Shown here in pieces: positions 1 through 64,000 of a stretch of DNA of 64,000 nucleotides. Under the pieces are notes generated by a model. That model did not search any database. It was given only the letters and a program-made list of their open reading frames with translations, and was not told the origin of the DNA. The DNA is taken from assembly GCA_038044745.1 (NCBI GenBank), contig JBBSZK010000002.1, positions 35,790-99,789 of the forward strand, in the 5' to 3' direction. Within the stretch, counting starts at the first letter, position 1. Each line of letters opens with the position of its first letter. The DNA comes from Nanobdellota archaeon (GTDB lineage: Archaea; Nanobdellota; Nanobdellia; Pacearchaeales; GW2011-AR1). Made by a program: the position numbers and the translations under genes.

Positions 1-1479
1 CACCGAGGATTTCCTGCTCACTCCCTAACAATTTCTTAAGATATGCAATAGCTTCCCGCAATCCCTTTTCTTCCTCTCGTAACTTGCCATCTTCAAGACG
101 CGTAAGCTGCTGCAAACGCGTTTCCAAAACGGCTTTAGCCTGTCTATCGGTAAGGCCAAAATTCTTCATCAACCCCTCGTGCGCAACCTGGGCATTTTCA
201 CTCTTCTTAATGAATTCAACAATCTCATCAATCTTCTTCAACGCAATAAGGAGGCCCACAACAAGTTCAAGGCGGTCTTCAGCTTTCTTCAATTCAAAAT
301 TGCTTCGGGCAGTAACAATGCGTTTTCGGTAATGAATGTACGCATCAAGAATCTCTTTCAAGTTCAACACGCGTGGCTTGCCTTCAATAAGTGCAAGAAG
401 ATTCGCATCAAACGTATCTTGCAACCTCGTCAACGTATATAATTTGTTAATGGTAAACTTAGGGCTCGCATCTTTCTTCAATTCGATAACAATACGCACT
501 TGTCCTTTAGCGGATTCGTCTCGCAGGTCACTCACATCAGGCAATTTTTTATCAGTAGCAAGCTTAGCGATGCTCGTAACAAGATCGGCCTTGTTAACCA
601 TATACGGAATTTCGGTGATAACGATATGAGTACGCCCCTTATGCTCTTCTTGCTTAATGACTCCGCGCATAACCAGCCGGCCCTTGCCTGTACGATACAT
701 CTCTTTTATACCCTCTCCACTTACCGTACCTCCGGTTGGAAAATCAGGTCCCGTAACAATATCACACAATTCTTCAATAGTAGTCGAGGGTTTATTGATG
801 ACCTGCACAAGCGCATCACAGACTTCAGTCAAATTATGCGGAGGAATATTCGTAGCCATGCCTACCGCGATACCCGTGGCGCCATTCATCAGGAGGTTAG
901 GCAACATACCGGGTAGCGTTTCAGGCTCTTCAGTAGAGTTATCATAGTTAGGCCGCATTTTTACAGTTTCTTTTTCAATATCGGCAAGCAATTCTCCAGA
1001 AATCTTGCTCAACTTTACTTCAGTATAACGCATCGCTGCAGGAGAGTCCCCATCCATGCTTCCGAAGTTACCTTGGCCGTGAATCAAAGGATATCGTAAC
1101 GAGAAGTCTTGAGCCATTCTAACAAGGGCATCATACACCGCAATATCTCCGTGGGGATGATATTTACCAAGAACTTCTCCGACAACCGTCGCAGACTTCT
1201 TCGTCGGTTTACTGGGATCGAGCCCAATCGCATGCATCGCATATAAAATTCTTCGGTGCACGGGCTTCAACCCATCTTCAACAGCAGGTAGCGCTCGATC
1301 AACAATAACGGACATAGCATAGTCGATAAACGACTGCTCCATTTCTTCAACAATCTCCGCACCCGAGACGCCCTTTTCATCACCAATTTGAGCTTTTGCT
1401 CTGCGCTCAGATTCCATTTTCTCAAGCTTCGCATCAACAGCGTCTTCACCGTTGCCGTTTTCTTTTTTATCAGGCGTCA
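1..1479 (-). CDS. gyrA: DNA gyrase subunit A, N-terminal part (3' end lies beyond window start)
   Basis: ATG at 1479-1477 on minus strand, directly after gyrB stop. Own translation MTPDKKENG...[29 protein letters not shown]...[23 protein letters not shown] matches the GyrA catalytic N-terminus. No stop before position 1, so it is absent from the ORF track. Confidence 0.9.
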
Positions 1480-3378
1480 TTAAATATCAATCTGCGCCTC
1501 CGCCGCCTTCTCAATAATAAAGTTCTTACGAGGTTCAACTTCGCTTCCCATAAGCACCGAGAATACCTGATCTGCTTTAACCGCGTCTTCAATAATCACT
1601 TTGTTCAGCAACCTATCTTTCGGATTCATGGTTGTTTCCCACAATTGTTCAGGATTCATTTCTCCCAGACCCTTGAATCGCTGCACAACCGCATTTCCCT
1701 GTCCAAGTTCTTTCAAAAGACTCTTAAGTTCATCATCAGAATAGACGTAATGATCTTTGCGTTTGCGCACTTTGTACAACGGAGAAACCGCAATATACAA
1801 ATGTCCATTTTCAATGATGGGCTTCATAAACCGATAAAAGAACGTGAGTAAGAGAGTACGAATGTGTGCACCATCAACATCAGCATCCGTCATAATAACA
1901 ATCTTGTTATAACGCAACTTCTCCAAATTGAATTGCTCCCCAACGCCTGTGCCCATCGCCGTAATTAAATTAACAATCTCATCACTTGAGAATACTTTTG
2001 CAACATTTGCTTTTTCGACATTCAAAATTTTACCTTTCAACGGGAGAATAGCCTGAAACTCCTTATTACGCGCCTGCTTAGCTGAACCGCCTGCGGAATC
2101 GCCTTCAACAATAAAGAGTTCAGTATCTTCACTCGACTTCCTCGAACAATCGGCAAGTTTTCCCGGAAGACCGCCCACACTAAATGCGCTCTTTCTTCTA
2201 ACAAGATCTTTTGCCTTCTTCGCCGCCTCACGTGCCTTCTGCGCTTCCTGTGCCTTCGCAACAATACGTTTTGCAATAGCAGGATTTTCTTCAAAGAACT
2301 CAGAAATAGACGCAAACGCAATCTTCTCAACAATTCCTTTAACTTCGGTGTTACCCAACTTCGTTTTTGTTTGTCCTTCAAATTGTGGTTCGGGCACTTT
2401 AACCGAAACAATAGCAGTCAGACCTTCACGAACATCATCGCCCGAAACACCTTCATCCTTGAAAAGCTTGTTTTTCTTACCATACTCATTAATCGCACGA
2501 GTAAGGGCCGTCCTAAACCCCGCAACGTGCGTTCCCCCCTCAACCGTATTAATCGTATTAACGAAGCTCATGATGTTCTCCTGATAACCGTTGTTATACT
2601 GAATAGAACATTCTGCCACGATTTTATCCTCTTCTTTGACAAAATACACCGGCTTATGCAACGGCTCTTTCGTTTCGTTAATCCATTTTACAAATTCTAT
2701 AAGCCCGCCCTCATAAAAGAACTTCTCTTGTTTTTGAGAAGGAACATCCTTCAAAACAATAGTGAGCCCTTTGTTAAGAAATGCAATCTCTCGAAAACGC
2801 GTCTCAAGCATTTTATAGTCGAACGTCGTTGTAGAAAAAATACTATCGTCAGGATAGAATACGACTTCAGTTCCGTGGTCGTCTTTAGCACATTCCCCAA
2901 TGGCTTTGACGGGGTGTAAGGGTTTGCCAATTTTATATTCCTGTTGATGAATTTTTCCCGCTTTCTTGACCGTAACCCTCATAAGTTTAGAGAGCGCAGC
3001 AACAACAGAAATACCGACACCGTGTAGCCCTCCAGAAACCTTATAGCTATCCTTGTCAAACTTGCCTCCCGCATGCAATCTAGTAACCACCACTTCAAGC
3101 GCAGGCACCTTATACACAGGGTGAGGGTCAACCGGAATACCTCTGCCATTATCGGTCACCGTAACACTTCCGTCCTTATTTAACGAAACCACGATGGTGT
3201 CGCAATACCCTCCCATGGCTTCATCAACCGAGTTATCAACAATCTCGTAAACCAAATGATGTAACCCTTGCTTACCTGTGCTGCCAATATACATTGCAGG
3301 GCGCAGACGAACACCTTCAAGCCCTTCAAGAACTTTGATATTGCTCGCTTCGTACTTTTTCTGGTCGACCATTTTCAC
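1480..3378 (-). CDS. gyrB: DNA gyrase subunit B
   Basis: 632 aa. N-terminus [44 protein letters not shown] is the GHKL ATPase signature of GyrB. C-terminal TOPRIM region ([14 protein letters not shown]) is present. Gene order gyrB-gyrA. Confidence 0.95.
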
Positions 3379-3400
3379 TACAATTACACGCTAAAAAGCC

Positions 3401-3412
3401 AAAAGACCTTTA
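3401..3412 (-). promoter_or_regulatory. TATA-box-like element (TTTATAAAGG on minus strand) ~25 nt upstream of gyrB ATG; probably a leaderless transcript
   Basis: Motif aaaagacctttataa at 3395-3410 recurs upstream of the giant surface gene (22817-22832) and in similar form upstream of kae1 (7521-7532). Confidence 0.3.
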
Positions 3413-3482
3413 TAAACCTTTACCTTAAAAAAAGCGATTTATCGACGACAAACAATAGAGAATCAAAAAGACTAAACAAATC

Positions 3483-3773
3483 TTACTTAGACACTTTTTT
3501 CGCTTTTTTTGCATGGACTGCATCGAGCGGAGCAGAAGCCTGTGCGATTTTATCGGCAGCTTTCTTTTCAGCAGCATAACGCTTTTCACGAGAATCATAA
3601 AACGCAGCAGTCCATTTGAGCTTTCGCTTATCACGACCCAACTTCAAATGGTTCTTGCGACATTTCAACGAGCAATAGTAATGCATGAACCCATCATTCG
3701 TAATCAAATACGTACCCGTGTAATCCTCGTAGTCCTTCCCGCAGAACACACATCTAGCGAGCGCCATTAGCAA
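3483..3773 (-). CDS. rpl24e: ribosomal protein L24e
   Basis: CVFCGKDYEDYTGTYLITNDGFMHYYCSLKC zinc-ribbon pattern typical of L24e. Lies in the conserved L7Ae-S28e-L24e neighbourhood. Confidence 0.85.
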   Translation of the reverse strand: MLMALARCVFCGKDYEDYTGTYLITNDGFMHYYCSLKCRKNHLKLGRDKRKLKWTAAFYDSREKRYAAEKKAADKIAQASAPLDAVHAKKAKKVSK

Positions 3774-4141
3774 GATTCTCCGTAAGCCCCGCGAGGAATA
3801 GTAAACCCTGCAAGCCCTTTGTCATCATCATAAATAAGGTCGCTTGGTCGCAATCTAAGAGAACGGCTAAATTCGTGAAACGCTTCTGCAGAGACACGAT
3901 AACCCATTCCTTGAAGATGAAGTTCTCTACTAGTAATCACATAATCTGATTTAGGTGTACCAATAATAATGGTGCTTCGACCAAATAGAGTATCCTCTAA
4001 TTGCAGAGCAGGATTACCAAACAATGCACGCGCACCTTCAATAAAGACGTTATCGCGAGAAGTCTCCCTAGAAGGAGGACTCACGGGCGCACGAGGTTCA
4101 CTGCGAAACAGCTGATCTGCCTTGTAACCCGAACGAGCCAT
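3767..4141 (-). CDS. hypothetical protein (124 aa from MARSGYKAD...) inserted between S28e and L24e
   Basis: ATG at 4141-4139 lies 1 nt after the S28e stop, and its stop overlaps the L24e start. No motif recognised. Longer track ORF 3767..4282 overlaps S28e in another frame. Confidence 0.4.
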   Translation of the reverse strand: MARSGYKADQLFRSEPRAPVSPPSRETSRDNVFIEGARALFGNPALQLEDTLFGRSTIIIGTPKSDYVITSRELHLQGMGYRVSAEAFHEFSRSLRLRPSDLIYDDDKGLAGFTIPRGAYGESC

Positions 4142-4142
4142 C

Positions 4143-4445
4143 TTAACTCTGTGCCCCCTTGGTAATGTTACGACGAATCTTGCGCGCTTCAATTTCAGTC
4201 TCGCGCAGGATAAGCAAATCGCCAATGCGGACCGGACCCTTGACGTTGCGACGCATAGAACGACCTCGGTTACGCCCCTCAAGAATCATAGCTTGTACTT
4301 GCGTAACTTCGCCACGGGCACCCGTACGACCTAGAAAGGCTTCAACACGAGCAGGCACGGGCCCCTCATCGGAGAATCGACTCTTAGTAGTGCCCTGCGA
4401 CTGAACAGGTTTGGCATCTTTAATACGTTGTGGCTTCGAACCCAT
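4143..4445 (-). CDS. rps28e: ribosomal protein S28e (with N-terminal extension or upstream start)
   Basis: [51 protein letters not shown] matches the S28e core (GEVTQV...ILEGRD.GR...[19 protein letters not shown]). Confidence 0.8.
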
Positions 4446-4449
4446 AGAA

Positions 4450-4797
4450 TTACTTTGCCTTCTTCAGAGAGGCAATCTCCTTATCTGATTCACCTGCATC
4501 GATAACTGCAACAGCAGCCGTAGAAACAGGTAATCCGATAGCCAGTCCAAGCTTCTGCTTAGAATCAACCTCATGACACGGAATATTTTTTTCTTTACAC
4601 AACGCAGGAAGATGCGCAACAATCTCCTTAGGATTCACATCGACCGCATACAAAACAAGTTTAGCAACGCCACGCTCTATCGCTTTCGTAACTTCGTTAC
4701 TTCCCTTGTCAACTTTTCCGGTTTTTCTTGCTATTTCGATTATTTTGTAGAAGTCCATGTCTGGCCTCCATCCAACGATGTCATTGGTTGAAAACAA
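4450..4797 (-). CDS. rpl7ae: ribosomal protein L7Ae (K-turn binding)
   Basis: [69 protein letters not shown] matches the L7Ae/L30e family. Confidence 0.85.
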
Positions 4798-4820
4798 ACT
4801 GAAATAAAGGTATTTAAATG

Positions 4821-5189
4821 TTATTGCGAAGCAAGATAATACGTACGGAGACTGTCAAAGTATTTCTTTCCGAATTCAAGTGCACATCTCGTGTTATCAT
4901 CGTTAGGATTTTGTGCCAAACAAGTTTCAAGCTGCATAATCGTACGAGAAACATCGGAACCATCTTCAATCAGAAACCGCCGACGCTCCCCTAATTCAGG
5001 ATGTTCCTCAATTAAACGTAGATAGACATGAGCGTCCTGTGTTTGTGGACCAAATACATCAAGAATAGAGCCTGCCCCGCGAACGTAGTTCATAAAGCGA
5101 CTAGAAAAAGAACGAGACGTTCGAGGAGTAAACACACGACGAGTATAGTTATCAACAACTTGTTCAAAAGAAGGAAGCGAGGGAGTCAT
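4821..5189 (-). CDS. hypothetical protein
   Basis: 122-aa ORF, no recognisable motif. AT-rich ~275 nt spacer downstream. Confidence 0.35.
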
Positions 5190-5465
5190 TAGAAATAGGA
5201 GAAAAATGAGTTTATTAATATTTTGATAAAATATCGAAAGGATTTGTTCTTGCAGAACAAGTACATAGAAACTTTTAAGAAAATTTGCAAGAGTTTGGAG
5301 AAAAGATATTCAAGATTTTTTAAACCATTGGCTTCGATGAAAATCATGTGCATTTCATGCTTCAAGCTGTGCCCAAATATTCTCCTTTCCTTCGCAACTA
5401 TTTCGAATCGTTAAGAGCCTTACAGCAATGAAACTCTTTGAAAAGCATCCGAATTTGAAAAAAAG

Positions 5466-6347
5466 TTAATAAAACAATCCGTAAATCTTGTGAGCAAAAC
5501 CCATTACCTTAACCTGCAACGAACGACCTGTGAACGTTACATCTCCTTTTTTAAAAGAAGTCGCGAACTCTTGAGTAACCCTCTCCGTCGTCCCTGCACT
5601 AGAAAGGCGTTCTGCAGCTTTCTTCTTAACACGAATCGTATTCTCAACAATCGAACCATCATCTTCAGAAACCGAAAGTACCTCATGATTTACTTTAACA
5701 ATGCGCGAGTTCTCCTCACCTTCGACTATAACTCGCGTTCTAGCTCCATCGAAATTGTCACGAGGGAAAAAAGGAATCGATCCCGTATTAAATCGAGTTC
5801 CATGTAAAATATCAACAATGCTAAAGCCAGGTATGCGAATGATAGGCGTTTCAGGCTCGCTTTCGACCGGCAAACACGCGCCCGCCTTCTGCCATTCGTC
5901 GCGAATATACTCAATTTCAGCAGCAACCTCTTCAGGGGTCATGCCTTCTGCAACCATGAGAGAAATCCACGTCGCAATAAATGATTCAAAAACAGAACTT
6001 TCGAAATGAGTAAAGGGCGTACAAACGGTACCCTCGGGACATTTCACCGTAACACGTTTAACATGACCATCAACACACGTAGCTTCTTCGATATATTCAT
6101 AGGCAGGATAAACACAACCATCCCAATTGAAAAGCCAACCATCCGCACGTTGAGACACATCATCCCATTGAATAACAAGGCCCGCATCATACACGTCTTC
6201 GCCTGCATCAGTATCGACACATCCCCCGCTCTCCGTCAAGGGTTCAACATCAGCACCAACAAGAACACCTTCATCTTTGTCATTAAGAGCGACAACAAAC
6301 GAAGAAAAAGCTAAAAGAAAAACAACCGAAAAAGCCACCACTTTCAT
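5466..6347 (-). CDS. secreted hypothetical protein (signal peptide, Cys-containing)
   Basis: N-terminus MKVVAFSVVFLLAFSSFVVALN is a signal-peptide-like hydrophobic segment. No catalytic motif recognised. Confidence 0.5.
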   Translation of the reverse strand: MKVVAFSVVFLLAFSSFVVALNDKDEGVLVGADVEPLTESGGCVDTDAGEDVYDAGLVIQWDDVSQRADGWLFNWDGCVYPAYEYIEEATCVDGHVKRVTVKCPEGTVCTPFTHFESSVFESFIATWISLMVAEGMTPEEVAAEIEYIRDEWQKAGACLPVESEPETPIIRIPGFSIVDILHGTRFNTGSIPFFPRDNFDGARTRVIVEGEENSRIVKVNHEVLSVSEDDGSIVENTIRVKKKAAERLSSAGTTERVTQEFATSFKKGDVTFTGRSLQVKVMGFAHKIYGLFY

Positions 6348-6523
6348 AAACAGATATGATGTCTTCCTATTTAAGCGTTATCTTCCTCAAAAAAGACACG
6401 TTCTTTTAATCTCCCTTATGCGCCCTTTTACAGACGTCAAGAAGCATGATGCCGAGCGCGTTCGGCGCTTCGCGCCTCACCCATAATGAGGCAATTTTCT
6501 TCGTTGTAACAACTGCGCCAAAA

Positions 6524-7498
6524 TTAGTTTCTCCATGTAACCTCTACATCGTCCGTCCGCTCGCGAGGTTTAATATCTACATCGTCAGCGTTCTCTCGTA
6601 CGCCAGCGCGGAACATGAGTTCGCCCGTAAACGCAATCATCGCCCCGTTATCTACAAGAAATTCCTTCGCAGGGCAAAACAGTCGAGCTCCTCGTTCAGC
6701 GCACATGACGCGTGCCATTTCTTGTAATCGAGCGTTACACGCAACCCCTCCACCCAGAACAAGCTCCTTCTTCCCTGTATGCGCAAGCGCACGTTCAGCA
6801 GCTTCAATGAGCATCGCAAACACCGTTTCTTGTAACGAAAACGCCAAATCCGCAAGTGGCGTTCCCCGTGTATAGAGCTGCACAAGTTTTGTATATAATC
6901 CCGAAAAACTCACATCCATTCCTTTGATGGAATACGGCAAATCAACATAGTGTCCCCCGTTAGCCTTCTGCTCAATCACCGGACCTCCAGGAAACGGCAC
7001 GTTAGCCACGCGTGCAAAACTATCAATAAAATTACCCACCCCCATATCCAACGTCTCTCCGAATACACGATACTTCCCCGCAGCAAATGCGATAATCTGC
7101 GTGTTCGCTCCAGAGGCGTATAACAACACCGAGTCCCGCGCGCCCTCGTGTTGTCCAATCTCAAGATGCGCAATGCAATGGTTAACGGGGACAAGTGGTA
7201 CGGTTAACATCCTCGCCTTCTTCTTAGCAAACTCCATACCTCCAAGCAAGCAAGGAGCAAGACCTGGCGCATTAGAAAGAGCTATTGCATCAATATCACT
7301 ATCCGAAATCTCTGCTGTCTCAAGAGCCGTAGTCCACATGCTCTCTGCAACAGCCGTATGATGAGCCGCACTTTCCATAGGAACAATGCCTCCGTGTACA
7401 GGTTTGTACATATCACGTATATTCGCAAGAATCTTGCCATTGCGCACAACCCCCACGCCAAACGTATGCGCCGTACACTCAATGCCTACCACAACCAT
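6524..7498 (-). CDS. kae1: tRNA N6-adenosine threonylcarbamoyltransferase Kae1 (KEOPS catalytic subunit)
   Basis: GIECTAHTFGVGVV N-terminus, metal-binding HCIAHLE and ...GGGVACNARL...DNGAMIAF C-terminal motifs of the Kae1/TsaD family. 324 aa, with no Bud32 fusion. Confidence 0.9.
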   Translation of the reverse strand: MVVVGIECTAHTFGVGVVRNGKILANIRDMYKPVHGGIVPMESAAHHTAVAESMWTTALETAEISDSDIDAIALSNAPGLAPCLLGGMEFAKKKARMLTVPLVPVNHCIAHLEIGQHEGARDSVLLYASGANTQIIAFAAGKYRVFGETLDMGVGNFIDSFARVANVPFPGGPVIEQKANGGHYVDLPYSIKGMDVSFSGLYTKLVQLYTRGTPLADLAFSLQETVFAMLIEAAERALAHTGKKELVLGGGVACNARLQEMARVMCAERGARLFCPAKEFLVDNGAMIAFTGELMFRAGVRENADDVDIKPRERTDDVEVTWRN

Positions 7499-7567
7499 GT
7501 CCTAAAAAAAGTAAATCCTCTTTATAAGGATACGCAAACAGATAGAAAAGAAGATAACACTCTGTTC

Positions 7568-7996
7568 TTAAAAAGAAGGATTAATACGAGATACCCACGG
7601 ACAACGCGCCTTATAACGGCGGTCGATCACCATATTCAGATCATCAACCGGTAGAACACGCACAGCATCAGTACCTTCGGGAAGCGCAACGGGGCCCATC
7701 TGTATAACATACCCCTTCGACGAAGCGTCATACGTCGCCCTATGATTGCCGGATACCGAACAACCAGGGGGCATCAAAGGGCCGAGCGTATCTTTCACAA
7801 ATCTATCAAAATGGTTCACAACATCGAAAGCAACTTCTAACGTGCGTGCATTAAGTTCGCATTGTGAACTATCAAGTTCCTCTTGACGATCGACGATTCC
7901 CCTATAGCGCGCAGCAATATCATTCAAACTCATAAAGCGCACGAACAAAGAGCATTTAAAAAGGTTTCGCAAATAGAAAAGTTTAAAAGAGAACAC
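7568..7996 (-). CDS. hypothetical protein (start may be the internal Met at ~7933, MSLNDIAARYRG...)
   Basis: ORF only; no motif recognised. Confidence 0.35.
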   Translation of the reverse strand: MFSFKLFYLRNLFKCSLFVRFMSLNDIAARYRGIVDRQEELDSSQCELNARTLEVAFDVVNHFDRFVKDTLGPLMPPGCSVSGNHRATYDASSKGYVIQMGPVALPEGTDAVRVLPVDDLNMVIDRRYKARCPWVSRINPSF

Positions 7997-8010
7997 GGAA
8001 CCTTTTTTTC

Positions 8011-8826
8011 ATGAAACGTTCCTTACCAAAAAGAAAGAAAGAACTAATGGGGGCCCGACTAAGAAAAATAACAGAGCAAAGCGGATATACGGCGAAAGAA
8101 ATGGAGGATGCTCTAGGAAGAACACGAAGCATGATTCAGATATACGAGGCAGGATTATGCCTCCCGTCTACAAAAGTCGCACTGCGATACGCAACGTTGT
8201 TCAACCTATCTCTTGAGGAACTATTTGGAGAAGAGTTGGGCGCCCATTACAAAAAAATTCAAGAATCTTATGTCTATAAGCTCAATTCTAAAAAAGAGGA
8301 ACACGCTCCCTTAAACACGCAACGCCTGCGTGAAGACAGAAAGGCAGCAGGTATTGTTCTTGAACGGATGGTTGTCAAAATAAATAAATTATGGCCCGAA
8401 CTCGTGGTTAACAAAAATCTCCTTTCTATAATAGAACGAAGAACACATATGATAACGGAAGAAGTCGCACTTGCATATGCACTCATACTCGAGAAACCTC
8501 TGAAGACCTATGAGGTACAAGAAACTCCGAACTCTTTCAACCCGTATAAGGTGTTCAGAAAACAAGAATCAAAGCCCCTTAATATCACGCTAGACGCTGA
8601 TCTTGAAACAGCCCTTGCACATTTAACGAGTACAGAAGCAGAACTAATAAGAAAAATTTATTGGGACGAAAAAAGCTTAAAAGAGATAGGTCAGGAACAG
8701 AGAGTCAGCAGGGAAAGAATCAGACAAAAAAAAGAAAGAGTAATTAACAAAATGAGAAACTTTTTCAAAAAAAATGGCTACCCCATTAGAGAAGACTTCA
8801 ACAAAAAAACAGAAACAGAGGAGTAA
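8011..8826 (+). CDS. two-domain DNA-binding regulator: N-terminal XRE-type HTH plus C-terminal sigma-70 region-4-like HTH
   Basis: The N-terminus (ITEQSGYTAKEMEDALGRTRSMIQIYEAG...LEELF) is Cro/C1-like. The C-terminus (LTSTEAELIRKIYWDEKSLKEIGQEQRVSRERIRQKKERVINKMR) aligns closely with sigma70 region 4.2 ([28 protein letters not shown]). Confidence 0.6.
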   Translation: MKRSLPKRKKELMGARLRKITEQSGYTAKEMEDALGRTRSMIQIYEAGLCLPSTKVALRYATLFNLSLEELFGEELGAHYKKIQESYVYKLNSKKEEHAPLNTQRLREDRKAAGIVLERMVVKINKLWPELVVNKNLLSIIERRTHMITEEVALAYALILEKPLKTYEVQETPNSFNPYKVFRKQESKPLNITLDADLETALAHLTSTEAELIRKIYWDEKSLKEIGQEQRVSRERIRQKKERVINKMRNFFKKNGYPIREDFNKKTETEE

Positions 8827-8854
8827 ATAAAAAATAAAAAATCAGTAAGAAGAG

Positions 8855-8980
8855 TTATCTCTTCTTTTTCTTGCGACCGCCGCGAGCCATAACGGCCTCA
8901 CAGACATTACCTTGCCCATCAACATAGTACAAGTGTCCAGGTTTACGCGCAATCACTTTTTTTACAACGATTTTTCCCAT
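8855..8980 (-). CDS. small basic protein, 41 aa (MGKIVVKKVIARKPGHLYYVDGQGNVCEAVMARGGRKKKKR)
   Basis: Not in the ORF track (<60 aa). Strong SD GGAGGTG 5-11 nt upstream of ATG at 8980. Lys/Arg-rich tail. Function unknown. Confidence 0.5.
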   Translation of the reverse strand: MGKIVVKKVIARKPGHLYYVDGQGNVCEAVMARGGRKKKKR

Positions 8981-9381
8981 AGCACACCTCCTTTTATCGG
9001 AATACATAAGATTGTCGTCGGGAGTATTTAAATGTTTCTTATTTTCCGACGAGAAAACGCGTTATTTTTGAGTTACGACGATTTAAAGGAATTTCGACCA
9101 GATAATGTGCGGAACAATGAGGCACGATTGTAAGCATGAAAGGCCGAACAATACAAGATTCAATAACCCGACGACGACTATCGAGCCAAACGGCCACAAA
9201 CGGAAAAAAAACAAACCACGAGGTCAGAGCAACTCGACACGGGCGATGAAACACAAATAGAAGCGGCCACGTATACCTTGTACGAAACATTAGACCAATC
9301 CCCCGACGAAAGTAGCCTACACGCGAAACAAACAGAGAAAACCGTCGACGACGCGCCCTAAAAATAAACTGCTCAGACATA

Positions 9382-9693
9382 CTAGACGTCAGCCATTTCA
9401 GACTTAATCTTAGAAACCTTACCAAGACGCTCAGAAACCCGATCGATATCCGTCGATAATTTCTTTTTCTTCTCGCCAAGCTTCGCTTCCTTCTCCATGA
9501 GAGAAGCAATTTTCTGCTCAAGTTCTCGTTCAAGTTCTCGATCAACATCAATAGCCATAGAAACCTGCTTGAGTTCATCCTGCAACCTATTTTTATCACG
9601 CTTAAGTGCCTTTATTTGAACTTCTAAATCCTTAAAAGCCGTGGCCAAAAGAGAAGACGAGGAAGGCAAAACACCCTTCTTTTTTAACTTCAT
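9382..9693 (-). CDS. coiled-coil protein (103 aa), last gene of the surface-protein operon
   Basis: Heptad-rich sequence LEVQIKALKRDKNRLQDELKQ...ELERELEQKIASLMEKEAKL. Co-directional with and 23 nt downstream of the 9716..10726 gene. Confidence 0.4.
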   Translation of the reverse strand: MKLKKKGVLPSSSSLLATAFKDLEVQIKALKRDKNRLQDELKQVSMAIDVDRELERELEQKIASLMEKEAKLGEKKKKLSTDIDRVSERLGKVSKIKSEMADV

Positions 9694-9715
9694 CAGGCAA
9701 CAACGACGCTGGTGT

Positions 9716-10726
9716 TTATAAACGTTTCTTTAAACGCCTATCGAGAGCATCAAGTTTAGCACGCGTAGTCTTGTAGGTGGAAGAAGTGATATACCTCTTC
9801 TTATACGCCTCGATAAGAAGCTGCCGTTGATACATCAATTTTCGATGAGCTCTACGACCATCTTGTCCGCTACGTGCCTGCTTAAGTTGATCGTCCCAAT
9901 AAGTCGCGCTCGTGACCATACGTCTGCGCCACAAATAATTGATAACTAAAAAGCTTACAAGTAAAATCCCAATAACAACTAAGGCATAATAAAATGAAGC
10001 GTTGTTGACAAGGGGTGGAGAGAGCGAAACATTGTCCGTGCGTACAAAAGTTGTCGCCGTTCCATGCGACGTTCCCGCTACAATCTCAACTGCAAGTATA
10101 AGCGGACCGTCTGAAATAGATTCCGGCAAAGGGAGTGCGGGCGAAAGCTCAAGAGTGTTCTTGACGTCGACGGATTCAACAGTATATGCAATACGAGTAC
10201 CATCAAGAGCATACACCGAAGAGCGAAGTGTAGCTATAGGATGCAAAGAGCGCAAATTATAAAGTGTAATCTGGGGTATAAAAACGTCGCCTGCACGCAG
10301 TTCAGAATAAATCGGCAATTCTCGTATTGACGCGTCAAAAAGAGGAGATTTACTTTGCACTTCAAGAACGACCGGAATCGAAACCGTCATAAATCCCTCT
10401 GAAATATCAACCGAACCAACATAGATACCAGGAGAAAGAGAATCAAACCCTAACGAGAGACGCATCGAGATACTCTGACCGGTATCAAGGAAAAAGGAAG
10501 AACGATCAACACTAAAAAAGGAGTTTAGTGAATGAGCTGCAACAGAAAAAACAGTAGGCGCGCCCCTATTAAAAATAGATACTTCGCTCGACGCGAGTTC
10601 ACCAGGCTCTACGGTAATAGACACAAGCGGTTTATTAACTTCAAAAGTAGTTTCTTCGGAATCAGCCGAAACCAAGCCAGTTACAGAGATAAAGATAACA
10701 AACATAACCAAATGAATACCCCTCAT
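9716..10726 (-). CDS. surface protein: signal peptide, CARDB-like domain, TM helix and ~70-aa basic coiled-coil cytoplasmic tail
   Basis: MRGIHLVMFVIFISVTGLVSADS signal peptide. SSEVSIFNRGAPTVFSVAAHS is CARDB-like. TM segment YYALVVIGILLVSFLVINYLWRRR is followed by a basic tail. Confidence 0.6.
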   Translation of the reverse strand: MRGIHLVMFVIFISVTGLVSADSEETTFEVNKPLVSITVEPGELASSEVSIFNRGAPTVFSVAAHSLNSFFSVDRSSFFLDTGQSISMRLSLGFDSLSPGIYVGSVDISEGFMTVSIPVVLEVQSKSPLFDASIRELPIYSELRAGDVFIPQITLYNLRSLHPIATLRSSVYALDGTRIAYTVESVDVKNTLELSPALPLPESISDGPLILAVEIVAGTSHGTATTFVRTDNVSLSPPLVNNASFYYALVVIGILLVSFLVINYLWRRRMVTSATYWDDQLKQARSGQDGRRAHRKLMYQRQLLIEAYKKRYITSSTYKTTRAKLDALDRRLKKRL

Positions 10727-11748
10727 GCTGCCCTCCGATTACCTAATCCTTGCGACCCTCTTAATTGTTTCGCCTTACGATACGTTCTAAACGAATAAAA
10801 CAAGATAAGCAAGGATAACACAAGCAAAGCAATCAAAGCAATCAGCGAATAGTCTAACGCGGTTGTAGAAACGCTGAAGTACGCACTCGCAGTCGCAAAT
10901 CCCTGTGGATACACAATCTCTACCCCAACTAAATAATCTCCCTCTTTCAAACTCCTCGTATCAAACTCCTTCAGGTAACTCTTGCTACGAAGCACCCTAA
11001 ACGTCTCAGTTTCGGTAAAGAGCGTAACTCCATCGAAGTCTTTAATCGTATATGTCGCGGTAACGTCGGTATCCTCTGCAGGCCCGACTTGTTGAAGAGA
11101 AATGAATGCCTTAAGAACCTTGCCAAGACGAAACACCTTCATGGACTCGGGTACCGTAAGTGAAACGTCGAACAGCGCATTAGCACTATGTACGTTGAGA
11201 AGCAAAATAGCATCTTTTCGCTCGCCTGCCGCGCTAAAGACAACTCTTCCCCCATAAATGCCGCCCTCGGGAGCCCGAATAGTCAACGTAACCTGTCCCG
11301 AGGCACCCGGCTCGAGTGTAAGGCTCGAGCTATCCAGCGAAACAAACGAAGCAACACCCGTGAGTGAAACGGCAATAGTAAGTGATGCGCGCCCCGTATT
11401 GCGTATAGTAATAACACGTTCTTCGAGCGCACCCGCAACAATCCCGATATTCAATTCTTCAGGATCGACAGTAAAAAGTGCAGCAGGAACACTGGCTGCA
11501 CTTCCGCCACCGCTGCTGCTGCCTCCTCCCGATGGCCCTCCTGAATCGCCTGAATCATTAGTAGCATTTGAAGGCGGAGCAGTGATAGTGAGTGAAAACG
11601 TTCCGTCTGAACTCGCTTGTGCAGAAAGTGGAAGAGACCAAAAATCAGAGCTGAAAAACAAAAAAAAGGTAAATGCGTTACACACAAACGCGAGCATGAC
11701 AAACGCCAGAACGACTGATTGGTAACGCATAATATAAAGAGGAAGCAA
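10723..11748 (-). CDS. surface protein: signal peptide, Gly/Ser linker, CARDB-like domains and C-terminal TM + basic tail
   Basis: ERVITIRNTGRASLTIAVSL is CARDB-like. C-terminus LIALIALLVLSLLILFYSFRTYRKAKQLRG. 4-nt overlap with the downstream gene. Confidence 0.6.
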   Translation of the reverse strand: MLPLYIMRYQSVVLAFVMLAFVCNAFTFFLFFSSDFWSLPLSAQASSDGTFSLTITAPPSNATNDSGDSGGPSGGGSSSGGGSAASVPAALFTVDPEELNIGIVAGALEERVITIRNTGRASLTIAVSLTGVASFVSLDSSSLTLEPGASGQVTLTIRAPEGGIYGGRVVFSAAGERKDAILLLNVHSANALFDVSLTVPESMKVFRLGKVLKAFISLQQVGPAEDTDVTATYTIKDFDGVTLFTETETFRVLRSKSYLKEFDTRSLKEGDYLVGVEIVYPQGFATASAYFSVSTTALDYSLIALIALLVLSLLILFYSFRTYRKAKQLRGSQGLGNRRAA

Positions 11749-11760
11749 CGCTATAAAAGA

Positions 11761-12222
11761 TTATCTCCTAAATTCAAACTTAAGCGAACCCTCGTAAGAA
11801 CCAAAGGCTGTACCTGAAGGCACAAGAAGGGTAAATGACGCATTGTATCGAGAAAGTGGCTCAATTGTAAATGAAGGCTCAGCCGTAGTAAGATAAAGAT
11901 TCAAGGAAGGATCAATCAACACAGTAACACCCACCGGAAACGAATACGGATTATCGATAAAAACAACACGCGAGGAAACCGTATCGGGCAATACACGACC
12001 AAAAGTAAGTGAAGAAGTGTTTATCTCTAACCCTACCGAATCTCCTACCATAAACCGTACATCGAGTGCCCGCACATCAAACGGTCGAGAAAAAATGATA
12101 AACAAAGAAACGAACACAATTAAAAGACAAAAGAACGCAATCGCGAGTATCAAAGAAGAAGGCCTATGTATCACGATACTCTTCTCCGAGGAATAGCACG
12201 TTTCCTGCGCACAAAGAACCAT
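11761..12222 (-). CDS. membrane-anchored hypothetical protein (N-terminal TM); start uncertain because it overlaps the upstream gene
   Basis: Hydrophobic segment LILAIAFFCLLIVFVSLFIIF. Same operon and orientation. Confidence 0.4.
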   Translation of the reverse strand: MVLCAQETCYSSEKSIVIHRPSSLILAIAFFCLLIVFVSLFIIFSRPFDVRALDVRFMVGDSVGLEINTSSLTFGRVLPDTVSSRVVFIDNPYSFPVGVTVLIDPSLNLYLTTAEPSFTIEPLSRYNASFTLLVPSGTAFGSYEGSLKFEFRR

Positions 12223-13265
12223 GCCGCCAAGAGCGCGACAACAACGATTGCAATCACGAGAGCTACAACGGCAACATTAATCTTTTTCACAAATGCAAGA
12301 CTAACCGCCTGCTCGCTCGATAAGCCCTCATAGAAGAGCATAACACGAGCCTCAAAGGTATCATTAACAATCGAACTTGTATCGAAATAACCTTCGAGCG
12401 TCGCTCGACCAAAGGGACTAAGCACAACAGTAGGCGTCAAAAAAGAAATATCGCTTCCAAGAACAGTTACATTCGCGAAAACATTTTCAATAGGAGCATT
12501 CCACGCGCTTTCAATATCCAAGTTAATTTTATTAATAGAATCCCGCTCAAAAAAGCGAGTATAATTAAGAATGTGCACCTCAAGTGTACCAATACGAAAA
12601 GCCTTTTCGTCAATCGCATCAGCCTCACCATACACTGCATGGGCAACCACACGATAACTTCCCGGCGAATAGAGGGTGCTGTCAATCTCTGCATGAAACA
12701 CGGCAGAATCAGTAGAACCAAGTAACGATTGAGCAACCCCCAATCGTTCAACAAATGCCTCGCCACGATAAATATCAAGGTAGACATCAAACGAAGTTGT
12801 CTCTTTTCCACGATTAATAACTGAAATGTCAAAGGGAACGACTTCTCCCTTATTTACCGAAGACGTAGCGAGCGAAACTTCAAGATACCGCCCCGGATAC
12901 GGAACATAAATGAGAATCACTCCTCGAGGTTCTCCCGAAATCCCCAATCCGAGAAGGGAAGAGGTTTCAGCACCCGTGACAAACACTCGATGGATGCCCG
13001 GCACATCCGCCTCATCGGGAAGCGTTACATATACAATGACGGTACCTGTGCTTGAAGACGTTGAATCACTCAGCTGCGCATACTGCGCGAAATCTCCCTG
13101 CAAAGAGAAAGAAAATCGAGCTTCAGGGTTAGAGGAAAGAAAAGTAAACGGAAAGGCTGCCTTCAAGCCAGGTTCGTAATTAACTTCGTATCGTGCCGGA
13201 GTAAGTCCCGCGACAACAAGAGGGGCAACAAGCACAACAAAAAAGAACAAAAACAATCTCCTCAT
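12171..13265 (-). CDS. CARDB-like surface protein, paralog of the 14276..15514 gene (signal peptide, C-terminal TM + Arg-rich tail)
   Basis: Shared blocks with the paralog: AGLTPARYEVNYEPG vs LGITPGRTTLQFEPG, LIYVPYPGRYLEV vs HVLVPYPGKYAEP, SPGSYRVVAHAVYGE vs APGSYRAVVNVLYDE. C-terminus VAVVALVIAIVVVALLAAWFFVRRKRAIPRRRVS. Confidence 0.65.
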   Translation of the reverse strand: MRRLFLFFFVVLVAPLVVAGLTPARYEVNYEPGLKAAFPFTFLSSNPEARFSFSLQGDFAQYAQLSDSTSSSTGTVIVYVTLPDEADVPGIHRVFVTGAETSSLLGLGISGEPRGVILIYVPYPGRYLEVSLATSSVNKGEVVPFDISVINRGKETTSFDVYLDIYRGEAFVERLGVAQSLLGSTDSAVFHAEIDSTLYSPGSYRVVAHAVYGEADAIDEKAFRIGTLEVHILNYTRFFERDSINKINLDIESAWNAPIENVFANVTVLGSDISFLTPTVVLSPFGRATLEGYFDTSSIVNDTFEARVMLFYEGLSSEQAVSLAFVKKINVAVVALVIAIVVVALLAAWFFVRRKRAIPRRRVS

Positions 13266-13299
13266 ACGAGTAGAAAGAAAAAATAGTTTTTATACGTTT

Positions 13300-14004
13300 C
13301 TACGAGCACGGGCCCGGAGCTTGGCAATAAATCATATGGAAGTACGACGACAGATTACCCTGCAAAGAGTCATACGGCACCCTCAAACGAACGCCGATGC
13401 GCAATGAATCAGATCCGTCCGAAAATCTGAAAACGCCACATATGGGCGTGCCAGGATTAGTGGTATTAACATCAAAGAATAATCCGAGCGGAATTAACCC
13501 GCTCACACTAGGATTGACAGAGGAGTTATCCGTACCGCCCGTCGTATTAAGACAGCTACCTGAGTCTATATTTGAAACATTATACTCAAATCGAGGATTA
13601 GTGCCTCCCAACAATTGCGTAGAATTCTTACTTGTATAAAGCAGGATAGTTGCATTTACATTACCGATGTTCTCAAGAACAAACCCGCTCGAACCCGTAG
13701 CAGACCCAATTGACCACGAACCGCCAACCGCATTGATTGTACCACCCGCCTGATTAGTTGTTAAGTTTGCTTCCGACTGTCCCTCAGTCACGTATCCCGA
13801 ACCCCATTGAACAGAGCTATTCGTAAAATTAATGCTTAACAAAGTCGCAACCGTCAAGTTAAGCGTGGCGTTTGCCTGTGACGCAAACCCTGTCACCCAC
13901 GTATCACGAAACGCAGAAAGCGAATAATAACTAAACCCTGCTGAAAAAAGCGCAGAAAACGCCGCAAGCGCCGCAACTAAAACAAGCAATTGCTCGCCTT
14001 TCAT
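13300..14004 (-). CDS. secreted/anchored Asn-Ser/Thr-rich surface protein (sequon-dense)
   Basis: N-terminal hydrophobic segment LLVLVAALAAFSALFSAGF, then many N-x-S/T sequons (NATLNLT, NFTNSS, NLTTN, NATILLYTSKNST...). Confidence 0.5.
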   Translation of the reverse strand: MKGEQLLVLVAALAAFSALFSAGFSYYSLSAFRDTWVTGFASQANATLNLTVATLLSINFTNSSVQWGSGYVTEGQSEANLTTNQAGGTINAVGGSWSIGSATGSSGFVLENIGNVNATILLYTSKNSTQLLGGTNPRFEYNVSNIDSGSCLNTTGGTDNSSVNPSVSGLIPLGLFFDVNTTNPGTPICGVFRFSDGSDSLRIGVRLRVPYDSLQGNLSSYFHMIYCQAPGPCS

Positions 14005-14219
14005 GAACCTGCACCCGGACGAGGAAGTACCTGAAGCCCAACATCACTCGAAGGGTCTCCAACCGCAAGACCCGCGCCCGTCTGACGAACCGGCACAAAG
14101 TCCGACTTAAAACTATCACGTACGCTTAAAGAAACCATAACCGAAAGAACCGAAAACAACACAGCCACCGCCAACAACAACACAATAACCTTTGTCGAAA
14201 CACCCTGTTCAAGCGCCAT
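14001..14219 (-). CDS. small membrane protein (72 aa from MALEQGVSTKVIVLLLAVAVLF...)
   Basis: Internal Met gives a start just downstream of the previous gene's stop (14276). Single TM. The longer 105-aa track ORF would overlap its neighbour. Confidence 0.35.
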   Translation of the reverse strand: MALEQGVSTKVIVLLLAVAVLFSVLSVMVSLSVRDSFKSDFVPVRQTGAGLAVGDPSSDVGLQVLPRPGAGS

Positions 14220-14275
14220 CTTTTTACAAAAGAAACACTGAGAGGCACTATATAAAGATTTCGGGCAATAAACGA

Positions 14276-15514
14276 TTATTTCCGAGCAGAAAACTTTTTT
14301 CGTAACACTAAGAACCAAAGCACGTTAATAAGTACAAGTACGCCAATAATCGTCGCAAGCACAATAACAAGCGTATTAGACTCTCCCGAATCACCCGAAT
14401 CTTTCGAAATAACGTATCCCAACCCTATAACCGAGATATCATTAGAAGAAACTTTCAGCTTAAAGTCCTGCTGGTCCGAATGTTCGTCATATCTCAAAAA
14501 GACAGACGAATCATACGTTCCTTCCTTAACACCTTCCGTATCCCAGAACGTTACAAGCAACGCTTTCCCAAGCGCAGGCACCTCATACGTCGCAGACTTG
14601 AAGTTAGCCATAATCTCCCGTTGCGCATTATACACGACCATATCCGCATATGCCCCTGAAATCGGCTGACTCCACTTATTCTCAATTAAGAGCTCAAACT
14701 TAGCAATCTCCCCAAGACTAAAATCATTAACCTCGACATTCTGCAGCTCGAGGACGCGTTTACCCACTTCAAACGTTTTTTCAACCTTCGTAACGCCTTC
14801 GTCATAGAGCACGTTTACCACCGCCCGATACGAACCAGGAGCAACTGCAGAAGCATCCCACTCAGCAACAAGTTCAGCACGAGCACCACTTGCGAGCGAA
14901 ACTTCATTCGAACTAAGCGTAATAATTTTTTCATTAAGCGCAGTATATACTTCTACGGTGGCCCGCACCCTAACAAGATCAAGTTCGCCCCGACTTACCG
15001 TGGGAATTAAGAACGTAACTTTTCCCGAATCATCAGGACCTGCAATATTCAAATCGGGTTCGGCATATTTCCCTGGATACGGAACAAGCACATGCAACTG
15101 TGTCGTCACTCCGACCGCAGCACCGACAAACGTTGCACCTGTCGCACCTCGTTTTGGCAACTTTATCACTATTATTTCAGCTGTGCGCGTACCGGGCGTG
15201 AGCGTCGAAGGTGCCCTGAAAACATAACTTAATTTCTTTTCAGATTCGCTTGCCGCAACATCCCACGAAGTAGTCGAAAGTGCAATCGTCTGATTTAACT
15301 CCCCCTGCACTAAGAGTACCAATTGCATATCTTCCTGCTCTGAATTGATAACTGTAAACTCAACGGTTTGTTCAACCCCGGGTTCAAACTGCAACGTTGT
15401 ACGCCCGGGAGTAATTCCCAATGCACTAACCTGCATCACCACAAGAACCACCATCCCTGCGAACATAAACAAACGTTTCAGGTCAATCATGTTGCCCTCC
15501 AATGAAAGAATCAC
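14276..15514 (-). CDS. CARDB-like surface protein (signal peptide, C-terminal TM + basic tail), paralog of 12171..13265
   Basis: Signal peptide MFAGMVVLVVMQVSALG. CARDB-like strands (VSRGELDLVRVRATVEVYT). C-terminus LVIVLATIIGVLVLINVLWFLVLRKKFSARK. Confidence 0.65.
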   Translation of the reverse strand: MILSLEGNMIDLKRLFMFAGMVVLVVMQVSALGITPGRTTLQFEPGVEQTVEFTVINSEQEDMQLVLLVQGELNQTIALSTTSWDVAASESEKKLSYVFRAPSTLTPGTRTAEIIVIKLPKRGATGATFVGAAVGVTTQLHVLVPYPGKYAEPDLNIAGPDDSGKVTFLIPTVSRGELDLVRVRATVEVYTALNEKIITLSSNEVSLASGARAELVAEWDASAVAPGSYRAVVNVLYDEGVTKVEKTFEVGKRVLELQNVEVNDFSLGEIAKFELLIENKWSQPISGAYADMVVYNAQREIMANFKSATYEVPALGKALLVTFWDTEGVKEGTYDSSVFLRYDEHSDQQDFKLKVSSNDISVIGLGYVISKDSGDSGESNTLVIVLATIIGVLVLINVLWFLVLRKKFSARK

Positions 15515-15977
15515 CTGCTTGTTCTAATGACTCGTCAGGAGCGAGAATTATTTTTCCCGTTAAAACGCCCTTATTGTACACGTCCACGTTCAAACGAGAA
15601 GTTCCCGCATTAGTAATGTCATAGCCCGCATCAGACACGCGCACCTGCAAATCAACAACCGATTCAACCGTAATCTGTCTAATCTCGCTCGGTAAAACTC
15701 CTTCGACCATCCAGTAATAAGTGCCCGGCTCGAGAGTAATGAGTGCTTTATCACGCACCGAAATACGTTGCGGCGACGTGAAGTCAACCGTGTCATCAAT
15801 TAACAAGAAGTCTCCACGTTCAAACGAGAAGAGCACGGCACCCGTAGCAATAACTCCATTCGAAGGAGTATTCAACAACGGAGTCGCGTAAAAGAAAGCC
15901 CAGACGACAAGCGCAAGCGTTCCCACTACTAAAAGTGCATCAACCCCGTACACTATTTTTTTACGCATATTATTCAC
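15483..15977 (-). CDS. N-terminally anchored small surface protein
   Basis: TM segment ALLVVGTLALVVWAFFYATPLL. 8-nt overlap with the giant gene's stop. Confidence 0.5.
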   Translation of the reverse strand: MNNMRKKIVYGVDALLVVGTLALVVWAFFYATPLLNTPSNGVIATGAVLFSFERGDFLLIDDTVDFTSPQRISVRDKALITLEPGTYYWMVEGVLPSEIRQITVESVVDLQVRVSDAGYDITNAGTSRLNVDVYNKGVLTGKIILAPDESLEQAGDSFIGGQHD

Positions 15978-18900
15978 TCAAACTCGCAACGAGCGTGACG
16001 TTGGCCCTCCGTACCCCGGGCGGTTCATTAATAGGAACCGTAACATTAATATCAATTTCGGCCGTATCGGTAGTATCGGTATAATTAAATGACGAAAAAC
16101 AAAGCAGAGGCGATTCAGGCAAACCATCGCTCAGAGGTATCGCCGCATAAGCGGTTTGCGACTGCGCCCAGATAAACGAACCGAGCTCAGAGCTATAATT
16201 AGCCGCTTTAAACTGGAAGTAATTCGAGCCGCCTGACTGTGTTTCCCAAAGGTGCGTTGAGGTAATCGTGACATTAACGAACGAATTACCATCATTCTCA
16301 AGCAAAAACGGTAGCGGAGCATCATCAGAGGTATCATTCCATTGTAAGTAATCAAGTGAGCCAAAGTCAATAGAATTATTCAAAAGCGTAATGCTTACCA
16401 CCGAAGAGATATTGATGCGCCAAGGTACCGTCCAGCCACTCATGCCATCGCTATCGTTAACGCGTACAGTCCAATTATAATAGTCAAGATTATCATACAA
16501 ACAGCGCAAGTCGGGCACGACAGCATAGCTCACATTGGTGCCTCCCAAAAGGCCTGTCACCGTCGCCGAATAAAAATGAGAAATATCTGTGCAGGCGCTT
16601 GTCGCTACCAAGCTCACGTTCAACTGCCACGTTGCACCTTCGTCATCTGCGTCGAATACCGTAAAGTTAAGCACAGGAGTCCTATTCGTCGTGCGGCTTG
16701 CATCAGGGGGAGCAAGATGCGTAATGTTCGGAATTGTATTCAAAACAGTCACATTATACGTTGCATTAAACGGGCCCGTATACAAAAATCCATCAAATAC
16801 ACGCACGCCACACGTCCAATTATGTCCCTTCGTTGTATTACGATCGTCCAACGTAGCTATGAAAACGCTGGCATTTGCATAACTCGTGTTGTAATCTGAC
16901 ACCAAATGAAGAACTGAATTATTGTACCAAAATACACTCGCGTTCAAGAACGTATTCGCATCGGGGTCACTTAAAGTAGTGTAACAGTTCAAGTCCTGTT
17001 CGGTTTTATTCGACCCAGAAGTCGAATTGATATGAACAAGAGTCGCTGCCGGAGCACGATTTGACACAACACCAATACTATAATTGCTCCATCGCGATAC
17101 ATTAAAGATAACCGTGCCTGCATTCAAATCGGTGAAGTTGTAACAATCAACGCATCCCGCAACATCATCCTTAAGAATAACCGGATTAACGAAATTAGTA
17201 GAAATACCGGTAAGCGTTACGTTTGCAGTCGTATTTAATCCCGAATTAACCTCGTTTCGAACGGTAGCGCTATTGTTTACAATACGCACATCCGCACTTA
17301 AATTAATACCCGAACCATTAATATAATCAAGAAACTTAATCTTTCCAAATAAGCTCGATTCAAACGTGAAATAGCGCCCGCCCGTATCAGCAAACGAATA
17401 ATTTGCGAAATAACTATCTTCGAAGCGAATATTCTGCAGATCAGTCCCTGAAGCAATAAACTGAAGGTCAGGATAGGAGCTATTGGTACCAATCACGCTC
17501 AGATTCGTGAAATTCATACGATCAAGCGCCGCACTAATTCCGTTCACATTGAAAACGAGAGCCGGGCCCGTAGAGTTATGCACAAATATGTTCGTGAAGT
17601 TATGGTCGCGAAGCGCACCCGTTGTGGGAAGGAAATGAAGAGAAATATTGTTTCTTACAAACGTCAAGTTCCTAAATATACCTACTTTAGCAGCCGTAGA
17701 AATGCGAAGACCATAGAAAGTACTGGAATTAATATACGAATTTTCAAACCATACATCCTGGGCGCTAATTAAGATACCTGCCGTATTATTATGCAGACTA
17801 AGTCGCGAAAGATTGGTTCCTGACGAAAGTGAATCTATCGAAACACCGAGTGCACTTTGCGAAACAACAACATCAGAGACAATCGGACGCGTCGCAGCCG
17901 TTATAGAGATACCCGTAGATGCCGAAGTTATAGAAAGATTTGAGATAAACGCGTTCGCAATATAACTGCCCGTACCTATAAGAGATACCCCTGTAGTAGT
18001 ATTAGTAAATACCGAATTAGTGACGTTGATTTGATTAGACCGAATGACAACCCGCGCACCCACATCGTTATCCTTAAACCATAATGTATCTAAAACAGTC
18101 ACGTTTGCCCATTCAACCAAGAGTCCTATGTCTCCCGAAATAAGCGTCGTGTTAAACACGCGAGCATTATTTGAATGATTCAAATGGATTCCCCATCCAA
18201 ACGGACCTTCGGACGAAAGACTGATATTTACCCCAGAAATCGTAGTGTTATATTCATCACTGAAAATGACTGTATAATTATACGTAGAATTAACCATCCA
18301 ATACCCGCTACCGAGAATGCTGATATTGGGCGCGTCAACACTGATGCACGGAGTAACACCACTCGGCACAAGCGTGCCAATCTGGGTATAAACAGAATTA
18401 GCCTGACTTAAGTTCACACAGATGTCAAGAGGCATAGTTAGCGTACGCAGCGTCCAGTTCGTTGCGTTCATCGCGTAGTTGCTTGAGTTATCACCCGCAT
18501 AATAATTCCAAACGTAAGTATCGTTTCGAGGAAGCACAAACGAGAGATTAACAATACCCTGGCTCACGTTCAAACTCGAGAAATTTGTACCTATCAAACT
18601 CGTAGCATTCCAGATATACAGCGTTGCGTTTGAAACGTTTATGTTATCAGAAATGTTCGCCGCAAAATAGACAATCGGAAAGCTCGCAGAACTGTCATTG
18701 GAAGGATGCATGAGAGAGACGACGGGAAAAGTTATATCAGCTAGATTAATACCATACCCCTCGTAAGTAAGGTTTCCTATCAGAATAGGAGTATAAAACG
18801 AGTTAGTTCCCGCATAGTGAAACAAAGAGACATTCGCGGAAGTCAAATTTCCAGTAAGCGGATAACCCGTAACGACATAGGCACTCCCATTATAAGAAAA

Positions 18901-21900
18901 ATTCTGTTCGGCGGCTCCATTCACCGAAAGGCTAAAATTACTATTCAAAAGTAGTTCGGCATTCTGAAGACTAACATTGACCGTTGTATTTGTTCCAAAA
19001 TCAACGGAGGTAAAGCGTTGTTCGCCCCGAGAAAAATAACGAACAGAAGCATTAGAAAAAATTTGAGAAACTTCTGAATCAGTAAGAGAGACATTAAATA
19101 TCATTACTTCATCAATGAGACCATTAAAAGCGCTAGACCCCTCTGAACCGAAGAGAAGAGGATTATTATTAAGCTTGAGCGCCTTGCTCCCTGAAACCAG
19201 AACGCGAGCTACGGGACTACCGTCCCGGTAAAGTGTAACTCCTCCGGTAGTATTATAAGTACAAAAAAAATTATACCATTGATTTTTTGACATAACCAAA
19301 GAATCAGTCGCAGCAAAATTGGTACCATCGGCGCGCTTCACAAGACAGCGCATGTTCATGCTAGCATTAGGTGTAAGCGCAAAGGTAAAATCAGAACCAG
19401 TTCCTTTAATCATGACGCGCCCAGACGACGTGCCAGAACCTCCCGACCAATTAATCCAAGCTCCCCAACTCAAATTTAAAGGTAAGTCAAAAAGACTTTC
19501 GTTGAAAGTTACATTAACAAGATCGTTCGTGCCATCAAAAAATGCGCTTGCTCCAAGAAAACCGAGCCTCGCAAACGCACCACGTTGATAAGAACCATCA
19601 CTACTATGAGAAGAAAAGTCAAAAGCAGTAATGTTATCATCTCTATCGAAAGGCCAATACCCCCTAAGGTCAGAGTAAGGAGCAGAGTTGCCAACCGTCA
19701 GATGAGTAAACAACGTTTCTTGAGTCACGTTTTGGTCTGTTGAACTACTCGCAACAAGCGTGGGGTCAACAATATGGTCAAACATCATGCTTCCATTAAG
19801 CACATGCAAATCAAATACATCTTGACTATAATTTTCAGGAAGCTCGGTCAAATAAATAGTATAATAACGCTCATCAGTCACATCATCAAACACGGCAAGC
19901 GTCGTATTCTGCGATGTCTCATACACCTTCACGAAAGGAGTGCCATTCAGCACACGCGGATAGAGCGTGATATCATTCGCCCGCGTCAAATTGCGTTCAA
20001 ACGTCACGCGCACGTAATGTCCGTCCGGAATCGGCTCACTCCAATTCCCATCGAGTTCCTTCACAGACTCGTACACATCGGAAACAAAAGTGCGATTCTC
20101 ATCAAGGTGGTCTGCTTTTGTAATAACAATAATCTCATAAGTCTGATTAGAAAAGTGTGGCACAACCCACGCCACCGAATCAATAAATCCATCCCCATCA
20201 CTATCCGTCGCTTCAAACGGAACCAAAACCTGTGCAAGAGAAGCAACCGTGACATTTTCTGAAACGGGGCGGACCGAAATCCACGCCGAATCGGATGTGT
20301 TGTCCACCTCAGCGTCTGAATTGTCAACAAATTCTGCAACAACGGCGCCCGTGAGTGAAGCCCCCTCAGAAGATTCATTCAACATCGAATCTTCCGACTC
20401 CGAAATAGTCGAAGAGTCGTTAGTTTCAGCAAGTGATTCATCTACAAGAATTTCATCAGAAAAAACATCAGACGCCGTTGCAAGATGAGCACTGTCAATT
20501 TCATCAACAAGAGCCATATCAGCTACCTCATCTTGCAACTTAAGGCTACTATAATTAACGAAGGTATCGGGAGTAAGCCATGCCAACTGAATAGTAGAGG
20601 GCTTAGTAATCCGTAACTCGTTCGGAAGAGAAGCAATCACGACCACATCAGAATAATTAAGCGCCTCAGACGCAACAAGCGTTATCGTCTTTCCTCGTGC
20701 CTGCGAAATTTCTACTGCCGCAGGAGGTGCGGTATAGTATTCGACCGTATATGCCGTAGCCCCTGCATCAAGCACGACCTCGGAAGAAGACTCGTATGAG
20801 AACGCCTCTCCCGCTCCGAGAGAAGCCGACTGATTAGAGAGTTCAGACGTAGCGTTATCAGAAGCAACCGATTCAACAGAAATATCACTCGTAACCTGTC
20901 CCGTACCTGCAACAACGGCCCCTGCAATCCAAGATGCAAAAGAAGGACGCGATTCAATAAGCGCCGTAATCTGTCCCGTAAGCGGAACAGAAAGAGTGAC
21001 GTTATCTGCCTGAACAGAGTCTCCCATCGAATCAAAGGCAGTAACACTCACGTTCTCTGCGCCAGCAGGAAGCGGCAACACGAAAGAAGAACCATCGGGA
21101 ACGCTTACGTTCGTCACCCAGTACACCGGTTGACCCAGCACAACTTTAGTACGGCGAGTTGTAAATGAAAACGTCGAGGTCCGGCTCACGACCGAAAATT
21201 CATTACTTTCGACCGAGTCGCCAGCAGACGTAAACGCCCGTATGCGCGCAGTGCGCACACCGACAAAGGGCTGCGCCGCACGCACATCCATAAAAGATCC
21301 TTCAAACGAAACAACCATATCCGAAGCAATAAGTTCGTAAGCATCAGCGCCAATAAAATACGTGCTCAAATCAAGGCGCGCACTGTAGTTCTCATCAAGA
21401 GAAAGAGAAGGAATAGTCTGCAATAGCATCAACGTGTCATTAGCAATAGTCTCATTCACAATTGTTTCATTCACTAACGTCTCGTTAAACACATCAAGGA
21501 CTTCTACAATTGTTTCGTTCTCTTCCGTAGAAGCAGCAAGCGTCAGCTCCGAACTATCGTCTACCAAGGTTACCCCTCCAAAAACAGCGGTAAGACTCAG
21601 ACGTGTAGCGTTACGTACTACAAGGTCGAACAAATCGAGAGGAATGCGCACCCGATATCGGCTCTCTCCCCGATAATCCTGCCCAAATCCTGAAAGGTTC
21701 ACTGAATAAGAACTGGACACGCGCACCGACGTCCCTTCCTGTTCAACAAGCACAAAAGAATCAGAAAGTTCTTCGCCAGCAGACCCACGCACACTTCCCG
21801 AAACTAACTGAGCCGTATACCCTTTAGAGAGCCCATACTCAAACGAATCCATTCGCGAGGCGGTACCCATAATAATATCGTTCTCATCCGAAATAACCCC

Positions 21901-22773
21901 TCCCGTTATAGTCCCCCCGCGTTCGCTTGAGCCGCCATCAGAACCAGAATCGTCCGTACCCTCTTCAGAATCAGTACTCTCGCTACCTGACTCATCATCG
22001 TCCACTTCCTTCTTCTCTTCTTTTTCTTCCTTCTCCTGTTTTTCTTCCTTCTTCTTTTCTTCGGCATCTGCAGGTGTATCGCTTCCTTCGACCCCTTGTT
22101 CAGAACCACTATCAGAGCCCTCTTCAACAGAGATAACTTCACCACCGTCTTCTAAATCAGAAGAAGAAACCTCCTCATCTACTCTCGTATCAGTTGCATC
22201 GCCTTCGTCAGAACCTGCATCGCCAGAACCACCATCAGAAGAATCCTCTTCCATCGTGCGTGTTGCGCGCAATTCAAACGTAACGTCGGGATACATAACG
22301 TTCGTTCCAGCAAGACCATATCCGGTACCGGTACCTTCCAAGTCAAATCCCTCCGCATAGAAATCACCCTCAATCGATGCAATCGTGCTTCCCGCCAAAA
22401 GTTCATGCAAGGAATACGTTTTTTCAACATCACCCAAGCGAGCCGTTATAGAAGTTGTAGCAGGAAGCAACTCGCCTTCATTAAAGATAAGTGTAAACAC
22501 ACCTTGCACTCGTTCCCCAGGAAGGTATGTACCGGAACTCTCGAATAAAACGCGTCCCGTAATAGAACGCTCGTAACTTACACCTAACCAGATAGAAAGC
22601 AAAACGAGAAAAGAGATCCCAAGAAAAAGAGAAACCCCGTAAGTTCTCTTACGTTCACCGACGACAGAACTACCTAGATACGTAGTAACAATTTTTCCGT
22701 TGACACGTTCAGTTTTGTAATAATACGGCCCAAATCGTTTGCCATCTTTGTAGGTATATTTCTTGTGCACCAC
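15970..22773 (-). CDS. giant surface protein (2267 aa): 45-aa N-terminal leader + TM, acidic low-complexity region, parallel beta-helix (PbH1-like) repeats, LamG/ConA-like domain, very high N-x-S/T density
   Basis: TM segment GVSLFLGISFLVLLSIWLGV. Acidic stretch EEKKKEEKQEKEEKEEKKEVDDDESGSESTD. LamG-like block LRGYWPFDRDDN...FDGTNDLVNV...FNGLIDEVMIFNVSLTDSEVSQIF. Beta-helix repeats NISILGSGYWMVNSTYNYT...NLSITSASTGISITAA...NNTAGILISAQDVWFENSYINSS. Confidence 0.75.
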   Translation of the reverse strand: MVHKKYTYKDGKRFGPYYYKTERVNGKIVTTYLGSSVVGERKRTYGVSLFLGISFLVLLSIWLGVSYERSITGRVLFESSGTYLPGERVQGVFTLIFNEGELLPATTSITARLGDVEKTYSLHELLAGSTIASIEGDFYAEGFDLEGTGTGYGLAGTNVMYPDVTFELRATRTMEEDSSDGGSGDAGSDEGDATDTRVDEEVSSSDLEDGGEVISVEEGSDSGSEQGVEGSDTPADAEEKKKEEKQEKEEKEEKKEVDDDESGSESTDSEEGTDDSGSDGGSSERGGTITGGVISDENDIIMGTASRMDSFEYGLSKGYTAQLVSGSVRGSAGEELSDSFVLVEQEGTSVRVSSSYSVNLSGFGQDYRGESRYRVRIPLDLFDLVVRNATRLSLTAVFGGVTLVDDSSELTLAASTEENETIVEVLDVFNETLVNETIVNETIANDTLMLLQTIPSLSLDENYSARLDLSTYFIGADAYELIASDMVVSFEGSFMDVRAAQPFVGVRTARIRAFTSAGDSVESNEFSVVSRTSTFSFTTRRTKVVLGQPVYWVTNVSVPDGSSFVLPLPAGAENVSVTAFDSMGDSVQADNVTLSVPLTGQITALIESRPSFASWIAGAVVAGTGQVTSDISVESVASDNATSELSNQSASLGAGEAFSYESSSEVVLDAGATAYTVEYYTAPPAAVEISQARGKTITLVASEALNYSDVVVIASLPNELRITKPSTIQLAWLTPDTFVNYSSLKLQDEVADMALVDEIDSAHLATASDVFSDEILVDESLAETNDSSTISESEDSMLNESSEGASLTGAVVAEFVDNSDAEVDNTSDSAWISVRPVSENVTVASLAQVLVPFEATDSDGDGFIDSVAWVVPHFSNQTYEIIVITKADHLDENRTFVSDVYESVKELDGNWSEPIPDGHYVRVTFERNLTRANDITLYPRVLNGTPFVKVYETSQNTTLAVFDDVTDERYYTIYLTELPENYSQDVFDLHVLNGSMMFDHIVDPTLVASSSTDQNVTQETLFTHLTVGNSAPYSDLRGYWPFDRDDNITAFDFSSHSSDGSYQRGAFARLGFLGASAFFDGTNDLVNVTFNESLFDLPLNLSWGAWINWSGGSGTSSGRVMIKGTGSDFTFALTPNASMNMRCLVKRADGTNFAATDSLVMSKNQWYNFFCTYNTTGGVTLYRDGSPVARVLVSGSKALKLNNNPLLFGSEGSSAFNGLIDEVMIFNVSLTDSEVSQIFSNASVRYFSRGEQRFTSVDFGTNTTVNVSLQNAELLLNSNFSLSVNGAAEQNFSYNGSAYVVTGYPLTGNLTSANVSLFHYAGTNSFYTPILIGNLTYEGYGINLADITFPVVSLMHPSNDSSASFPIVYFAANISDNINVSNATLYIWNATSLIGTNFSSLNVSQGIVNLSFVLPRNDTYVWNYYAGDNSSNYAMNATNWTLRTLTMPLDICVNLSQANSVYTQIGTLVPSGVTPCISVDAPNISILGSGYWMVNSTYNYTVIFSDEYNTTISGVNISLSSEGPFGWGIHLNHSNNARVFNTTLISGDIGLLVEWANVTVLDTLWFKDNDVGARVVIRSNQINVTNSVFTNTTTGVSLIGTGSYIANAFISNLSITSASTGISITAATRPIVSDVVVSQSALGVSIDSLSSGTNLSRLSLHNNTAGILISAQDVWFENSYINSSTFYGLRISTAAKVGIFRNLTFVRNNISLHFLPTTGALRDHNFTNIFVHNSTGPALVFNVNGISAALDRMNFTNLSVIGTNSSYPDLQFIASGTDLQNIRFEDSYFANYSFADTGGRYFTFESSLFGKIKFLDYINGSGINLSADVRIVNNSATVRNEVNSGLNTTANVTLTGISTNFVNPVILKDDVAGCVDCYNFTDLNAGTVIFNVSRWSNYSIGVVSNRAPAATLVHINSTSGSNKTEQDLNCYTTLSDPDANTFLNASVFWYNNSVLHLVSDYNTSYANASVFIATLDDRNTTKGHNWTCGVRVFDGFLYTGPFNATYNVTVLNTIPNITHLAPPDASRTTNRTPVLNFTVFDADDEGATWQLNVSLVATSACTDISHFYSATVTGLLGGTNVSYAVVPDLRCLYDNLDYYNWTVRVNDSDGMSGWTVPWRINISSVVSITLLNNSIDFGSLDYLQWNDTSDDAPLPFLLENDGNSFVNVTITSTHLWETQSGGSNYFQFKAANYSSELGSFIWAQSQTAYAAIPLSDGLPESPLLCFSSFNYTDTTDTAEIDINVTVPINEPPGVRRANVTLVASLSE

Positions 22774-22822
22774 TTTTTGTAAGAGAACCTCGACTCAGTT
22801 CCACATTGTAAAGAGAAAAGAC

Positions 22823-22832
22823 CTTTATAAGC
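22823..22832 (-). promoter_or_regulatory. TATA-box-like element (TTATAAAGG on minus strand) ~50 nt upstream of the giant-gene ATG
   Basis: Shares the 15-mer aaaagacctttataa with the gyrB upstream region. Confidence 0.3.
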
Positions 22833-22947
22833 ATTTCGCACAGGTGACCGACGATAAAAAAAGAGTTCTCTTACAGATATCGGGCTCCCCGAATCCAATA
22901 CTTTTCTTCTCCAACTTCCAATTCAGTTAAACTATTGATGCCAATAG

Positions 22948-24294
22948 TCAAAGAGAGGCAATAGAATAGGCGCCTTCGCCCGGAACTTCAATGACTACAT
23001 TCTCCTGATCAAGCGCAGTACGATTAAAACAACCTGAACAAAAAACTCCGTTGCGCGTAATAAAAAGAGGAGATGTACCCAAAGAGAGATTATAGAAGGT
23101 TACAAGAGAAGGTGTATCGAAAAATGAATTTCGCGAGGCGTTGATAGAAACAAAGTTATGAAGAATAACAATTTCTTCCGACAAATTCAAACCGGTTCCT
23201 TTAACACCGTTATAGAAATAGACGGAGCCCAGGTTAGTGCGACTTAGGGTAAAGGTACTTAACTTGTCGAGAGTATACGGACCGATAGGGGTATCAACAA
23301 AAACATGGTTGTTGCTGCTTGCTAAAACCAAGGCCAAATCATTGAAATTGGTGGGCGTATCAACAAAACGAGTGCGAACCAACGTCAGATTAGAATTTCC
23401 AGAATCCGCAGAAAGGATTTGATTCGTAATCGGGGCAACAAAAGCCGAATCGATAAAGAGTGTATTTTTTACTCCAAACAATCTAACGGATGCTCCATTA
23501 TGAAAAGAAGTAAAGTTAACAAAAGAGTTATGTGTTCCTGAAGAAGGAAAGGTAATTCCCTTATCACCATTATTACGAGTAGTTACATCAACGAAGAAAT
23601 TATATGAGGGGGCAGGCTTACCAAATCCGTAGCCTTCATTTCCAATGAAAAACCCATCGTCTATATTGGAATCTGCAACAAGCCGCTCAAATCGATTGAA
23701 GGAGCTATTCCCTTGTATAACAACACCTTTCATACGATTATGTATCATCAGCCCTCCAGAAAACCGCGAAGAAAGAACTTCGGTTAAACGCAATCCAATT
23801 TGACACTCCTCCACCCTCGGATTGAGAATAACGGCCGAGTGAACCGCGTGTAGGTGGATACCTTCTTTACCACAGTCAAAAACCCGAACGTTAGACACCC
23901 GAGGTCGAGCAGCGTTAGAAATAACAATGCCTCTGCTTAACGAAGTCCCCTCGAAAGAAACCGTACAATTTCTCAAAGTAGTATCATTTTGGTTAGAGTA
24001 AATGCCGATACCTTCTGTCGAACCTAAAATAGTTCGATCCCGACAATCAAGCGTGACACGAGGGGCCGTAATGTTAATACAAACCGTGCCCGAATTGAAT
24101 AAAATATCCCGTTTCAAAGCATAATAAGCCCCCGATATATTTAATTCAGAACAGGACTCAAGATGGGAAAGCCTTAATGCAGGCATGTTTTGAGGCAACG
24201 TTTCAGGAGACGCGGAGGCAAAAAGAAAAAAGCCCAAAATCAAAAACGAAACAACAAGCAAAATTAGACCGTTACGCATACAATCAGGACTCAA
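22948..24294 (-). CDS. secreted right-handed beta-helix protein (pectate-lyase-like fold, PbH1 repeats), Cys-rich N-terminal region
   Basis: Signal peptide with ASA cleavage-site-like motif. Repeats such as GIVISNAARPRVSNVRVFDCGKEGIHLHAVHSAVILNPRVEECQIGLRL are typical of parallel beta-helix proteins. Confidence 0.6.
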   Translation of the reverse strand: MSPDCMRNGLILLVVSFLILGFFLFASASPETLPQNMPALRLSHLESCSELNISGAYYALKRDILFNSGTVCINITAPRVTLDCRDRTILGSTEGIGIYSNQNDTTLRNCTVSFEGTSLSRGIVISNAARPRVSNVRVFDCGKEGIHLHAVHSAVILNPRVEECQIGLRLTEVLSSRFSGGLMIHNRMKGVVIQGNSSFNRFERLVADSNIDDGFFIGNEGYGFGKPAPSYNFFVDVTTRNNGDKGITFPSSGTHNSFVNFTSFHNGASVRLFGVKNTLFIDSAFVAPITNQILSADSGNSNLTLVRTRFVDTPTNFNDLALVLASSNNHVFVDTPIGPYTLDKLSTFTLSRTNLGSVYFYNGVKGTGLNLSEEIVILHNFVSINASRNSFFDTPSLVTFYNLSLGTSPLFITRNGVFCSGCFNRTALDQENVVIEVPGEGAYSIASL

Positions 24295-24339
24295 ACGACG
24301 TTTTAAAGATTTCGATGATTAAATGAAAAGAAAAATGCA

Positions 24340-24735
24340 TTAATACCCAAAAAAGCTTTTCTTATCACCCTTGAGCGAGCGATACTTATCGTGAAGGAAT
24401 TTTATATTGTCTTCGCATACGAAATCGTGCTGTCGAAAACCTCCCCCGAACGTCTTAGGAATATGCAAAAGCTCATGAATAATCACTTTGTCTTGCTCCT
24501 CGCGGGACATTCGTTCAAACCGCTCAAGAAATTCAATCGCGTAGTGGGCTTTCACGCCAATCGTTTGTTGCATGAGCTTGCCAATTGTATGACATCGTGC
24601 AATCGTTCGCTTTGTACTCGAGCCCTTACTCCGAAAGCATTTAACGCGTGTCAAATCAACATGCTCAAGCGCAAGCGTGCGTACAATATCTTCCATTCGT
24701 GTTTGTAAATCAGATGCAAATTCGTATTTCACCAA
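24340..24735 (-). CDS. putative Zn-dependent metallopeptidase (HExxH)
   Basis: IIHELLHIPKTFGGGFRQHDF carries an HExxH motif with a downstream His. Small, 131 aa. Confidence 0.5.
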   Translation of the reverse strand: MVKYEFASDLQTRMEDIVRTLALEHVDLTRVKCFRSKGSSTKRTIARCHTIGKLMQQTIGVKAHYAIEFLERFERMSREEQDKVIIHELLHIPKTFGGGFRQHDFVCEDNIKFLHDKYRSLKGDKKSFFGY

Positions 24736-24793
24736 ATATCACCTCGTCAAGCAATACATTAATTGACTGTTTTTAATCTTTGTTATAAAACAA

Positions 24794-26662
24794 TTAACAA
24801 ACCGTAGCAGTATCCTGAGAAAGTTTGACAAGGCAAGAAACGTTGTAACCTGCATCAAGAAGATACTTAAGATTAACGATGACGTGTTTGTTCTGCTGAA
24901 GCAGTGAAACCGACGTATTCCATCGCCACGCATTAAAGCACGCGTCATCACCCGTTGCACAAGTTCCCTCAGGAGGGCTACGAACGAGGTGCATCGTCGT
25001 TCCACCTGCGGCATTTAGTTCCGATTCTTTAAAGAACCGATCTTGAGGATCACTTTCAGTAAATTGCCAACGAATCTCATCTGAAATCACACTATAGCCT
25101 AACGACCAGTTTTGTCTGCGCGGAGGAACTGCCTCAAGATAGGGCTCAACGCCCAAATCACGCATGATCGCAAAATTAACAGAAATTGCCGTTGAATTCT
25201 CAGCCATGTGACCTCCCGACCAATCATACCCCACGGCGATAAACGAACCATCCATCAACTCACCTTGGTAATAATCAAAGTTTTCAGGATAGCATTGCTC
25301 GGGCACAGGAACGTAAAGCTTATCGGTAGCTTTCTCCTCACATCGAGGCATACCTAAATAGCCGAGCAACTGAATCCCATGAGCCTGTGAATACGATGTA
25401 AGCGGAGTATAATCCGTCGTAGAAGGCGAAATATTGCTTTCGGCGATAGTCAATGCCTCGAATAAGAAACTCGAATACGAATAATCGCCAATGCCATCCC
25501 CTGGGAGCCAGACGCGATACTGAGACCAACCACCCCCAATCTGAAAAAAGACCACGTCAAACGCATCATTTCCTACAACCGTGCGGACGGGGTCAATCCA
25601 ATTGGTAATAACCGAATTCCATCCCTGCTGATGATTCCACACAGCATTACTAATTGTTCCTTGTGACACATTCGAGCTTGAACCCCCTACAAGTTGGAAC
25701 AAAGAAAGACGTTTTGGTTTTCTAAAAGTCCAATCTCCCTTTTCATCAACATCCGTCGAAGAATCACATCCATAATCGCCCCCAAAGTCAACAAGCCCAT
25801 CCCCATCATTGTCAACGTCATCGTTGCAGGCTAAATTGCCATAGGTGTTTTCATCGTTATCATTCGCGTCCGTGCATCCCGAATCACCAGGGGTGCTGCC
25901 ATCCATACATATCGAATCAACAAGATCACAGAATCCATCATCATCATTATCAATTCCATCCGAACACGCCGTCATAACCGGAGGACTCTCTCCATTCATG
26001 TACGGATTGTCACAATCAGCAACATCATACCCGTCAATTAATCCATCAAAATCATCATCCTTCTGATTAGAACAGGTCGTACTTCCTTCGAGGTCTTCAG
26101 TTGGATTATCGGGATTTGTTCCACACGCAGGATCTCCGAGCCGCGAACCATCGGTACACGCACCTCCTTCAGCATCACACCATCCATCATCATCATTATC
26201 AATTCCATCCCCACATACTGGTGCGCTATTCCACCCTTCAACAAGAGTACATACGCGTGGGCTTCCTGTAAGCCCGCACGTTTCTCCGTCGACGAGAGCA
26301 GCCACATCAACCTTCGAGGGCGTAGAAATATCCCCAAAAATATAAGTCAACGCTTCAAGCGTATCGGGCAACGGAGTATTCTTATCAAGAAGTGCACTCC
26401 CCGTATTCGTTTCAAACGCAAATCGTAACCCAGTAATCTCCCCCTCCCCCACACCACGACTTACACGCACGCGCGCCATTGTCGCATTATACTCGCACGA
26501 CTCAAGCGTAAACACAAGACCCAAGCACGTTTGCGTCTGACCGCCATCATCAACGGAAGAGACGGTTGAACGCAGAGTCGTCCAAACCACCGTCACTGCT
26601 CCCAAGGAGAGCACAATAATGAACAGGGTGATAATTATCGGCGACATCCCTCTTTTTAACAT
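24794..26662 (-). CDS. archaeal type IV pilin-like protein (class III signal peptide, Pilin_N/DUF1628-like) with large extracellular domain containing Asp-rich Ca-binding (TSP3-like) repeats
   Basis: N-terminus MLKRGMSPIIITLFIIVLSLGAVTVVW matches the archaeal pilin consensus (K/R)G-(V/M)SPVI + hydrophobic stretch. Repeats CGDGIDNDDDGWCD, CSDGIDNDDDGFCD, CNDDVDNDGDGLVD. Confidence 0.7.
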   Translation of the reverse strand: MLKRGMSPIIITLFIIVLSLGAVTVVWTTLRSTVSSVDDGGQTQTCLGLVFTLESCEYNATMARVRVSRGVGEGEITGLRFAFETNTGSALLDKNTPLPDTLEALTYIFGDISTPSKVDVAALVDGETCGLTGSPRVCTLVEGWNSAPVCGDGIDNDDDGWCDAEGGACTDGSRLGDPACGTNPDNPTEDLEGSTTCSNQKDDDFDGLIDGYDVADCDNPYMNGESPPVMTACSDGIDNDDDGFCDLVDSICMDGSTPGDSGCTDANDNDENTYGNLACNDDVDNDGDGLVDFGGDYGCDSSTDVDEKGDWTFRKPKRLSLFQLVGGSSSNVSQGTISNAVWNHQQGWNSVITNWIDPVRTVVGNDAFDVVFFQIGGGWSQYRVWLPGDGIGDYSYSSFLFEALTIAESNISPSTTDYTPLTSYSQAHGIQLLGYLGMPRCEEKATDKLYVPVPEQCYPENFDYYQGELMDGSFIAVGYDWSGGHMAENSTAISVNFAIMRDLGVEPYLEAVPPRRQNWSLGYSVISDEIRWQFTESDPQDRFFKESELNAAGGTTMHLVRSPPEGTCATGDDACFNAWRWNTSVSLLQQNKHVIVNLKYLLDAGYNVSCLVKLSQDTATVC

Positions 26663-26703
26663 CGCGCAACAAAAGAAAAGGAGTATAAAAATCCTTAGAA
26701 AAA

Positions 26704-27879
26704 TTATTTAGTTAATATTTCAAGACCATCGCCGTTCTTCAAAACATGATCCTTGCCGACGGCTTTTTTTGTCTTCAAATCGAGTGCTTTGACAAACCCG
26801 TTTCCAATATCGGTATGTAATCTATACGCAAAATCAAGAGCCGTGCTTCCAGGAGGCATGAGAAAACAATCGGGCAAGACATTACCTTTGCTGTCTTCCA
26901 ATTTAAGGCTCGCCGGATAAATCGCCACATAGCCAAGTACATCAAACACCGTCAGGTTCAAAATTTGTTGCACACCCGTACCGCCAAACTCAGACATTAC
27001 TTTCTGAATCGAATCGAGCGCGAGTTGTTGCTTATCAGATACCGCACCTTTCAAAGAAAATGAGTTTTCTCCAGGAATATACTCGACCAACCCTGCTTTG
27101 TCAGCTTGCCGCAACGAGAGTTCCCCATCAGAAAAGCACGGCACAATTGGATATGAGAATCGCGCCCTAATACGTGCAACGTTTTCCATTCCTCGAGGAC
27201 GATCCACTTTATTGGCCGCGATAACCATCGGTTTTGTAACCTTGCGAAGTGCGCCCGCAAACAAAAATAGTTGGTCTTCGGTCCAGTGAGAAGGCTTTTC
27301 AAACGGCAATTTAGTTTCACGCAATACCCGTTCAACTTGATCAACAGTTACCTTAAGGCCCGAAAATTGTTTCGCCACCGACTTAGCAAGTTCTGTATGT
27401 TCCATTTCAGTCTTTCGTGCAAACACCGCCCATGCTTTCTTCAAAATGCCCAAGTACCACAAATCAAGCTCGCGTTCAATAATCGCAATATCGTGTATCG
27501 GGTCATAGTTTGTTGCGGGCTTGCCTTCCGCATCGGTCTCCCCCGACATGTCGACTACATGAATAAACGCGTCCGCTGCAGCCAAATCGTCCAAAAACTG
27601 ATTGCCAAGACCCTTGCCCTCAGAAGCACCCGCCACAAGACCCGCAACATCCATCAGTTCAAATGGCACAAAACGAAACGTACCCTTAACGTGCCCTTCA
27701 CGAGGTTTTGACACGCGTCCAAAATCAGCCGCAAGGTCACGTATTTTTACGTATGCCATCGCATGATTCGGTTTAATCGTAGCAAACGGATAATTCGCAA
27801 TAAGCACATCCATAAGCGTCGCTGCCTTGAAAAACGTGCTCTTACCCACATTAGGCTTTCCCACCAAGCCAACTAGCAT
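26704..27879 (-). CDS. Obg-family GTPase with C-terminal TGS domain (DRG-like)
   Basis: G1 GKPNVGKST, G3 DVAGLV, G4 NKVD. The C-terminal segment resembles a TGS domain. 391 aa. Confidence 0.75.
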   Translation of the reverse strand: MLVGLVGKPNVGKSTFFKAATLMDVLIANYPFATIKPNHAMAYVKIRDLAADFGRVSKPREGHVKGTFRFVPFELMDVAGLVAGASEGKGLGNQFLDDLAAADAFIHVVDMSGETDAEGKPATNYDPIHDIAIIERELDLWYLGILKKAWAVFARKTEMEHTELAKSVAKQFSGLKVTVDQVERVLRETKLPFEKPSHWTEDQLFLFAGALRKVTKPMVIAANKVDRPRGMENVARIRARFSYPIVPCFSDGELSLRQADKAGLVEYIPGENSFSLKGAVSDKQQLALDSIQKVMSEFGGTGVQQILNLTVFDVLGYVAIYPASLKLEDSKGNVLPDCFLMPPGSTALDFAYRLHTDIGNGFVKALDLKTKKAVGKDHVLKNGDGLEILTK

Positions 27880-27989
27880 AAACGATGAAGAAGCAAACGG
27901 TTTTTATACCTAAGCCCGCGCGAAAAAAGAGGAGATACGAATTAAGTGCACGAGCACAGTTTTAAATATGCTTCAACGCTGATTTTCCC

Positions 27990-28113
27990 GAGCCTATAGC
28001 TCAGCCCGGTTTAGAGCACCGCTCTTATAAGATACGCGCTCGTGAGGGCGCCATTTTCATCGAAAAAATTCGAAGAAAGGCGGGGGTCCCCGGTTCAAAT
28101 CCGGGTAGGCTCA
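27990..28113 (+). tRNA. tRNA-Ile (anticodon UAU) with ~48-nt intron (28030..28077) at the canonical 37/38 position
   Basis: Hand fold: acceptor GAGCCUA/UAGGCUC, D stem GCUC/GAGC, anticodon stem CCGCU/GGCGG, loop CUUAUAA, variable loop GGGUC, T arm CCCGG-UUCAAAU-CCGGG, discriminator A. No encoded CCA. Confidence 0.65.
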
Positions 28114-28160
28114 TGCCGAAGGTATGAAATACACGGTGCTAAGAACCGCAGTTCTTTCAA

Positions 28161-28174
28161 CCGGGTAGGCTCAT
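28161..28174 (+). repeat. 14-nt direct duplicate of the tRNA-Ile 3' end (ccgggtaggctcat), 60 nt downstream of the gene
   Basis: Exact match to 28101..28114. This is the classical footprint of integrase-mediated insertion or excision at a tRNA. Confidence 0.45.
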
Positions 28175-28241
28175 CTCGTTCTTTCGCTGCGAGTCTCCGA
28201 AGCAAAGCGAGGAGGGTCGAGCAAGAAAAGAATCGAGAGAA

Positions 28242-29174
28242 TCACTTAATACAAAATATCAACGAACACTCATTCGCCTTATCTTTAAAAAAACGCACAT
28301 GTGAAAAATACATTTTACAAAACTTTTCCAATTCTTGAGCATAATATTTGTATTGAATAGCAACCACTATTTCATCACCTGCCTTAAATCTGATGCGTTT
28401 GCCCTCGCACACGAACACTTTATCGTGTTTGATATGGTAAAAGAACTCAAGACGACCGTTAGCAAATCGCGCATCATAACGCACCTCGGACGAGGAAAAA
28501 CCAAGGCCGGCCATGAGCGAAAAAAACCATTCGTTGAATATAGGCTGTCGATATTTTTCAATACCTGCAAACCGCTTTCCCGTACGAATTCCATTCCCAA
28601 CAATCAGCAGGCCCCCATGAGCCATGGCACGACTCATAGAAAAAAGAAATTGATTAATCTCAAAACTAGCCAATGTACTACCAAGAAGAAGGTATGCGGC
28701 GCGAGCATCAGACCGAGCCCTTATTCGCCTGACCAGTTTATCGGGAGATGAAAAGTCCTCGGTGTAAGAAGGCCCTACGGAAAACGTTCGCGACGTTCGC
28801 GTCCGTAACCGTGTTTTAGCAAGATGAATCAAAGGAAGGCTGACATCAACCGGAAAATATTTTGCCTTAATTGTGGAAGGAAGCGACGTTACAAAAACCT
28901 CTGCTTTTTTTCCATCCCCGCACCCAAAATCGACAACATCAAGTTTTCCTCGAGCACCATCAAAAAAACGAGGCACATGAAAACGAATCAAATCAAGTTC
29001 TCTATCGACTACATTAAGTTTATACCTCGGCCAACACTCCAAGTTAAGAAATCCTTGAGCAAGCTGGGGAGTTATGTAAAGCAGTTTATGATTAGCAATA
29101 TTCCACACACGTTTGCCACGCTCTACAGAGTACCCGTTCTTAACTAACTCTTTCAAAACGAGTTGTTCGAACAT
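28242..29174 (-). CDS. SAM-dependent methyltransferase, EgtD-like (Methyltransf_33-type histidine-specific methyltransferase family)
   Basis: Motif I VVDFGCGDGKKAEV. LLGSTLASFEINQ resembles the EgtD LGSTIGNF block. LLIVGNG is also present. Confidence 0.6.
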   Translation of the reverse strand: MFEQLVLKELVKNGYSVERGKRVWNIANHKLLYITPQLAQGFLNLECWPRYKLNVVDRELDLIRFHVPRFFDGARGKLDVVDFGCGDGKKAEVFVTSLPSTIKAKYFPVDVSLPLIHLAKTRLRTRTSRTFSVGPSYTEDFSSPDKLVRRIRARSDARAAYLLLGSTLASFEINQFLFSMSRAMAHGGLLIVGNGIRTGKRFAGIEKYRQPIFNEWFFSLMAGLGFSSSEVRYDARFANGRLEFFYHIKHDKVFVCEGKRIRFKAGDEIVVAIQYKYYAQELEKFCKMYFSHVRFFKDKANECSLIFCIK

Positions 29175-29218
29175 AGAAAAATCAGCAAAAACATCTATTT
29201 ATACGTTTGGAAAGATCG

Positions 29219-30163
29219 CTACTTTTGACAAAGCGCGAGAGCGTAGGCCCCATCATCAGAGACGTAGAGCTTAACATTGTCAAAATACATTTTAAGATAA
29301 GAAAGAAATTCTTCCTTCGGATAATGATAAGATATGCCAACGACTATCTGATCGCCCTTATAAAACTGAACACGTTTTTCCTGAAAAGAAACAGTGGTAT
29401 CTTCAGCAAGTACAAAATAAAACTCAATGCGAGAGTTTCTGAACCTTATATCAAAGATAACGTCATCTTTAGAGAGCCCCAATTGAAGAGGAATGTATCT
29501 AAACATATTTTCAAAACCAGGATTTTCTTTGCACGCCTTGACAATACCCTCTTCAACATTATGGTTGTTCAACCCATTACCAATTAACAAGAAATCTCCC
29601 TCTTGCATACTCTCCTTAACTTCATAGAGAAGTTCATGGATCTCAAAATTACCCAACGTGTTCCCCATAAGCATAAACAGATTATTCTTGAAAGCCTTCT
29701 TATCAAAAAGTCTCGATATATTCTGAAGATTTTCAAAATCAGAAATATTCCAACCAACATCAACAACCTCTGCATTTTCAAGATGACGGACATTGTTTAT
29801 TGCGGTCTTCACCATATATCCACTAATATCAATGGGATAATATCTAACCTTATTCTTGTTACGCATCTTCTCTATCAAAAAAGCGGCTTTCTTACCATCA
29901 CCACATCCCAAATCGATAAGGTTTACCGAATTAGACTTTAGCACGGAAAGAATGTCCATAAAATGTCTTTGGATTAATTGGGATTCCTTAGGCCTAACAT
30001 CTTTCTGATAGCCTGGATGTTGAGTCAGTTCCAAATATGCCTTCGCCTGCTCAGGAGTTATATACCACAACTTCGAATCAGCAATGTTCCAAATCCGAGT
30101 CTTGCCTTCTAACGAATAACCTCTACGAACAAGCTCCCTAAAAATTAATGAGTTAATTTTCAT
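29219..30163 (-). CDS. EgtD-like SAM-dependent methyltransferase, tandem paralog of 28242..29174 (lower GC)
   Basis: LIDLGCGDGKKAAFL, LMGNTLGNFEIHE, FLLIGNG. The N-terminus MKINSLIFRELVRRGYSLEGKTRIWNIA parallels the MFEQLVLKELVKNGYSVERGKRVWNIA of the neighbour. Confidence 0.6.
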   Translation of the reverse strand: MKINSLIFRELVRRGYSLEGKTRIWNIADSKLWYITPEQAKAYLELTQHPGYQKDVRPKESQLIQRHFMDILSVLKSNSVNLIDLGCGDGKKAAFLIEKMRNKNKVRYYPIDISGYMVKTAINNVRHLENAEVVDVGWNISDFENLQNISRLFDKKAFKNNLFMLMGNTLGNFEIHELLYEVKESMQEGDFLLIGNGLNNHNVEEGIVKACKENPGFENMFRYIPLQLGLSKDDVIFDIRFRNSRIEFYFVLAEDTTVSFQEKRVQFYKGDQIVVGISYHYPKEEFLSYLKMYFDNVKLYVSDDGAYALALCQK

Positions 30164-30290
30164 AGACGGCCCTCCAGAACAAAACCTTCTGCATAATCTT
30201 CGAAAATAGCCGCCTTTTTAACCCTTCCGTTTTGCAGGTGTTCCATGCAAATAGTAACGTTTAAAACCGCTTTTCAACTCGTTTCAAAAT

Positions 30291-30363
30291 GCCCTTGTAG
30301 TCTAGTGGCCAAGGACGTCGCCCTTTCGCGGCGAAAACCCGGGTTCAAATCCCGGCAGGGGCA
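30291..30363 (+). tRNA. tRNA-Glu (anticodon UUC)
   Basis: Hand fold: acceptor GCCCUUG/CAGGGGC (one G-U), D stem GUCU/AGGAC, anticodon stem UCGCC/GGCGA, loop CUUUCGC, T arm CCGGG-UUCAAAU-CCCGG, discriminator A. No encoded CCA. Confidence 0.8.
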
Positions 30364-30380
30364 TAAACCATTTTGGCATT
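30351..30380 (+). repeat. attL: 30-bp direct repeat (cccggcaggggcataaaccattttggcatt) overlapping the last 13 nt of tRNA-Glu
   Basis: Exact copy at 57948..57977. The flanking sequence diverges on both sides. Confidence 0.8.
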
Positions 30381-30445
30381 TTCACGGAAACTCGGTCAGC
30401 CAAACGGCGGACATTGCTTATAACATAAATGTGCCCTAAAAGCAC

Positions 30446-31594
30446 ATGAAGATAGACCCATATAATAACAAAGAAAGATACCTTGCATGGCAACAATCGA
30501 CTACCAAGGGTATTCCCAATATTTCAAGCCAAAACTCTGAGATCATACTTCACTATCTAGAAGATATGGAAAGAGGGCTGAATGTAGCAATTGGAAGCCC
30601 AAAGGGTGGCCGAAGTTACCATAGATTAAATTCTCTAAAGGAACGGATGATTTTCTTTGCCAGACAATTTGCAGAACGACACGGAACAATAAAGCTGACA
30701 GAGATTACAGAGGATCAAATGTTAAACTTCTTCTTTGACATGAGAAAAGGGATAGTGAAAAAGCAAGACGGAGGCACCTATAAATCGGTCGATACATACG
30801 CTCGCATTTTTAGAGCATTTTGGCATTGGCACCAAAAAACGAGCAAGAAGCAAGGAATAGAAATCTCAGATATAACGACAGACTTGGACACAAGTGAAGA
30901 AAAACCAGACTGGGTATATCTCACAGAAAAACAAGTAAAGACGCTTGCTGAAAGCGTAAAATTCGATCATAAGGTGCTTATCATGTTTCTTTTCGATTCG
31001 GGAATACGCGCACCAACAGAACTCATCAACGTAAAAGTGTCCGATCTACACAACAATTGCAAGGAGCTTAATATTAGACAAGAAGTAAGTAAAACCTTCG
31101 GCCGTAGGATTAAACTCCTCATCTGTTCGGAACTGCTAAAAGAATACATCGAAAATAACGCCCTTCGGCCAGACGATACTCTTTTCGACATAAGTCCGCC
31201 CGTGTTTAACCGGTTCCTCAAAAGAGCAGGGTTAAAATTGTTCGGCGATAAACCCAGTCCTGCAGGACAAAATTATTCCGAGCTTACTATGTACGATTTT
31301 CGACACTGTTCTTGCTGTTACTGGTTACCACGATATAAATCGGAATCTGCCCTCAAATACAGATTTGGCTGGAAAAAAAGCGAAAAGATTCATTACTACA
31401 GTGAATTGCTAGGTATGAAAGACACAATCTCCGAAGAAGACCTCCTAATAGACACAACAAAGATAGAAATCGAGCAAAGACTCGAACGCTCAGAAAAAGA
31501 AAAAGCCATTATGCAAGATAGGATTAAGACAATGGAGTTGCAAATGGTCAATATAATGGAACTTGTCAAGCAACTCGAGATGGCTCATAAATAG
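30446..31594 (+). CDS. int: tyrosine recombinase / integrase (phage-integrase family)
   Basis: C-terminal catalytic region FDSGIRAPTELINVKVSDL...MYDFRHCSCCYWL...KIHYYSELLG is consistent with the R..H-x-x-R..Y arrangement. Lies beside the tRNA att site. Confidence 0.75.
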   Translation: MKIDPYNNKERYLAWQQSTTKGIPNISSQNSEIILHYLEDMERGLNVAIGSPKGGRSYHRLNSLKERMIFFARQFAERHGTIKLTEITEDQMLNFFFDMRKGIVKKQDGGTYKSVDTYARIFRAFWHWHQKTSKKQGIEISDITTDLDTSEEKPDWVYLTEKQVKTLAESVKFDHKVLIMFLFDSGIRAPTELINVKVSDLHNNCKELNIRQEVSKTFGRRIKLLICSELLKEYIENNALRPDDTLFDISPPVFNRFLKRAGLKLFGDKPSPAGQNYSELTMYDFRHCSCCYWLPRYKSESALKYRFGWKKSEKIHYYSELLGMKDTISEEDLLIDTTKIEIEQRLERSEKEKAIMQDRIKTMELQMVNIMELVKQLEMAHK

Positions 31595-31676
31595 ATTGCC
31601 CTAGTGTTTTTGAACTTGATCGATTGGTAACGCAGGTCTAGTTTCAGCATCGTCAAGTCTATAAAAGAGAAGACTT

Positions 31677-32843
31677 TTACTTGGCTAATTCGGCATCTAT
31701 GATTTCCTTGAAAACCGAGTAAGGTTGAGAGCCAGTCAAAGGGATCTCGTTTATGAAAAAATGAGGAGTTCCAGTTATTTTTGAAACTTGAGCATCAATT
31801 ATATCTTCTTGAACCTCTTCAGCAACGTCCGTTTCTTTAAGAAAATTAGTAATCTCAAATCCGATTTCTTTTGCCCACTTAACTAGGTCTGCTTCGAAAA
31901 AATCGACTGCACGAGTTACTTCACCTCCAGCCAAACCGCTGTCTTTAATACTCTGTTCTTTGAATATCTTTTCATACATTTTCCAATGAGCTTCGAGCCC
32001 GTAGTTCTGAAGGACAAATTCTGCGGCCTGTGCCGCAATATTAGCAGACGGATGAAACCCTAAAGGAAAGTCTCTCACAACAAACTTAACCTTCCCAGTA
32101 TCAACGTAATCCTTCTTCAATAAGGGCAATGTTTCTTTCCAAAATTTTCTACAAAATGGACACTGATAATCAAAGAACTCAAGGACGGTTACTGGAGCAT
32201 CAGCCTTTCCTATAAATGGGTCGTTCTCGTTTATTAATGCAGGCAAAGAAGATTGTTCTCCGTTTATGATACTCGCGGAGTAAATATTAAGCAGGTCTAT
32301 CATATTCTGAAGACAGTCGAGCGCATCCTCTTTGTAGTCTCTTCCTATACTGGGGTGGATATTATCATTTCTTTTCTTTTTTATCTGGTGTAAAACTCCA
32401 CAAATGTGCTCATCTAAACCAGCAACAGAAAAAAGAGTATCTATTTTTTCATCTTGACTAATTCTACCGAATTTCTCTAGTCTTCTTTTAGCAAGGCTTC
32501 TCTCTAACCCTTGTTGATAGAGATAAAGTTCGTAGAGGTAGACGCAAAATAACTCCGCCGTAATCCCCACCGATGCGATAGTCGAAAGGTATTGCTCATT
32601 CACATAGCAAAAAATTGCCTCCTTAAGACTGTCAACGACCGATCTGGGGACGTTATAGGCTCTCACATCACAGCCTATTTCGATAAAGCTATTGGCGATC
32701 GAAGAGACGTCTCGTGTATACTCTCCCACAAGCAATCCTGCGAGTCTTTCGGCCGCTTCCTTCTTAGCTGATTCGTCAGTTATCGAAGTCAATTCTTTGA
32801 GAATCGAGAATATGTTGTTCCAATAATGTTGTATGATCGCCAT
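31677..32843 (-). CDS. fusion protein: N-terminal DUF4145-like domain + C-terminal DsbA-like thioredoxin-fold domain (CPFC active site), no signal peptide
   Basis: FFDYQCPFCRKFW...GTPHFFING is a DsbA-type motif. The N-terminal region carries a HICGVLHQIKKKRNDNIHPS block like DUF4145. Confidence 0.55.
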   Translation of the reverse strand: MAIIQHYWNNIFSILKELTSITDESAKKEAAERLAGLLVGEYTRDVSSIANSFIEIGCDVRAYNVPRSVVDSLKEAIFCYVNEQYLSTIASVGITAELFCVYLYELYLYQQGLERSLAKRRLEKFGRISQDEKIDTLFSVAGLDEHICGVLHQIKKKRNDNIHPSIGRDYKEDALDCLQNMIDLLNIYSASIINGEQSSLPALINENDPFIGKADAPVTVLEFFDYQCPFCRKFWKETLPLLKKDYVDTGKVKFVVRDFPLGFHPSANIAAQAAEFVLQNYGLEAHWKMYEKIFKEQSIKDSGLAGGEVTRAVDFFEADLVKWAKEIGFEITNFLKETDVAEEVQEDIIDAQVSKITGTPHFFINEIPLTGSQPYSVFKEIIDAELAK

Positions 32844-32901
32844 AGATCAAATCCTAGTTTTATGTTTATTAGTTTTTGTATACTCAAATAAACCACCTTC
32901 T

Positions 32902-34017
32902 CTAATGATTTTCAATCAAAGAGACAAGAAGATTTATCTTCTCAAACAACTCATCAAAGGTAATTATCTCTATGTTGGACAACTCATTTCTAAAAATATC
33001 GAAGGACTTCATTTTTTCTAAATCGTTAAGTTCATCTATCGCGTTTCCGATAATTATGAATCCTCGTGGATTATAGGAATTAAATTTTGTATCTGAAGCT
33101 GCAGAGAGATTGTTAAACTCCTTAACTAAATCATCCCTCATCACACATACTTGAGTAACTGCTCCGCTAAGTTCCGGAGAGATGGAGTAGATATTATTTC
33201 TATATTTAGCTCCAATTATTTTAGCAACAGGGGTCTTTATTTCAACGATGCAGATGTTATTAGTTATTTTGTTTCTATAAAGAAAATCAGCATAATTTCC
33301 GCCTTGATTTTCTATCCCCTTTCCCCCAACATAGGCCTTATCTTTCAGAATAATATTTGGAGCAGGAGAAATATGTGAAAGAACCCAAGAATTATCTTTA
33401 AGGAGTGTCTGCCAGAATTCTTCTCTAGAATTATTCTTATTATTTTCCCATGCTTCAGTCATCCTCTTAAGAGAAGCTATATTCACCAGAGAAGAGAGTT
33501 TTTCTCCATCCTGGGTTGTTAGTTTCTTTATTGCCTGAACAAGAGCAGGAATATTGCTTGATTGGGCCACTCCAACAATAATTTCTTCTAATGTGGCAGA
33601 TCCACTTCTTTCGATTATTTTTCTGATTGCTTCACGATTCTTCAATAAATCATCTACGACCTCTCCGAGGTTCTCGTCAGTGATAGTTATCGTGTGTGTG
33701 CCCGATTTTATCCCCAATTTTTCGTAAATTTTATAACATTTATCCAACTCACTAATAAGAGTAAATAACTCTTCAGAGTGCAATTGCAATTGAGTCCATT
33801 CACCTGCCTTCAACTTATTTGCGTCAATATCTTTGTAATTTTCCCATTCTTCATTTTTACCTTTTCTTTGGAGGCGGAAAGTCCCTTTTACACTGGCCTT
33901 CGGATTCTTCTCGTTTTCTACGATAAGAGGATAAAATAAAAGTCGAGTCGTTGTTGTTTCTCGTAAGGTAATTGGGGGCGCTTCAGCAGAAGTTGAAGAT
34001 GTTGATTTGATTAGCAT
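32902..34017 (-). CDS. PD-(D/E)xK nuclease-fold protein downstream of res; possible Shedu-like (DUF4263-type) defense nuclease
   Basis: NYADFLYRNKITNNICIVEIKTP provides the D...ExK core. 371 aa. Co-oriented with and immediately downstream of the type III R-M. Confidence 0.4.
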   Translation of the reverse strand: MLIKSTSSTSAEAPPITLRETTTTRLLFYPLIVENEKNPKASVKGTFRLQRKGKNEEWENYKDIDANKLKAGEWTQLQLHSEELFTLISELDKCYKIYEKLGIKSGTHTITITDENLGEVVDDLLKNREAIRKIIERSGSATLEEIIVGVAQSSNIPALVQAIKKLTTQDGEKLSSLVNIASLKRMTEAWENNKNNSREEFWQTLLKDNSWVLSHISPAPNIILKDKAYVGGKGIENQGGNYADFLYRNKITNNICIVEIKTPVAKIIGAKYRNNIYSISPELSGAVTQVCVMRDDLVKEFNNLSAASDTKFNSYNPRGFIIIGNAIDELNDLEKMKSFDIFRNELSNIEIITFDELFEKINLLVSLIENH

Positions 34018-34079
34018 ATTATCAATCTAAAATTCACCCTTCGAGTTATAAATTCTCCTACACTACACTCAAAAGGTGT

Positions 34080-36266
34080 CTAAAACTCTAAGAACTTCCA
34101 GTCTTTACCTAAATTCGCTTCATTAAATTCGTACTTTTTACTATCATTGTAACGCCAACTGCCGTCCTTTGATACAGCTATTCCGCCCCATAATTTCTTG
34201 CCCTTTTTATTCTCTCTTTCAATGTAATGTGCTAAAGCCTCGGCCTTAGGTTTTGCGTCTTCGGCAGTCCTACCGGACTTCGTATCAAACAGCCCAACAC
34301 TTCCGTCTTTCATATAAACGATAAAGTCGACATAAAATGCCCTTTCAATACCATTTTCATCACTATACTTTACGGCAAACCATTTTATTTCGCTTTCTCC
34401 ATTTTTGAACCACCAAATCACCTTATTGCCTGCCTTTTCTAAAAGCTCGATGAATTCTTTTTCTGGTTTGCTACCTTCTTTTGCATATACGGGAACCATT
34501 ATGCTCTTCTTATAAGGCATTTTGACATATCTACTATTATGTTCGATCATTTCAGGAACCTCCCAAATGACAGGAACTTCTTCTCTCTGTTCTGCCAAAT
34601 TTTTGATAATTTTCTCAGTATATTCTTCTTTGGCCTTGTTGACTAAATCAAACAAGATTTGCCTATTTGCCTCACTTAATACTAACTTTTGTACATCGTC
34701 CCAATCTTCAACATCAACGACTTTTTCGAATAACTTGTATAACGCAGTCCTCATTACACCGCTCGAGTCTGCCGGGGCGAATGGAGTACATAGTTCTCGA
34801 AGAAGTAAATCAAAGCGATATTGTAGCTCTTTGGGAGTAAGATTGACCTTGATTCCTTCTTTATCTGACTTTACTATCTGCGCCTCATCTAGCTTAACGA
34901 TTTTACCATCGACCATTATACTCGCGATTAACTTGCCCCGATCTCTACTTATTTTTCTACCAAAATTTTGCTTTTTCCCTTCTTCTACTAATATTTTTGA
35001 AAATTCTCCCGAGAGCCTAGTCTTCTCTCTCTGTCTTTTCAAATAGATAGAATTTAGCTGAAGATTCTTATATATTACGTCATTTCTTTTTGATTCATAG
35101 ACAGTTAAGTAATCTTTGGCGATATCCTCAGCAATTTCTATGTTTGAAAGATTTGTATATACATATCCTCTGTTTAGCTTATCATTTTCATAATGTTTAA
35201 GTTCTGGCATTCGCATGATTCTTCCAACTGTCTGGATAGAGAAAACAAGGCTTTGCCATTCTCTAAACAACACCAGAATTTGAGCCCTTGGACAGTCCCA
35301 GCCTAGTGAAATAGCGTGCTTGAAGATAAGAACCTCAACATCGCTTTCATTTTTCTCTATATTTGCTAGATTAGGAGTCTTGTCTTCAGAAAGCCATCTC
35401 GCTAACTTGCCATTTTCTTCAGTTATCTTAAACTTATCTCGAAGTATTTGCTCTATATCGTCTTTCCTATCTATGACTCCAGTTTTTTTGTCAGGAAGTT
35501 GAATAAGGACTAAAGGGTTAATTTTTACCCCTTCTTTTGCGTAGGCCTTTAGAATTTCTTCGCGTTTCTTAAGTGCACACTCTAAAACTAGCTCGTCTGC
35601 ACTTTTCTTTATCTTTTCCTTATCAATTTCAGGATTTATTGAAACCTCTTTTTTGATCATTCCCTCCTCAATAACTTTTGCGAAATCAACCTCCACCATA
35701 TGACCCTCCAATTTTGGAGGTGTTGCAGTTACCTCGATAGCAACTTTGGGTGCGATCTCAGCAACAATTTCTTTCGATTTTTCACTCTTCGCAGTATGAT
35801 GGCTTTCATCAATTACAAGTATTATCTCTTGACCATCTTCTTTTGTATTTGCAATTACTGTGGAAAGGTTGTTGTCTTGTTCATTATCGCGAACATAGAG
35901 GTTTTCTTTTTTGTTGATACTTTCCCAATTGAAAAATAGAACTTCGTTCTCCCCTATTCTCTTATCTTCTAAATCTTCAAAGTCTGAGCATTTAATAATC
36001 CTAGAATCTTCAAAAAAACGGTCTAATTTTTCCTTGCTTTGTGTATGCAACTGACGAACCGAAATCCAGATAAAAGATAGGCGTTTGTTGTCAATTCTGT
36101 CAGTAACGAGTCTCTTTAACGCTTCAGCCATCATAATTGTCTTTCCGCTTCCTGTTGGAGCCTTGAAAACACAGACTTTGTTCTCCGAGAAATCAAGTAA
36201 TCGGTTCACGGTATCTCTTAATTCAGAAACCGCATCTTCTTGATAACCCTTTAATTCAATTATCAT
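34080..36266 (-). CDS. res: type III restriction enzyme, Res subunit (SF2 helicase + C-terminal nuclease domain)
   Basis: Walker A KAPTGSGKT, DEAH box VIDESHH, helicase motif VI QTVGRIMR. C-terminal FYVDFIVYMKDGSVGLFDTKSG is a PD-ExK-like nuclease block. 4-nt overlap with mod. Confidence 0.85.
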   Translation of the reverse strand: MIIELKGYQEDAVSELRDTVNRLLDFSENKVCVFKAPTGSGKTIMMAEALKRLVTDRIDNKRLSFIWISVRQLHTQSKEKLDRFFEDSRIIKCSDFEDLEDKRIGENEVLFFNWESINKKENLYVRDNEQDNNLSTVIANTKEDGQEIILVIDESHHTAKSEKSKEIVAEIAPKVAIEVTATPPKLEGHMVEVDFAKVIEEGMIKKEVSINPEIDKEKIKKSADELVLECALKKREEILKAYAKEGVKINPLVLIQLPDKKTGVIDRKDDIEQILRDKFKITEENGKLARWLSEDKTPNLANIEKNESDVEVLIFKHAISLGWDCPRAQILVLFREWQSLVFSIQTVGRIMRMPELKHYENDKLNRGYVYTNLSNIEIAEDIAKDYLTVYESKRNDVIYKNLQLNSIYLKRQREKTRLSGEFSKILVEEGKKQNFGRKISRDRGKLIASIMVDGKIVKLDEAQIVKSDKEGIKVNLTPKELQYRFDLLLRELCTPFAPADSSGVMRTALYKLFEKVVDVEDWDDVQKLVLSEANRQILFDLVNKAKEEYTEKIIKNLAEQREEVPVIWEVPEMIEHNSRYVKMPYKKSIMVPVYAKEGSKPEKEFIELLEKAGNKVIWWFKNGESEIKWFAVKYSDENGIERAFYVDFIVYMKDGSVGLFDTKSGRTAEDAKPKAEALAHYIERENKKGKKLWGGIAVSKDGSWRYNDSKKYEFNEANLGKDWKFLEF

Positions 36267-38008
36267 TTGAATATTCTCCTATACACATGAAGTATAACCT
36301 CAGGTATTGGGCACAATTTTGCTTTATTCTTAAGCTCTTTGAATTCCTTTTCGGGAACCTTCCCGTCTAATGAAAAGACGTAAACATGGATTTTTTTATC
36401 AAGCTTTTTAGCTTCCTTAACAAAGTCCTCAATAGAATCTTCATCAAACACAATACCCAAATAATAATTATGGTTCTTGAATATCTTCCATTCCCTCTTA
36501 CCCTTGACCGGAATGAATGCGTTTTCTTTAATGCAAATCATCTCTGTAGACTTATCCACAATTTTCTTTTTGTTTTTATCGGTAGGCGCTGAATCGACAA
36601 AGTCTGTCTTAAAGTATTTGAGATTTCCTCCGAGCCCTTCAACTCCCTCTTGACCTGAACTTTTGTACCCTTTGATGACTTTATTAATACGAGGGTAACA
36701 AACCTCTGTGCAGATATTATTTTCATTATTTGTGCATAAAATAAACCTTCGGCTTCCTCCGTCTTCCTTGTTTAAATCAAGGACTGCGTGGCCTGTTGTT
36801 CCAGAACCTGCAAAAAAGTCTAAAACTAAACCATTTTTTGTTGAACAATATCTTATCAGATCTTTAATCAAATAATGGGACTTGGGGCTATCGAATTTTT
36901 TCATCCCATCAAATAACTCTCTTAGAACAGTCGTAGCCGTGTCAGTTGAGTAATCACTATCAATAAGAAAAGATTTCATCTTCAATTTCTTCTCTTCGCC
37001 ATTTTTAAAAAGATAATCTTTCTGGAAAACATCCCATTCATTCCTACCAGAAACTATCTTAGCAACTAGTTCGATTGAACGAACAGTTACAGCCTTCTTT
37101 TCCCATCGCCAACAACCTTCATTACCATTCGACAACTTTGGAGTCACTTCGATATTATGAGTTTTTGTTTTTTCAACAGAAACAGTTTTTCCAACAGGGT
37201 CAATGTAAATTGGATAGAACAAATTCGGTCTATCTTTTCTTCGACTATTGGACCCCCTCTTTCTTAATCCTTGTAACCTATATTTGCCATTTTGGTCTTC
37301 TAAATTATATTCATCCAGAGACTCTGGAGTCATAGGAAGGCCATTTATCTCTGCCGAGGCAGTCTTTCTGTAAAAAAGAAGATATTCATGGGCTGTTGCA
37401 ACATACTTTTTATCGCTTCTTCCCGCAAGATTATTTACTAAACACACATTGGATATAAAGTTATTTCCACCAAAAATCTCGTCACATAAAATTCTCAGCT
37501 GAGCTTGTTCATTGTCATCGATAGAAATGACTATTAGGCCCCCATCTTTTAGAAGTTCTCTGGCAAGTTTAATTCTCTTTTCCATAAACGAGAGCCATTT
37601 ACTATGTCTATAAGCATCTTCTAAATCAACATATTGGTCATTGTATTTGAAATCTTTATTTCCAGTATTATATGGTGGATCGATATAAATAACATCAATT
37701 GATTTGTTATGAGTAAAGTTAAGGGCAGCTAAAGAATGATAGTTATCCCCTTCAATCAGTAAATTAAAATCTTTTTCTTTATCAGTTATAATCTCTTTAT
37801 CACTAACTTCTTTTAATACGGGCAGTTTGTGTTCCGTTCCAGGAAACTTCTCCTCTGTCTTTTGGCCATCCCAATTTATGTAGTAATCAAAAGCCTCTTT
37901 CGTTTTATCTTTTTCCCACACAAGCCCATAAGTCTTTTGTTTTCTTAATGCTTCAACCTCCTTGATTAAATCATCTTTAGACCAGCCAGACAAATCCCTT
38001 TTCACCAT
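36263..38008 (-). CDS. mod: type III R-M Mod subunit (beta-class N6-adenine DNA methyltransferase)
   Basis: Motif IV VIYIDPPYNTG precedes motif I VLDFFAGSGTTGHA, the beta-class order. 581 aa. Confidence 0.85.
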   Translation of the reverse strand: MVKRDLSGWSKDDLIKEVEALRKQKTYGLVWEKDKTKEAFDYYINWDGQKTEEKFPGTEHKLPVLKEVSDKEIITDKEKDFNLLIEGDNYHSLAALNFTHNKSIDVIYIDPPYNTGNKDFKYNDQYVDLEDAYRHSKWLSFMEKRIKLARELLKDGGLIVISIDDNEQAQLRILCDEIFGGNNFISNVCLVNNLAGRSDKKYVATAHEYLLFYRKTASAEINGLPMTPESLDEYNLEDQNGKYRLQGLRKRGSNSRRKDRPNLFYPIYIDPVGKTVSVEKTKTHNIEVTPKLSNGNEGCWRWEKKAVTVRSIELVAKIVSGRNEWDVFQKDYLFKNGEEKKLKMKSFLIDSDYSTDTATTVLRELFDGMKKFDSPKSHYLIKDLIRYCSTKNGLVLDFFAGSGTTGHAVLDLNKEDGGSRRFILCTNNENNICTEVCYPRINKVIKGYKSSGQEGVEGLGGNLKYFKTDFVDSAPTDKNKKKIVDKSTEMICIKENAFIPVKGKREWKIFKNHNYYLGIVFDEDSIEDFVKEAKKLDKKIHVYVFSLDGKVPEKEFKELKNKAKLCPIPEVILHVYRRIFK

Positions 38009-38043
38009 ACTTATTCCAGTAAAACAACATATAAAAATCTACT

Positions 38044-38364
38044 CTAATTACTATCTTTAACTCTTCCCAACAACAGCAAAATAGGCGTAACATCCTTCTT
38101 CTCTAAACTATCAAGTAACTGTTTTAGCTCTTTAGGCGAGCGATTATAAAACATAGCATACCCGAACTTGCCACGCTTTTCTTTGAGTTGGGGGAACATA
38201 TCCACGATTTCCTTTCGGAGCTGGATAATGTTCCATGCTTGAGTGCTTTCTTTGTAGGACAGCTTTCCCTTTATACTGATGCTCTCTCGGGGACTCAAAT
38301 ACAGCAAGTCTCTGATTGTGTTCTTCTCGTCTACTTCTTTTTCTTCTTTCATGTTAGTTCCCAC
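38044..38364 (-). CDS. hypothetical protein
   Basis: 106-aa ORF between mod and the CYTH gene. No motif recognised. Confidence 0.35.
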   Translation of the reverse strand: MGTNMKEEKEVDEKNTIRDLLYLSPRESISIKGKLSYKESTQAWNIIQLRKEIVDMFPQLKEKRGKFGYAMFYNRSPKELKQLLDSLEKKDVTPILLLLGRVKDSN

Positions 38365-38395
38365 TATCTGATTACCTTGAAGACGGTTTACTCTC

Positions 38396-38935
38396 TTATT
38401 TTACAAAGTTTACTTTACCTGTTGCAATATCGCATAACCAGACGTCGTTTCTAATCTTATCTCGTGATATTCCCATCTTTTCAAGCATCTGAGCGAGTGC
38501 TTCTTTCTTTTCAGCTATTTGCGATTCTTCACCATCAGTCTCGATTTCGATGAAATTTCCAATATCCTTTACTTCATCTAACGTGATGCTAAACTCGCCA
38601 AGCTTGAAAGTCTCTCGCTTTTTGTCGATAACTCCTAAAAGAGGAAAGTTAAGTCCATTTAGAATCTGTTTAAAGACTTCAAGGTTATCAACTGCTGTTT
38701 CGTATTCTTTTGTAACACCATCCGCAATATTGACATGATATGCAAATACACCTGTATTTTCGTTTGGTTTATACCTGAGACGAATATACTCTTTGGTTTT
38801 TCGCGTATCTCGTTGAGGATGATTGTAATATTCATCAATCTGATGCTTTTGTTTTTCTTCTTTAGCTCCTAACTTCTTAAGTTCTGCTTTGACTTTCTGC
38901 TTGTCTTCAAAGGTTGCTTTGATTTCAATTTCCAT
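38396..38935 (-). CDS. CYTH-domain protein (class IV adenylyl cyclase / triphosphate tunnel metalloenzyme family)
   Basis: N-terminal MEIEIKATF is the ExExK signature. 179 aa, a typical size for CyaB-like CYTH proteins. Confidence 0.7.
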   Translation of the reverse strand: MEIEIKATFEDKQKVKAELKKLGAKEEKQKHQIDEYYNHPQRDTRKTKEYIRLRYKPNENTGVFAYHVNIADGVTKEYETAVDNLEVFKQILNGLNFPLLGVIDKKRETFKLGEFSITLDEVKDIGNFIEIETDGEESQIAEKKEALAQMLEKMGISRDKIRNDVWLCDIATGKVNFVK

Positions 38936-38958
38936 GTAGTTGTATGCCTCCTTTCATG

Positions 38959-40410
38959 CTATGCTCCATTGACCGTAAGTTGCATATGGCGCGTTGCACG
39001 TCTATGCGAAGGTCTATGACATGTCGATTCTGTTCTAATGACTTGAATATCATTACGTTGATCTTTATCTATAATTTCCTCTAGATATAATGGATCAATG
39101 GCAGGATTGACCTCTTGCATGCCTATTGCTTCTGCAATATGATGATAGTGATCAACCATTAATCTAACTCCATTTCGACCTAAGCTAGTAGGTGTAGCAA
39201 CTGGTTGTTTATGTGTGTATCTATTATAATCTGCTGAAAGTACACGTAATTCTCCTGCCATGTTACGTTCAAATCCGCTTCCTGGGTGAGGGGTAATAAA
39301 CGAGATATAGGTAATAACGCCAGGCAATCTTCCTGTTTCTTCAATAAATACTGCGTTTTCAGCAAGTGTTTCTGGAGTTTCGCCTGGATATCCAAACATA
39401 TACACAGGATTGACTTTACATCCACTCTCTAATAGAACGTCAAATGCTCCGCGAATGGTACGTGCTTTAACGCCCTTGTCCATAGCATCAAGCATGGCTT
39501 GAGAGACTGATTCTACGCCAGTATGGATTGTATCAACTCCTGCTGCGACCATTTGCCTTATAAGGTCTGGCTTTATGCCATCAATGCGCGATTTAGCCTT
39601 ATAGTTTAACCCTAAGTTAGCTTGTTCAATAGCTCCAAAAAGCTCAGCACACCATTTTCCATTTAAGGTAATTGTTTCGTCTTTGAAGTGTACTCGCTTA
39701 AATCCAAATCCATTAAGCATTTCAAGTTCAGCTAAAATATTTTCAATAGAACGCCTGCGATAGCGATATTCCCATAGTTCATTGAGCGTGCAGTGATCGC
39801 AAGCCATTGGACAACCACGCGCTGCATATATTCCTGCAGGCGACATCTTAGCATATTCTTCAACTGGTACCAAATCATAGGCAGGCAGGGGGATTGTGTC
39901 TAAGTCTTTGATAAGTTCCTTATCGGGCATGCGCACAATATTATCTCCATCCCTAAACGCAACTCCCTTTAGATCTGTTTTATTTAAAGTACCTTCAGCA
40001 ACTCGTAAGACTTTGGACAATCCCTCTTCTCCTTCCCCAAATATTACATAATCAATTGCTCCAGTTCGCAAAACAACATCCGCGTTAAACGTAGGATATA
40101 ATCCGCCCATGACAGTTATTTTGCCCATTTCTTTAGCTTTTCGCAAGATAGCTAACGAATCTGGAGATTCAGCTGTACATGCTCCAATTCCTACCACATC
40201 AGAATCTCTAAGGTCTTGTTCAAGGTTGCGAGGAATGCCGAGAGCCTTGTTAAGTCGATAGTCTATAACTCTCACATGAGTTCCATTTCGATCTTGAACA
40301 TAGCCTGCAAGGTACAAAAGACCTAACGGAATGCCGACGTCTCCTGCGTATCCTTGTTTCTTAACTGGGAACTTAATTTCAGGCTTAATGAGAGTCAATT
40401 TAGCTGTCAT
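38959..40410 (-). CDS. B12-binding radical SAM enzyme (class B radical SAM)
   Basis: N-terminal cobalamin-binding-like Rossmann segment (DVVGIGACTAESPDS...ITVMGG). CxxxCxxC cluster ARGCPMACDHC. 483 aa. Confidence 0.75.
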   Translation of the reverse strand: MTAKLTLIKPEIKFPVKKQGYAGDVGIPLGLLYLAGYVQDRNGTHVRVIDYRLNKALGIPRNLEQDLRDSDVVGIGACTAESPDSLAILRKAKEMGKITVMGGLYPTFNADVVLRTGAIDYVIFGEGEEGLSKVLRVAEGTLNKTDLKGVAFRDGDNIVRMPDKELIKDLDTIPLPAYDLVPVEEYAKMSPAGIYAARGCPMACDHCTLNELWEYRYRRRSIENILAELEMLNGFGFKRVHFKDETITLNGKWCAELFGAIEQANLGLNYKAKSRIDGIKPDLIRQMVAAGVDTIHTGVESVSQAMLDAMDKGVKARTIRGAFDVLLESGCKVNPVYMFGYPGETPETLAENAVFIEETGRLPGVITYISFITPHPGSGFERNMAGELRVLSADYNRYTHKQPVATPTSLGRNGVRLMVDHYHHIAEAIGMQEVNPAIDPLYLEEIIDKDQRNDIQVIRTESTCHRPSHRRATRHMQLTVNGA

Positions 40411-40501
40411 TGTAAAATTACTACAAAAGTAAATTATTTAAACCCTGTTTAACTTTTTATTGAACAAAATGGAGTCTGTAAAGTAGATTACTCTGACTAA
40501 A

Positions 40502-41746
40502 ATGGAAGAAAAAACCTTTGCAATATACCCTAGCGATAAGAAAGATTATGACCTAAAGATCGTTCCAGACATAGCAGACGGCAAGTTGTTAACAGTTTTT
40601 TGTTCTTTTACTTTCATTACTCCAAACTATTCTATTCTTTTTACTTTAGAGCAATTGAGAAAATTTGCCAGCTCGGGCAATTATCAAGTGCATATTGTGC
40701 TGTGGGATATGAATATCTTAGCTAATCCTTACTTCGAAAAACTCTATTCCCTTAAGAAAATTGCTCATCCCTCTTCTTTTATTGATGATAAAGTTCAAGA
40801 GATAAAGGCTATCACCAGCTCTATGGGTTTTAATAAAGAAAAAGTATTAGTTTACAAATCTTCAGATTTATGGAAACGCCTTATTTCCTATAAAGATGAT
40901 GATCTATTCCAGGAGTTTTATTCTATTCTGGCTCAAATGAAGACTACGAGTTTTCATGTTTCAGGCGATAAGATATCTCACATGATCCAAATCCCTATGG
41001 ACATTTTCTTTTGCAACCATTTCCATAAATTGTATCCAGAAGACGTTGAACGTCCTATTGATTTAGTCTTTTTCGGAGAAAATAAAGAAGAGCTTTATCT
41101 GGCTTGTAGGGAACTTATGATTTCCAAGCGTATTGTCCAACATAAAAACCCTCTGTTTATTCTCATGAAGAATATACCTTATTTGCTGTTCAATAACATT
41201 ACTCCCGAATGGAATATGAGCTTAAGAGAAATTAAAGACATTGTTGTGGGATGCAATCCTTCCAAAAAGGACTTATTCACTCTTCTTAGTCATCTTGATG
41301 AAATTTCAGGTTTTGTTCGTATAAAGAAAAAAGGATATAATCAGGATTTAGAATATTCTTCTTTTTACAAAGAATATAAGAATATTTTAACAGAAGAATT
41401 ATTCCAAATTCTGGCAGATAATCTCTATCTTTTCTTTCAAGATAGAAAGAAGAAGTATCTGAAGGCTACTGGGGAGATTGAAGAAACAATTCTTAACCTC
41501 TCAAAAAAGAATGATGTCCAAGAAATGGGTTCGATATTGAAGAGCACGATTGCATTAGATATCCTTCTGAAAGCAGATGGGACTCGCACAACTACAGATA
41601 TAGCCAAGGAATTGAATAAGTCTATCGCTACTATAAGCACCTATGCTAATGATCTTAAGAAGATGAAGCTTATTCGGGTTTTGCCTGAAGGCAAGCTTAA
41701 AAGAAATATTAAAGGTGTGAAGATTAATCTAGAACTGGGAATTTAG
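40502..41746 (+). CDS. hypothetical protein with C-terminal winged-helix HTH; N-terminal domain weakly resembles a degenerate class I aaRS (TrpRS/TyrRS-like) Rossmann fold
   Basis: C-terminal TTDIAKELNKSIATISTYANDLKKMKLIRV is a wHTH. N-terminal LLTVFCSFTFITPNYSILFTLEQL...HIVLWDMNILANP has the pattern of the TrpRS HIGH region but lacks HIGH. Confidence 0.35.
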   Translation: MEEKTFAIYPSDKKDYDLKIVPDIADGKLLTVFCSFTFITPNYSILFTLEQLRKFASSGNYQVHIVLWDMNILANPYFEKLYSLKKIAHPSSFIDDKVQEIKAITSSMGFNKEKVLVYKSSDLWKRLISYKDDDLFQEFYSILAQMKTTSFHVSGDKISHMIQIPMDIFFCNHFHKLYPEDVERPIDLVFFGENKEELYLACRELMISKRIVQHKNPLFILMKNIPYLLFNNITPEWNMSLREIKDIVVGCNPSKKDLFTLLSHLDEISGFVRIKKKGYNQDLEYSSFYKEYKNILTEELFQILADNLYLFFQDRKKKYLKATGEIEETILNLSKKNDVQEMGSILKSTIALDILLKADGTRTTTDIAKELNKSIATISTYANDLKKMKLIRVLPEGKLKRNIKGVKINLELGI

Positions 41747-41927
41747 TTTATGGGTTTTGGATAGGATAAAGATTGGTTTTGTGATGAGATCTATCAAATT
41801 GCTGATGAGAACAAGGACTATTTACCATTGTCTAAGATTCAGTTAAAATCTTTAGCTAATTAAACGAAGTAACGGTTATCGATAAGTGAGGGATAGATTT
41901 ATATAACTCTGTTATGTATGAAAATTA

Positions 41928-43358
41928 ATGGGTGATAAGGCATTATTTATCTTATCTCTAGTTTTTTTTGCGGTCTTATTATCTTCTTTGCATTTTTCAT
42001 CAGCTATTGAAATTGAATACAACCTTACTTACGATGCAAACGGTAACCTCATACAAGGTTTCGATAAGTATTTTGAATATGACGGTTTAAACAGATTGAC
42101 TGAAGTAAGAGAAAGCGATGAGAATGGAGTTCTTCTAGAACAATATTTTTATGATTCAGTTGGAAATCGTATCAAAAAAATAACCTATAATGGCGCGCAA
42201 AACGAAACTACTTACTATATTGATAAAAATTTTGTTCAAGTTGTAAACAGTTCAGGCACCTTTAACTATACTTACTATTATGCTGACGGCCTACTATTAG
42301 CTGCTAAAGACCCTTCTGGAAAAAAGCAATTCTATCATCCAGATCATCTAGGAAGTACGAACCTTATAACCAATGAATCAGGACAAATAATAGAGAACAC
42401 AATTTACTCTCCTTACGGAGAAGTAACTGACGAGGGACAAGAAAGCCGTTATCTTTTTACAGGCAAGGAGTTTGACCGCAGTACCGATTTATATTATTAT
42501 GGCGCTCGATATTATGATCCTATTACTAATCATTTTATCCAACCAGATTCTCAGATTCAAGACGTATACAATCCGCAAGACCTAAATCGATATTCTTATG
42601 CTCGTAATAACCCGTATAGATATACCGACCCTTCTGGAAATGCGGTTAATCTTGTTACAGGAGCCATTGGAGCTACTATAGGTGGTGGAGCTTCATTTAT
42701 CATCTCAGTTATATCTCAGTATTCTTCAACAGGACAAGTCAATTGGGCTGACGCAGGCAAAGATACTGCTGCAGGTTTAGTTGCAGGAGGAGTAAGCGGT
42801 CTAACATTTGGTGCTGGTGCTGTTTTGTTGGGGGGAGAGCTATCTTCTGGTTCGATAATGATTCTTATGGGTGCCTCGGGATCCCTTGGATCAGGGGTAG
42901 GACAAATAACATCGAACTTACTTTATGATAGAGCGATTACAGATAATGTACCGCAAGCCGCTATTGCAGGCGGAGCTTTATCAGTAGCAACTGCAGGAGC
43001 AGTTAAAGGTGGGTCTTCTATACTTAAATCACTAAATATAAATTCAGGATTTAATAAATTAAATTTTGCTAGTAAAGAAGCTCTTATTAAACATTTTGAG
43101 TCGCATGGAAACGATTTTGGTTTTACTTCATCCAATCAATATTTAAAAGCAAGTCAGAATTTCTTGGCTGGAAAAGCAGGAAAAGGGGTTTTGGAATATA
43201 CTCGACCAATCGGTGATGTTGTAAGATATAATCCTCAAACAAATGAGTTTGGAGTTAAAACTGCTCAAGGGACTATAAGAACTTACTTTAAACCTACGGA
43301 AGGAGCAAGATACTATGCAAGCGATAAAGCCAATTACTTACCGGAGGTAGATGAATGA
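41928..43358 (+). CDS. secreted RHS/YD-repeat protein with RHS repeat-associated core and C-terminal polymorphic toxin domain (type unassigned)
   Basis: Signal peptide MGDKALFILSLVFFAVLLSSLHFSSA. YD repeats (YFYDSVGNRIKKITYNG). RHS core hallmark YYGARYYDPITNHFIQPD ... NPYRYTDPSGN. C-terminus has Gly-zipper GAIGATIGGGASFIISVIS and a ~150-aa unique tail. Confidence 0.75.
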   Translation: MGDKALFILSLVFFAVLLSSLHFSSAIEIEYNLTYDANGNLIQGFDKYFEYDGLNRLTEVRESDENGVLLEQYFYDSVGNRIKKITYNGAQNETTYYIDKNFVQVVNSSGTFNYTYYYADGLLLAAKDPSGKKQFYHPDHLGSTNLITNESGQIIENTIYSPYGEVTDEGQESRYLFTGKEFDRSTDLYYYGARYYDPITNHFIQPDSQIQDVYNPQDLNRYSYARNNPYRYTDPSGNAVNLVTGAIGATIGGGASFIISVISQYSSTGQVNWADAGKDTAAGLVAGGVSGLTFGAGAVLLGGELSSGSIMILMGASGSLGSGVGQITSNLLYDRAITDNVPQAAIAGGALSVATAGAVKGGSSILKSLNINSGFNKLNFASKEALIKHFESHGNDFGFTSSNQYLKASQNFLAGKAGKGVLEYTRPIGDVVRYNPQTNEFGVKTAQGTIRTYFKPTEGARYYASDKANYLPEVDE

Positions 43359-43786
43359 GCAGTAGAAGAAAAGAAACAATTAAACATGATGAAAGCCCTG
43401 TAAGAAAAATAGTACAAGACTCTAAAAGAGAAAAGTATAACAAATTTTTAAGCTTAAAGGCCGCCCTACATTATAAAGATGCTTATCTCGTTATGGAAGG
43501 AGATTGTGGAGGACAGATTTATTTAACTGTTCCAGTAAAATTTGTAAAATGTAATGAAAAAACCCTTAGAAGTCTTTTGAATGAAATAGATTCTTTGGCT
43601 TGGAAAGACCCAGAATGCGCAGGTTTTTATTTTGAAAGAAGACCTAAAGGAGAGATTCTTATAGGCGGTATGGGGGGAGGAAAGATTCAAGACGATCTAT
43701 GGGTGCATAAAGAACTTGAATATCTCAAGGAAAAAATAAGATTAATTTTGAAAGGAAAGGTTAACGCAGATGATTTGATAAAATGA
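43355..43786 (+). CDS. putative cognate immunity protein of the RHS toxin
   Basis: 143-aa ORF whose start overlaps the toxin stop (ATGA). This is the canonical position for polymorphic-toxin immunity genes. No known motif. Confidence 0.45.
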   Translation: MSSRRKETIKHDESPVRKIVQDSKREKYNKFLSLKAALHYKDAYLVMEGDCGGQIYLTVPVKFVKCNEKTLRSLLNEIDSLAWKDPECAGFYFERRPKGEILIGGMGGGKIQDDLWVHKELEYLKEKIRLILKGKVNADDLIK

Positions 43787-46700
43787 GAAGAAAATCTAAA
43801 ATTGTAATAACCTTGGTCTTTTTTATTTGTCTTGTAATTATTGCCATGTCATCGGTAAAGGCAATAGGCCCTTTACCAATCTATCTACAAGACCCTATTG
43901 TTCCTGATTCTCCCTTATCACTTCAAAGCAGGTCAGAGACAGACGTATACACAGGAGCATTTACTCAGAATTTCCCTATTCAATTACCTCTAGGTACCAA
44001 TGGGTTAAAACCCTCTTTATCTTTATATTATAATAGTCATATGTTTGATTCTCCAAGACAGAGTTTGATAGGTAATGGTTGGGATGTACAGTTAAATTAT
44101 ATAGAAAGAAGAACTAATTACACTGCTTCTAATATTTCGGACGATTACTACGTTATTGTTTTTAACGGAATCAAAGAAGAGAATTTAATTTACGACCCAG
44201 TTCAAAGATCGTATGAGACAAAAATAAGGAACTTTTTTTATATTTCTAATTTAAGTGGAGGACAAGGCACGGGAGGTTTATATTGGACAGTAAAAACTGG
44301 GGACGGATCTATATATAGATTCGGTTATTGGAATAATTCTTTATTGAAGGCTGGACTTTATAACTATACATCACGATGGTATCTTGATTTAGTTAATGAC
44401 ACCTATGGAAACCAAATTTTTTACAATTATAGCATTAACCCTTATGCAAATGATAGTTCTGCAGTTTATCCACTTTCAATAGAATATAATAACGATAGAC
44501 AGAGAAAAATAGAATTTGTTCTAACTTCAGTAGATAGAATCGATAAGAAGACTCAATATATAGAAGGTAGTTTTATCAGATTAAGTCGAGCAATAAAAGA
44601 AGTTAGGATTTTAGCTAATGGTTCTCTTGTCAGAAAGTATGATTTGGGATACAACGGTACAGATTATCGAAATCTTTTAATAAATTTAACTGAATTTGGT
44701 TCAAATAACTCTCTTTCATTAAGCCCAATATCTTTTAATTATTCATCATCTTCTAAGAATTTTACCAACATAAATTCTCAGTGGTCTATTCCTTCGGGGG
44801 TATTCTTTCATATAGGTTGGACTAATGGGGGGAGTGATACGGGTGTTCGCTTGGCCGATATCAATAGAGACGGCAAGGTAGATTTATTAAAGGCCTATTG
44901 TAATTCTAACACCTATTCGTGCTATCAAAATCCAAATCAAATAGATAGAGCAGTGTGGTTGAATAATGGAAGCGGGTGGACAAGCTCAAATCTTCAATTG
45001 CCACCTATTCCTTTTGGTGTTAGCTATAATTGGGACAGCGGAGCAAGAATTATAGATATAAACGGAGATGGTTTTACAGACATAGTACAAACTTGGATAG
45101 ATGATCAGGATCCGAATAAAGTTATAAGAGAAACGTGGTTAAATAATGGTACGGCTTTCATAAATAATACTAACTGGAGTATTGAATCCGACATTTTCTT
45201 TCACATGGGATGGGTTGATGGAGGGAGTGATACTGGAATAAGAATTGCAGATTTAAACGGAGACTCGTTACCTGACCTAGCAAAAAGTTATTGTAACAAC
45301 CCGCCGTGGTTATGTTCAAATCCTGAAAGAAAGGTATGGATTAATACTGGAAAGGGTTGGAGAAATGACTCTGGAATTTCCTTACCGCCGGTCACTTTCA
45401 GAGTTAGTAATCACGCAGAACCTGGCACATTCATAAATGATTTAAATGGAGATGGACTAGCAGATGTTGTTCAATATTGGAGGCAAGATGATTTCTCTTC
45501 GGATCAACCAACACAATTAAGTGTGTGGTTAAATAATGGAAGCGGATTTAACAATTTTACCTCTAATTGGAGCATGCCTTCAGAAGCATTCTACGTAGGA
45601 TATACTAATGGAGGTATGGATAACGGTGTTCGTTTAATAGACATAAATGGAGACAATCTTATTGATGTCATCCAAGCGAGATGTTACTCTAATACTCGAG
45701 GGTGTTATGATTCACCAGGGCTTATTCAAAAAAATGTTTGGTTAAATAATGGAAAAGGGTGGGTTCTAGACCAAAACTGGAGTCTGCCTGATCCAATTGC
45801 CTTAATTAACAATTATAACTGGGATCCTGGTACAAGAATGGCAGATATCAACGGGGATGGGATTACCGATTTTATACAGCTATGGCAGGACGGGTCTGAT
45901 GAAATTAAAGATATTTGGATAAATAATGGTCAAAAAGGATATATTCTTCAGTCAGTTAAAAATCAATTTGGAGGTATTACTCGCGCCTCGTACAAACAGT
46001 CAACTCTTCTAAATAATACAGGCGTAGACACTTTAAATGATATTGGTTTCAATTTGTGGGTAGTTGAAAATATAAGCAAGGACAATGGATTAAACACTTC
46101 GCATAAGGTTATACAGGTTGCTCGATATAATTATGTGGGAGCATTATACGAATATCCTACAAAAGAATACAGAGGGTTTGCATATAGTCGTGAGAATTTA
46201 AGTGAAGGAATAATCAAAGAACATTATTTTCTACAAGAAGAAGGCAACAGAGGTCAAGAATATCTCATTAAATTAAGTAACAAAAGCGGTTCGTTGTACA
46301 CAACCATTTATAGAGATTGGAAATTATCTTTTAGCAATGGTTTATATAAGCTAGAATTAAAAAACATAACTGAACTAGTTTATGATGGTTTGGCAATTAA
46401 CCCTCGTCCACGCCTTACTGTTTTTAATTATGATCAATTTGGGAATATAATAGTAAAACAACTATTGGGAGATCCTCAAAACTTAGAAGATGATACATAT
46501 GAATATTTTGAATATGCTACAAATAATAGTACATGGATAATCAATAAAGTTAAAAATTATACTTTGTACGGGAGCGATAACCAAACCAAGTTTAGACAAA
46601 CGCTTTATTATTATGATAATTTAGTATATGGTGGCTCTCCAACTAAAGGAAGTATCACGAAGAAAGAGGAATGGTTAAGCGGAGGAACAAATCCTTTAAC

Positions 46701-56355: not shown

Positions 56356-56682
56356 TTAGCCAGTTACAAACTGCACAACTAATGGCGCTGCCCATATTAT
56401 GACCAAACCTATGAGAACATACATTATCATCGCCTTGGCTCCTTCTCTTTTTCCTGGATCGCTTCCAGACATAATGTAGTTAGCTCCCGCCAAAAGCAAG
56501 ATTAGAACTGCAATGAAAGTAGCTGCATATTTGATAAGATTGTAAATCTTCATCACAGGCTCTAAAATTTGGTCAAAAGTCTCTTTGTCTTCATCGCTTA
56601 TAGTATCATTAAATTGTGCGGATACCAAAGGAATAAAGGACAATCCTATAAACAAAAGGACAGCAAAAGTTTGAGCTTTCAT
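56356..56682 (-). CDS. small pilin-like membrane protein (signal peptide + hydrophobic hairpin), VirB2/TrbC-like candidate
   Basis: MKAQTFAVLLFIGLSFIPLVSAQ, then two hydrophobic segments (ATFIAVLILLLAGANYIMSG, AMIMYVLIGLVIIWAAPLV). 108 aa. Confidence 0.4.
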   Translation of the reverse strand: MKAQTFAVLLFIGLSFIPLVSAQFNDTISDEDKETFDQILEPVMKIYNLIKYAATFIAVLILLLAGANYIMSGSDPGKREGAKAMIMYVLIGLVIIWAAPLVVQFVTG

Positions 56683-56870
56683 TCTTCCACCTCCTTTTCA
56701 GCTGATTGTGAACGCCACTTTTTTAGGAACTTATTGGATTGTTTGAAACGCGCCACCTCTTTTTTTAAGCCCTTTTTGTACTTGTCTTGAAAGAATCCAA
56801 AACAGGTTTCGCACAAATCTCCTTCTTGTTTTTCAATTTCTACTCCGCAAATAATGCAATTGTTTTTCAT
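56679..56870 (-). CDS. small zinc-ribbon protein
   Basis: CIICGVEIEKQEGDLCETCFGFF has CxxC...CxxC. 63 aa. Confidence 0.4.
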   Translation of the reverse strand: MKNNCIICGVEIEKQEGDLCETCFGFFQDKYKKGLKKEVARFKQSNKFLKKWRSQSAEKEVEE

Positions 56871-56962
56871 AATTGTTCGTTAGAAAGTAATTATAAAAGA
56901 AATCGGAAACCAAACGGACTACGATGTGGACTACTAAATGGACTACGAGCCAATAGTCCACT

Positions 56963-57571
56963 TTGTCCCCGACTCGTTATAAGGTTATTTTGATGGGAGA
57001 ATTCATGAAACAAAAACCATTTTCATGGAAATTTGATATACGGAAAAAGTATAGTATCATCTACGCTGACCCTCCGTGGAAATATAATACAAAAGTCAAT
57101 TACCCCACCGTTCCCATTAGAGATATTCAGAAATTCCCTATTGATCAAATTGCAGATGATAACTGCGCCTTGTTTCTCTGGGCCACCTATGCTATTCTAC
57201 CTGAATGCATAGAAACTCTCAAAAAATGGGGATTCAGATACGTTACCGTTGCATTCACGTGGGTCAAGACCAATAAAAATGACGGCAGGCCATTTTTTGG
57301 GCTAGGAGCATGGACACGAGCCAATGCAGAAGTCTGCTTATTAGGATTAAAGGGAAATGTAAAGCGAGAATCCTCAAAAGTAAAGCAAGTGGTTCTCTCC
57401 CCCTTACGCGAACACAGCCGTAAGCCTGATGAAATTCGTGATAGTATTGTAGAATTATTGGGAGACTTACCCCGTATTGAATTATTTGCTCGCCAAACCG
57501 TAAGGGGCTGGGATTGTTGGGGTAACGAAACTAAAAAATTCAACAAGGAGACTCATGGAAAGCACCATTGA
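56963..57571 (+). CDS. MT-A70-family N6-adenine DNA methyltransferase (orphan; start more likely ATG at 57005)
   Basis: YSIIYADPPWKY carries the DPPW motif. GGGAGA SD-like sequence lies upstream of the 57005 ATG. No adjacent restriction gene. Confidence 0.7.
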   Translation: MSPTRYKVILMGEFMKQKPFSWKFDIRKKYSIIYADPPWKYNTKVNYPTVPIRDIQKFPIDQIADDNCALFLWATYAILPECIETLKKWGFRYVTVAFTWVKTNKNDGRPFFGLGAWTRANAEVCLLGLKGNVKRESSKVKQVVLSPLREHSRKPDEIRDSIVELLGDLPRIELFARQTVRGWDCWGNETKKFNKETHGKHH

Positions 57572-57642
57572 AAGTGTTGATCCTGAAGAAATTATGAGAA
57601 GACTTGAGCGATTGATCGTTCTTCTGACTAAAAAATACAAAG

Positions 57643-57828
57643 TTGATAATGAAAAAGAACGTAAGACTATCGCTTAGGATAACATCAGACTTGTTAAATA
57701 ACCTTAGAAGGGAAGCTGAAGATCAAGAGACCTCAATAGCAAGCCTATGCCGAGAAAAACTGAATAATCGTTCACAATTAAATAAGATAGAGTCTATTGT
57801 CTTGGATATACAAAAGAGAGTTAAATAG
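57643..57828 (+). CDS. ribbon-helix-helix (CopG/Arc-like) DNA-binding protein
   Basis: KKNVRLSLRITSDLLNNLRREAEDQETSIASLCREKL shows a beta-strand then two helices. 61 aa. Confidence 0.45.
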   Translation: MIMKKNVRLSLRITSDLLNNLRREAEDQETSIASLCREKLNNRSQLNKIESIVLDIQKRVK

Positions 57829-57850
57829 AGAACAAATGCCAAAGACGCTT

Positions 57851-57877
57851 AAACTCGATCTCGACAATCTTTATAAA
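57851..57877 (+). repeat. copy 1 of ~25-nt repeat AAACTC-N-ATCTCGACAATC(T/C)TTA-AAA
   Basis: aaactcgatctcgacaatctttataaa. Related copies at 58621..58637 and 59195..59221. Confidence 0.5.
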
Positions 57878-57947
57878 TCGCTCCAGTCTCAGACAAATAA
57901 GGCACATTCATAAGCGAGTTTCACCGAATCTGCCAAAATGGCGCGAG

Positions 57948-57977
57948 CCCGGCAGGGGCATAAACCATTTTGGCATT
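57948..57977 (+). repeat. attR: second copy of the 30-bp direct repeat; preceded by the 11-bp inverted-repeat arm tgccaaaatgg (57931..57941), complementary to ccattttggca inside the repeat
   Basis: Exact match to 30351..30380. Confidence 0.8.
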
Positions 57978-58039
57978 AAAATTCTCGCAACCGAAATGTT
58001 TATAAATATAGCCATTATAATGGTTATAAGAATTATAAC

Positions 58040-58246
58040 ATGGAAAACACAACCATCGCGGTAAGCAACGACGTAAAAGAACAGATTAAGGAGTTCGGGA
58101 GCAAAGGCGAAACATACTCCGAGATACTAACACGATTGCTGGCGAGCGCCAGAAAAAGACAACTGCACGACCTTTTAATGAGTGAAGAAGGCACTATTCC
58201 TATAGAACAAGCCATTGCCGAGTCTAAAAGGAAATGGCAAAAGTAA
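58040..58246 (+). CDS. type II antitoxin (small DNA-binding protein) paired with the RelE-like toxin
   Basis: 68 aa. Overlaps the downstream toxin gene by 13 nt. TIAVSNDVKEQIKEFG...YSEILTRLL has an antitoxin-like fold pattern. Confidence 0.5.
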   Translation: MENTTIAVSNDVKEQIKEFGSKGETYSEILTRLLASARKRQLHDLLMSEEGTIPIEQAIAESKRKWQK

Positions 58247-58578
58247 TTATCACAGAAAGACTTAAGGAAGAGATTTACAAACAATTTAAGACCAAGTCTA
58301 CTGAAATATTCGAACTGATGTATAGCTTAAGTGAAAATCCGCATAAAGGAAAGCCACTTGGAAACGTAAGCTCGCTGGTTATAAAAGAGATAAAATATGA
58401 GAACTGTCGCTTTTATTTTATCACAGATGGGTTTAAAATAAAAATGCTTCAAAAAGAAGAATTAAGCGATTTAGTAATAAAGTTCGTGCGCATGTCAGAT
58501 AAAAAAACACAACAAAAAACCATTGATGAAATAAAAAATATTTTAAGAAAATTAGGAGAAGAAGGATTTCAGCGATAA
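58234..58578 (+). CDS. RelE/ParE-family toxin
   Basis: ENPHKGKPLGNVSSLVIKEIKYENCRFYFITDGFKIKMLQ resembles the RelE core (..P..GKPL.G....LR.G.YRiiY.i.d..i.il). Confidence 0.55.
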   Translation: MAKVIITERLKEEIYKQFKTKSTEIFELMYSLSENPHKGKPLGNVSSLVIKEIKYENCRFYFITDGFKIKMLQKEELSDLVIKFVRMSDKKTQQKTIDEIKNILRKLGEEGFQR

Positions 58579-58620
58579 TCGAGGAAATTAATTAAACACG
58601 ATAAATTTTGATTAATTATG

Positions 58621-58637
58621 TATCTCGACAATCCTTA
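58621..58637 (+). repeat. copy 2 of the repeat (tatctcgacaatcctta) between the two convergent TA cassettes
   Basis: 17-nt exact match to 59201..59217. Confidence 0.5.
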
Positions 58638-58889
58638 CTGCTCATCCTTATGATAAAACTCTAGAAACTCAATACAATTTCGATCTTTATGATAATCGTA
58701 AGAAAGCCGAAACGTTCCGCCATATAAATATACCTCGCGAGTTCCTTTTCTAGCATTACGCATTGGTTTACCAATTTCAGGATCTTCTACAATCTTCTTA
58801 ATTTTGTTTTTAACGCTCTTCTGAATTTCCGCATCTTTTACCTTAGCGACTGCACGTGTAAAGCGATCATCAAAGAGAACATCTACCAT
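58635..58889 (-). CDS. RelE/YoeB-family toxin
   Basis: EDPEIGKPMRNARKGTREVYLYGGTFRLSYDYHKDRNCIEFLEFYHKDE. 84 aa. Confidence 0.6.
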   Translation of the reverse strand: MVDVLFDDRFTRAVAKVKDAEIQKSVKNKIKKIVEDPEIGKPMRNARKGTREVYLYGGTFRLSYDYHKDRNCIEFLEFYHKDEQ

Positions 58890-59152
58890 TTCTCAAGTTC
58901 TTCAAGGAATTTATCAGCAGACAATCTTTGAAATTCCCCTTTCTCATGACGCTTATATGCTTCTTCAGTTCGCTTTGCAAATTCCAAGTCTTCTTTAAAC
59001 TGCTCGTCTAAACTATCTGCCTTCTTAAGAAGAAGTGTATTATTTTCTCGAATAATAAGTAAAGTGTCTCCTTCCTTAAATTCGTCCCGCATACTTGCAG
59101 GTATTACAATCTGACCTTTCGAACTTACCTTGGTAGTGTCTATTTGAACCAT
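58883..59152 (-). CDS. AbrB/MazE-fold (SpoVT_AbrB) antitoxin, 89 aa from MVQIDTTKVSSKGQIVIPASMR
   Basis: The swapped-hairpin motif KGQIVIPASMR is typical of the AbrB/MazE family. Stop overlaps the RelE start. The longer track ORF (163 aa) has an implausible Cys-rich N-extension. Confidence 0.55.
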   Translation of the reverse strand: MVQIDTTKVSSKGQIVIPASMRDEFKEGDTLLIIRENNTLLLKKADSLDEQFKEDLEFAKRTEEAYKRHEKGEFQRLSADKFLEELEKW

Positions 59153-59194
59153 AGTAAGATATATCTTACCCGCGTATATAAATCTTCCGTTCTT

Positions 59195-59221
59195 AAACTC
59201 TATCTCGACAATCCTTAAAAA
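59195..59221 (+). repeat. copy 3 of the repeat (aaactctatctcgacaatccttaaaaa), upstream of the AbrB antitoxin gene
   Basis: See copies 1 and 2. Confidence 0.5.
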
Positions 59222-59291
59222 CGTCCATAACATGGACACAATAAGTAGAATGCCCACTAAAATCGCATGAGGGGGGTGTTGCTCGGCAGGG

Positions 59292-59305
59292 ACATTTCTA
59301 ATCCC
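59292..59305 (+). repeat. degenerate att-like site (ctcggcagggacat, 13/14 identical to the core cggcaggggcat of attL/attR) where the low-GC DNA ends
   Basis: Abuts the pitA 3' end. Composition switches from AT-rich to ~50% GC here. Confidence 0.3.
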
Positions 59306-60300
59306 TAAAACAAACGAGCAATCAGATACGTCCCTGCGCCCACAAGTCCAGAAATAGGAATAGTCACAATCCATGCGTACACAATTTTCTTAGCAAGCTG
59401 CCAGCGAACCGCGGACTTTCGACGCACTGCCCCCGTCCCACAAATCGCCCCCGTAATAACGTGCGTGGTACTCACCGGAATACCTGCAATCGTTGAGCCA
59501 ATCACGACAAGCGAGCCAGCCGTTTCAGCACAAAAACCATTGACCGGTTGAAGCTTTGTTAAATTAAGGCCCATAGTTCGAATAACCCGTACCCCTCCCA
59601 AAAGCGTTCCAAGCGCAATAGTCGTATACGACGCAACAACAACCCAAAACGGAACGTGAAACGTCGCACCTAAAACGCCTCCGCTGAAAAGAAGAATCGT
59701 AATAATTCCAATCGTTTTCTGGGCATCGTTCGCACCATGGCTGACACTGTACGCTGTAGCCGAAAGGATTTGCAGACCTTTGAACCACGGATTTACCTGA
59801 GAACGAGAAGCATTTCTAAAAAGAAAAAAGACGAATAATTGAAACATATACGCAATGATACCTCCTAAAATAGGTGCAACAAAAATAAAAGCAATAATCT
59901 TCAAAAGCCCCGAATATATAATAGAAGCAAATCCTGCAGCGCTCACGGCGCTTCCAACAAACCCTCCAATAAGCGAGTGACTCGCGGAAATAGGCAATCC
60001 AAGATAGGTAGCAAGATATACCCAAAGAATAGAACCCACAAGACCTGCAACAACGACGAGAGGAGTCACCGCGTCAGGCAAAATAAGCCCTTTCCCAATC
60101 GTAGTAGCAACCGCAACTCCAAAAAGAAAAATGCCTGCGAAGTTTCCAAGAGCCGATAAAATAACGGCTTGCCTCAAAGAGAGAACCCTCGTAGCAACCA
60201 CGGTAGAAACCGCATTAGCCGCATCATTCAGCCCATTTCCAAAATCAAACAAAAGCGCAAGAATCACGCCGATAAGAACAAGCAAAGGAAGTTCTATCAT
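59305..60300 (-). CDS. pitA: inorganic phosphate transporter, PiT family
   Basis: GNGLNDAANAV and HGANDAQKTIG are PHO4-domain signatures. ~10 TM helices. Confidence 0.85.
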   Translation of the reverse strand: MIELPLLVLIGVILALLFDFGNGLNDAANAVSTVVATRVLSLRQAVILSALGNFAGIFLFGVAVATTIGKGLILPDAVTPLVVVAGLVGSILWVYLATYLGLPISASHSLIGGFVGSAVSAAGFASIIYSGLLKIIAFIFVAPILGGIIAYMFQLFVFFLFRNASRSQVNPWFKGLQILSATAYSVSHGANDAQKTIGIITILLFSGGVLGATFHVPFWVVVASYTTIALGTLLGGVRVIRTMGLNLTKLQPVNGFCAETAGSLVVIGSTIAGIPVSTTHVITGAICGTGAVRRKSAVRWQLAKKIVYAWIVTIPISGLVGAGTYLIARLF

Positions 60301-60301
60301 A

Positions 60302-60943
60302 TTAATCTCTTTTCATCGAAACGCTTTCAAGTGCGCGCATGGTATGATCGCATGTATCGGCGATAGCCTCAAGATGCTCATATACTTCCTTATACTGAAT
60401 TATATGAAAAGGATTACCCTTCTTCGAGAAAAGACGGAAAAGAGCCTCTCGAAATAGTTCATCAGCCTCATGTTCAAGCCGATGCACGGTGAGCGCATGA
60501 TTGTGGATATTACGAACTTTTTCAAGACGATACACACAAACCCGAACTTCTTTTGCCATAGATAAGATAACTGAAGAAAATTTTCGGATTGTTTCATCAA
60601 CCTTGGGAACATGTAAAATCAAAAGCCGTGTAGAAAACGTGGTAATGTCATCTGTAATATCATCAAGAAGGGTAGCAAGAGTATGCAAATCCTCTTTATC
60701 AATGGGAGTAATAAAACTAGAATTAAGCCGATTAATGACTGCATGCACAATTCGGTCGCCTTTATGTTCGAGGTCTTTAATGACTTGCACACGTTCCGCT
60801 CGCTGTGCAGAAGTAATTGAATCATAGTCCCCAATAAACCGATCAAGCGTCTCCGCAGCTTCACACGCAACATCAACTTGGTGCCGTAGCATGGCAAAAA
60901 ACCTATCTTGTTTGCCAAACATCCACGAAAAAAACAATCCCAT
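60302..60943 (-). CDS. PhoU-like Pit accessory protein (DUF47 family)
   Basis: 213-aa helical protein immediately upstream of pitA, the conserved Pit accessory arrangement. DLEHKGDRIVHAV block. Confidence 0.7.
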   Translation of the reverse strand: MGLFFSWMFGKQDRFFAMLRHQVDVACEAAETLDRFIGDYDSITSAQRAERVQVIKDLEHKGDRIVHAVINRLNSSFITPIDKEDLHTLATLLDDITDDITTFSTRLLILHVPKVDETIRKFSSVILSMAKEVRVCVYRLEKVRNIHNHALTVHRLEHEADELFREALFRLFSKKGNPFHIIQYKEVYEHLEAIADTCDHTMRALESVSMKRD

Positions 60944-61002
60944 AGGAAAGGCGCGAAAAAAGGCTTTTTATAATTTAGGGTATGCGGATATAACGATGAA
61001 AT

Positions 61003-61635
61003 CTAACGCATCCATCTATCTTCCCACTGTTGCATAGAATCTTCATCAAACCGATGAACAACCTTCTTTTCACGCCGCTGTGACCAAGAACGATAGACTG
61101 CCCCAAAAAACAATCCCAAAGCCATGCCCGACAAATGTGCCAAATTACCCGTGTTGTTAACCGGATTACCTGTGAAATACCCAACCGCTCCAATGATATC
61201 CCCTACGCCCCAAAAGATACCCGCGAGAAACATCGGCATGGGCATTCCAAACGCAAACACCGTAAGCGAGGGCCGAATAAGGACTAATGCCCCAATTACT
61301 CCAAAGATAGCTCCCGAAGCCCCCAAAGAAGAAGGATAAAAGAAAACCGAAAACAAATTCGCACCGATGCCTGTCACAAAATAAACTAGTAGAAAACGTT
61401 TGCCTCCCACGAGTCGCTCAAGCACTCCTCCGAAGAAGAGCAGTGCAAACATATTGTAGAGCAAGTGGCCTAGATCGCCATGCAAAAAGATAGCAGTCAC
61501 AAACCGCCAAGGTTCACCAAATGCGTGCTGATTAAGCACGAATGCATCCGTAAATCCGGGCACGGCTAGTTGAATAAAGAAAAAGAGTACACATATTCCT
61601 ATAAGCCATCCAAAATAAAATCGAAAGCGTTCCAT
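61003..61635 (-). CDS. rhomboid-family intramembrane serine protease
   Basis: GxSG catalytic GASGAIFG and His in AHLSGMALG. 6-TM topology. Confidence 0.8.
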   Translation of the reverse strand: MERFRFYFGWLIGICVLFFFIQLAVPGFTDAFVLNQHAFGEPWRFVTAIFLHGDLGHLLYNMFALLFFGGVLERLVGGKRFLLVYFVTGIGANLFSVFFYPSSLGASGAIFGVIGALVLIRPSLTVFAFGMPMPMFLAGIFWGVGDIIGAVGYFTGNPVNNTGNLAHLSGMALGLFFGAVYRSWSQRREKKVVHRFDEDSMQQWEDRWMR

Positions 61636-62337
61636 AACTTATTAAGTCAAAAGGAGAATAAAAAGCTTTATATAAACTCCCCAGAGCAACCCCGTGTGGC
61701 ACGAACGCTATTCGACTGTGTGGGTGACTGGTTTGAGAACATCGTTCAAGCACAATTTCCCGATTTACGAAAAATCCCTGACAAAAATGGAACAAGACCC
61801 GACTTTGAAGGCGACGTGTTCGACGCAGAAGGAAAAGTAGGCTTCTGGGAATACGGGTTGCAACTCAAAGAGGCCCAAGTAAAAAACTTCAAACCAATTG
61901 ACAAACCCTTAATTTATATTGCAGGGTATCACACCGCGGCAGGACTTAGAAGCGTGACTGCAAGAATGGCTGAAGAAGAAATTGATGACCTCTTACAGAG
62001 AAATGCAGGATTACATTCAGCATATGTAGTATCAAATCGTATTATAGGAAAAATATGGAAGCGAGAAAATCATACGGCTGCAAATCATCCCGAATGGAAA
62101 TACTTTTCATTAAGACCACGACACCTTGATGCAATAATTCATAACCGGCCGTTTACACGAAGAGGCATACGACATATGCCCTCTCGCCAGTATGGGCTCT
62201 GTCGCCCAGATCTGTTACTGCAACCCGCTCCGCTTCTTAACGGAAGAACGACAAAGCTCGAATTTGGAGTTATCCTTGATAAAGAAGAAGATAAACCTGC
62301 AATCGAGTACCTAAATGAAAGAGGGTTGATTTACTAG
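61570..62337 (+). CDS. hypothetical protein (start uncertain; annotated ATG overlaps the divergent rhomboid gene by 66 nt, GTG candidates at 61696 and 61720)
   Basis: ORF only; no motif recognised. Confidence 0.35.
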   Translation: MNKEKEYTYSYKPSKIKSKAFHNLLSQKENKKLYINSPEQPRVARTLFDCVGDWFENIVQAQFPDLRKIPDKNGTRPDFEGDVFDAEGKVGFWEYGLQLKEAQVKNFKPIDKPLIYIAGYHTAAGLRSVTARMAEEEIDDLLQRNAGLHSAYVVSNRIIGKIWKRENHTAANHPEWKYFSLRPRHLDAIIHNRPFTRRGIRHMPSRQYGLCRPDLLLQPAPLLNGRTTKLEFGVILDKEEDKPAIEYLNERGLIY

Positions 62338-62394
62338 CCCCAACAGCTTTTTATACCGTTTGTAAGTTCTCTATCCGAGCCGTAAGGCAAACAT

Positions 62395-62466
62395 GGCGGT
62401 TGTAGTGTACCGGTAGCACACCAGCTTGTGGCGCTGTTAGAGTGGGTTCAACTCCCACCTTCCGCT
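62395..62466 (+). tRNA. tRNA-His-like gene (anticodon GUG, encoded G-1) with two U-U mismatches in the acceptor stem
   Basis: Hand fold: G-1, acceptor GCGGUUG/CUUCCGC (5-68 and 6-67 U-U), D stem GUGU/GCAC with 7-nt loop, anticodon stem CCAGC/GCUGU, loop UUGUGGC, T arm GUGGG-UUCAACU-CCCAC, discriminator U. Lies 150 nt upstream of hisS. Confidence 0.5.
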
Positions 62467-62546
62467 TTTCCAAAAGGGGGAGTTGAACGGTTCAACTACT
62501 GAAATTCGAAGAATTGAAGTTACCGCGGAACATTGTTCTGCGAGTA

Positions 62547-62569
62547 CCCACCTTCCGCTTTTCCAAAAG
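62547..62569 (+). repeat. 23-nt direct duplicate of the tRNA-His 3' end (cccaccttccgcttttccaaaag; first copy 62454..62476), preceded by a complementary acceptor-like strand gcggaac (62525..62531)
   Basis: Exact repeat with ~70 nt between copies. The gcggaac...cttccgc pair would form a 6-bp helix. Confidence 0.6.
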
Positions 62570-62614
62570 AGGAGAACATTAGTTTTTTATAGAGCGCACA
62601 ACACCTAAGAGCGT

Positions 62615-63832
62615 ATGATATACGAACCAGACACCGTCAAGGGATTTCCCGAGTTTTTTCCCCCAGAATCACAAAAGTTCGAAGCGATAAAACGGATAGT
62701 CGAAGACGCGTTTACGCGCTACGGATTTATCCCTCTCAAAACACCCACAATTGAATTCGACGAACTTGCACGAGCCGAAAATCAAGGTACAGAAGATGAA
62801 GCAGTATCTGACCGATTTAAACTCCAGGACAAAGGCGGACGCAACCTCACACTCAGACACGAATTTACCTACCAACTTGCGCGCGTATTCAAACAGCATC
62901 AGGACATCAAGCTCCCCTTTAGACGCTACCAAATAGGTTCGGTCTTCAGAGACGAGCCTACGGCAACTGGAAGATACCGCGAATTCACCCAATGCGATAT
63001 CGACATTTTAGGAGACAGTTCCATTGAAGCCGACGCCGAATGTTTAGCCGCAGCAAGCGATATCCTAAAGGCGCTTGGTATCGACGCAAACATCCAAATA
63101 AACAACCGCAAATTAATGAATGCGATTCTAGACAGCGTACAAATTGTACAAAAAAAAGAGGTCATGCGAGAACTCGATAAATTAGACAAACTCGGCGAAG
63201 ACACCGTCAAGCTCAATCTCAAAAAATATGCCGACGCTAATCAGATTATCACTCTATTCAAACTCCTCGAAAAAGATTTAGCGTTTTTTATGAAAAACCT
63301 CTTTGACGGTGCAGAAGAGTTATTTAAGCTGAAGGACCTTGGAAAATGGTACGGCTACACAGTAAAGTTTAACCCGTTTCTTATGCGAGGGCTTTCGTAC
63401 TACACAGGCAACGTGTTCGAATGCAAAGTTAAAGAGAGCAAAAACTCCATCGCGGGAGGAGGAAGATATGCAGGCGTTGCAGGCAAGTTCATTAGACGAG
63501 AAATTCCTTCGGTAGGCATTTCGTTCAGCATTGAACGACTTATGGACTATGCAAAAATCCCAATCAGAAAAACAAAAGTGATTATTATCTCGATAGAACA
63601 ACCGCATGCAGCCATTCTCCTTGCACAAAAGTTGCGACATGAAGGCATTCCTGCGATTACGTCATTTGAAAAAGTCGGCAAAGCACTCGAATATGCCAAT
63701 GCTTATGACATTTCATTCGCGATATTTGTTGGCAAAGATGAGATAAAGAAGAAGAAGTTCAAATTAAAAGACCTCCAATCGGGTGTTGAAAAAGAGATAT
63801 CCGAAAGCACACTCTTCAAACAGCTACGTTAG
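62615..63832 (+). CDS. hisS: histidyl-tRNA synthetase
   Basis: Motif 2 YQIGSVFRDE...GRYREFTQCDIDI, motif 3 GGGRYAGVAG. C-terminal anticodon-binding domain. Confidence 0.9.
   Translation: MIYEPDTVKGFPEFFPPESQKFEAIKRIVEDAFTRYGFIPLKTPTIEFDELARAENQGTEDEAVSDRFKLQDKGGRNLTLRHEFTYQLARVFKQHQDIKLPFRRYQIGSVFRDEPTATGRYREFTQCDIDILGDSSIEADAECLAAASDILKALGIDANIQINNRKLMNAILDSVQIVQKKEVMRELDKLDKLGEDTVKLNLKKYADANQIITLFKLLEKDLAFFMKNLFDGAEELFKLKDLGKWYGYTVKFNPFLMRGLSYYTGNVFECKVKESKNSIAGGGRYAGVAGKFIRREIPSVGISFSIERLMDYAKIPIRKTKVIIISIEQPHAAILLAQKLRHEGIPAITSFEKVGKALEYANAYDISFAIFVGKDEIKKKKFKLKDLQSGVEKEISESTLFKQLR

Positions 63833-64000: not shown

Follow-up and report, generated by a model that had tools for sequence, protein, structure and literature searches.

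A 27.6 kb element (27,597 bp plus one duplicated 30 bp core) is integrated at a tRNA-Glu gene of a DPANN archaeon, within the 64,000-nucleotide stretch of DNA analysed here (the window). The host, a very small organism of the Pacearchaeota/Woesearchaeota type (Nanoarchaeota) from Hainich groundwater, bears out the archaeal origin given in the original prediction. Integration at tRNA-Glu is well supported, and the whole is probably a mobile element that entered by means of its own integrase, joins a conserved backbone to variable cargo and would be transferred through a VirB-type apparatus. Entry took place by site-specific recombination of attP with the tRNA-Glu(UUC) 3' end, catalysed by the element's own tyrosine integrase, leaving the integrase gene intact beside attL and regenerating the tRNA; the anatomy of the element and the comparison with relatives show these steps.

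The limits of the element are set by the 30-mer CCCGGCAGGGGCATAAACCATTTTGGCATT, present as an exact direct repeat at 30351-30380 (attL, plus strand) and 57948-57977 (attR, plus strand). These are its only copies in the window, even with up to three mismatches allowed (shuffles expect 0), and a search for a degenerate third att copy found none. The target tRNA-Glu(UUC) lies at 30291-30363 (plus strand) according to Rfam (tRNA, 66.4 bits) and at 30290-30364 according to ARAGORN, so that the repeat covers the final 13 nt of the tRNA. An intact tyrosine integrase gene (382 aa, 30446-31594, plus strand) starts 65 nt past the repeat end and 82 nt past the tRNA end, in agreement with the 83 nt predicted, and its full ORF beside attL corresponds to the pNOB8-type layout, in which the integrase gene is left intact. 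Exact repeats, tRNA overlap and intact integrase together uphold the proposal of a tRNA-Glu integrative element with intact att sites. The interior is AT-rich, as had been noted, with a GC content of 35.6% vs ~44% in the flanks (44.2% on the left, 43.7% at 58901-64000), and tetranucleotide likeness to the flanks falls within the element; the first 0.9 kb beyond attR (57978-58900) is likewise AT-rich (34.3% GC). At attR, a perfect 11 nt inverted repeat, TGCCAAAATGG / CCATTTTGGCA (57931-57975), flanks the tRNA-derived core. The same motif adjoins the tRNA fragment in two related loci (L096 and L094), and it probably represents integrase binding sites.

The integrase had no match of its own in Pfam. 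It is recognised through NCBIfam XerA (XerA_Arch, 9.5e-11), PHROG (integrase, 3e-15) and invariant catalytic residues, which are the sole means of recognition: R188, K216, Y283-x-x-R286-H287, W309, H316 and Y317/Y318 are invariant in an alignment of 34 homologues. The databases hold more than 2400 homologues, some of them immediately 3' of tRNA-Glu (L076, 57% identity; L014, 39%) and others adjoining tRNA-Ser (L100) or tRNA-Asp (L113; a fragment in L093). In several related loci, inverted tRNA-Asp halves flank the integrase, a layout that is unexplained and that we count against our preferred reading.

Relatives keep the gene order GTPase, methyltransferase, tRNA-Glu, rhomboid and HisRS. The distance from tRNA-Glu to the rhomboid gene is 472-1804 bp in ten relative genomes vs 30.6 kb here, which makes this an insertion, and the unoccupied tRNA-Glu locus that had been proposed as a check was found in relatives. 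An eleventh genome (L048), in which this distance is 6980 bp, contains a homologue of the integrase together with a partial copy of a tRNA. The closest relative, L011, carries a different nuclease-helicase gene at the tRNA-Glu site, which marks the site as a hot spot. A search for an excised circular form and an empty site had also been proposed beforehand; neither was found among the contigs recovered from the same population, nor was there a contig with an attB or attP junction. Those that bear flanking and junction genes, drawn from several assemblies and runs, all represent the integrated state, and ENA, NCBI MAG and Logan contigs, assembled independently of one another, agree on the junctions.

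The secretion cassette lies towards the right end, on the minus strand. VirB4 is encoded here by two ORFs, most homologues being a single protein of ~990 aa, and both fused and split forms occur. The ATPase part (748 aa, 51456-53702; Pfam P-loop_TraG, DUF87 and AAA_10) has NCBIfam conju_CD1110 as its best family (6e-90). Its best PLSDB matches are CD1110-family VirB4 proteins, with 4023 of the 5000 best matches located on plasmids typed conjugative, and it matches NCBIfam CedD weakly (3.6e-10, 39 bits). The second ORF (280 aa, 53671-54513) is a fusion of VirB3 (Pfam PrgI) with the TraC-like N-terminal domain of VirB4 (N-terminal part of NCBIfam VirB4_plasma, 8e-19). The cassette continues with a VirB6/TrbL-like polytopic membrane protein (orf270, 54513-55325), the membrane-anchored orf213 (55326-55967; no tblastn match in 57 related loci), a Cys-rich membrane protein (orf151, 55940-56395; conserved in 15 related loci), a VirB2/TrbC-type pilin of 108 aa with a signal peptide and two TM helices (56356-56682; Pfam T4SS_pilin 3e-12, TrbC 4e-7) and the CxxC...CxxC zinc-ribbon protein orf63 (56679-56870; conserved in 14 related loci), with which the T4SS operon begins. 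In the divergent intergenic region an (A/T)GTGGACTA-like motif occurs three times (56921-56966), twice in direct and once in inverted orientation, as a candidate operator or transfer-related site. Beyond this region, on the plus strand, are two further backbone genes: an orphan MT-A70 DNA methylase (57005-57571; Pfam MT-A70 3e-34, PADLOC MTase_II 2e-62), in whose place some sibling elements have an N6_N4 methylase, and the ribbon-helix-helix (RHH) protein orf59 (CopG/NikA-like, 57649-57828; Pfam CopG_antitoxin 4e-4). The latter is the last gene before attR and has homologues in 13-15 related loci, one of them with a weak NikA-like match. In the element we recognised neither a VirD4/TraG coupling ATPase nor a relaxase, nor any gene for replication or partition.

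The order RHH, methylase, orf63, pilin, orf151, orf270, VirB3 and VirB4 is repeated in independent contigs with differing cargo. A sibling element on an 885-kb contig (integrase 77% and VirB4 76% identical) has equal gene order and an attR-like site, and sibling elements with integrases 88-91% identical bear different cargo, which implies recent turnover. Judged from these comparisons, the integrase, RHH protein, orphan methylase, zinc-ribbon protein and a minimal T4SS set (VirB2 pilin, VirB6-like channel, VirB3 and VirB4 ATPase) form a conserved backbone, with variation confined to the defence and toxin cargo. Integrase, methylase, RHH protein and T4SS part are matched by thousands of homologues from DPANN archaea in the databases; the gene combination that had been called unusual is indeed present and is not a one-off oddity. 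Equivalent T4SS cassettes also occur without an integrase within 10 kb, in L092 (beside thermosome and DeoC) and in many other related loci, which tells against our preferred reading.

All of the cargo and backbone domains that had been named were found, namely type III Mod/Res, Shedu SduA, CYTH, B12-radical SAM, the RHS core, the giant protein with FG-GAP, TcdB_midN, YD and LamG, VirB4, PrgI/VirB3, the VirB2 pilin, MT-A70 and RHH. The cargo comprises anti-virus systems and secreted weapons. On the minus strand, next to the integrase, are a DsbA/thioredoxin-like protein (388 aa, 31677-32843; Pfam Thioredoxin_4 3e-26), with a homologue close to VirB4 in L117 and L118, the Shedu nuclease SduA (32902-34017; Pfam SduA_N and SduA_C, full-length PADLOC match, 4e-126), and a type III system whose Res helicase (34080-36266; Pfam ResIII 3e-22, PADLOC REase_III 5e-20) and Mod methylase (36263-38008; Pfam N6_N4_Mtase 1e-40, PADLOC MTase_III 1e-91) genes overlap by 4 nt. 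They are followed, on the same strand, by the small orf106 (38044-38364; tblastn matches in L014, L098-L100 and L139), a CYTH/class IV adenylate cyclase-family protein (38396-38935; Pfam CYTH 5e-23; TIGR00318 cyaB, 98 bits, above the family cut-off) and a BchE-like B12-binding radical SAM enzyme (38959-40410; Pfam and NCBIfam). The orf106 gene accompanies the CYTH gene in sibling elements, and in L155 a 107 aa ORF adjoins CYTH. The CYTH/radical SAM pair is possibly a further anti-virus system; the radical SAM gene is a member of no PADLOC system. A 414 aa protein with a C-terminal winged helix (40502-41746, plus strand) is not conserved in sibling elements.

The remaining cargo genes are all on the plus strand. 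A short secreted RHS protein (476 aa, 41928-43358; TIGR03696 4e-20), for which a hydrophobicity profile was made, consists of a signal peptide, a YD repeat, an Rhs-associated core (residues 160-237) and a C-terminal toxin domain (~388-463) that matches PDB 8ey4_A, a PT-VENN-protein toxin tip (3e-12). The predicted toxin is present, and its partner orf143 (43355-43786) is a candidate immunity protein by position; it has no family match and no similarity to the 153 aa ORF in the equivalent position of L152. Next comes a secreted giant protein of 1912 aa (43783-49521; Pfam, YD repeats) made up of FG-GAP repeats, TcdB_toxin_midN, a YD/RHS shell and a conserved C-terminal LamG tail (residues 1516-1912) that is 71% identical to that of a subtilase-headed protein in L152. 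The secreted orf516 (49521-51071), with a 78% identical homologue in the equivalent position of L152, is the conserved partner of LamG-tailed proteins beside VirB4. These weapons are best explained as a short RHS protein that ends in a polymorphic-toxin tip, and a 1912 aa surface protein with a Tc/RHS-type cage and a 516 aa partner. With Rhs polymorphic toxins and the BC cocoons of Tc toxins they share FG-GAP and YD/RHS repeats, the TcdB_toxin_midN propeller, the Rhs-associated core with a variable toxin tip behind it, and a small ORF downstream. Unlike in those toxins, however, the cage protein lacks Rhs core and toxin tip and ends in the LamG tail, core and toxin are on the separate upstream 476 aa protein, a TcA-like translocator is absent, and one sibling element has a subtilase in place of the cage on the same tail.

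The element had been suggested to be conjugative. The T4SS-type module (VirB2, VirB3, VirB4 and VirB6) is there; self-transfer by conjugation is what we only infer, because coupling ATPase, relaxase and replication gene were not found in the element, nor an excised circle or empty site in the same population. An excised circle would be passed to another cell via the VirB2/3/4/6 apparatus, probably with no involvement of a bacterial-type relaxase, as in other archaeal conjugative elements; the methylase may shield incoming DNA, and the RHH protein may act as a regulator or DNA-processing accessory. The absence of a relaxase is expected, since relaxases are likewise missing from published conjugative plasmids and ICEs of archaea (PMC6563490, PMC9905601). 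Against such transfer, most Sulfolobus plasmids and thaumarchaeal ICEs have both VirB4 and VirD4 (PMC6563490), and the related T4SSs of Patescibacteria are thought to be episymbiotic rather than conjugative (PMC12102498).

Thaumarchaeota ICEs (Krupovic et al. 2019, PMC6563490) and Sulfolobales pNOB8-type plasmids resemble the element in tRNA-gene insertion, an intact tyrosine integrase gene, genes of VirB4, VirB6, VirB3 and pilin type, the lack of a recognisable relaxase, and defence and adaptive cargo. They differ in normally having a VirD4/TraG coupling ATPase besides VirB4, in a median size of 64 kb vs 27.6 kb and in host phylum (DPANN here); TFIIB/ParB and replication modules of thaumarchaeal ICEs are absent here, and the integrase has no BLAST-level similarity to plasmid-borne integrases in PLSDB. 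Monoderm ICEs (Tn916, ICEBs1 and CD1110-type, MPF-FA/FATA) share the tyrosine integrase, often tRNA genes, a CD1110-family VirB4, a VirB3 of PrgI type and accessory genes for defence and methylases, but they depend on a coupling protein of VirD4 or TcpA/FtsK type together with oriT and a relaxase, none of which was recognised here, and their VirB4 is ~30% identical to that of the element.

It is possible, though distinctly less probable, that the element is integrative and not conjugative, VirB2/3/4/6 being a cell-surface machine of an episymbiont aimed at its host or at competitors. The apparatus would then serve to attach the cell, to deliver effectors or toxins or to import DNA in the manner of Ced/Ted, as a fitness module of an element spread via vesicles, transformation or host-cell contact. 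The joint absence of coupling protein and relaxase fits this possibility, and so does the VirB2, VirB6 and VirB4 composition, which equals that of the Ced/Ted import systems of Thermoproteota (PMC9905601). Those minimal systems, however, are chromosomal, have no integrase or att linkage and import DNA for repair, whereas the element has a VirB3 (PrgI) module and a VirB4 that is weak to CedD and strong to CD1110-type conjugative VirB4. Another parallel is the MPF-FATA-related T4SS of Patescibacteria/CPR, essential for epibiotic growth and mostly without relaxase (PMC12102498), with which the element shares VirB4, PrgI/VirB3, VirB6 and PF18895/TrbC pilins, ultra-small episymbiotic hosts in the same groundwater habitats and VirB4 affinity to monoderm conjugation ATPases. 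Descriptions of that T4SS place it on the chromosome, often close to the replication origin, and regard it as exapted for epibiotic growth, whereas the cassette here is in an att-bounded archaeal element and linked to integrase, methylase and RHH protein. Cassettes without a nearby integrase, the linkage, seen in two elements, of VirB4 with orf516 and the giant surface protein, and that of nanohaloarchaeal giant surface proteins with VirB4-like ATPases (PMC10266531) also speak for a surface machine. Against it, VirB4 is nearest to conjugative-element ATPases of monoderm bacteria, and cassettes of the closest VirB4 clade show tight linkage to a DNA methylase and RHH protein, and often to a tRNA-adjacent integrase, as a DNA-transfer backbone predicts.

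A once mobile island that has lost excision and is now fixed in the lineage's variable region downstream of tRNA-Glu is unlikely. The integrated state of all contigs, the hot-spot character of the site and the AT-rich 0.9 kb past attR agree with it, but the two 30 bp repeats have not diverged, the integrase ORF is unbroken and retains all catalytic residues, the backbone genes are all intact ORFs and the sibling elements imply recent turnover. A provirus, an integrated plasmid of the ordinary kind or a chimera produced by assembly or binning is very improbable: tRNA-targeting integrases and AT-rich islands are typical of proviruses too and the sequence comes from a metagenome assembly, but viral hallmark genes (capsid, portal, terminase, replication protein) were not found, PHROGs recognises only the integrase, the integrase is unmatched in IMG/VR, INPHARED and PLSDB and the att core in IMG/VR, and the three independent sets of contigs give the same junctions.

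We found no description of such elements in DPANN archaea. The one reported here, which we rate as an archaeal ICE-like element, is a member of a large family.

The 30-mer CCCGGCAGGGGCATAAACCATTTTGGCATT occurs at window positions 30351–30380 (attL) and 57948–57977 (attR) as exact copies in direct orientation, and the count stays at two in 64 kb when up to three mismatches are allowed, where shuffled sequences are expected to contain none. A looser scan of the window revealed neither a degenerate third copy nor internal att sites, which would be a sign of tandem elements. The tRNA-Glu(UUC) gene was placed at 30291–30363 by Rfam and at 30290–30364 by ARAGORN, and since these coordinates overlap the repeat, attL spans the 3′ end of the tRNA, comprising its last 13 nt and 17 nt past the tRNA end. 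The original prediction had thus described and placed the exact 30-bp pair correctly, including the 13 nt within tRNA-Glu, and the wide dispersal of the repeat that it had named as a possible objection was not seen in the window. At attR, the tRNA-derived core is flanked by a perfect 11-nt inverted repeat, TGCCAAAATGG ... CCATTTTGGCA; the same motif adjoins tRNA fragments upstream of homologous integrases in two related loci, L096 and L094, and its arms are putative integrase-binding sites. GC content is 35.6% between the repeats, compared with 44.2% in the left flank and 43.7% beyond 58.9 kb, and tetranucleotide likeness to the flanks drops within the element, so that the composition profile agrees with the AT-rich interior that had been predicted. 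The 0.9 kb beyond attR (57978–58900) is also AT-rich (GC 34.3%); within it lie ORFs for a 68-aa DUF7557/RHH-like protein and for a product of 114 aa, a ParE/MazE pair follows, and the stretch may be the remnant of an older insertion or a mobile toxin-antitoxin cassette.

An intact tyrosine integrase gene of 382 codons starts at 30446, with 65 nt between it and the repeat and 82 nt between it and the tRNA. The protein matched the archaeal XerA family of NCBIfam (9.5e-11) and a PHROG integrase family (3e-15); it had no Pfam match itself, while many of its more than 2400 database homologues match PF00589. Residues R188, K216, Y283-x-x-R286-H287, W309, H316 and Y317/Y318 are invariant across 34 aligned homologues, and the catalytic tyrosine-recombinase set (R, K, H/Y-x-x-R, H/W, Y) is complete. 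Among the best 120 of the more than 2400 homologues, identity is at least 62%, and the few with a taxon label are assigned to Pacearchaeota, Nanoarchaeota or simply 'archaeon'. The gene is unsplit and att lies outside it, which is the arrangement of pNOB8-type rather than SSV-type elements and bears out the prediction of an uncut integrase beside attL, 83 nt inside. Regarding membership in the pNOB8 family by sequence, tblastn gave no PLSDB plasmid match at E≤1e-3, a result with which a distant kinship would be compatible. The integrase had no match among INPHARED phages or PLSDB plasmids, and neither it nor the att 30-mer had one in IMG/VR. In L076 and L014, a homologous integrase immediately follows tRNA-Glu, and further homologues adjoin tRNA-Ser (L100), tRNA-Asp (L113) and a fragment of tRNA-Asp (L093); the element family targets several tRNA genes.

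The genes of the neighbourhood are archaeal (ribosomal proteins S24e and S27e, Spt4 and Rpb7), and the flanking GTPase is found in 80 species-representative genomes at 46–96% identity, nearly all labelled Woesearchaeota, Pacearchaeota or Nanoarchaeota; on these grounds, the host is a DPANN archaeon. Many of these relatives retain the order GTPase, Methyltransf_33 gene(s), tRNA-Glu, rhomboid protease and HisRS. In 10 of the 11 genomes with tRNA-Glu and the rhomboid gene on one side, the gap between the two is 472–1804 bp, against 30.6 kb in the window, and the unoccupied tRNA-Glu locus that the original prediction had proposed to look for in relatives is thus present in 10 genomes. The gap in the 11th (L048) measures 6980 bp and holds an integrase homologue and a partial tRNA-Glu copy. 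In L021, a ParE/MazE pair comes straight after tRNA-Glu, and in the window such a pair comes after attR. The closest relative, L011 (CAYHBQ010000023.1), has a GTPase 96% identical, left-flank DNA about 91% identical and an identical tRNA, and departs from the window immediately past ...GGCATAA. Because it holds a different ORF at the same tRNA end, the 3′ end of tRNA-Glu is a hot spot for variable DNA. This ORF (within L011 1–2600) exceeds 837 aa and encodes a putative helicase with repeated C-terminal modules; the 2.6 kb available of L011 contain no integrase.

By exact-protein look-up, the window belongs to contig Hain_H43_01um_R1_59 (112 kb), which was obtained from Hainich groundwater (0.1-µm filter fraction), and MAG GCA_964363815.1 contains the identical sequence. 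Exact-protein look-ups for an empty site or a circle in the same population, using both flanking genes, the integrase, the RHH protein orf59 and orf68, returned integrated junctions only. In two Logan contigs from other runs of the same study (L009 961–1539 and L010 116–694; ERR3858118 and ERR3858116), the MT-A70 methylase has 192 aa instead of 188 aa and the 40-aa ORF is missing, which indicates that the attR end of the element is micro-diverse within the population. Two further tRNA loci in the window lie outside the element. At 27990–28113, Rfam placed a tRNA of 124 nt over the whole 71-position model, which was not called by ARAGORN in bacterial mode and would fit an intron-containing archaeal tRNA. 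The last 13 nt of tRNA-His(GUG) and the 13 nt beyond are repeated 93 nt downstream (62454–62479 and 62547–62572; 26 nt, 96% identical, about 67 nt between copies), a duplication resembling the att-type scar that an integrated element would leave once lost or decayed. A second integrase at this tRNA was considered and rejected, as the following ORF is histidyl-tRNA synthetase.

The ORF at 51456–53702 encodes a VirB4-family ATPase that matched the CD1110 family (6e-90), as well as TraC-F, VirB4/CagE and Pfam P-loop_TraG and AAA_10. With regard to the MPF-FATA class of T4SS, it scored 302.5 bits with conju_CD1110 against a curated cut-off of 325, the ORF being without the N-terminal part, which is encoded by a separate 280-aa ORF. 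The latter (53671–54513) consists of PrgI (VirB3) and the N-terminal VirB4 domain. Between 53671 and 53702, the 280-aa and 748-aa ORFs overlap by 32 nt in an A-rich stretch. The best plasmid relatives of this VirB4 are from Firmicutes and Actinobacteria, at about 30% identity, and 4023 of the 5000 best-scoring PLSDB records are typed as conjugative. Of the candidates that were scored, about 1500 qualified as homologues at E≤1e-5; identity does not fall below 59% in the best 120, whose labelled members are all DPANN. Most homologues are a single protein of about 990 aa with PrgI/TraC-like and ATPase parts. In the VirB4 subclade of 17 protein clusters (P0001–P0017; 73–96% identical), the proteins are mostly of about 746–798 aa, comparable to the 748 aa found here, with three clusters (P0006, P0009 and P0010) at about 1000 aa, and a separate N-terminal ORF of about 280 aa was seen in the examined contigs L091 and L093. 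Given this size in the subclade and the separate ORF in both contigs, the split looks natural and not a sequencing artefact; the two parts may be joined by frameshifting or act as separate subunits.

The product of the ORF at 56356–56682 is a pilin of VirB2/TrbC type, in which a signal peptide and two TM helices were recognised. The 270-aa ORF (orf270) could not be assigned to VirB6 by sequence, as a profile of 35 homologues had no PDB match and Pfam gave only weak pilin-like matches, and the question was settled by fold comparison. The element therefore encodes VirB2, VirB3, VirB4 and VirB6. One orf270 homologue (P0328; 62% identity), on a 2.8-kb contig, is labelled Candidatus Staskawiczbacteria (CPR), either through mis-binning or as a trace of cassette exchange between CPR bacteria and DPANN archaea. 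Searches with Pfam, NCBIfam, PADLOC and PHROGs recognised no coupling ATPase (VirD4/TraG or TcpA/FtsK) among the element ORFs, nor any relaxase, replication or partition protein; for relaxase and oriT, the element offers only the RHH protein, with weak CopG/NikA-like similarity. The label 'conjugative' in the original prediction is consequently supported as regards VirB4 and VirB2/3/6, but not as regards a coupling protein or a relaxase. Between the T4SS operon and the divergent MT-A70 gene (56921–56966) are three GTGGACTA-like motifs, two direct and one inverted, which are candidate operators of the RHH protein or a candidate origin-of-transfer-like site.

Look-ups near integrase and VirB4 homologues, together with a metagenome scan that returned 57 loci, revealed a recurrent block made up of an RHH gene (orf59/NikA-like), a DNA methylase gene (MT-A70 or N6_N4) and then a divergent operon in the order zinc-ribbon ORF, VirB2 pilin, orf151, orf270, VirB3 with the VirB4 N-domain, and VirB4 ATPase. 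VirB4 was present in all 57 scanned loci, PrgI in 51/57, orf270 in 48/57 and the pilin in 42/57. Within the closest VirB4 clade, RHH and methylase are nearly always there where the flank is available, and an integrase lies within a few kb of the block in L100, L102, L103 and L127. A sibling element on an 885-kb contig shares 77% identity in the integrase and 76% in VirB4, keeps the order and orientation seen here, and carries an attR-like site some 17.5 kb away from the integrase gene; the only att-like sequence there is an 11-nt repeat with the inverted motif. Clean att repeats were not found in L096, L094 or L100. The cargo turns over among family members: L155 (integrase 88% identical) carries a type I R-M system followed by an orf106-like ORF and CYTH, L156 (integrase 91% identical) a type III R-M system, L096 kinase and HD proteins, and L094 a sigma-70-region-2 protein (Pfam Sigma70_r2) and a HATPase_c_3 protein. 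The combination of modules that had been called unusual is present, but its backbone recurs in many loci and its cargo varies.

Some contigs of the family show other structures around att. Those of L155 (1–75) and L156 (1–80) begin at, or 5 nt after, the first base past the att core, L156 opening with TTCACGG, which corresponds to window position 30381; assemblies that stop at this boundary may point to a mixture of junctions in those samples, either from integrated and excised forms or from different insertion sites. In L096 (9870–13260), L094 (7660–12620) and L093 (7764–9915), a partial tRNA-Asp, its 3′ half from the anticodon loop, lies inverted upstream of the integrase; after one to four cargo genes come a complete tRNA-Asp and then the RHH/methylase and T4SS block. 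In these loci the two tRNA-Asp halves form an inverted repeat that brackets the integrase segment, and inverted halves were also seen in element A of the 885-kb contig. Simple integration fails to explain this arrangement, for which integrase-driven inversion or nested elements are possible explanations.

The defence, CYTH/radical-SAM and RHS modules predicted for the cargo were recovered as domain matches. Shedu SduA matched PADLOC over its full length (4e-126), with PF21407 (8e-28) N-terminally and the DUF4263 nuclease PF14082 (4e-29) C-terminally. The type III R-M system matched MTase_III (Mod; 1e-91) and REase_III (Res; 5e-20) of PADLOC, with predicted genes that overlap by 4 nt. The CYTH protein passes the curated threshold for class IV adenylate cyclases and is encoded beside a B12-binding radical SAM enzyme; in the sibling L155, orf106 and CYTH occur again. 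The CYTH/radical SAM pair was rejected as a known defence system, there being no PADLOC system for it and only a weak PDC-M51A match of the radical SAM enzyme. In the 476-aa RHS protein (41928–43358), a signal peptide and a short YD region accompany an Rhs-associated core that spans residues 160–237 (TIGR03696, 4e-20); the repeat region of about 130 aa is too short for a full cage, and the C-terminus matches 8ey4_A, a toxin tip of known structure from a bacterial PT-VENN protein of the polymorphic type (3e-12). By its position, orf143 is a candidate immunity protein; it matched no family. A conserved immunity family finds no support, as orf143 had no similarity to the 153-aa ORF at the equivalent place in L152, a related Hainich contig.

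The 1912-aa giant protein (43783–49521) contains FG-GAP, TcdB_toxin_midN (1e-17), RHS_repeat (5e-29) and YD repeats and no Rhs core, and its last 400 residues form LamG and a further domain, 71% identical to a tail in L152. There (1949–6133; contig R1_3531), a 1394-aa protein bears a subtilase (Peptidase_S8) head on that LamG tail. In both the element and L152, the LamG-tailed gene is followed by an orf516 homologue (78% identical) that abuts virB4. This makes the giant a modular surface protein with an exchangeable head and not a classical Tc toxin. Compared with the Tc complex (TcA-TcB-TcC), a TcB-like propeller and an RHS cocoon are present in the giant, whereas the Rhs core, whose counterpart in TcC is autoproteolytic and fused to the cocoon, is here on the separate 476-aa protein and the giant ends in the LamG tail; no TcA-like translocator gene was found in the element. 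The predicted TcB-like nature of the giant thus extends to TcdB_toxin_midN, RHS and FG-GAP, and not to TcA, the Rhs core or the tail. Large surface proteins with LamG domains seem to be widespread in this lineage: the chromosomal left flank (15970–24735) encodes a 2267-aa LamG giant, a Beta_helix protein and a PhageMetallopep-domain protein, and L038 contains tandem LamG-tailed segments like those of the element's giant.

The anatomy and the comparison with relatives show, with high confidence, that the element was integrated by its own tyrosine recombinase at the 3′ end of tRNA-Glu, with regeneration of the tRNA. After excision, the circle would be transferred via the VirB2/3/4/6 apparatus, the orphan methylase would shield the incoming DNA from restriction, and the RHH protein would act as a regulator of the divergent operons or as an aid in DNA processing. 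Self-transfer taken by itself stands at an even chance at best; integration and self-transfer together make a reasonably probable account. Published archaeal conjugative elements are all without a relaxase, which fits the absence of one here (PMC6563490, PMC9905601). Unlike these elements, however, ours also lacks a VirD4-type ATPase, and this is the main reason to keep alive the alternative that the element is integrative but non-conjugative, its apparatus serving host interaction or a Ced/Ted-like import of DNA. A host-interaction role has been proposed for the related T4SS of Patescibacteria (PMC12102498) and hinted at for the giant proteins of nanohaloarchaea (PMC10266531). A further reading, which we consider unlikely, is that VirB2/3/4/6, the LamG-tailed proteins and the 516-aa partner constitute a mobile kit for cell contact of ultra-small episymbiotic archaea, shuffled by integrase elements. 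The apparatus may in that case move DNA or effectors across two archaeal envelopes, acting on the host cell, and the surface proteins may carry swappable warheads, namely the RHS/Tc-type toxin cage of the present element and the subtilase of the sibling. If this were true, the capacity for host interaction would be horizontally transferable among DPANN lineages, and a T4SS would work without a coupling protein.

Integrative elements at tRNA genes, archaeal ICEs, Shedu, type III R-M systems and RHS toxins are all known. We found no described DPANN ICE or T4SS element in the literature, although Wu, Liu & Ni 2024 (Nat Microbiol 9:3362) may catalogue the family. As far as we could find, the present family, in which a DPANN-wide backbone of integrase, methylase, RHH protein and four-gene T4SS without a coupling protein carries defence systems and modular toxin or surface proteins, is undescribed. 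Its backbone homologues number hundreds to thousands in the databases and are mostly unannotated ('hypothetical', 'DUF87', 'ATP-binding').

DPANN archaea, a major uncultivated group to which the present organism belongs, are abundant; their genomes are reduced and they rely on host cells. Both their gene exchange and their action on hosts are largely obscure, and the integrated element offers a sharply bounded way in, with att sites that match exactly, an integrase that is intact and relatives whose empty site can be compared. To our knowledge, these archaea currently lack genetic tools, and the att and integrase pair could become one. The cargo of the family catalogues what DPANN mobilise, namely Shedu, restriction systems, RHS/Tc-type toxins and modular surface proteins. 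The family is a candidate vehicle of DPANN gene flow and a test of a minimal conjugation-type machine with neither coupling ATPase nor relaxase.

Follow-up and report, generated by a model that had tools for sequence, protein, structure and literature searches.

A predicted one-component regulator with a TyrRS/TrpRS-like domain adjoins swappable enzyme cassettes in DPANN archaea

The class Ic aminoacyl-tRNA synthetases (aaRS) include TyrRS of M. jannaschii (1u7d/1j1u) and human TrpRS (1r6t), and aaRS folds also serve regulation in HisZ and the HisRS-like domain of GCN2, which sense an amino acid or uncharged tRNA. Cyclodipeptide synthases (CDPSs) have a TyrRS/TrpRS-like fold without the HIGH and KMSKS motifs and use aminoacyl-tRNA (PMC3105412). 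All three have lost aminoacylation, and none is known to be fused to a DNA-binding domain. Winged helix-turn-helix (wHTH) domains lie at the C-termini of the CARF-wHTH proteins Csa3/CasR and of ArsR/TrmB/MJ223-type regulators. The CYTH protein SaTTM (Saci_0718) of S. acidocaldarius is a triphosphatase that makes no cyclic nucleotide, and "cyclase" annotations of archaeal relatives are unsupported (PMC8233210); its gene and one for a SAM hydrolase are in the same operon (bioRxiv 10.1101/2025.08.29.672840). Class B radical SAM (rSAM) enzymes, including QCMT (9ccb), AprD4 (6fd2), OxsB (5ul2), BchE and PhpK-type P-methyltransferases, share an N-terminal B12-binding Rossmann domain and a CxxxCxxC core, an arrangement described as the class I architecture (PMC12931638).

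The window analysed here (64,000 nucleotides of contig JBBSZK010000002.1 of a Nanobdellota archaeon, a DPANN lineage) contains a locus that can be compared with each of these groups (Table 1). All three reading frames of the initial annotation are genuine and lie precisely at its coordinates. On the minus strand, a gene for a B12-type rSAM enzyme is followed by a CYTH gene and by a gene for a protein of about 100 aa, and a regulator gene is read in the opposite direction. The gaps between the rSAM and CYTH genes (23 nt) and between the rSAM and regulator genes (91 nt) agree with the initial annotation, which had called the two enzyme genes back-to-back and divergent from the third.

Table 1. 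Features of the locus and of the element that carries it (window coordinates).
Feature	Coordinates	Strand	Basis or remark
tRNA-Glu(UUC), integration target of the element	30290..30364	+	ARAGORN; Rfam tRNA, 66 bits
attL, left copy of perfect 30-nt direct repeat	30351..30380	.	100% identical to 57948-57977
Element integrase, tyrosine-recombinase type, divergent	30446..31594	+	PHROG integrase families, 3e-15 and 2e-10
Small conserved protein, ~100 aa (NCBI start: 102 aa), third gene of the operon	38044..38364	-	Homologues
CYTH/triphosphate-tunnel metalloenzyme, 179 aa, second gene	38396..38935	-	PF01928, 5e-23
Cobalamin-binding-domain rSAM enzyme, 483 aa, first gene	38959..40410	-	PF02310, 5e-15; PF04055, 1e-17
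TATA box TTTAAATA, 24 nt upstream of the rSAM start codon	40435..40442	-	Sequence reading, conservation
Direct repeats GTTTAAC-TTTTT-ATTGAAC, predicted wHTH operator	40447..40465	.	Conserved in cassette types A, B and C
Possible third half-site GTAAAG	40477..40482
Regulator, whole reading frame, 414 aa	40502..41746	+
Regulator residues 1-330, TyrRS/TrpRS-fold domain without HIGH/KMSKS, predicted sensor	40502..41491	+	AF2, Foldseek
Regulator residues 335-414, wHTH (ArsR/HTH_24/Csa3-C-terminal type)	41504..41746	+	Profiles
attR, right copy of 30-nt repeat, end of the element	57948..57977	.	Repeat search

The three genes had been placed inside a mobile element, and this is borne out by the perfect att repeats, which bound a span of 27.6 kb, and by the integrase gene (without a Pfam match) between them. 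The left repeat overlaps the 3' end of tRNA-Glu, and the G+C content falls from about 0.45 outside to about 0.35 between the repeats. The element also encodes Shedu (4e-126), a type III restriction-modification (R-M) system and T4SS-like genes, and regulator loci elsewhere are flanked by R-M, Mrr, SLFN/AlbA_2, PIN-RHH and HsdR genes; the mobile-element and defence-island setting is real. PADLOC, which holds no model for the trio, matched it to no known defence system; the exceptions were a weak match of the rSAM enzyme to the candidate PDC-M51A (1e-5) and matches to CasR/Csa3 confined to the wHTH.

Synteny was compared in 39 distinct DPANN regulator groups, 36 of them informative. Three kinds of gene cassette were distinguished next to the regulator: (i) a B12-type rSAM gene (18 of the 36 loci), directly followed by a CYTH gene in 16; (ii) a MoaA-like rSAM gene (nine loci); and (iii) a set encoding a dehydrogenase (GFO), a DegT aminotransferase and a StrB1-like amidinotransferase (four loci; type B). 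Two loci are mixed, and no recognisable cassette was found in four informative loci (L047, L056, L057 and L061) or beside a more distant regulator homologue (P0230). Because the trio recurs in 16 of the 36 informative distinct loci, in other genomes, its linkage is not due to chance and the three genes, grouped as a trio in the initial annotation, form a conserved unit. The third gene of the operon, whose homologues share 57-75% identity, adjoins cassettes of types A, B and C and was present in 28 of the 58 fetched loci (non-deduplicated); its product matches no Pfam, NCBIfam or PHROG family, and its AF2 model is poor (pLDDT 49.5).

Partner genes in the cassettes encode a dTMP-kinase-like P-loop kinase (70 bits), NDK-like, MutT-like NUDIX, HAD, His_Phos and CYTH proteins, an IolG-like (inositol-dehydrogenase-like) GFO protein, a PseC-like DegT aminotransferase and a full-length StrB1-like inosamine-phosphate amidinotransferase (PDB 1bwd, E 1.5e-55). 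A dehydrogenase, an aminotransferase, a StrB1-like amidinotransferase, a kinase and phosphohydrolases are common to the streptidine branch of streptomycin biosynthesis and the type B operon, though not the window; the type B enzymes correspond to a single round of streptidine synthesis. The differences in type B are a dTMP-kinase-like instead of an APH-type kinase, NUDIX enzymes in place of the phosphatase, and the lack of an inositol-phosphate synthase. The type B substrate could equally be the ribose of a nucleotide, handled by a route like that of Pur10/Pur4/Pur7 in puromycin synthesis.

With moderate confidence, a little above even, we favour the following reading as a whole: the window cassette is cargo of a conjugative-type element that has integrated at tRNA-Glu in a DPANN archaeon, and a one-component regulator controls this swappable tailoring cassette, which would act on a phosphorylated nucleotide, sugar or cyclitol; in related archaea the regulator and its cis-element would govern at least three interchangeable cassettes. 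The sister cassettes look like small-molecule pathways, made up of enzymes for phosphorylated small molecules, from which we infer a similar role for the window cassette, and this argues for a phosphorylated small-molecule substrate over nucleic acid.

The assignment of the first gene to cobalamin-dependent rSAM enzymes, made in the initial annotation, is supported by both domain profiles and by a CxxxCxxC motif (C200-x3-C204-x2-C207) that is invariant among homologues. None of the NCBIfam equivalogs comes near its cutoff (all are 3- to 7-fold under it), the best being BchE with 142 bits against 481. The closest solved relatives are QCMT (2.5e-19) and AprD4 (2.4e-16), with OxsB matched weakly; similarity to the known class B enzymes is only 20-30%, with low scores, and the window enzyme belongs to a clade of its own, apart from them and defined by its pairing with CYTH. 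About 65 homologues exceed 40% identity, nearly all from DPANN, whereas those at about 30% identity adjoin glycosyltransferase genes instead. Outside DPANN, the pair occurs in Kibdelosporangium lantanae, where the rSAM enzyme is 37% identical and two genes separate its gene from a CYTH gene about 2.3 kb upstream; a JGI contig also carries it (rSAM 36% identical, CYTH directly downstream). One rSAM-CYTH locus adjoins genes for inositol-1-phosphate synthase and IMPase.

A more specific proposal is that the locus is an antiviral or antagonistic factory of nucleotide analogues, comparable to prokaryotic viperins (pVips) and their kinases, in which the rSAM enzyme would make a toxic or chain-terminating analogue from an NTP, CYTH and NUDIX proteins would limit self-toxicity or process the product, and the regulator would induce the cassette upon infection or stress. 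The defence-island and mobile-element setting fits this idea, as do the weak PDC-M51A match, the pairing of MoaA/viperin-related rSAM enzymes with dTMP-kinase-like kinases in sister cassettes, and the swapping of cassettes under one regulator, which resembles arms-race diversification. pVip loci likewise combine an rSAM gene with nucleotide-kinase-like neighbours in defence islands and have diversified products, but the analogy is conceptual: the window enzyme is of the B12 type and not viperin-like, PADLOC pVip models do not match it, the sister rSAM enzymes are nearer to MoaA (135-145 bits) than to viperin (60-69 bits), the window cassette has no kinase, and an NTP substrate is conjecture. 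We regard the proposal as unlikely, and as a special case of the favoured small-molecule reading rather than a true alternative to it.

The second gene was correctly read as encoding a CYTH protein with an ExExK motif (N-terminal MEIEIK). The YxRxR (Y50-R52-R54), DxY (D34-Y36) and ExE (E130-E132) signatures are also present, and the tunnel residues are kept, with E2, E4, R52, R54, E77, R107, E130 and E132 conserved in 16 homologues. Its best solved relative is SaTTM (7ns8, 1e-12), which carries the same four signatures (PMC8233210). The genomic partners differ: an rSAM enzyme in the window, a SAM hydrolase and NMNAT in Sulfolobus. CYTH genes also accompany cassettes without an rSAM gene.

The regulator was modelled with AlphaFold2 from 36 homologues (pLDDT 90.2, pTM 0.78). 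All top 50 Foldseek hits in the PDB are TyrRS or TrpRS (E 2e-10 to 1e-8), with alignments of about 320-380 columns and a TM-score of up to 0.68 on M. jannaschii TyrRS, so that the modelled fold of residues 1-330 matches whole class Ic chains. Relatedness to these enzymes is undetectable by sequence: there was no match to Pfam tRNA-synt_1b, no aaRS among the results of an hmmsearch of 1.84e9 proteins, and an hhalign probability of 1%; nor does any sequence similarity to CDPSs, HisZ or GCN2 show. Searches returned only the weak C-terminal wHTH (residues 350-396). Only structure prediction could confirm the fold. The class I aaRS-like domain of TrpRS/TyrRS type without HIGH that the initial annotation proposed is upheld in this way; of the profile searches that it suggested, those for CYTH and for B12-binding plus radical SAM domains gave matches and the one for tRNA-synt_1b did not. 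The HIGH position reads I-T-P-N, KMSKS is gone, the ADLHA-type strand is recognisable as W-D-M-N, and a non-significant hhalign alignment sets IDLVFFGENKE opposite VDVAVGGMEQR. Fused to a wHTH and located in accessory cassettes, the protein is not a synthetase.

The motifs CSFTYITPNY, WDMN, YKSSDLWKR, FFCNYFHKLYPED and PEWNMS are kept in the N-terminal domain across cassette types A, B and C. Because these sensor motifs are retained regardless of cassette, the sensed signal is probably one that all cassettes share, as opposed to their variable end product. The invariant residues D69, S121, W124, E180 and R203 would fit an enzyme as well as a sensor. The pseudo-aaRS might accordingly be a pathway enzyme or immunity factor with a secondary wHTH, either an aminoacyl-tRNA or aminoacyl-adenylate transferase like the CDPSs, which offer a precedent without HIGH and KMSKS (PMC3105412), or a decoy for a product that inhibits aaRSs. 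Residues D69, S121, E180 and R203 are polar and strongly conserved, which fits this idea. Type B also resembles aminonucleoside or aminocyclitol chemistry, whose product could receive an amino acid, as in puromycin. This explanation is nevertheless quite improbable: the wHTH is kept in virtually all 151 family members, a conserved predicted operator is dedicated to the protein, the candidate nucleophile S34 varies among homologues, and the Foldseek top 50 are full TyrRS/TrpRS structures with no CDPSs, which keep the Rossmann part only.

The wHTH matches HTH_24 (4e-4) and HTH_5 (9e-3) under the Pfam gathering thresholds, cas_HTH/Csa3 (2e-5), the PADLOC CasR wHTH and, among PDB profiles, MJ223, ArsR and CzrA; PF01022 is precomputed on many homologues. 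Its likeness to Csa3 and the CYTH match to TIGR00318 ("class IV adenylate cyclase"; 98 bits, cutoff 58) would suit a signalling system in which CYTH is a cyclase for adenylate (class IV) or another nucleotide and the regulator senses the cyclic product, as CARF-wHTH Csa3 senses cyclic oligoadenylate. We give this scheme very little credence, since the closest solved CYTH homologue, SaTTM, is a triphosphatase (PMC8233210), the likeness to Csa3 is confined to the wHTH while the sensor is a pseudo-aaRS and not CARF or SAVED, and the rSAM enzyme and type B cassettes are left unexplained.

Like genes of archaeal one-component regulators, the regulator gene adjoins and diverges from its predicted target operon, whose TATA box has predicted operator repeats next to it. 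The general form is a TATA box plus GTTTAAC-N5-RTTTAAC direct repeats (40435-40465 in the window), with TATTTAAA of the TATA box invariant in 11 aligned intergenic regions and 22-33 nt between the TATA box and the first ATG of the cassette in all arrangements. The repeat motif occurs once in the 64-kb window, against a chance expectation of 0.18, and the cis-element is usually the sole match in its locus. It lies next to or upstream of the regulator in 23 of the 36 loci and by the first cassette gene in four more; the other nine lack the motif as defined. The cis-element follows the cassette when gene order changes: it is inverted between the regulator and a co-directional cassette in three loci (L012, L015 and L052; TATA-to-ATG distance 22 nt), accompanies the rSAM gene in L031 even though another gene lies in between, and has a second TATA-plus-repeat copy before the small gene in L011. 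The TATA box is predicted to serve as promoter for a cassette operon with leaderless transcripts. Support for the regulatory architecture is good, and the suggestion that the wHTH protein controls the enzymes gains backing from this element, present at the cassette promoter in 27/36 loci.

The same element bears on a reading in which the regulator is a switch of the element's lifecycle (an excision or transfer repressor) and the enzymes are unrelated passengers in polyphosphate or cofactor housekeeping, with CYTH clearing PPPi from SAM synthesis or cobalamin adenosylation. In seven other distinct loci an integrase homologue is encoded no more than 7 kb from the regulator, the SaTTM operon includes a SAM hydrolase gene (bioRxiv 10.1101/2025.08.29.672840), and in Crenarchaeota a dTMP-kinase-like protein can be a polyphosphate kinase (PMC12995831). 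This reading seems highly improbable, however, as the predicted operator tracks the cassette promoter and not the integrase, the majority of loci have no integrase nearby, and CYTH also accompanies cassettes that lack an rSAM gene.

The cassette could instead modify nucleic acid, the rSAM enzyme methylating DNA or tRNA, or the cassette making a modified dNTP for incorporation, while CYTH, NUDIX and kinases clear and rebuild the nucleotide pool and the TyrRS-like domain perhaps presents tRNA; element DNA would be protected from restriction, or tRNA altered. In the window and in L001/L006 the next genes downstream, on the same strand, encode type III R-M, and in L004 the cassette has a gene for a small N6_N4 methyltransferase as its neighbour. 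The dTMP-kinase-like, NDK-like, MutT-like NUDIX and CYTH partners match the logic of phage pathways of dNTP-level hypermodification. The alignment of the TyrRS-like domain spans whole TyrRS chains, which makes it plausible that the domain retains the C-terminal region used for anticodon binding by true TyrRS. We do not favour this explanation and consider it rather unlikely. R-M association is restricted to 2/36 distinct loci, type B cassettes are hard to fit, no DNA/RNA-binding or glycosylase/transferase component is present, and the regulator and rSAM enzyme were not found on viral contigs of IMG/VR, the usual home of such pathways.

According to the favoured small-molecule reading, a leaderless promoter would drive transcription of the operon. 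Two or three direct repeats flank its TATA box and are the predicted binding site of the C-terminal wHTH, and the N-terminal 330 residues, with the ATP-activation motifs lost, would sense a ligand (or tRNA). The rSAM enzyme may catalyse a radical C-methylation or related rearrangement, and CYTH may act on a tri- or polyphosphate group, more likely by hydrolysis than by cyclisation. Library and literature searches turned up no protein family for the regulator, which appears to be of a previously undescribed type with a catalytically dead copy of TyrRS/TrpRS as its predicted sensor. The neighbouring integrases, R-M systems, Shedu and toxins suggest that the cassettes have a role in conflict, either in defence or in antagonism.

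The protein encoded divergently from the two enzymes (414 aa; hereafter the regulator) is predicted to consist of two domains. Its AlphaFold2 model, built on 36 homologues, is of high confidence (pLDDT 90.2), and the best 50 Foldseek matches in the PDB are all tyrosyl- or tryptophanyl-tRNA synthetases (TyrRS or TrpRS; probability 1.00), aligned over ~320-380 columns with TM values of up to 0.68 (M. jannaschii TyrRS). On the strength of this model and of these exclusively TyrRS/TrpRS matches, residues 1-330 are assigned to a predicted TyrRS/TrpRS-type body, followed by a winged helix-turn-helix (wHTH) domain at residues 335-414. The latter is indicated by several agreeing sub-threshold matches (residues 350-396), by PF01022/PF13412 annotations precomputed on many homologues and by a helix-helix-helix-strand-strand arrangement in the model (residues 336-408). 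A CARF/Csa3 N-terminal domain, an idea arising from the wHTH matches, was ruled out by the TyrRS-like Foldseek result; the TIGR01884 and PADLOC CasR/Csa3 matches are confined to the wHTH.

The synthetase signatures are missing. With positions set by secondary-structure order and comparison with MjTyrRS rather than by residue-level structural alignment, (i) the place of HIGH is taken by a conserved FTYITPNY lacking histidine (FTFITPNYS after strand 1 in the regulator), (ii) the ADLHA-type strand of TyrRS/TrpRS reads WDMN in the regulator family, and (iii) KMSKS is missing, as are lysines that could correspond to it; the conserved loop that comes closest is PEWNMSL. No aminoacyl-tRNA synthetase (aaRS) was matched by sequence in Pfam (including tRNA-synt_1b), NCBIfam or a PDB profile search, and an hhalign comparison with the TyrRS of M. 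jannaschii returned a probability of 1%. The initial annotation, which had described a degenerate class I aaRS-like domain without HIGH coupled to a winged helix, is thus borne out by the modelled fold of the N-terminal domain but not by sequence comparison. A catalytic or decoy role of the pseudo-aaRS is less well supported than a sensory one. Cyclodipeptide synthases are Rossmann-only TyrRS-like proteins of ~230-300 aa with invariant catalytic Ser, Tyr and Glu; none of the regulator's best 50 Foldseek matches is of this kind, and the regulator's candidate Ser34 is Ala in two homologous loci (L058, L061).

An hmmsearch of 1.84 billion representative proteins with the regulator profile gave only 151 matches, no aaRS among them, and the two-domain architecture is shared by essentially every full-length match. 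The family is a small, self-contained group in which a pseudo-synthetase is joined to a DNA-binding domain. Its 69 full-length homologues (28-100% identity) all come from DPANN archaea, and a MAG named 'Nanoarchaeota archaeon' has a recorded protein identical to the regulator. The protein-family libraries searched include no curated family covering the N-terminal domain or the small protein of the cassette; given so small a family and no library model, any function would be a new annotation. One regulator locus (L019, CAYLKE010000008.1) lies in a MAG labelled 'uncultured Methanosarcinales archaeon', the remaining loci carrying DPANN labels (Pace-, Woese- or Nanoarchaeota) or just 'archaeon'; the label of L019 could stem from faulty binning or from transfer into a host lineage.

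Features of the integrated element and of the cassette, in window coordinates
Feature	Position	Strand or direction	Basis or remark
tRNA-Glu repeat copy, perfect 30 nt	30351-30380		overlaps the tRNA-Glu 3' end
Shedu SduA	32902..34017	co-directional with cassette	PADLOC 4e-126
Type III R-M, res	34080..36266	co-directional with cassette
Type III R-M, mod	36263..38008	co-directional with cassette
Small protein, ~100-106 aa	38044..38364	-	recurrent cassette extra
CYTH / triphosphate tunnel metalloenzyme, 179 aa	38396..38935	-	PF01928 5e-23, TIGR00318
Cobalamin-type radical SAM, 483 aa	38959..40410	-	PF02310 + PF04055
TATA box of cassette	40435-40442	-
Repeats (predicted operator)	40447-40465
Regulator, pseudo-aaRS + wHTH, 414 aa	40502..41746	+	AF2/Foldseek (N-domain), weak wHTH matches
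Polymorphic-toxin-like block	41928-51071		directly downstream of regulator
VirB4/TraG-like ATPase	51456..53702
PrgI-like protein	53671..54513
T4SS-pilin-like protein	54513..55325
MT-A70-family methyltransferase	56963-57571		just inside attR
Second copy of perfect 30-nt repeat (attR)	57948-57977

The radical SAM enzyme (rSAM) contains an N-terminal B12-binding Rossmann domain (residues 23-134; PF02310, 55.8 bits against a threshold of 32.1) and a radical SAM core (PF04055, 65 bits against 29.5), whose CxxxCxxC motif (C200-x3-C204-x2-C207) is invariant in 9 homologues. The CYTH protein scores 82 bits with PF01928 (Pfam threshold 23.2) and 98 bits with the class IV adenylate cyclase model TIGR00318 (NCBIfam cutoff 58). 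It starts with MEIEIK (residues 1-6), an ExExK motif of which E2 and E4 are kept in 94-100% of 16 homologues, and carries the tunnel motifs YxRxR (Y50/R52/R54), DxY (D34/Y36) and ExE (E130/E132), conserved in the same number of homologues. All three ORFs of the trio were recovered at the positions first assigned to them, and the description of the two enzymes as an ExExK-bearing CYTH protein and a cobalamin-dependent rSAM enzyme was confirmed; of the profiles expected for the trio, CYTH, B12-binding and Radical_SAM were matched and tRNA-synt_1b was not.

DxY, YxRxR and ExE are listed by Vogt et al. as signatures of phosphohydrolase-type tunnel enzymes (PMC8233210). The solved structure nearest to the window CYTH protein is SaTTM, a triphosphatase without cyclase activity (PMC8233210), and the protein may act on a tri- or polyphosphate group. 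Signalling through CYTH as a cyclase, the activity named by TIGR00318, is less well supported, the nearest solved relative being a triphosphatase and not a cyclase. For the rSAM enzyme, no characterised orthologue (BchE, QCMT, PhpK, HpnR, OxsB, AprD4 and others) is near: all NCBIfam equivalogs fall far below cutoff, the best being BchE (142 bits against 481). Its closest solved structures are QCMT (9ccb, 2.5e-19), a glutamine C-methyltransferase (identified via PMC12931638), AprD4 (2.4e-16) and, weakly, OxsB, with PDB matches of at most 73 bits. The reaction is most likely a radical C-methylation or rearrangement. Homologues of ~30% identity have glycosyltransferases as neighbours instead of CYTH and were dropped as a functional clue. 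Also set aside was an rSAM-2H phosphoesterase fusion (P0141) without B12 domain and Cys motif, apparently a truncated or chimeric gene call on a 2.7-kb contig. The small protein has only 14 close homologues, a poor AlphaFold2 model (pLDDT 49.5), no match in Pfam, NCBIfam or PHROGs, and a weak one (E 0.004) to the PADLOC candidate model PDC-M05B.

Homologous loci were gathered by exact-protein look-ups; in addition, the GTDB genomes of 185,579 species contributed 14 loci and JGI metagenomes 36. The ORFs of all these loci were clustered, and regulators at least 95% identical were merged into 39 distinct groups, 36 of them with enough flanking sequence to judge. Adjoining the regulator were found: (i) a B12-rSAM homologue in 18 of the 36 loci, with CYTH directly after it in 16; (ii) a ~310-aa MoaA-like radical SAM protein in nine, usually with CYTH; (iii) a GFO-type dehydrogenase, a DegT aminotransferase, a NUDIX protein, a 367-aa protein, a dTMP-kinase-like kinase and a second NUDIX protein in four; (iv) only a GreA-like gene in one, where the contig ends; and (v) no recognisable cassette in four. 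With regard to (iii), a mixture of MoaA-like rSAM with DegT and the 367-aa protein occurs in two further loci. Recurrent extras include the ~100-aa small protein, the dTMP-kinase-like kinase and GreA/Rnk-like, NDK-like, HAD and His_Phos proteins. The window cassette (rSAM, CYTH, small protein) is the minimal and commonest version. The grouping of the three genes in the initial annotation recurs in other genomes. The GreA-like partner has weak Gfh1/GreA C-domain similarity only, and a reading of the dTMP-kinase-like partner as a polyphosphate kinase (PMC12995831) was set aside; the window lacks both genes.

The MoaA-like proteins score 135-145 bits with MoaA models and 60-69 bits with viperin, ranked second (cutoff 180), all below cutoff. 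A viperin-like factory of nucleotide analogues is less well supported for the window: its rSAM enzyme has no pVip match in PADLOC and no viperin model among the NCBIfam matches listed, and PADLOC gives no specific match of the cassette to pVip or to other known defence systems. Over its entire length, the 367-aa protein is similar to StrB1 (1bwd, 1.5e-55), which serves as inosamine-phosphate amidinotransferase in streptomycin synthesis. GFO-DegT-StrB1-like (type B) cassettes occur at L004/L058, L020/L054, L019 and L052, and mixed ones at L012 and L015. The type B operons (IolG-like GFO, DegT, StrB1-like protein, dTMP-kinase-like kinase and two NUDIX proteins), which share the regulator and predicted operator, recall either a 3'-amino-nucleotide route or a single round in the synthesis of streptidine (guanidino-aminocyclitol), unexpected in DPANN.

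The regulator tree is mostly grouped by cassette type, with several switches, which fits co-inheritance of regulator and cassette with occasional cassette replacement. The N-domain motifs are identical whichever cassette is attached, and this suggests that all members of the family sense a common signal rather than the product of each cassette. Residues D69, S121, W124, E180 and R203 of this domain are invariant. The rSAM-CYTH pairing itself crosses domains of life: outside regulator loci, it was found in Kibdelosporangium lantanae (rSAM 37% identical, CYTH ~2.3 kb upstream with two genes between) and on a JGI contig (rSAM 36% identical, CYTH directly after, inositol-1-phosphate synthase and IMPase nearby). 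In K. lantanae (L023; BAAHCM010000001.1, ~8.46 Mb), the two intervening genes encode squalene-hopene-cyclase-like proteins, and the surroundings of the pair include genes for a PEP-utilizers_C protein, transposases and a CHAT protease.

Across cassette types, the divergent intergenic regions align on a shared element, AAGTAAAnTATTTAAA-N4-GTTTAAC-TTTTT-RTTTAAC. In the window, 24 nt separate the end of the minus-strand TATA box (TTTAAATA) from the start codon of rSAM (22-33 nt in other loci), a spacing that, by archaeal promoter geometry, fits a leaderless cassette operon; transcription is predicted to start at 40410 or at most 2 nt away. The repeats cover the BRE position, at a distance of 4 nt upstream from the TATA box. 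The combined element has a single match in the 64-kb window (0.18 expected by chance). As a regular expression, it was located directly upstream of the regulator in 23/36 loci, usually as the sole match in 4-21 kb, and it tracks the cassette promoter in 27/36 (23 plus four relocated). Where the regulator is co-directional with the cassette (L012, L015, L052), the element sits between the two in inverted orientation, and its TATA box is once more 22 nt away from the ATG of the first cassette gene; in L031 it stands beside rSAM, parted from the regulator by an intervening gene, and in L011 a second copy precedes the gene for the small protein. From these placements, the element evidently belongs to the predicted cassette promoter. 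The pseudo-aaRS/wHTH protein is the only conserved DNA-binding protein at regulator loci, and its predicted binding to this putative operator may repress or activate. The control of the enzymes by the wHTH protein, proposed at the outset, is in agreement with this conserved element. In the two deepest-branching B12-rSAM (type A) loci, L016 and L017, the regulator is co-directional with rSAM-CYTH and preceded by a divergent gene for a MazE/AbrB-like 216-aa protein, and a different palindromic motif, GGTTATA...TATAAC, replaces the GTTTAAC repeats. A sigma-70 promoter/terminator scan, not relevant to an archaeon, was below shuffle expectation.

Its position inside a repeat-bracketed segment with an integrase and T4SS-like genes identifies the trio as cargo of an integrative, conjugative-type element of 27.6 kb. 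The perfect 30-nt repeats, at tRNA-Glu and 27.6 kb downstream, enclose a segment of low G+C content (a trough in the profile) that starts with the integrase, and the initial placement of the trio inside an element was correct. The element also encodes a DsbA-like protein and RHS/Tc-toxin-like giant proteins. Its polymorphic-toxin-like block consists of an RHS-repeat protein of 476 aa, an ORF of 143 aa that overlaps the end of the RHS gene (possible immunity protein), a protein of 1912 aa in which FG-GAP, TcdB mid/N, RHS repeats and Laminin_G_3 are present, and an ORF of 516 aa without family. A further 30-nt repeat (90% identical) straddles attR, with copies at 57848-57877, in the element, and 59192-59221, in a flanking MazE/AbrB-like gene. 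At 27990-28113 lies an Rfam tRNA (124 nt, 53 bits) not reported by ARAGORN, presumably an intron-containing archaeal tRNA, which marks the window as archaeal DNA.

Integrases of the same family occur within 7 kb of the regulator in seven other loci, a proximity that would suit a switch of the element's lifecycle with the enzymes as passengers; this is less well supported than control of the cassette, whose promoter the predicted operator follows. Elsewhere the flanks of the loci contain R-M, Mrr, SLFN/AlbA_2, PIN-RHH and HsdR genes, and R-M of the window's type follows the cassette in L001/L006. The context suggests a role of the cassette in conflict. Carriage by viruses was considered and rejected: neither the regulator nor the rSAM enzyme was found in IMG/VR.

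An architecture of a one-component factor, a predicted repeat operator and a divergent, putatively leaderless operon is well supported by these comparisons. Enzymes that act on phosphorylated small molecules are what the cassettes have in common: kinases, NUDIX, HAD and CYTH proteins, enzymes of keto-amino-amidino tailoring, and rSAM proteins akin to MoaA, which uses GTP. By extension from the phosphorylated-small-molecule enzymes of sister cassettes, the window rSAM/CYTH pair would tailor a phosphorylated nucleotide, sugar or cyclitol. The DNA or tRNA modification first suggested for the trio, which had invoked B12-rSAM methylation and CYTH triphosphate chemistry, is less well supported than such a small-molecule substrate.

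In a bolder reading, which we consider unlikely, a catalytically dead TyrRS/TrpRS, recruited as the sensor of a transcription factor, switches on interchangeable mobile 'chemical weapon' cassettes (B12-rSAM+CYTH, MoaA-like rSAM+CYTH, or a guanidino-amino-sugar/nucleotide pathway) in genome-reduced DPANN archaea upon a common stress or infection signal. The ligand might be an aromatic amino acid, uncharged tRNA or a molecule resembling an aminoacyl-adenylate; sensing would follow a logic like that of GCN2, coupled directly to the binding of DNA. If true, no inducible system of defence or antagonism by small molecules would have been described in DPANN before, and it would include a new reaction pair of rSAM and CYTH.

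All components are members of known superfamilies, and a sensor-wHTH protein with a target operon follows a familiar logic; unusual are the pseudo-TyrRS sensor, the uncharacterised rSAM-CYTH pair and cassette swapping on DPANN mobile elements. In the literature, no description of the pseudo-aaRS/wHTH architecture or of the gene combination was found. The conjugative-type element in a DPANN genome is worth a look in its own right. If the model of a regulator with exchangeable cassettes holds, a pseudo-aminoacyl-tRNA synthetase would be a new sensor domain for prokaryotic one-component regulators, with a clean predicted operator, and a conserved B12-rSAM/CYTH pair would be defined from DPANN archaea to an actinomycete. 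Integrative elements of ultra-small, host-dependent archaea would be vehicles of exchangeable small-molecule pathways, one of which resembles aminoglycoside or aminonucleoside precursor synthesis, which would bear on the competition of DPANN with viruses, hosts and each other, and the regulator family would represent a new non-translational offshoot in aaRS evolution.

Follow-up and report, generated by a model that had tools for sequence, protein, structure and literature searches.

The locus described here is proposed to be a polymorphic toxin-immunity module of a DPANN (Nanoarchaeota) archaeon, and the full mechanism given below is considered fairly probable. Classical polymorphic toxin systems are reported to be rare in archaea, and most immunity superfamilies to be missing from them (PMC3482391). 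The locus lies in a 64,000-nt stretch of DNA (the window) from a groundwater Nanoarchaeota genome, and its first two genes encode a 476-aa mini-RHS protein and a 143-aa protein (Table 1). The mini-RHS protein would be exported through the Sec pathway, and its Rhs core, which ends in DPSGN and appears to be of the autocleaving type, would release the C-terminal tip. A Gly/Ala/Ser-rich hydrophobic segment of ~135 aa probably helps the tip to enter or cross the target membrane. The second part of the tip, of ~95 aa, is a predicted metal-independent RNase of the colicin D / CdiA-CT(O32:H37) family. Its target would be an RNA used in translation, most likely a tRNA cut in the anticodon loop, and a helix-borne pair of histidines (H389/H393) would act together with D396, R426, D430 and T452. 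Protection of the producer and its kin most likely comes from the translationally coupled 143-aa cytoplasmic protein, which would bind the RNase and block it.

Table 1. Features of the mini-RHS locus (positions within the window)
Feature	Position	Strand	Basis or record
Possible archaeal TATA box, TTTATATAA	41898..41906	+	read from sequence; putative function
Mini-RHS polymorphic toxin gene, 476 aa	41928..43358	+	NCBI MEK6858361.1
Sec-type signal peptide, MGDKALFILSLVFFAVLLSSLHFSSA	41928..42005	+	hydrophobic N-terminus, KD19 peak 2.36
Short YD/RHS repeat run, aa 27-159	42006..42404	+	PF05593 25.6 bits; TIGR01643
Rhs-associated core ending in DPSGN	42405..42641	+	TIGR03696
Gly/Ala/Ser-rich, moderately hydrophobic pre-toxin region, aa 239-372	42642..43043	+	composition, hydropathy
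Colicin D-like (BECR fold) RNase toxin domain	43062..43355	+	PDB 8ey4_A, colicin D profile, AF2, Foldseek
Candidate catalytic residues H389, H393, D396, R426, D430, T452, K455			
143-aa cytoplasmic protein, probable immunity	43355..43786	+	NCBI MEK6858362.1, 'hypothetical protein'
1,912-aa secreted TcB-like RHS shell protein	43783..49521	+	
516-aa secreted protein, last gene of the coupled chain	49521..51071	+	

Both ORFs are real genes; homologues of the toxin tail amount to 2,857 cluster representatives, and those of the 143-aa ORF come from 65 metagenomic loci. The mini-RHS product is recorded, from a Nanoarchaeota MAG, as an 'RHS repeat-associated core domain-containing protein', and the record also carries PF25023 (TEN_YD-shell). 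The possible TATA box sits 22-30 nt upstream of the ATG, the signal peptide has a predicted cleavage site, and the ORF is intact in several samples. One copy with a stop codon (L002) was considered as a natural toxin-null variant and rejected; the stop is probably a read error, since coverage is 2 and the copy has four G<->T differences in 1.36 kb. The Rhs_assc_core model TIGR03696 matches aa 160-237 with 72.1 bits against a cut-off of 32.5 (E 4e-20), and YTDPSGN (aa 232-238) stands at the end of this match. Within it, DPSGN (aa 234-238, nt 42627-42641) reads as a terminal DPxGL-type autocleavage motif in which N replaces L. The corresponding motif is DPTGN in the relative P0003 and DPDGF in that of Archaeon GW2011_AR15 (AR15), both of which also keep the ~450-aa mini-RHS architecture. 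The YD repeats span only ~130 aa, short of a long shell that could encapsulate the tip, and repeats too few for a cocoon count against the module as proposed. A preliminary description of this DNA had listed the ORF, YTDPSGN, the Gly-rich strings (aa 239-372), a tail string (aa 422-456) and the downstream ORF, all of which are present as described. Its reading of an RHS-borne toxin tip is borne out.

The tail belongs to the colicin D-like branch of BECR RNases, as judged from sequence and a structural model. A phmmer search of the tail against the PDB found 8ey4_A at E 8.5e-13 and 37% identity. A 32-sequence profile matched the same entry at E 7.6e-24 and the colicin D entries 1v74, 1tfo, 1tfk and 5znm at E 0.012-0.17. 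The AF2 model of the tail (pLDDT 92.8) places the folded domain at aa ~379-472 and has helices H14-28 and H33-44, four strands and a C-terminal helix, the predicted order thus being that of the BECR fold, in which N-terminal helices precede a four-stranded beta-meander. Foldseek aligned the model to 8ey4_A over 83 columns with an rmsd of 1.3 A (E 1.7e-8, target-normalised TM 0.86) and to the colicin D tRNase (5znm, 1tfo, 1v74) at E 3.5e-4 to 1.1e-3 with probability 1.0. The preliminary description had given the tail as ~150 aa and as unmatched to any known toxin family. The folded domain is shorter, at ~95 aa, and the remote-homology search which that description had suggested as a check finds both 8EY4 and colicin D. 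Since the tail matches a solved relative, the toxin is not new.

The candidate catalytic residues agree with this assignment. In the profile alignment H393 falls on the catalytic H611 of colicin D and D396 on D614 (H393-G-N-D396 / H611-A-G-D614). The tail also contains T452-Y-F-K455, with T452 invariant across the A2 set, and retains all of the family-invariant residues. The family's motifs match the Hxx[ED] and [TS]xxK reported for Tox-ColicinD (Zhang et al. 2012, PMC3482391). Pfam PF11429 (Colicin_D) gave no match to the mini-RHS sequence at E <= 10 and reached only 2 of 32 relatives (best E 0.049). Membership in the SRLase1 family was rejected. The conserved residues of SRLase1 (R70, D72, H85, H97) sit on the sheet and its fold has an extra strand, an arrangement that does not match the helix-borne HxxxH of the mini-RHS tail. 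BECR-type toxins may also hit targets other than tRNA, as SRLase1 cuts 23S rRNA. Such targets, the remoteness of the colicin D similarity and the lack of a PF11429 match are counted against the module as proposed.

The toxin family is very large. Word-indexed protein searches found nothing when the query was the tail, whether by itself or joined to the Gly-rich region, and gave only two matches for the 143-aa ORF. Word indexing under-reported both families, which was corrected by exhaustive phmmer and a metagenome pattern scan. With phmmer (E <= 1e-3) the toxin domain was found in the 2,857 cluster representatives (50% identity), and in 148 of 150 representatives it lies at the extreme C-terminus. 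Its carriers include RHS, CdiA, PT-HINT, PT-VENN/DUF637 and SpvB/TcdB (Tc-like) proteins, and viral contigs hold only three relatives. Earlier records of Tox-ColicinD include some archaea, and its known carriers are of the RHS, CdiA, MuF and TcdB/TcaC types (PMC3482391).

The closest solved relative is the CdiA-CT of E. coli O32:H37 (8EY4), a toxin of the same family that was solved as a CDI toxin-immunity complex and is named 'PT-VENN domain-containing protein' in the entry. The two domains have in common the HxxxH helix motif, R..GD and a T.[FY]KP strand. In E. coli, a proteobacterium, a type V CdiA filament delivers the domain, whereas the domain described here is carried by a mini-RHS protein with a predicted Sec signal in an archaeon. 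A literature search returned no paper on the RNA target of 8EY4, and none citing 8EY4 or the O32:H37 CdiA-CT. The relation to colicin D and its immunity protein ImmD (1V74, 1TFO, 5ZNM) is more remote, with the BECR fold in common at ~21% identity and a profile E of 0.012. Colicin D S677 probably aligns with T452, and K608 is replaced in the tail's family by an invariant His that gives the HxxxH pair. Colicin D cleaves tRNA-Arg; for the branch to which the tail belongs such cleavage is putative. Unlike colicin D, the mini-RHS toxin has no ImmD or Imm64-like immunity gene at its locus.

The 143-aa ORF occupies the canonical immunity position, as first described. It lies directly downstream on the same strand, and its ATG overlaps the toxin TGA (ATGA, 43355-43358); its own stop again overlaps the ATG (43783) of the next ORF as ATGA. 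The product is cytoplasmic, with no signal peptide and no transmembrane segment, while the three flanking proteins each have a signal peptide. It is basic (pI 9.15), unlike typical RNase inhibitors. The family is marked by the motifs EGDWGGQIY ... GGMGGG ... W.H, and neither the ORF nor 56 relatives matched Pfam, NCBIfam or PHROGs. Sequence and profile searches of the PDB with the family gave chance-level matches only. Since there was no PDB sequence match, no relation of the family to the CdiI chain in 8EY4 can be detected. With three sequences in the alignment, AF2 gave a model too poor for a fold to be read from it (pLDDT 52.7), and Foldseek with that model found no match at E <= 0.001. No relative was found in the viral contigs searched.

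The same slot, directly downstream of the same toxin domain, is occupied elsewhere by Cys_rich_CPCC (PF14206) and related zinc-ribbon proteins of Firmicutes, Acidobacteria and other bacteria. Genes of the Cys_rich_CPCC type follow the toxin in most of 25 genomic loci, and the 143-aa family is absent from all 25. The two kinds of partner are unrelated in sequence, so the toxin family pairs with several non-homologous downstream families. The 143-aa family may add one more type of immunity to those known for colicin D-like RNases.

The distribution of the 143-aa family bears on its role. Of the non-redundant metagenomic loci of the family, 45 extend far enough upstream to be informative, and in 44 of these neither a toxin nor an RHS gene lies nearby. 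The exception (L086) is a bacterial contig of 75% GC that encodes a lipoprotein bearing the same toxin domain; the next gene, a family member, overlaps it by the same ATGA. The family is thus mostly independent of toxins. Conservation of the downstream ORF apart from RHS genes, which the preliminary description had named as a refutation of its reading, is thereby largely seen. Co-occurrence of the family with the toxin domain is seen in this one locus and in none of the 25 genomic toxin loci. With the pair repeated in L086 and the other informative loci toxin-free, immunity is probable for the copy described here. The earlier suggestion of a new toxin-immunity pair holds in part: the toxin is of a known kind, and the partner comes from an undescribed family, is probably an immunity protein and recurs once beside the toxin domain. 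The toxin-free loci, the toxin loci that lack the family and the pI all count against the module as proposed.

One alternative accepts the toxin and holds that the 143-aa ORF is no dedicated immunity protein but a member of a widespread cytoplasmic family with a role of its own, e.g. RNA- or nucleotide-related, which is merely co-transcribed or protects indirectly by shielding or repairing the RNA target. The toxin-free loci are consistent with this, as the neighbors of the family gene there have housekeeping roles (rpsB, chorismate synthase, H+-PPase and TruB, for example). So is the conservation seen in the family alignment (A6), in which genomes of 28-75% GC share invariant G49, D50, G53, Q54 and Y56 and a nearly invariant GGMGGG. 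Near-invariant Gly-rich motifs resemble those of an enzyme or ligand-binding protein and fit a fast-evolving immunity protein less well, and they too are counted against the module as proposed. In three loci (L044, L045, L048) the gene encodes the family domain with a further domain C-terminal to it, and this fusion gene adjoins a gene for the RNA 2'-phosphotransferase Tpt1/KptA in two different gene orders. However, two phylogenetically remote genomes have the same toxin domain followed by a 143-aa family member with the same 4-nt overlap, which is unlikely to have arisen by chance, and the 143-aa family could not be placed in any enzyme fold or family. Orphan immunity genes are also common in other immunity families, which weighs against an independent role. 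This alternative is considered unlikely, and a dedicated immunity function remains the preferred reading.

A related proposal is that the EGDWGGQIY/GGMGGG family may be a conserved cytoplasmic factor rather than a classical toxin-binding immunity protein. Its role would perhaps be RNA protection or repair, at which the linkage to Tpt1 hints. If true, the colicin D-like RNase systems of a DPANN archaeon and of a high-GC bacterium would each have recruited this factor as protection. A separate proposal concerns the next gene of the chain. The 1,912-aa protein has a SpvB-like N-terminus, FG-GAP repeats (FG-GAP_3), TcdB_toxin_midN (64.4 bits), RHS repeats and LamG; it has neither an Rhs core nor a toxin tip. 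The mini-RHS locus resembles Tc-toxin TcB/TcC and classical Rhs systems in its YD repeats, DPxG-type core and variable tip followed by immunity, and the 1,912-aa neighbor carries the TcB hallmarks of an FG-GAP propeller, TcdB_toxin_midN and an RHS shell. The locus departs from those systems in that the protein with the core has just 476 aa, carries a signal peptide of its own and is encoded upstream of the shell protein. Core and tip thus belong to the 476-aa protein, and the TcB-like shell to a different one, of 1,912 aa. The two might form a split, Sec-exported, TcB/TcC-like cocoon outside the archaeal cell. Taken jointly, the recruited factor and the split cocoon are considered quite improbable. 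No T6SS or PAAR/VgrG partner for the mini-RHS protein was seen, and a Pfam search of the 516-aa protein that ends the chain gave no match.

The mini-RHS gene could instead be a displaced or orphan cassette that is not deployed alone, either a store of sequence for recombination with the large RHS gene or a decaying remnant. The short run of YD repeats, the neighboring RHS protein that lacks core and tip, and the orphan RHS-CT cassettes in the AR15 locus would fit such a cassette. Recombination between the mini-RHS and large RHS genes was considered and rejected, as the two have no DNA repeat that could support it and only generic YD-repeat similarity. A start codon, a signal peptide and a TATA-like element of its own, an ORF intact in several samples and an architecture conserved in GW2011_AR15 and P0003 all argue for a deployed gene and make a cassette very doubtful.

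The pre-toxin region (aa 239-372) is Gly-rich and hydrophobic, with 19% Gly, 15% Ala, 13% Ser and four moderately hydrophobic segments. It had been described as a glycine zipper. Small-xxx-small motifs, (G/A/S)xxx(G/A/S), number 30 against 28.3 +/- 2.9 in same-composition shuffles, and GxxxG motifs 6 against 4.6 +/- 1.8; the counts match the shuffles and therefore do not demonstrate zipper periodicity. A Pfam search of the region gave no match, and it has no sequence homologue among the 150 toxin-family representatives. A hydrophobic stretch lies within 100 aa before the toxin domain in 42 of 128 homologues, some of these stretches being signal peptides of short proteins. The region is a putative membrane-insertion or translocation module. 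A partial analogy may be drawn with Tde1 of Agrobacterium tumefaciens, which also joins a Gly-rich segment to a nuclease domain that needs the target cytoplasm. The glycine-zipper N-terminus of Tde1 is required for translocating the nuclease effector (PMC10240207). Tde1 differs in being a T6SS DNase whose GxxxG motif is short and defined, whereas the segment here is 135 aa, lies between Rhs core and RNase and has GxxxG at the composition level. That the segment is itself the weapon, a membrane-depolarizing pore former like Tse5-CT, EsxX or CDI ionophores with immunity directed against it, is scarcely credible: its Gly/Ala-rich segments recall the glycine-zipper pore-forming tips described on Rhs, LXG and CdiA carriers (PMC10684867, PMC12744356, PMC11630599), but the C-terminal RNase domain is intact with every family-invariant residue kept, the AR15 and P0003 relatives have the same RNase behind different, non-Gly-rich linkers, the zipper periodicity is at composition level, and pore-former immunity is normally a membrane protein, which the 143-aa protein is not.

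Finally, as a toxin system the locus is of an ordinary kind, though its partner and host are unusual, and the findings leave the prevailing view of how such systems work unchanged. The fold and candidate catalytic residues are now assigned to a very large toxin family that is nameless in Pfam and NCBIfam, and the analysis brings up a 143-aa protein family absent from annotation libraries. Importantly, a complete and apparently intact RHS-RNase module is present in a DPANN genome, with a relative in Archaeon GW2011_AR15, and it offers a concrete handle on how tiny DPANN episymbionts compete or attack.

The C-terminal tail of the 476-aa mini-RHS protein belongs to the colicin D-like BECR RNases, a known and structurally solved family. 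The preliminary description left the tail unassigned, because Pfam and NCBIfam give no match to it, and considered it a possible new toxin. However, phmmer against PDB sequences, a profile, AlphaFold2 and Foldseek all place the tail with 8ey4_A and colicin D. The phmmer match to 8ey4_A has an E of 8.5e-13, and Foldseek titles this entry [quoted passage not shown]. A profile built from 32 tail sequences matched 8ey4_A at E 7.6e-24, followed by the colicin D tRNase structures 1v74, 1tfo, 1tfk and 5znm (E 0.012-0.17). AlphaFold2, run on the same alignment, returned a model (pLDDT 92.8) in which two helices precede a four-stranded meander that is followed by a C-terminal helix. The best Foldseek match of this model in the PDB is 8ey4_A (E 1.7e-8, TM 0.86, rmsd 1.3 A, 37% identity), after which only colicin D entries follow, with probability 1.0. 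Colicin_D is the sole Pfam family matched by more than one tail, and it is matched weakly (2/32, best E 0.049); the tail family is thus only distantly related to colicin D, as a sister group that lies outside Pfam membership.

The profile alignment sets K388-H389-F-E-S392-H393-G-N-D396 of the tail over K607-K608-Y-(gap)-K610-H611-A-G-D614 of colicin D. The catalytic histidine and essential aspartate of colicin D are therefore retained, whereas K608 is replaced by a histidine that is invariant in the tail family. Zhang et al. give [TS]xxK and Hxx[ED] as Tox-ColicinD motifs and K607, K608, H611, D614 and S677 as the essential residues (PMC3482391); T452-Y-F-K455 of the tail agrees with the first motif. 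Neither of the two toxin-domain family alignments, A2 and A3, shows any variation at H389, Y405, G429 and P456; F380, H393, R426, D430 and T452 do not vary in A2 and hardly vary in A3. The window toxin retains every one of these residues. We infer that the tail is a metal-independent RNase. By homology, the best guess for its target is the tRNA anticodon loop; BECR-type toxins may have targets besides tRNA, and the unrelated BECR-like SRLase1 cleaves 23S rRNA.

In an exhaustive phmmer search against 1.84 billion representatives, 2,857 proteins were homologous to the tail at E <= 1e-3, 367 of them reaching E <= 1e-10. Of the 150 best homologues, 148 have the domain at their very C-terminal end, and the N-terminal parts of the longer homologues identify RHS, PT-HINT, PT-VENN/DUF637 (CdiA) and SpvB/TcdB/FG-GAP carriers. 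The tail also matched positions 695-793 of PHROG 15528, "portal protein" (794 positions), at E 2e-13. This match at the C-terminus indicates that phage portal/MuF proteins also bear the RNase as a C-terminal fusion.

Features of the toxin locus and of loci pairing the 143-aa family with Tpt1/KptA
Feature	Position	Strand	Remarks
TTTATATAA element	22-30 nt upstream of first ATG (476-aa ORF)		read from sequence
Mini-RHS toxin gene, 476 aa	41928-43358	+	ORF; NCBI MEK6858361.1
Sec-type signal peptide MGDKALFILSLVFFAVLLSSLHFSSA	N-terminus of 476-aa protein	+	hydropathy peak 2.36
Few YD/RHS repeats	aa 27-159 of 476-aa protein		PF05593 25.6 bits; TIGR01643
RHS repeat-associated core	aa 160-237 of 476-aa protein		TIGR03696 72.1 bits (cut-off 32.5), E 4e-20
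YTDPSGN at core end	DPSGN, aa 234-238 of 476-aa protein		
Gly-rich segment	aa 239-372 of 476-aa protein		contains strings quoted in preliminary description
Quoted tail string	aa 422-456 of 476-aa protein		
143-aa ORF	43355-43786	+	ATG overlaps toxin TGA (ATGA); NCBI MEK6858362.1
1,912-aa ORF	43783-49521	+	ATG overlaps TGA of 143-aa ORF (ATGA)
516-aa ORF	49521-51071	+	start overlapped by 1,912-aa ORF, 1 base
143-aa family gene + Tpt1/KptA	L044 346-2497; L045 1210-3361; L048 269-2049		

What had been observed at this locus is confirmed, including YTDPSGN, which terminates the TIGR03696 core, and the start of the 143-aa ORF at the toxin stop; the interpretation is partly supported. Signal peptides are present on the 476-, 1,912- and 516-aa proteins and absent from the 143-aa protein. 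The YD repeats of the 476-aa protein are far too few for an RHS cocoon. The 1,912-aa protein, whose gene is translationally coupled to the 143-aa ORF, combines an SpvB-like N-terminus with FG-GAP repeats, TcdB_toxin_midN (64.4 bits), numerous RHS repeats and LamG, and family-library searches found neither an Rhs core nor a toxin tip in it. Judged from sequence, the two proteins could form a split arrangement resembling the TcB/TcC pair of Tc toxins, although here the C component is unusually small and encoded first. The two genes have no DNA repeats in common, and the secreted 516-aa protein has no family match. The same mini-RHS architecture is found in Archaeon GW2011_AR15 (CP010425.1), a second DPANN case (L005, 2999-5742), and in P0003, and is therefore no isolated fragment. 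Behind its mini-RHS gene, AR15 has a 156-aa gene of unrelated sequence and, at 5116-5742, an orphan RHS C-terminal cassette whose tip opens with a Gly/Ala-rich hydrophobic stretch. Upstream of the window's toxin locus are helicase-like and DNA methyltransferase-like genes, a putative type III restriction-modification pair (34080-38008, -); downstream is a series of genes for membrane proteins and for a 748-aa putative VirB4/TraC-type conjugation/secretion ATPase (51456-56682, -).

The segment between core and RNase was proposed to be a glycine zipper. It is Gly-rich (Gly 19%, Ala 15%, Ser 13%, just nine charged residues), but its zipper motifs occur at the level of same-residue shuffles (small-xxx-small, 30 vs 28.3 +/- 2.9; GxxxG, 6 vs 4.6 +/- 1.8). 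It contains four moderately hydrophobic stretches (KD19 1.1-1.7). Pfam gives no match to the segment, and none of the 150 best toxin relatives has a sequence homologous to it. A hydrophobic stretch lies at most 100 aa before the toxin domain in 42 of 128 of these relatives, some of these being signal peptides. The closest mini-RHS relatives, P0003 (442 aa) and the AR15 protein (446 aa), share the RNase and differ in the linker. By analogy with Tde1, an Agrobacterium tumefaciens effector (PMC10240207), the segment could plausibly take part in membrane insertion or translocation.

The 143-aa ORF is a real, conserved gene: scanning JGI metagenomes by pattern brought up 65 loci that encode relatives (57 non-redundant), and the GC content of the source genomes spans 28-75%. 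Its proposed pairing with the toxin is supported in part. In 45 non-redundant family loci, the sequence available ahead of the domain is 400 nt or longer; the toxin domain is encoded at a single one of these, L086, and the others have assorted housekeeping neighbours with no RHS or toxin enrichment. Relatives of the ORF are found in 0/25 genomic loci bearing the toxin domain. These have Cys_rich_CPCC proteins (PF14206, E 2.5e-33) downstream in Firmicutes-type loci (L003, L004, L007-L009, L013, L026 and others), CPxCG zinc-ribbon proteins in Acidobacteria-type loci, and other families, as does AR15, indicating that the toxin family pairs with several unrelated downstream families. Taken alone, the 44 of 45 and 0/25 loci show the ORF conserved apart from RHS genes, the outcome that the preliminary description named as refuting its proposal. 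They are countered by L086 (390-1207), the one locus at which the pair recurs independently: on this bacterial contig of 75% GC, a small lipoprotein (lipobox LLTAC) ends in a toxin domain 37% identical to the window tail, and a family member 38% identical to the 143-aa protein follows, its ATG overlapping the toxin stop as ATGA. Two such pairings in genomes this distant are hard to explain by chance, and it is rather likely that the window copy is an immunity protein. Most of the family occurs apart from toxins; these members are either orphan immunity genes or proteins with a different main function.

No family member matched Pfam, NCBIfam, PHROG or PDB sequences, and the structure model of the 143-aa protein is unreliable (pLDDT 52.7). 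In a 56-sequence alignment, G49, D50, G53, Q54 and Y56 are invariant and W51, G52, I55, D79, W83, GGMGGG (104-109), W116 and H118 nearly so; the window copy has Cys in place of W51. The family members in L044, L045 and L048 have the domain fused to an extra ~120 aa at the C-terminus and adjoin a Tpt1/KptA RNA 2'-phosphotransferase gene (329 aa, PF01885, with its own C-terminal extension), in a gene order that differs between L044/L045 and L048. The adjacency and fusion weakly suggest that the family's role involves RNA.

The 476- and 143-aa proteins have exact NCBI matches in one "Nanoarchaeota archaeon" MAG, annotated "RHS repeat-associated core domain-containing protein" and "hypothetical protein AABX53_00425". 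An Rfam tRNA match at 27990-28113 (124 nt, full 71-position model, no ARAGORN call) is probably an intron-bearing archaeal tRNA, consistent with the Nanoarchaeota assignment. Hainich groundwater samples also yielded assemblies of the toxin locus. One of them, L002 (1-1360; ENA ERZ1292635, Hainich H43), has four G<->T differences, of which one changes toxin codon 423 from GAA to TAA and another K99 of the 143-aa protein to I. With a coverage of 2, read errors are the probable cause; less likely, L002 is a toxin-null variant.

Finally, this is a polymorphic toxin module of the standard kind. What is new is the host, a DPANN archaeon, a mini-RHS format adjoining a core-less shell protein, and, at the immunity position, an undescribed family whose distribution is largely toxin-independent.

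Follow-up and report, generated by a model that had tools for sequence, protein, structure and literature searches.

A repeated sequence block in the att arm of DPANN integrative elements and probable relics of earlier integrations at a tRNA-Glu gene

We analyzed a 64,000-nucleotide stretch of contig JBBSZK010000002.1 from the MAG of a Nanobdellota (Nanoarchaeota, DPANN) archaeon (GCA_038044745.1, positions 35,790 to 99,789), hereafter the window, in which a 27.6-kb island is integrated at a tRNA-Glu gene and AT-rich DNA with toxin-antitoxin (TA) operons and copies of a repeated motif continues beyond its attR. Where does this additional DNA come from, and what is the repeated motif? We conclude that the segment 57978-59295 is probably what has been left by one or two elements of the same broad family as the island that integrated earlier at tRNA-Glu, and that the motif is most likely the near-invariant signature block of the att arm in a previously undescribed and widespread family of DPANN elements. 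The process is of a known kind; the element family and its signature are new. The features of the locus are collected in Table 1.

Table 1. Features of the tRNA-Glu locus, with positions in the window
Feature	Position	Strand	Evidence or remark
tRNA-Glu(UUC), target of integration	30290..30364	+	ARAGORN
attL: last 14 nt of tRNA-Glu plus 16 nt 3′	30351..30380	+	30/30 direct repeat with 57948-57977
Main 27.6-kb conjugative-type integrative element	30381..57947	.	attL/attR bounds
Candidate divergent tyrosine recombinase (integrase) of main island	30446..31594	+	NCBIfam XerA_Arch
Small RHH (CopG-like) protein, final gene of island	57643..57828	+	Pfam CopG_antitoxin E 2.6e-4, below cutoff
Motif copy 1, block opening the right att arm of the island	57848..57877	+	same block in L077, L078
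Rest of island right arm	57878..57947	+	alignment to L077/L078
attR of 27.6-kb island	57948..57977	+	30/30 vs attL
TA1 antitoxin, RHH, DUF7557 / VapB-like, 68 aa	58040..58246	+	PF24434 28.7 bits vs cutoff 25
TA1 toxin, 114 aa, predicted RelE/ParE-fold core with C-terminal helical extension	58234..58578	+	AF2 model
Motif copy 2, bare 17-mer without arm or core	58621..58637	+	sequence match
TA2 toxin, ParE-like, 84 aa	58635..58889	-	PF15781 E 4.6e-6, 26.9 bits vs cutoff 28
TA2 antitoxin, MazE/AbrB (SpoVT) type, 89 aa	58883..59152	-	PF04014 36.8 bits vs 24.7
Putative TATA-like box of mazE-parE operon	59175..59183	-	23 nt before ATG, leaderless geometry
Motif copy 3	59192..59221	+	27/30 with copy 1, 29/30 with L059
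Diverged att arm of probable older element, contains box CCCACTAAAATCGCATGAGGGG	59222..59281	+	local alignment
Degenerate distal att core CTCGGCAGGGACAT	59282..59295	+	12/14 vs attL/attR; 11/12 over CGGCAGGGGCAT
pitA (PHO4 family), first host gene past the composite island	59305..60300	-	PF01384 E 5e-89

The island carries VirB4/TraC-like, T4SS-pilin, RHS and MT-A70 genes, and its end repeats span the 3′ end of tRNA-Glu, as expected of an element integrated at a tRNA gene. Its candidate integrase gene lies 66 nt from attL. The XerA_Arch match of this ORF (E 9.5e-11, 41.7 bits) is far below the curated cutoff of 220, and a Pfam profile search of the same ORF returned no match; the assignment is weak given these profile scores, which counts against the accretion proposed here. 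Homologues of the candidate with 65% and 57% identity are found in two motif-bearing loci (L109 and L117). At the opposite end, homologues of the RHH protein (P0122 and P0123) led to two related islands, L077 and L078, in which the block is located exactly 90 nt before the tRNA-Glu core. From the copy-1 motif through the core, the window is identical to L077 at 93 of 104 positions and to L078 at 90 of 104. Copy 1, which the original prediction had placed within the main element, is the start of the right att arm of the island.

The 17-mer TATCTCGACAATCCTTA occurs three times in the window, always on the + strand, at 57857-57873 (with 2 mismatches), 58621-58637 and 59201-59217. Only 0.21 matches were expected, three were reached in none of 100 shuffles, and with as many as 3 mismatches allowed the window holds no further copy. 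The second and third copies are perfect 17/17 direct repeats 580 nt apart. A longer form of the motif (AAACTC-N-...-AAA) had been claimed for all three; it is confined to copies 1 and 3, which agree at 27 of 30 positions of a 30-mer, while copy 2 matches the others over the 17-mer alone. The final 3 nt of copy 2 are the ParE stop codon, and alignment of the DNA 3′ of it to att arms shows no similarity. The 16-mer is 90 nt away from the core in copy 1 and 80 nt away in copy 3. No copy of the block was found in the other arm of the island, near attL.

The AT-rich composition extends past attR to about 59300, as originally predicted: GC content is 35.2% in the extension (57978-59281) and 35.6% in the island, against 44.2% in the host DNA on both sides and 46% in pitA, with the rise falling between ~59.2 and 59.4 kb. 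At this step, 10 nt from the pitA stop codon, lies CTCGGCAGGGACAT. An att-like site had been announced here with 13 of 14 matching positions at 59292-59305; the site does exist, ten bases to the left, and it matches at 12 of 14 positions, CGGCAGGGGCAT being the 12 nt common to related elements and the tRNA. It is the sole extra core match in the window at no more than 2 mismatches, where 0.16 would be expected, and the form TGCTCGGCAGGG is also found at attR of three other loci (L078, L106 and L122). The arm next to copy 3 reaches a local alignment score of 28 with the arms of L118, L090, L111, L084 and L086; shuffled sequences scored 15.5 on average and 25 at most, and none of 500 reached 28. 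The pattern beyond attR is therefore the one that accretion predicts, with a degenerate att core in the same orientation, an adjacent arm homologous to the arms of related elements and a low-GC foreign segment that stops at this core.

Two TA cassettes had also been predicted in the extension, and 57978-59281 indeed contains two convergent two-gene cassettes of TA type. For the TA1 antitoxin, PF02697 scored slightly under its cutoff. The TA1 toxin gave no match in Pfam and NCBIfam profile searches and has more than 1,295 homologues; the best 120 listed are 65-88% identical and come mostly from Nanoarchaeota/Pacearchaeota sources. Its AF2 model (pLDDT 82.8) matches RelE (1wmi_A, 9g12_B) and ParE (6xrw) structures in Foldseek with probabilities of 0.92-1.00, and target-normalised TM values of 0.57-0.71, but with E-values of only 0.02-0.3. 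The TA2 antitoxin, whose start follows the gene calls in L002 and L003, also matches TIGR01439 (40.9 bits vs 28.3), and the TA2 genes overlap by 7 nt with the antitoxin first, as expected of a type II system. Homologues of the TA2 toxin adjoin motifs in L087, L090, L108 and L122. Exact-protein look-ups for TA1 and TA2 returned one arrangement on all contigs, apart from L064, which has a variant allele of TA1, and from unitigs that break at copy 2. Both cassettes resemble type II systems (RelE/ParE with AbrB/MazE or RHH antitoxins) in that a small antitoxin gene precedes and overlaps a small toxin gene, and their assignment is backed by domain and fold matches, tentatively so for the TA1 toxin; this toxin differs in its lack of a profile match, its extra C-terminal helical region and its unusual conservation. 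Addictive TA genes are expected to withstand deletion, and the persistence of TA1 and TA2 in decayed mobile DNA would be the expected behavior.

A scan of 185,579 GTDB species genomes with a 20-mer of the block yielded 41 loci, compared with ~4 expected by chance. Approximately 37 of the 41 are on DPANN or DPANN-like contigs, and the 4 that are clearly non-DPANN correspond to the chance expectation; typically, a core resembling a tRNA 3′ end lies 80-130 nt downstream of the 20-mer. In ~31 DPANN MAGs the block, with the consensus (a.tCYATCCAYTCn)ATCTCGACAATCYTTAWAAA, is followed by an arm and a tRNA-derived core, frequently in tandem units of one orientation located 3′ of tRNA genes, and the cores match the 3′ ends of tRNA-Glu, tRNA-Ser and tRNA-Tyr. 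Mean GC after the block peaks at 0.44 in the interval +80 to +129 over a background of ~0.30, and a 12-mer with at least 9 G/C is present in this interval in 27 of 47 block instances. Co-oriented tandem units with repeated cores are found in L090, L102, L118, L094, L107 and L093; the units of such arrays measure 0.65-1.5 kb, with cargo followed by block, arm and core. The cargo near the block includes toxin-antitoxin, Fic, GNAT and MNT/HEPN genes, and also TrmB. An undecayed layout is seen in L122, in which tRNA-Glu is followed by a core, ParE-MazE, a second core, MNT-HEPN and a block-arm-core. The motif opening the att arm in L077 and L078, its recurrence in DPANN MAGs and the similarity of the distal arm to other arms all support the original prediction of tandem accretion at tRNA-Glu and of a composite island. 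It is also in favor of accretion that TA1 shares its chromosomal neighborhood in relatives and has a tRNA-Glu core downstream of it in L076. A stricter scan with AAACTCNATCTCGACAATCYTTA gave no match in genome contigs and a single 1.2-kb contig in JGI metagenomes (L059). In viral contigs, the 16-mer produced 55 single matches, which is the chance level, and the extended block occurred in none. In the papers searched, the block was neither described nor present in any relevant context, and it is absent from those supplementary files of the archaeal-integron paper (PMC9668308) that were examined.

We propose that the family consists of integrative elements of Nanoarchaeota-type DPANN archaea that would depend on a divergent tyrosine recombinase. 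The attachment site would combine a core, formed by the last 12-14 nt of the tRNA gene, with a cargo-side arm of ~80-130 nt opened by the block. Integration would rebuild the 3′ end of the tRNA and leave the second core copy at the far end of the element; since a new integration would use the intact tRNA end, older elements would be displaced outwards, giving the order tRNA, newest element with its block-arm-core, older element with its block-arm-core. The window can be read accordingly as tRNA-Glu with attL, the island, block 1, arm and attR, then TA1 and block 2, and lastly ParE/MazE, block 3, an arm and a core with one or two mismatches just ahead of the pitA stop codon. The 27.6-kb island is most likely the newest insertion at tRNA-Glu, an order of events that we infer from this arrangement. 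The right end of an older element bearing ParE/MazE would be made up of copy 3, the arm beside it and the degenerate core, and copy 2 would be a truncated right end from which a deletion presumably took arm and core; the older elements would have been eroded to TA operons plus right ends. Because copy 2 has neither arm nor core, it is by analogy with L090, L108 and L122 that we assign it to a separate relic. Three genomes show a ParE-antitoxin pair between two motifs, with the inner core absent every time, and this recurrence is somewhat more regular than random decay predicts. Searching through pitA homologues, we found no relative with an empty site in which tRNA-Glu abuts pitA, which is an absence of data and not a contradiction; the closest pitA relative (86% identity) has a different downstream neighbor.

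The bracketing of ParE/MazE by two perfect repeats raises the alternative of an integron-like cassette-capture system in which crossover takes place at the 17-mer or block, the ParE/MazE cassette having inserted between the motif of a circular cassette and a resident motif and left 17-nt repeats behind. This would explain why the repeats enclose exactly one operon with its promoter, why the same bracket recurs in L108 and L090, and why the arrays are co-oriented, with short units and integron-typical cargo (TA, GNAT, Fic); De Bruijn unitigs also break at copy 2 in two samples. We nonetheless consider it unlikely. In most arrays each block is followed by an arm and by a tRNA core repeated from unit to unit, as crossover at the core predicts, and the ParE-MazE unit of L122 is bounded by cores and not by motifs. 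Furthermore, no block-specific recombinase is evident, and the upstream breakpoints vary across the three bracketed cases (+17, ~+36 and ~+74), as would be expected of deletions more than of one fixed crossover point. The suggestion that the repeats are cassette boundaries is descriptively right, since the block marks the boundary between cargo and arm, but crossover at the core is favored. It is even less probable that the TA cassettes have long been part of the chromosome, their AT-richness being simply that of TA genes in general, and that the motifs and the 12/14 site arose by chance or local duplication. Both the motif and the core-like site occur more often than chance predicts, the arm of copy 3 has homologues among the att arms of other genomes, TA1 of L076 is itself trailed by a tRNA-Glu core (13/14, ~100 nt 3′ of TA1), and the interval from tRNA-Glu to the rhomboid gene is different in every relative examined. 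What speaks for such ancestral DNA, which we hold to be very unlikely, is that no empty site was found and that TA1 lies near the rhomboid gene in several related genomes, which indicates that it has been at the locus for some time.

The distribution of the block bears on the possibility that the motif is an antitoxin-recognised operator or promoter of TA operons and that the att-like site at 59282 is coincidental. Copy 3 does lie 39 nt upstream of the mazE start, just past its TATA box, the block has a BRE/TATA-like half, and its neighbors are often TA genes. However, the block is not palindromic, and it is on the opposite strand, directed away from mazE-parE. Copy 1 is in the island with no adjoining TA operon, copy 2 is located where two convergent toxin genes meet at their 3′ ends, and homologous TA1 cassettes in other genomes are devoid of the block, which is also found beside Fic, GNAT, TrmB and MNT/HEPN genes and whose position is tied to tRNA-derived cores. 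Judged by this distribution, a TA-regulatory motif is largely refuted, and we regard it as scarcely credible: the operator sites envisaged in the original prediction are unsupported because the block is also present where there are no TA genes and its linkage is to att cores. The related concern that the motif could be frequent, unlinked to TA genes and hence a generic promoter element is half justified, in that the block is not TA-specific; being linked to att cores, it is not a generic promoter.

Tandem accretion of integrative elements and cis-mobilizable relics (CIMEs) at tRNA genes and other att sites are known, for instance from ICESt1/ICESt3 of Streptococcus thermophilus, and tRNA-fragment footprints of integrated elements are found in the genomes of Sulfolobales and Thermococcales. 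Accretion as we propose it for the window is comparable in that a new element occupies the intact tRNA end with older ones displaced outward, internal att copies persist, the older units have no integrase and are partly deleted, and the outermost att copy is the most degenerate. The differences are the DPANN host, the very small units of one or two genes, and the near-invariant 20-45-nt arm block common to elements with different tRNA targets. In lambda-type attP, a core is combined with arm-type sites for Int and accessory proteins, and lambda and HK022 share arm sites while differing in core specificity. The block is similar in being a conserved element of one arm, ~100 nt from the crossover site, that is kept where the cores differ; on the other hand, it is one long block and not several short repeated arm sites, none is found near attL, and it also resembles an archaeal promoter, its role as an arm site being putative. 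To our knowledge, mobile elements of DPANN archaea are barely characterised. Integrons have been reported in Archaea (Ghaly et al. 2022, PMC9668308), and the arrays described here share with integrons the co-oriented short cassettes, each followed by a conserved sequence of the size of a recombination site, and a cargo rich in TA systems and acetyltransferases. They differ in that the repeated site ends in a tRNA 3′-end core, that no R″/R′ (GTTRRRY)-type boundaries are apparent by eye, and that the arrays are anchored at tRNA genes and not at an attI beside intI. With boundaries judged by eye, we do not assign the block-arm-core arrays to integrons.

Two roles can be considered for the block. 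Roughly half of our weight goes to a putative outward-facing promoter of BRE/TATA type, which in an excised circle would read over the core toward int and in arrays would read on into the unit that follows. About a third goes to a putative site at which the integrase or an accessory recombination protein would bind. More tentatively, and with considerable doubt, block-arm-core could be the recombination site of non-autonomous, cassette-sized mobile units that carry one gene or two (TA, Fic, GNAT, MNT/HEPN) and that would be moved by integrases acting in trans, for example those of a conjugative-type island, and would stack in co-orientation at tRNA genes of Woese-/Pacearchaeota-type DPANN, the block serving as an outward promoter for the next unit or for a circularised int. 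Such a system would be a tRNA-anchored functional analogue of the integron in ultra-small archaea. Should the short units turn out to be mobilisable cassettes that carry their own promoter, ordinary tRNA att sites would have given DPANN archaea an integron-like gene-capture platform.

The 20-45-nt block at ~100 nt from a tRNA-derived core provides a sequence handle for DPANN elements, their relics and short cargo arrays, and one scan with it reaches roughly 30 species-level MAGs. It allows the two TA operons in AT-rich DNA past attR to be explained as layered integration and decay, and it suggests that tRNA genes in these reduced genomes are stacking sites for defence and addiction genes.

Several other interpretations of the block and its arm were rejected. 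The block is not the start of a conserved minus-strand gene, as no conserved ORF is present there. Block and arm do not constitute a split or unusual tRNA gene, given that the tRNA match is limited to 12-14 nt, ARAGORN detected none and Rfam matches were at chance level. A kinship of the island arm with the 'GAGTCCC' arm subfamily, suspected by eye, lacked significance when tested against shuffles, and L121 is not an attP form, having no int gene downstream. RNAalifold found no consensus pairs in the copy-3 arm subfamily. Around attR, as read from the sequence, GCCAAAATGG (57932-57941) is inverted relative to CCATTTTGGC (57965-57974), with the core between them.

Integrative elements can accumulate in tandem at a tRNA gene and decay there while their toxin-antitoxin (TA) modules survive, a process well documented for bacteria and some archaea. 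The AT-rich extension from attR to pitA is most likely such a case at tRNA-Glu, with two TA modules kept (TA1 and TA2). This main interpretation of the original prediction stands, with corrected coordinates and counts. AT-richness past attR to ~59.3 kb was borne out by our GC check, which gave 35.2% for 57978-59281 versus 44.2% in the host DNA to either side, with the step up between 59.2 and 59.4 kb.

Features of the island and of the extension (window coordinates)
Feature	Position	Strand	Remarks
tRNA-Glu(UUC)	30290-30364
attL / attR	30351-30380 / 57948-57977		perfect 30-nt direct repeat; last 14 nt of tRNA-Glu + 16 nt downstream
Putative divergent tyrosine recombinase (integrase)	30446-31594		adjoins attL
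RHS/YD/TcdB-like protein	43783-49521		island; giant, 1,912 aa
VirB4/TraC-like ATPase	51456-53702	minus	island
TrbC/T4SS-pilin-like protein	56356-56682	minus	island
TA1 antitoxin, RHH	58040-58246		DUF7557 above cutoff; VapB-like just under cutoff
TA1 toxin	58234-58578		114 aa; overlaps antitoxin gene
TA2 toxin, ParE-like	58635-58889	minus
TA2 antitoxin, MazE/AbrB	58883-59152	minus
pitA	59305-60300	minus

The 27.6 kb of DNA between the att repeats (30381-57947, 35.6% GC) form an integrative element of conjugative type, whose host is a DPANN archaeon. The island also encodes a PrgI/TraC-like protein, an MT-A70 methyltransferase and, as its last gene, a small RHH protein; related copies occur in L077 and L078, the former with rearranged gene order. 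Archaeal genes (Spt4, Rpb7, S24e, S27e) lie around, and an exact-protein look-up found identical window proteins on a 112-kb contig of a Hainich groundwater assembly (0.1-um fraction, ENA ERZ1292629), and also in an NCBI MAG labelled Nanoarchaeota archaeon. A Pfam search of the integrase gave no match even at E<=10; archaeal XerA alone matched it, below threshold (41.7 bits, cutoff 220). Homologues with 65% and 57% identity are present in two block-bearing loci, L109 and L117, and the protein seems to represent a clade of tyrosine recombinases that existing profiles capture poorly. The attR core is flanked by an inverted repeat, GCCAAAATGG / CCATTTTGGC (57932-57941 and 57965-57974), which is a candidate pair of core-type sites for integrase binding; cores in other loci have comparable CCAAAA.. 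/ ..TTTTGG boxes on either side.

The 17-mer TATCTCGACAATCCTTA occurs on the plus strand at 57857 (copy 1, 2 mismatches), 58621 (copy 2) and 59201 (copy 3), and nowhere else in the window at <=3 mismatches (0.21 expected by chance). The three motif copies originally predicted are thus present as 17-mers, but the longer form is confined to copies 1 and 3, which are identical at 27 of 30 positions (57848-57877 and 59192-59221). Copy 2 has the 17-mer alone in common with the others; its final three bases form the ParE stop codon, and shuffle-tested alignment found no similarity to arms downstream of it.

Homologues of the island's RHH protein led us to the related islands of L077 and L078. In both, ATCTCGACAATCCTTA precedes the tRNA-Glu core by exactly 90 nt, the spacing also found for copy 1. 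Over the stretch from motif to core, L077 matches the window at 93/104 positions and L078 at 90/104, and a different gene adjoins this longer form, or block, in L077, so conservation begins at the block. The retained spacing and this onset show copy 1 to be where the right attachment arm of the island itself has its outer end, the arm being the cargo-side stretch from the block to the core.

Copy 3 is followed by a 60-nt arm and then by a core-like site. These 60 nt align with the arms of L118, L090, L111, L084 and L086 (e.g. box CCCACTAAAATCGCATGA) with a score of 28, which none of 500 shuffles reached (mean 15.5, maximum 25). The predicted distal att-like site exists, although as a 12/14 match to the att core, CTCGGCAGGGACAT, at 59282-59295, ten bases to the left of where it had been placed and 10 nt from the pitA stop codon. 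It is the sole extra core match in the window at <=2 mismatches (0.16 expected). Since the form TGCTCGGCAGGG is also found at attR of L078, L106 and L122, its C-to-T "mismatch" is probably arm-derived, which would leave one true mismatch in CGGCAGGGACAT. Given the arm-like stretch and the core that follows it, 58638-59295 looks like one unit, ParE/MazE followed by block-arm-core; it would be the oldest layer, with an arm of another subfamily than the island's.

Pfam and NCBIfam searches gave no match for the TA1 toxin. Over the first ~80-90 residues its AlphaFold model (pLDDT 82.8) resembles RelE and ParE from both archaea and bacteria, with Foldseek probabilities of 0.92-1.00 and weak E-values, and a RelE/ParE-like core with a C-terminal helical extension is predicted. 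Together with the MazE and ParE genes of TA2, this structural match makes the original label of two RelE-type cassettes reasonable, more firmly for TA2 than for TA1. The TA1 toxin family has more than 1,295 proteins, and the 120 best-scoring (65-88% identity) come mostly from Nanoarchaeota/Pacearchaeota, an unusual conservation for a TA toxin. TA1 is found in the same neighbourhood in relatives, near a rhomboid gene, and L076 has a 13/14 tRNA-Glu core ~100 nt downstream of it; on these grounds TA1, between attR and copy 2, is also best read as relic cargo at the tRNA-Glu hotspot.

Scanning one genome per species (185,579 species) for ATCTCGACAATCYTTAWAAA yielded 41 loci versus ~4 expected by chance, and four of the 41, matching that expectation, are in clearly non-DPANN genomes. 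The remainder come from ~31 MAGs, of which 29 are labelled Nanoarchaeota, Pacearchaeota, Woesearchaeota or uncultured archaeon and two are probably misbinned. "Bacteroidetes bacterium" and "bacterium" MAG contigs carrying DPANN-type block-arm units or a DPANN TA1 toxin (L119, L100, L106 and the source of protein P0010) are probably misbinned DPANN contigs. The block with its flanks reads roughly a.tCYATCCAYTCn-ATCTCGACAATCYTTAWAAA-tc....c.RTC. Downstream of it mean GC peaks at 0.44 between +90 and +115 (background ~0.30), and 27 of 47 block instances have a 12-mer with >=9 G/C at +80 to +129. These GC-rich sites resemble tRNA 3′ ends (CGGCAGGGGCAT for Glu, CTGGTCCGGGCG for Ser, Tyr-like and others), and a co-oriented tRNA gene lies just upstream of several block loci. 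Many loci hold two or three blocks in one orientation, at spacings of 0.65-3 kb, with an arm and a shared core behind every block; the cores of L118 become progressively more degenerate. The full layout is found at tRNA-Glu in L122: tRNA, core, ParE-MazE, core, MNT-HEPN and block-arm-core.

Cargo beside blocks includes Fic proteins, TrmB-like regulators, ParE/MazE, MNT/HEPN pairs and GNATs. Block-adjacent Fic proteins (~300 aa) and MNT nucleotidyltransferases (L091, L104, L122, others) have in common a basic N-terminal segment of ~40 aa (..KGKKYYYLVHS.R.GKKV..K.YLG..). Novel here are the element family, its occurrence in DPANN hosts, an arm block near-invariant across different tRNA targets, and the stacking of short cargo units in arrays. 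The arrays resemble the integron functionally while appearing, by eye, to differ from it in structure, and the literature that could be searched held no account of the block.

L108 and L090 share with the window the order of block, ParE-antitoxin and block-arm-core, as would be expected if recombination took place at the block itself. This is improbable given L122, where a comparable cassette has intact cores on both sides. More likely, the bracketed layout in the window, L108 and L090 arose as the internal arm and core were lost time and again, the inner arm being cut at different points in the latter two. Their bracketed operons (2877-3722 and 4652-5320, respectively) both have an upstream motif copy without att core; a degenerate third copy lies at 3476 in L108, with three repeats of TTTGTCTACA after it.

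The block is non-coding; an Rfam search of it gave no match, and folding of the copy-3 arm subfamily gave no consensus RNA structure. Its 3′ half, CGACAATC-CTTAWAAA, looks like a BRE/TATA element of archaea; for comparison, CTTATAAA or CTTAAAAT stands ~30 nt ahead of ATG in host genes of the window. Many arms have ATG or ATA at +44 to +48, and neighbouring genes tend to be co-oriented with the block, in 35 versus 12 cases upstream and 30 versus 18 downstream. Against a role as promoter only stand the fixed position of the block relative to att cores and the onset of conservation at it. Arm-type recombination sites stay constant while core specificity varies, and the block behaves alike. Judging from sequence, it could be an outward or circle-junction promoter or a recombination-protein site, possibly both together.

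In a few arms short ORFs at +44 to +48 are apparently conserved as coding (L092/L095, L059/L085). The 30-codon ORF of L092 and L095 (motif at 673), MENPTWVNIILELAEEAENKNNKEKSKDDN / MGNPEWVTKLLELKKQAEIDKKAEKSNNDN, has the same length in both and lies inside the arm at +45 to +135 from the block, with the core at ~+190; L059 and L085 have another in common, with many synonymous differences. In L084 (~1740-1760), L086 (~3900) and L109 (4270-4290), the tRNA-Glu core after the arm is inverted (ATGCCCCTGCCG / ATGCCCCCACCGAA), suggesting either head-to-head insertions or an additional attP configuration. L064, a low-coverage contig (ENA ERZ1292635), is the same as the window over TA2 and copy 2 and leaves it at 58376, inside the TA1 toxin gene, for a diverged allele, which suggests that strains have recombined inside the cassette region. 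In two samples (ERR3858116 and ERR3858118; L003, L061, L062) Logan unitigs are interrupted at 58633-58662, where their ends overlap by 30 nt. A variant at copy 2 or directly beside it is indicated, and the interruption implies an assembly-graph branch, i.e. population heterogeneity.
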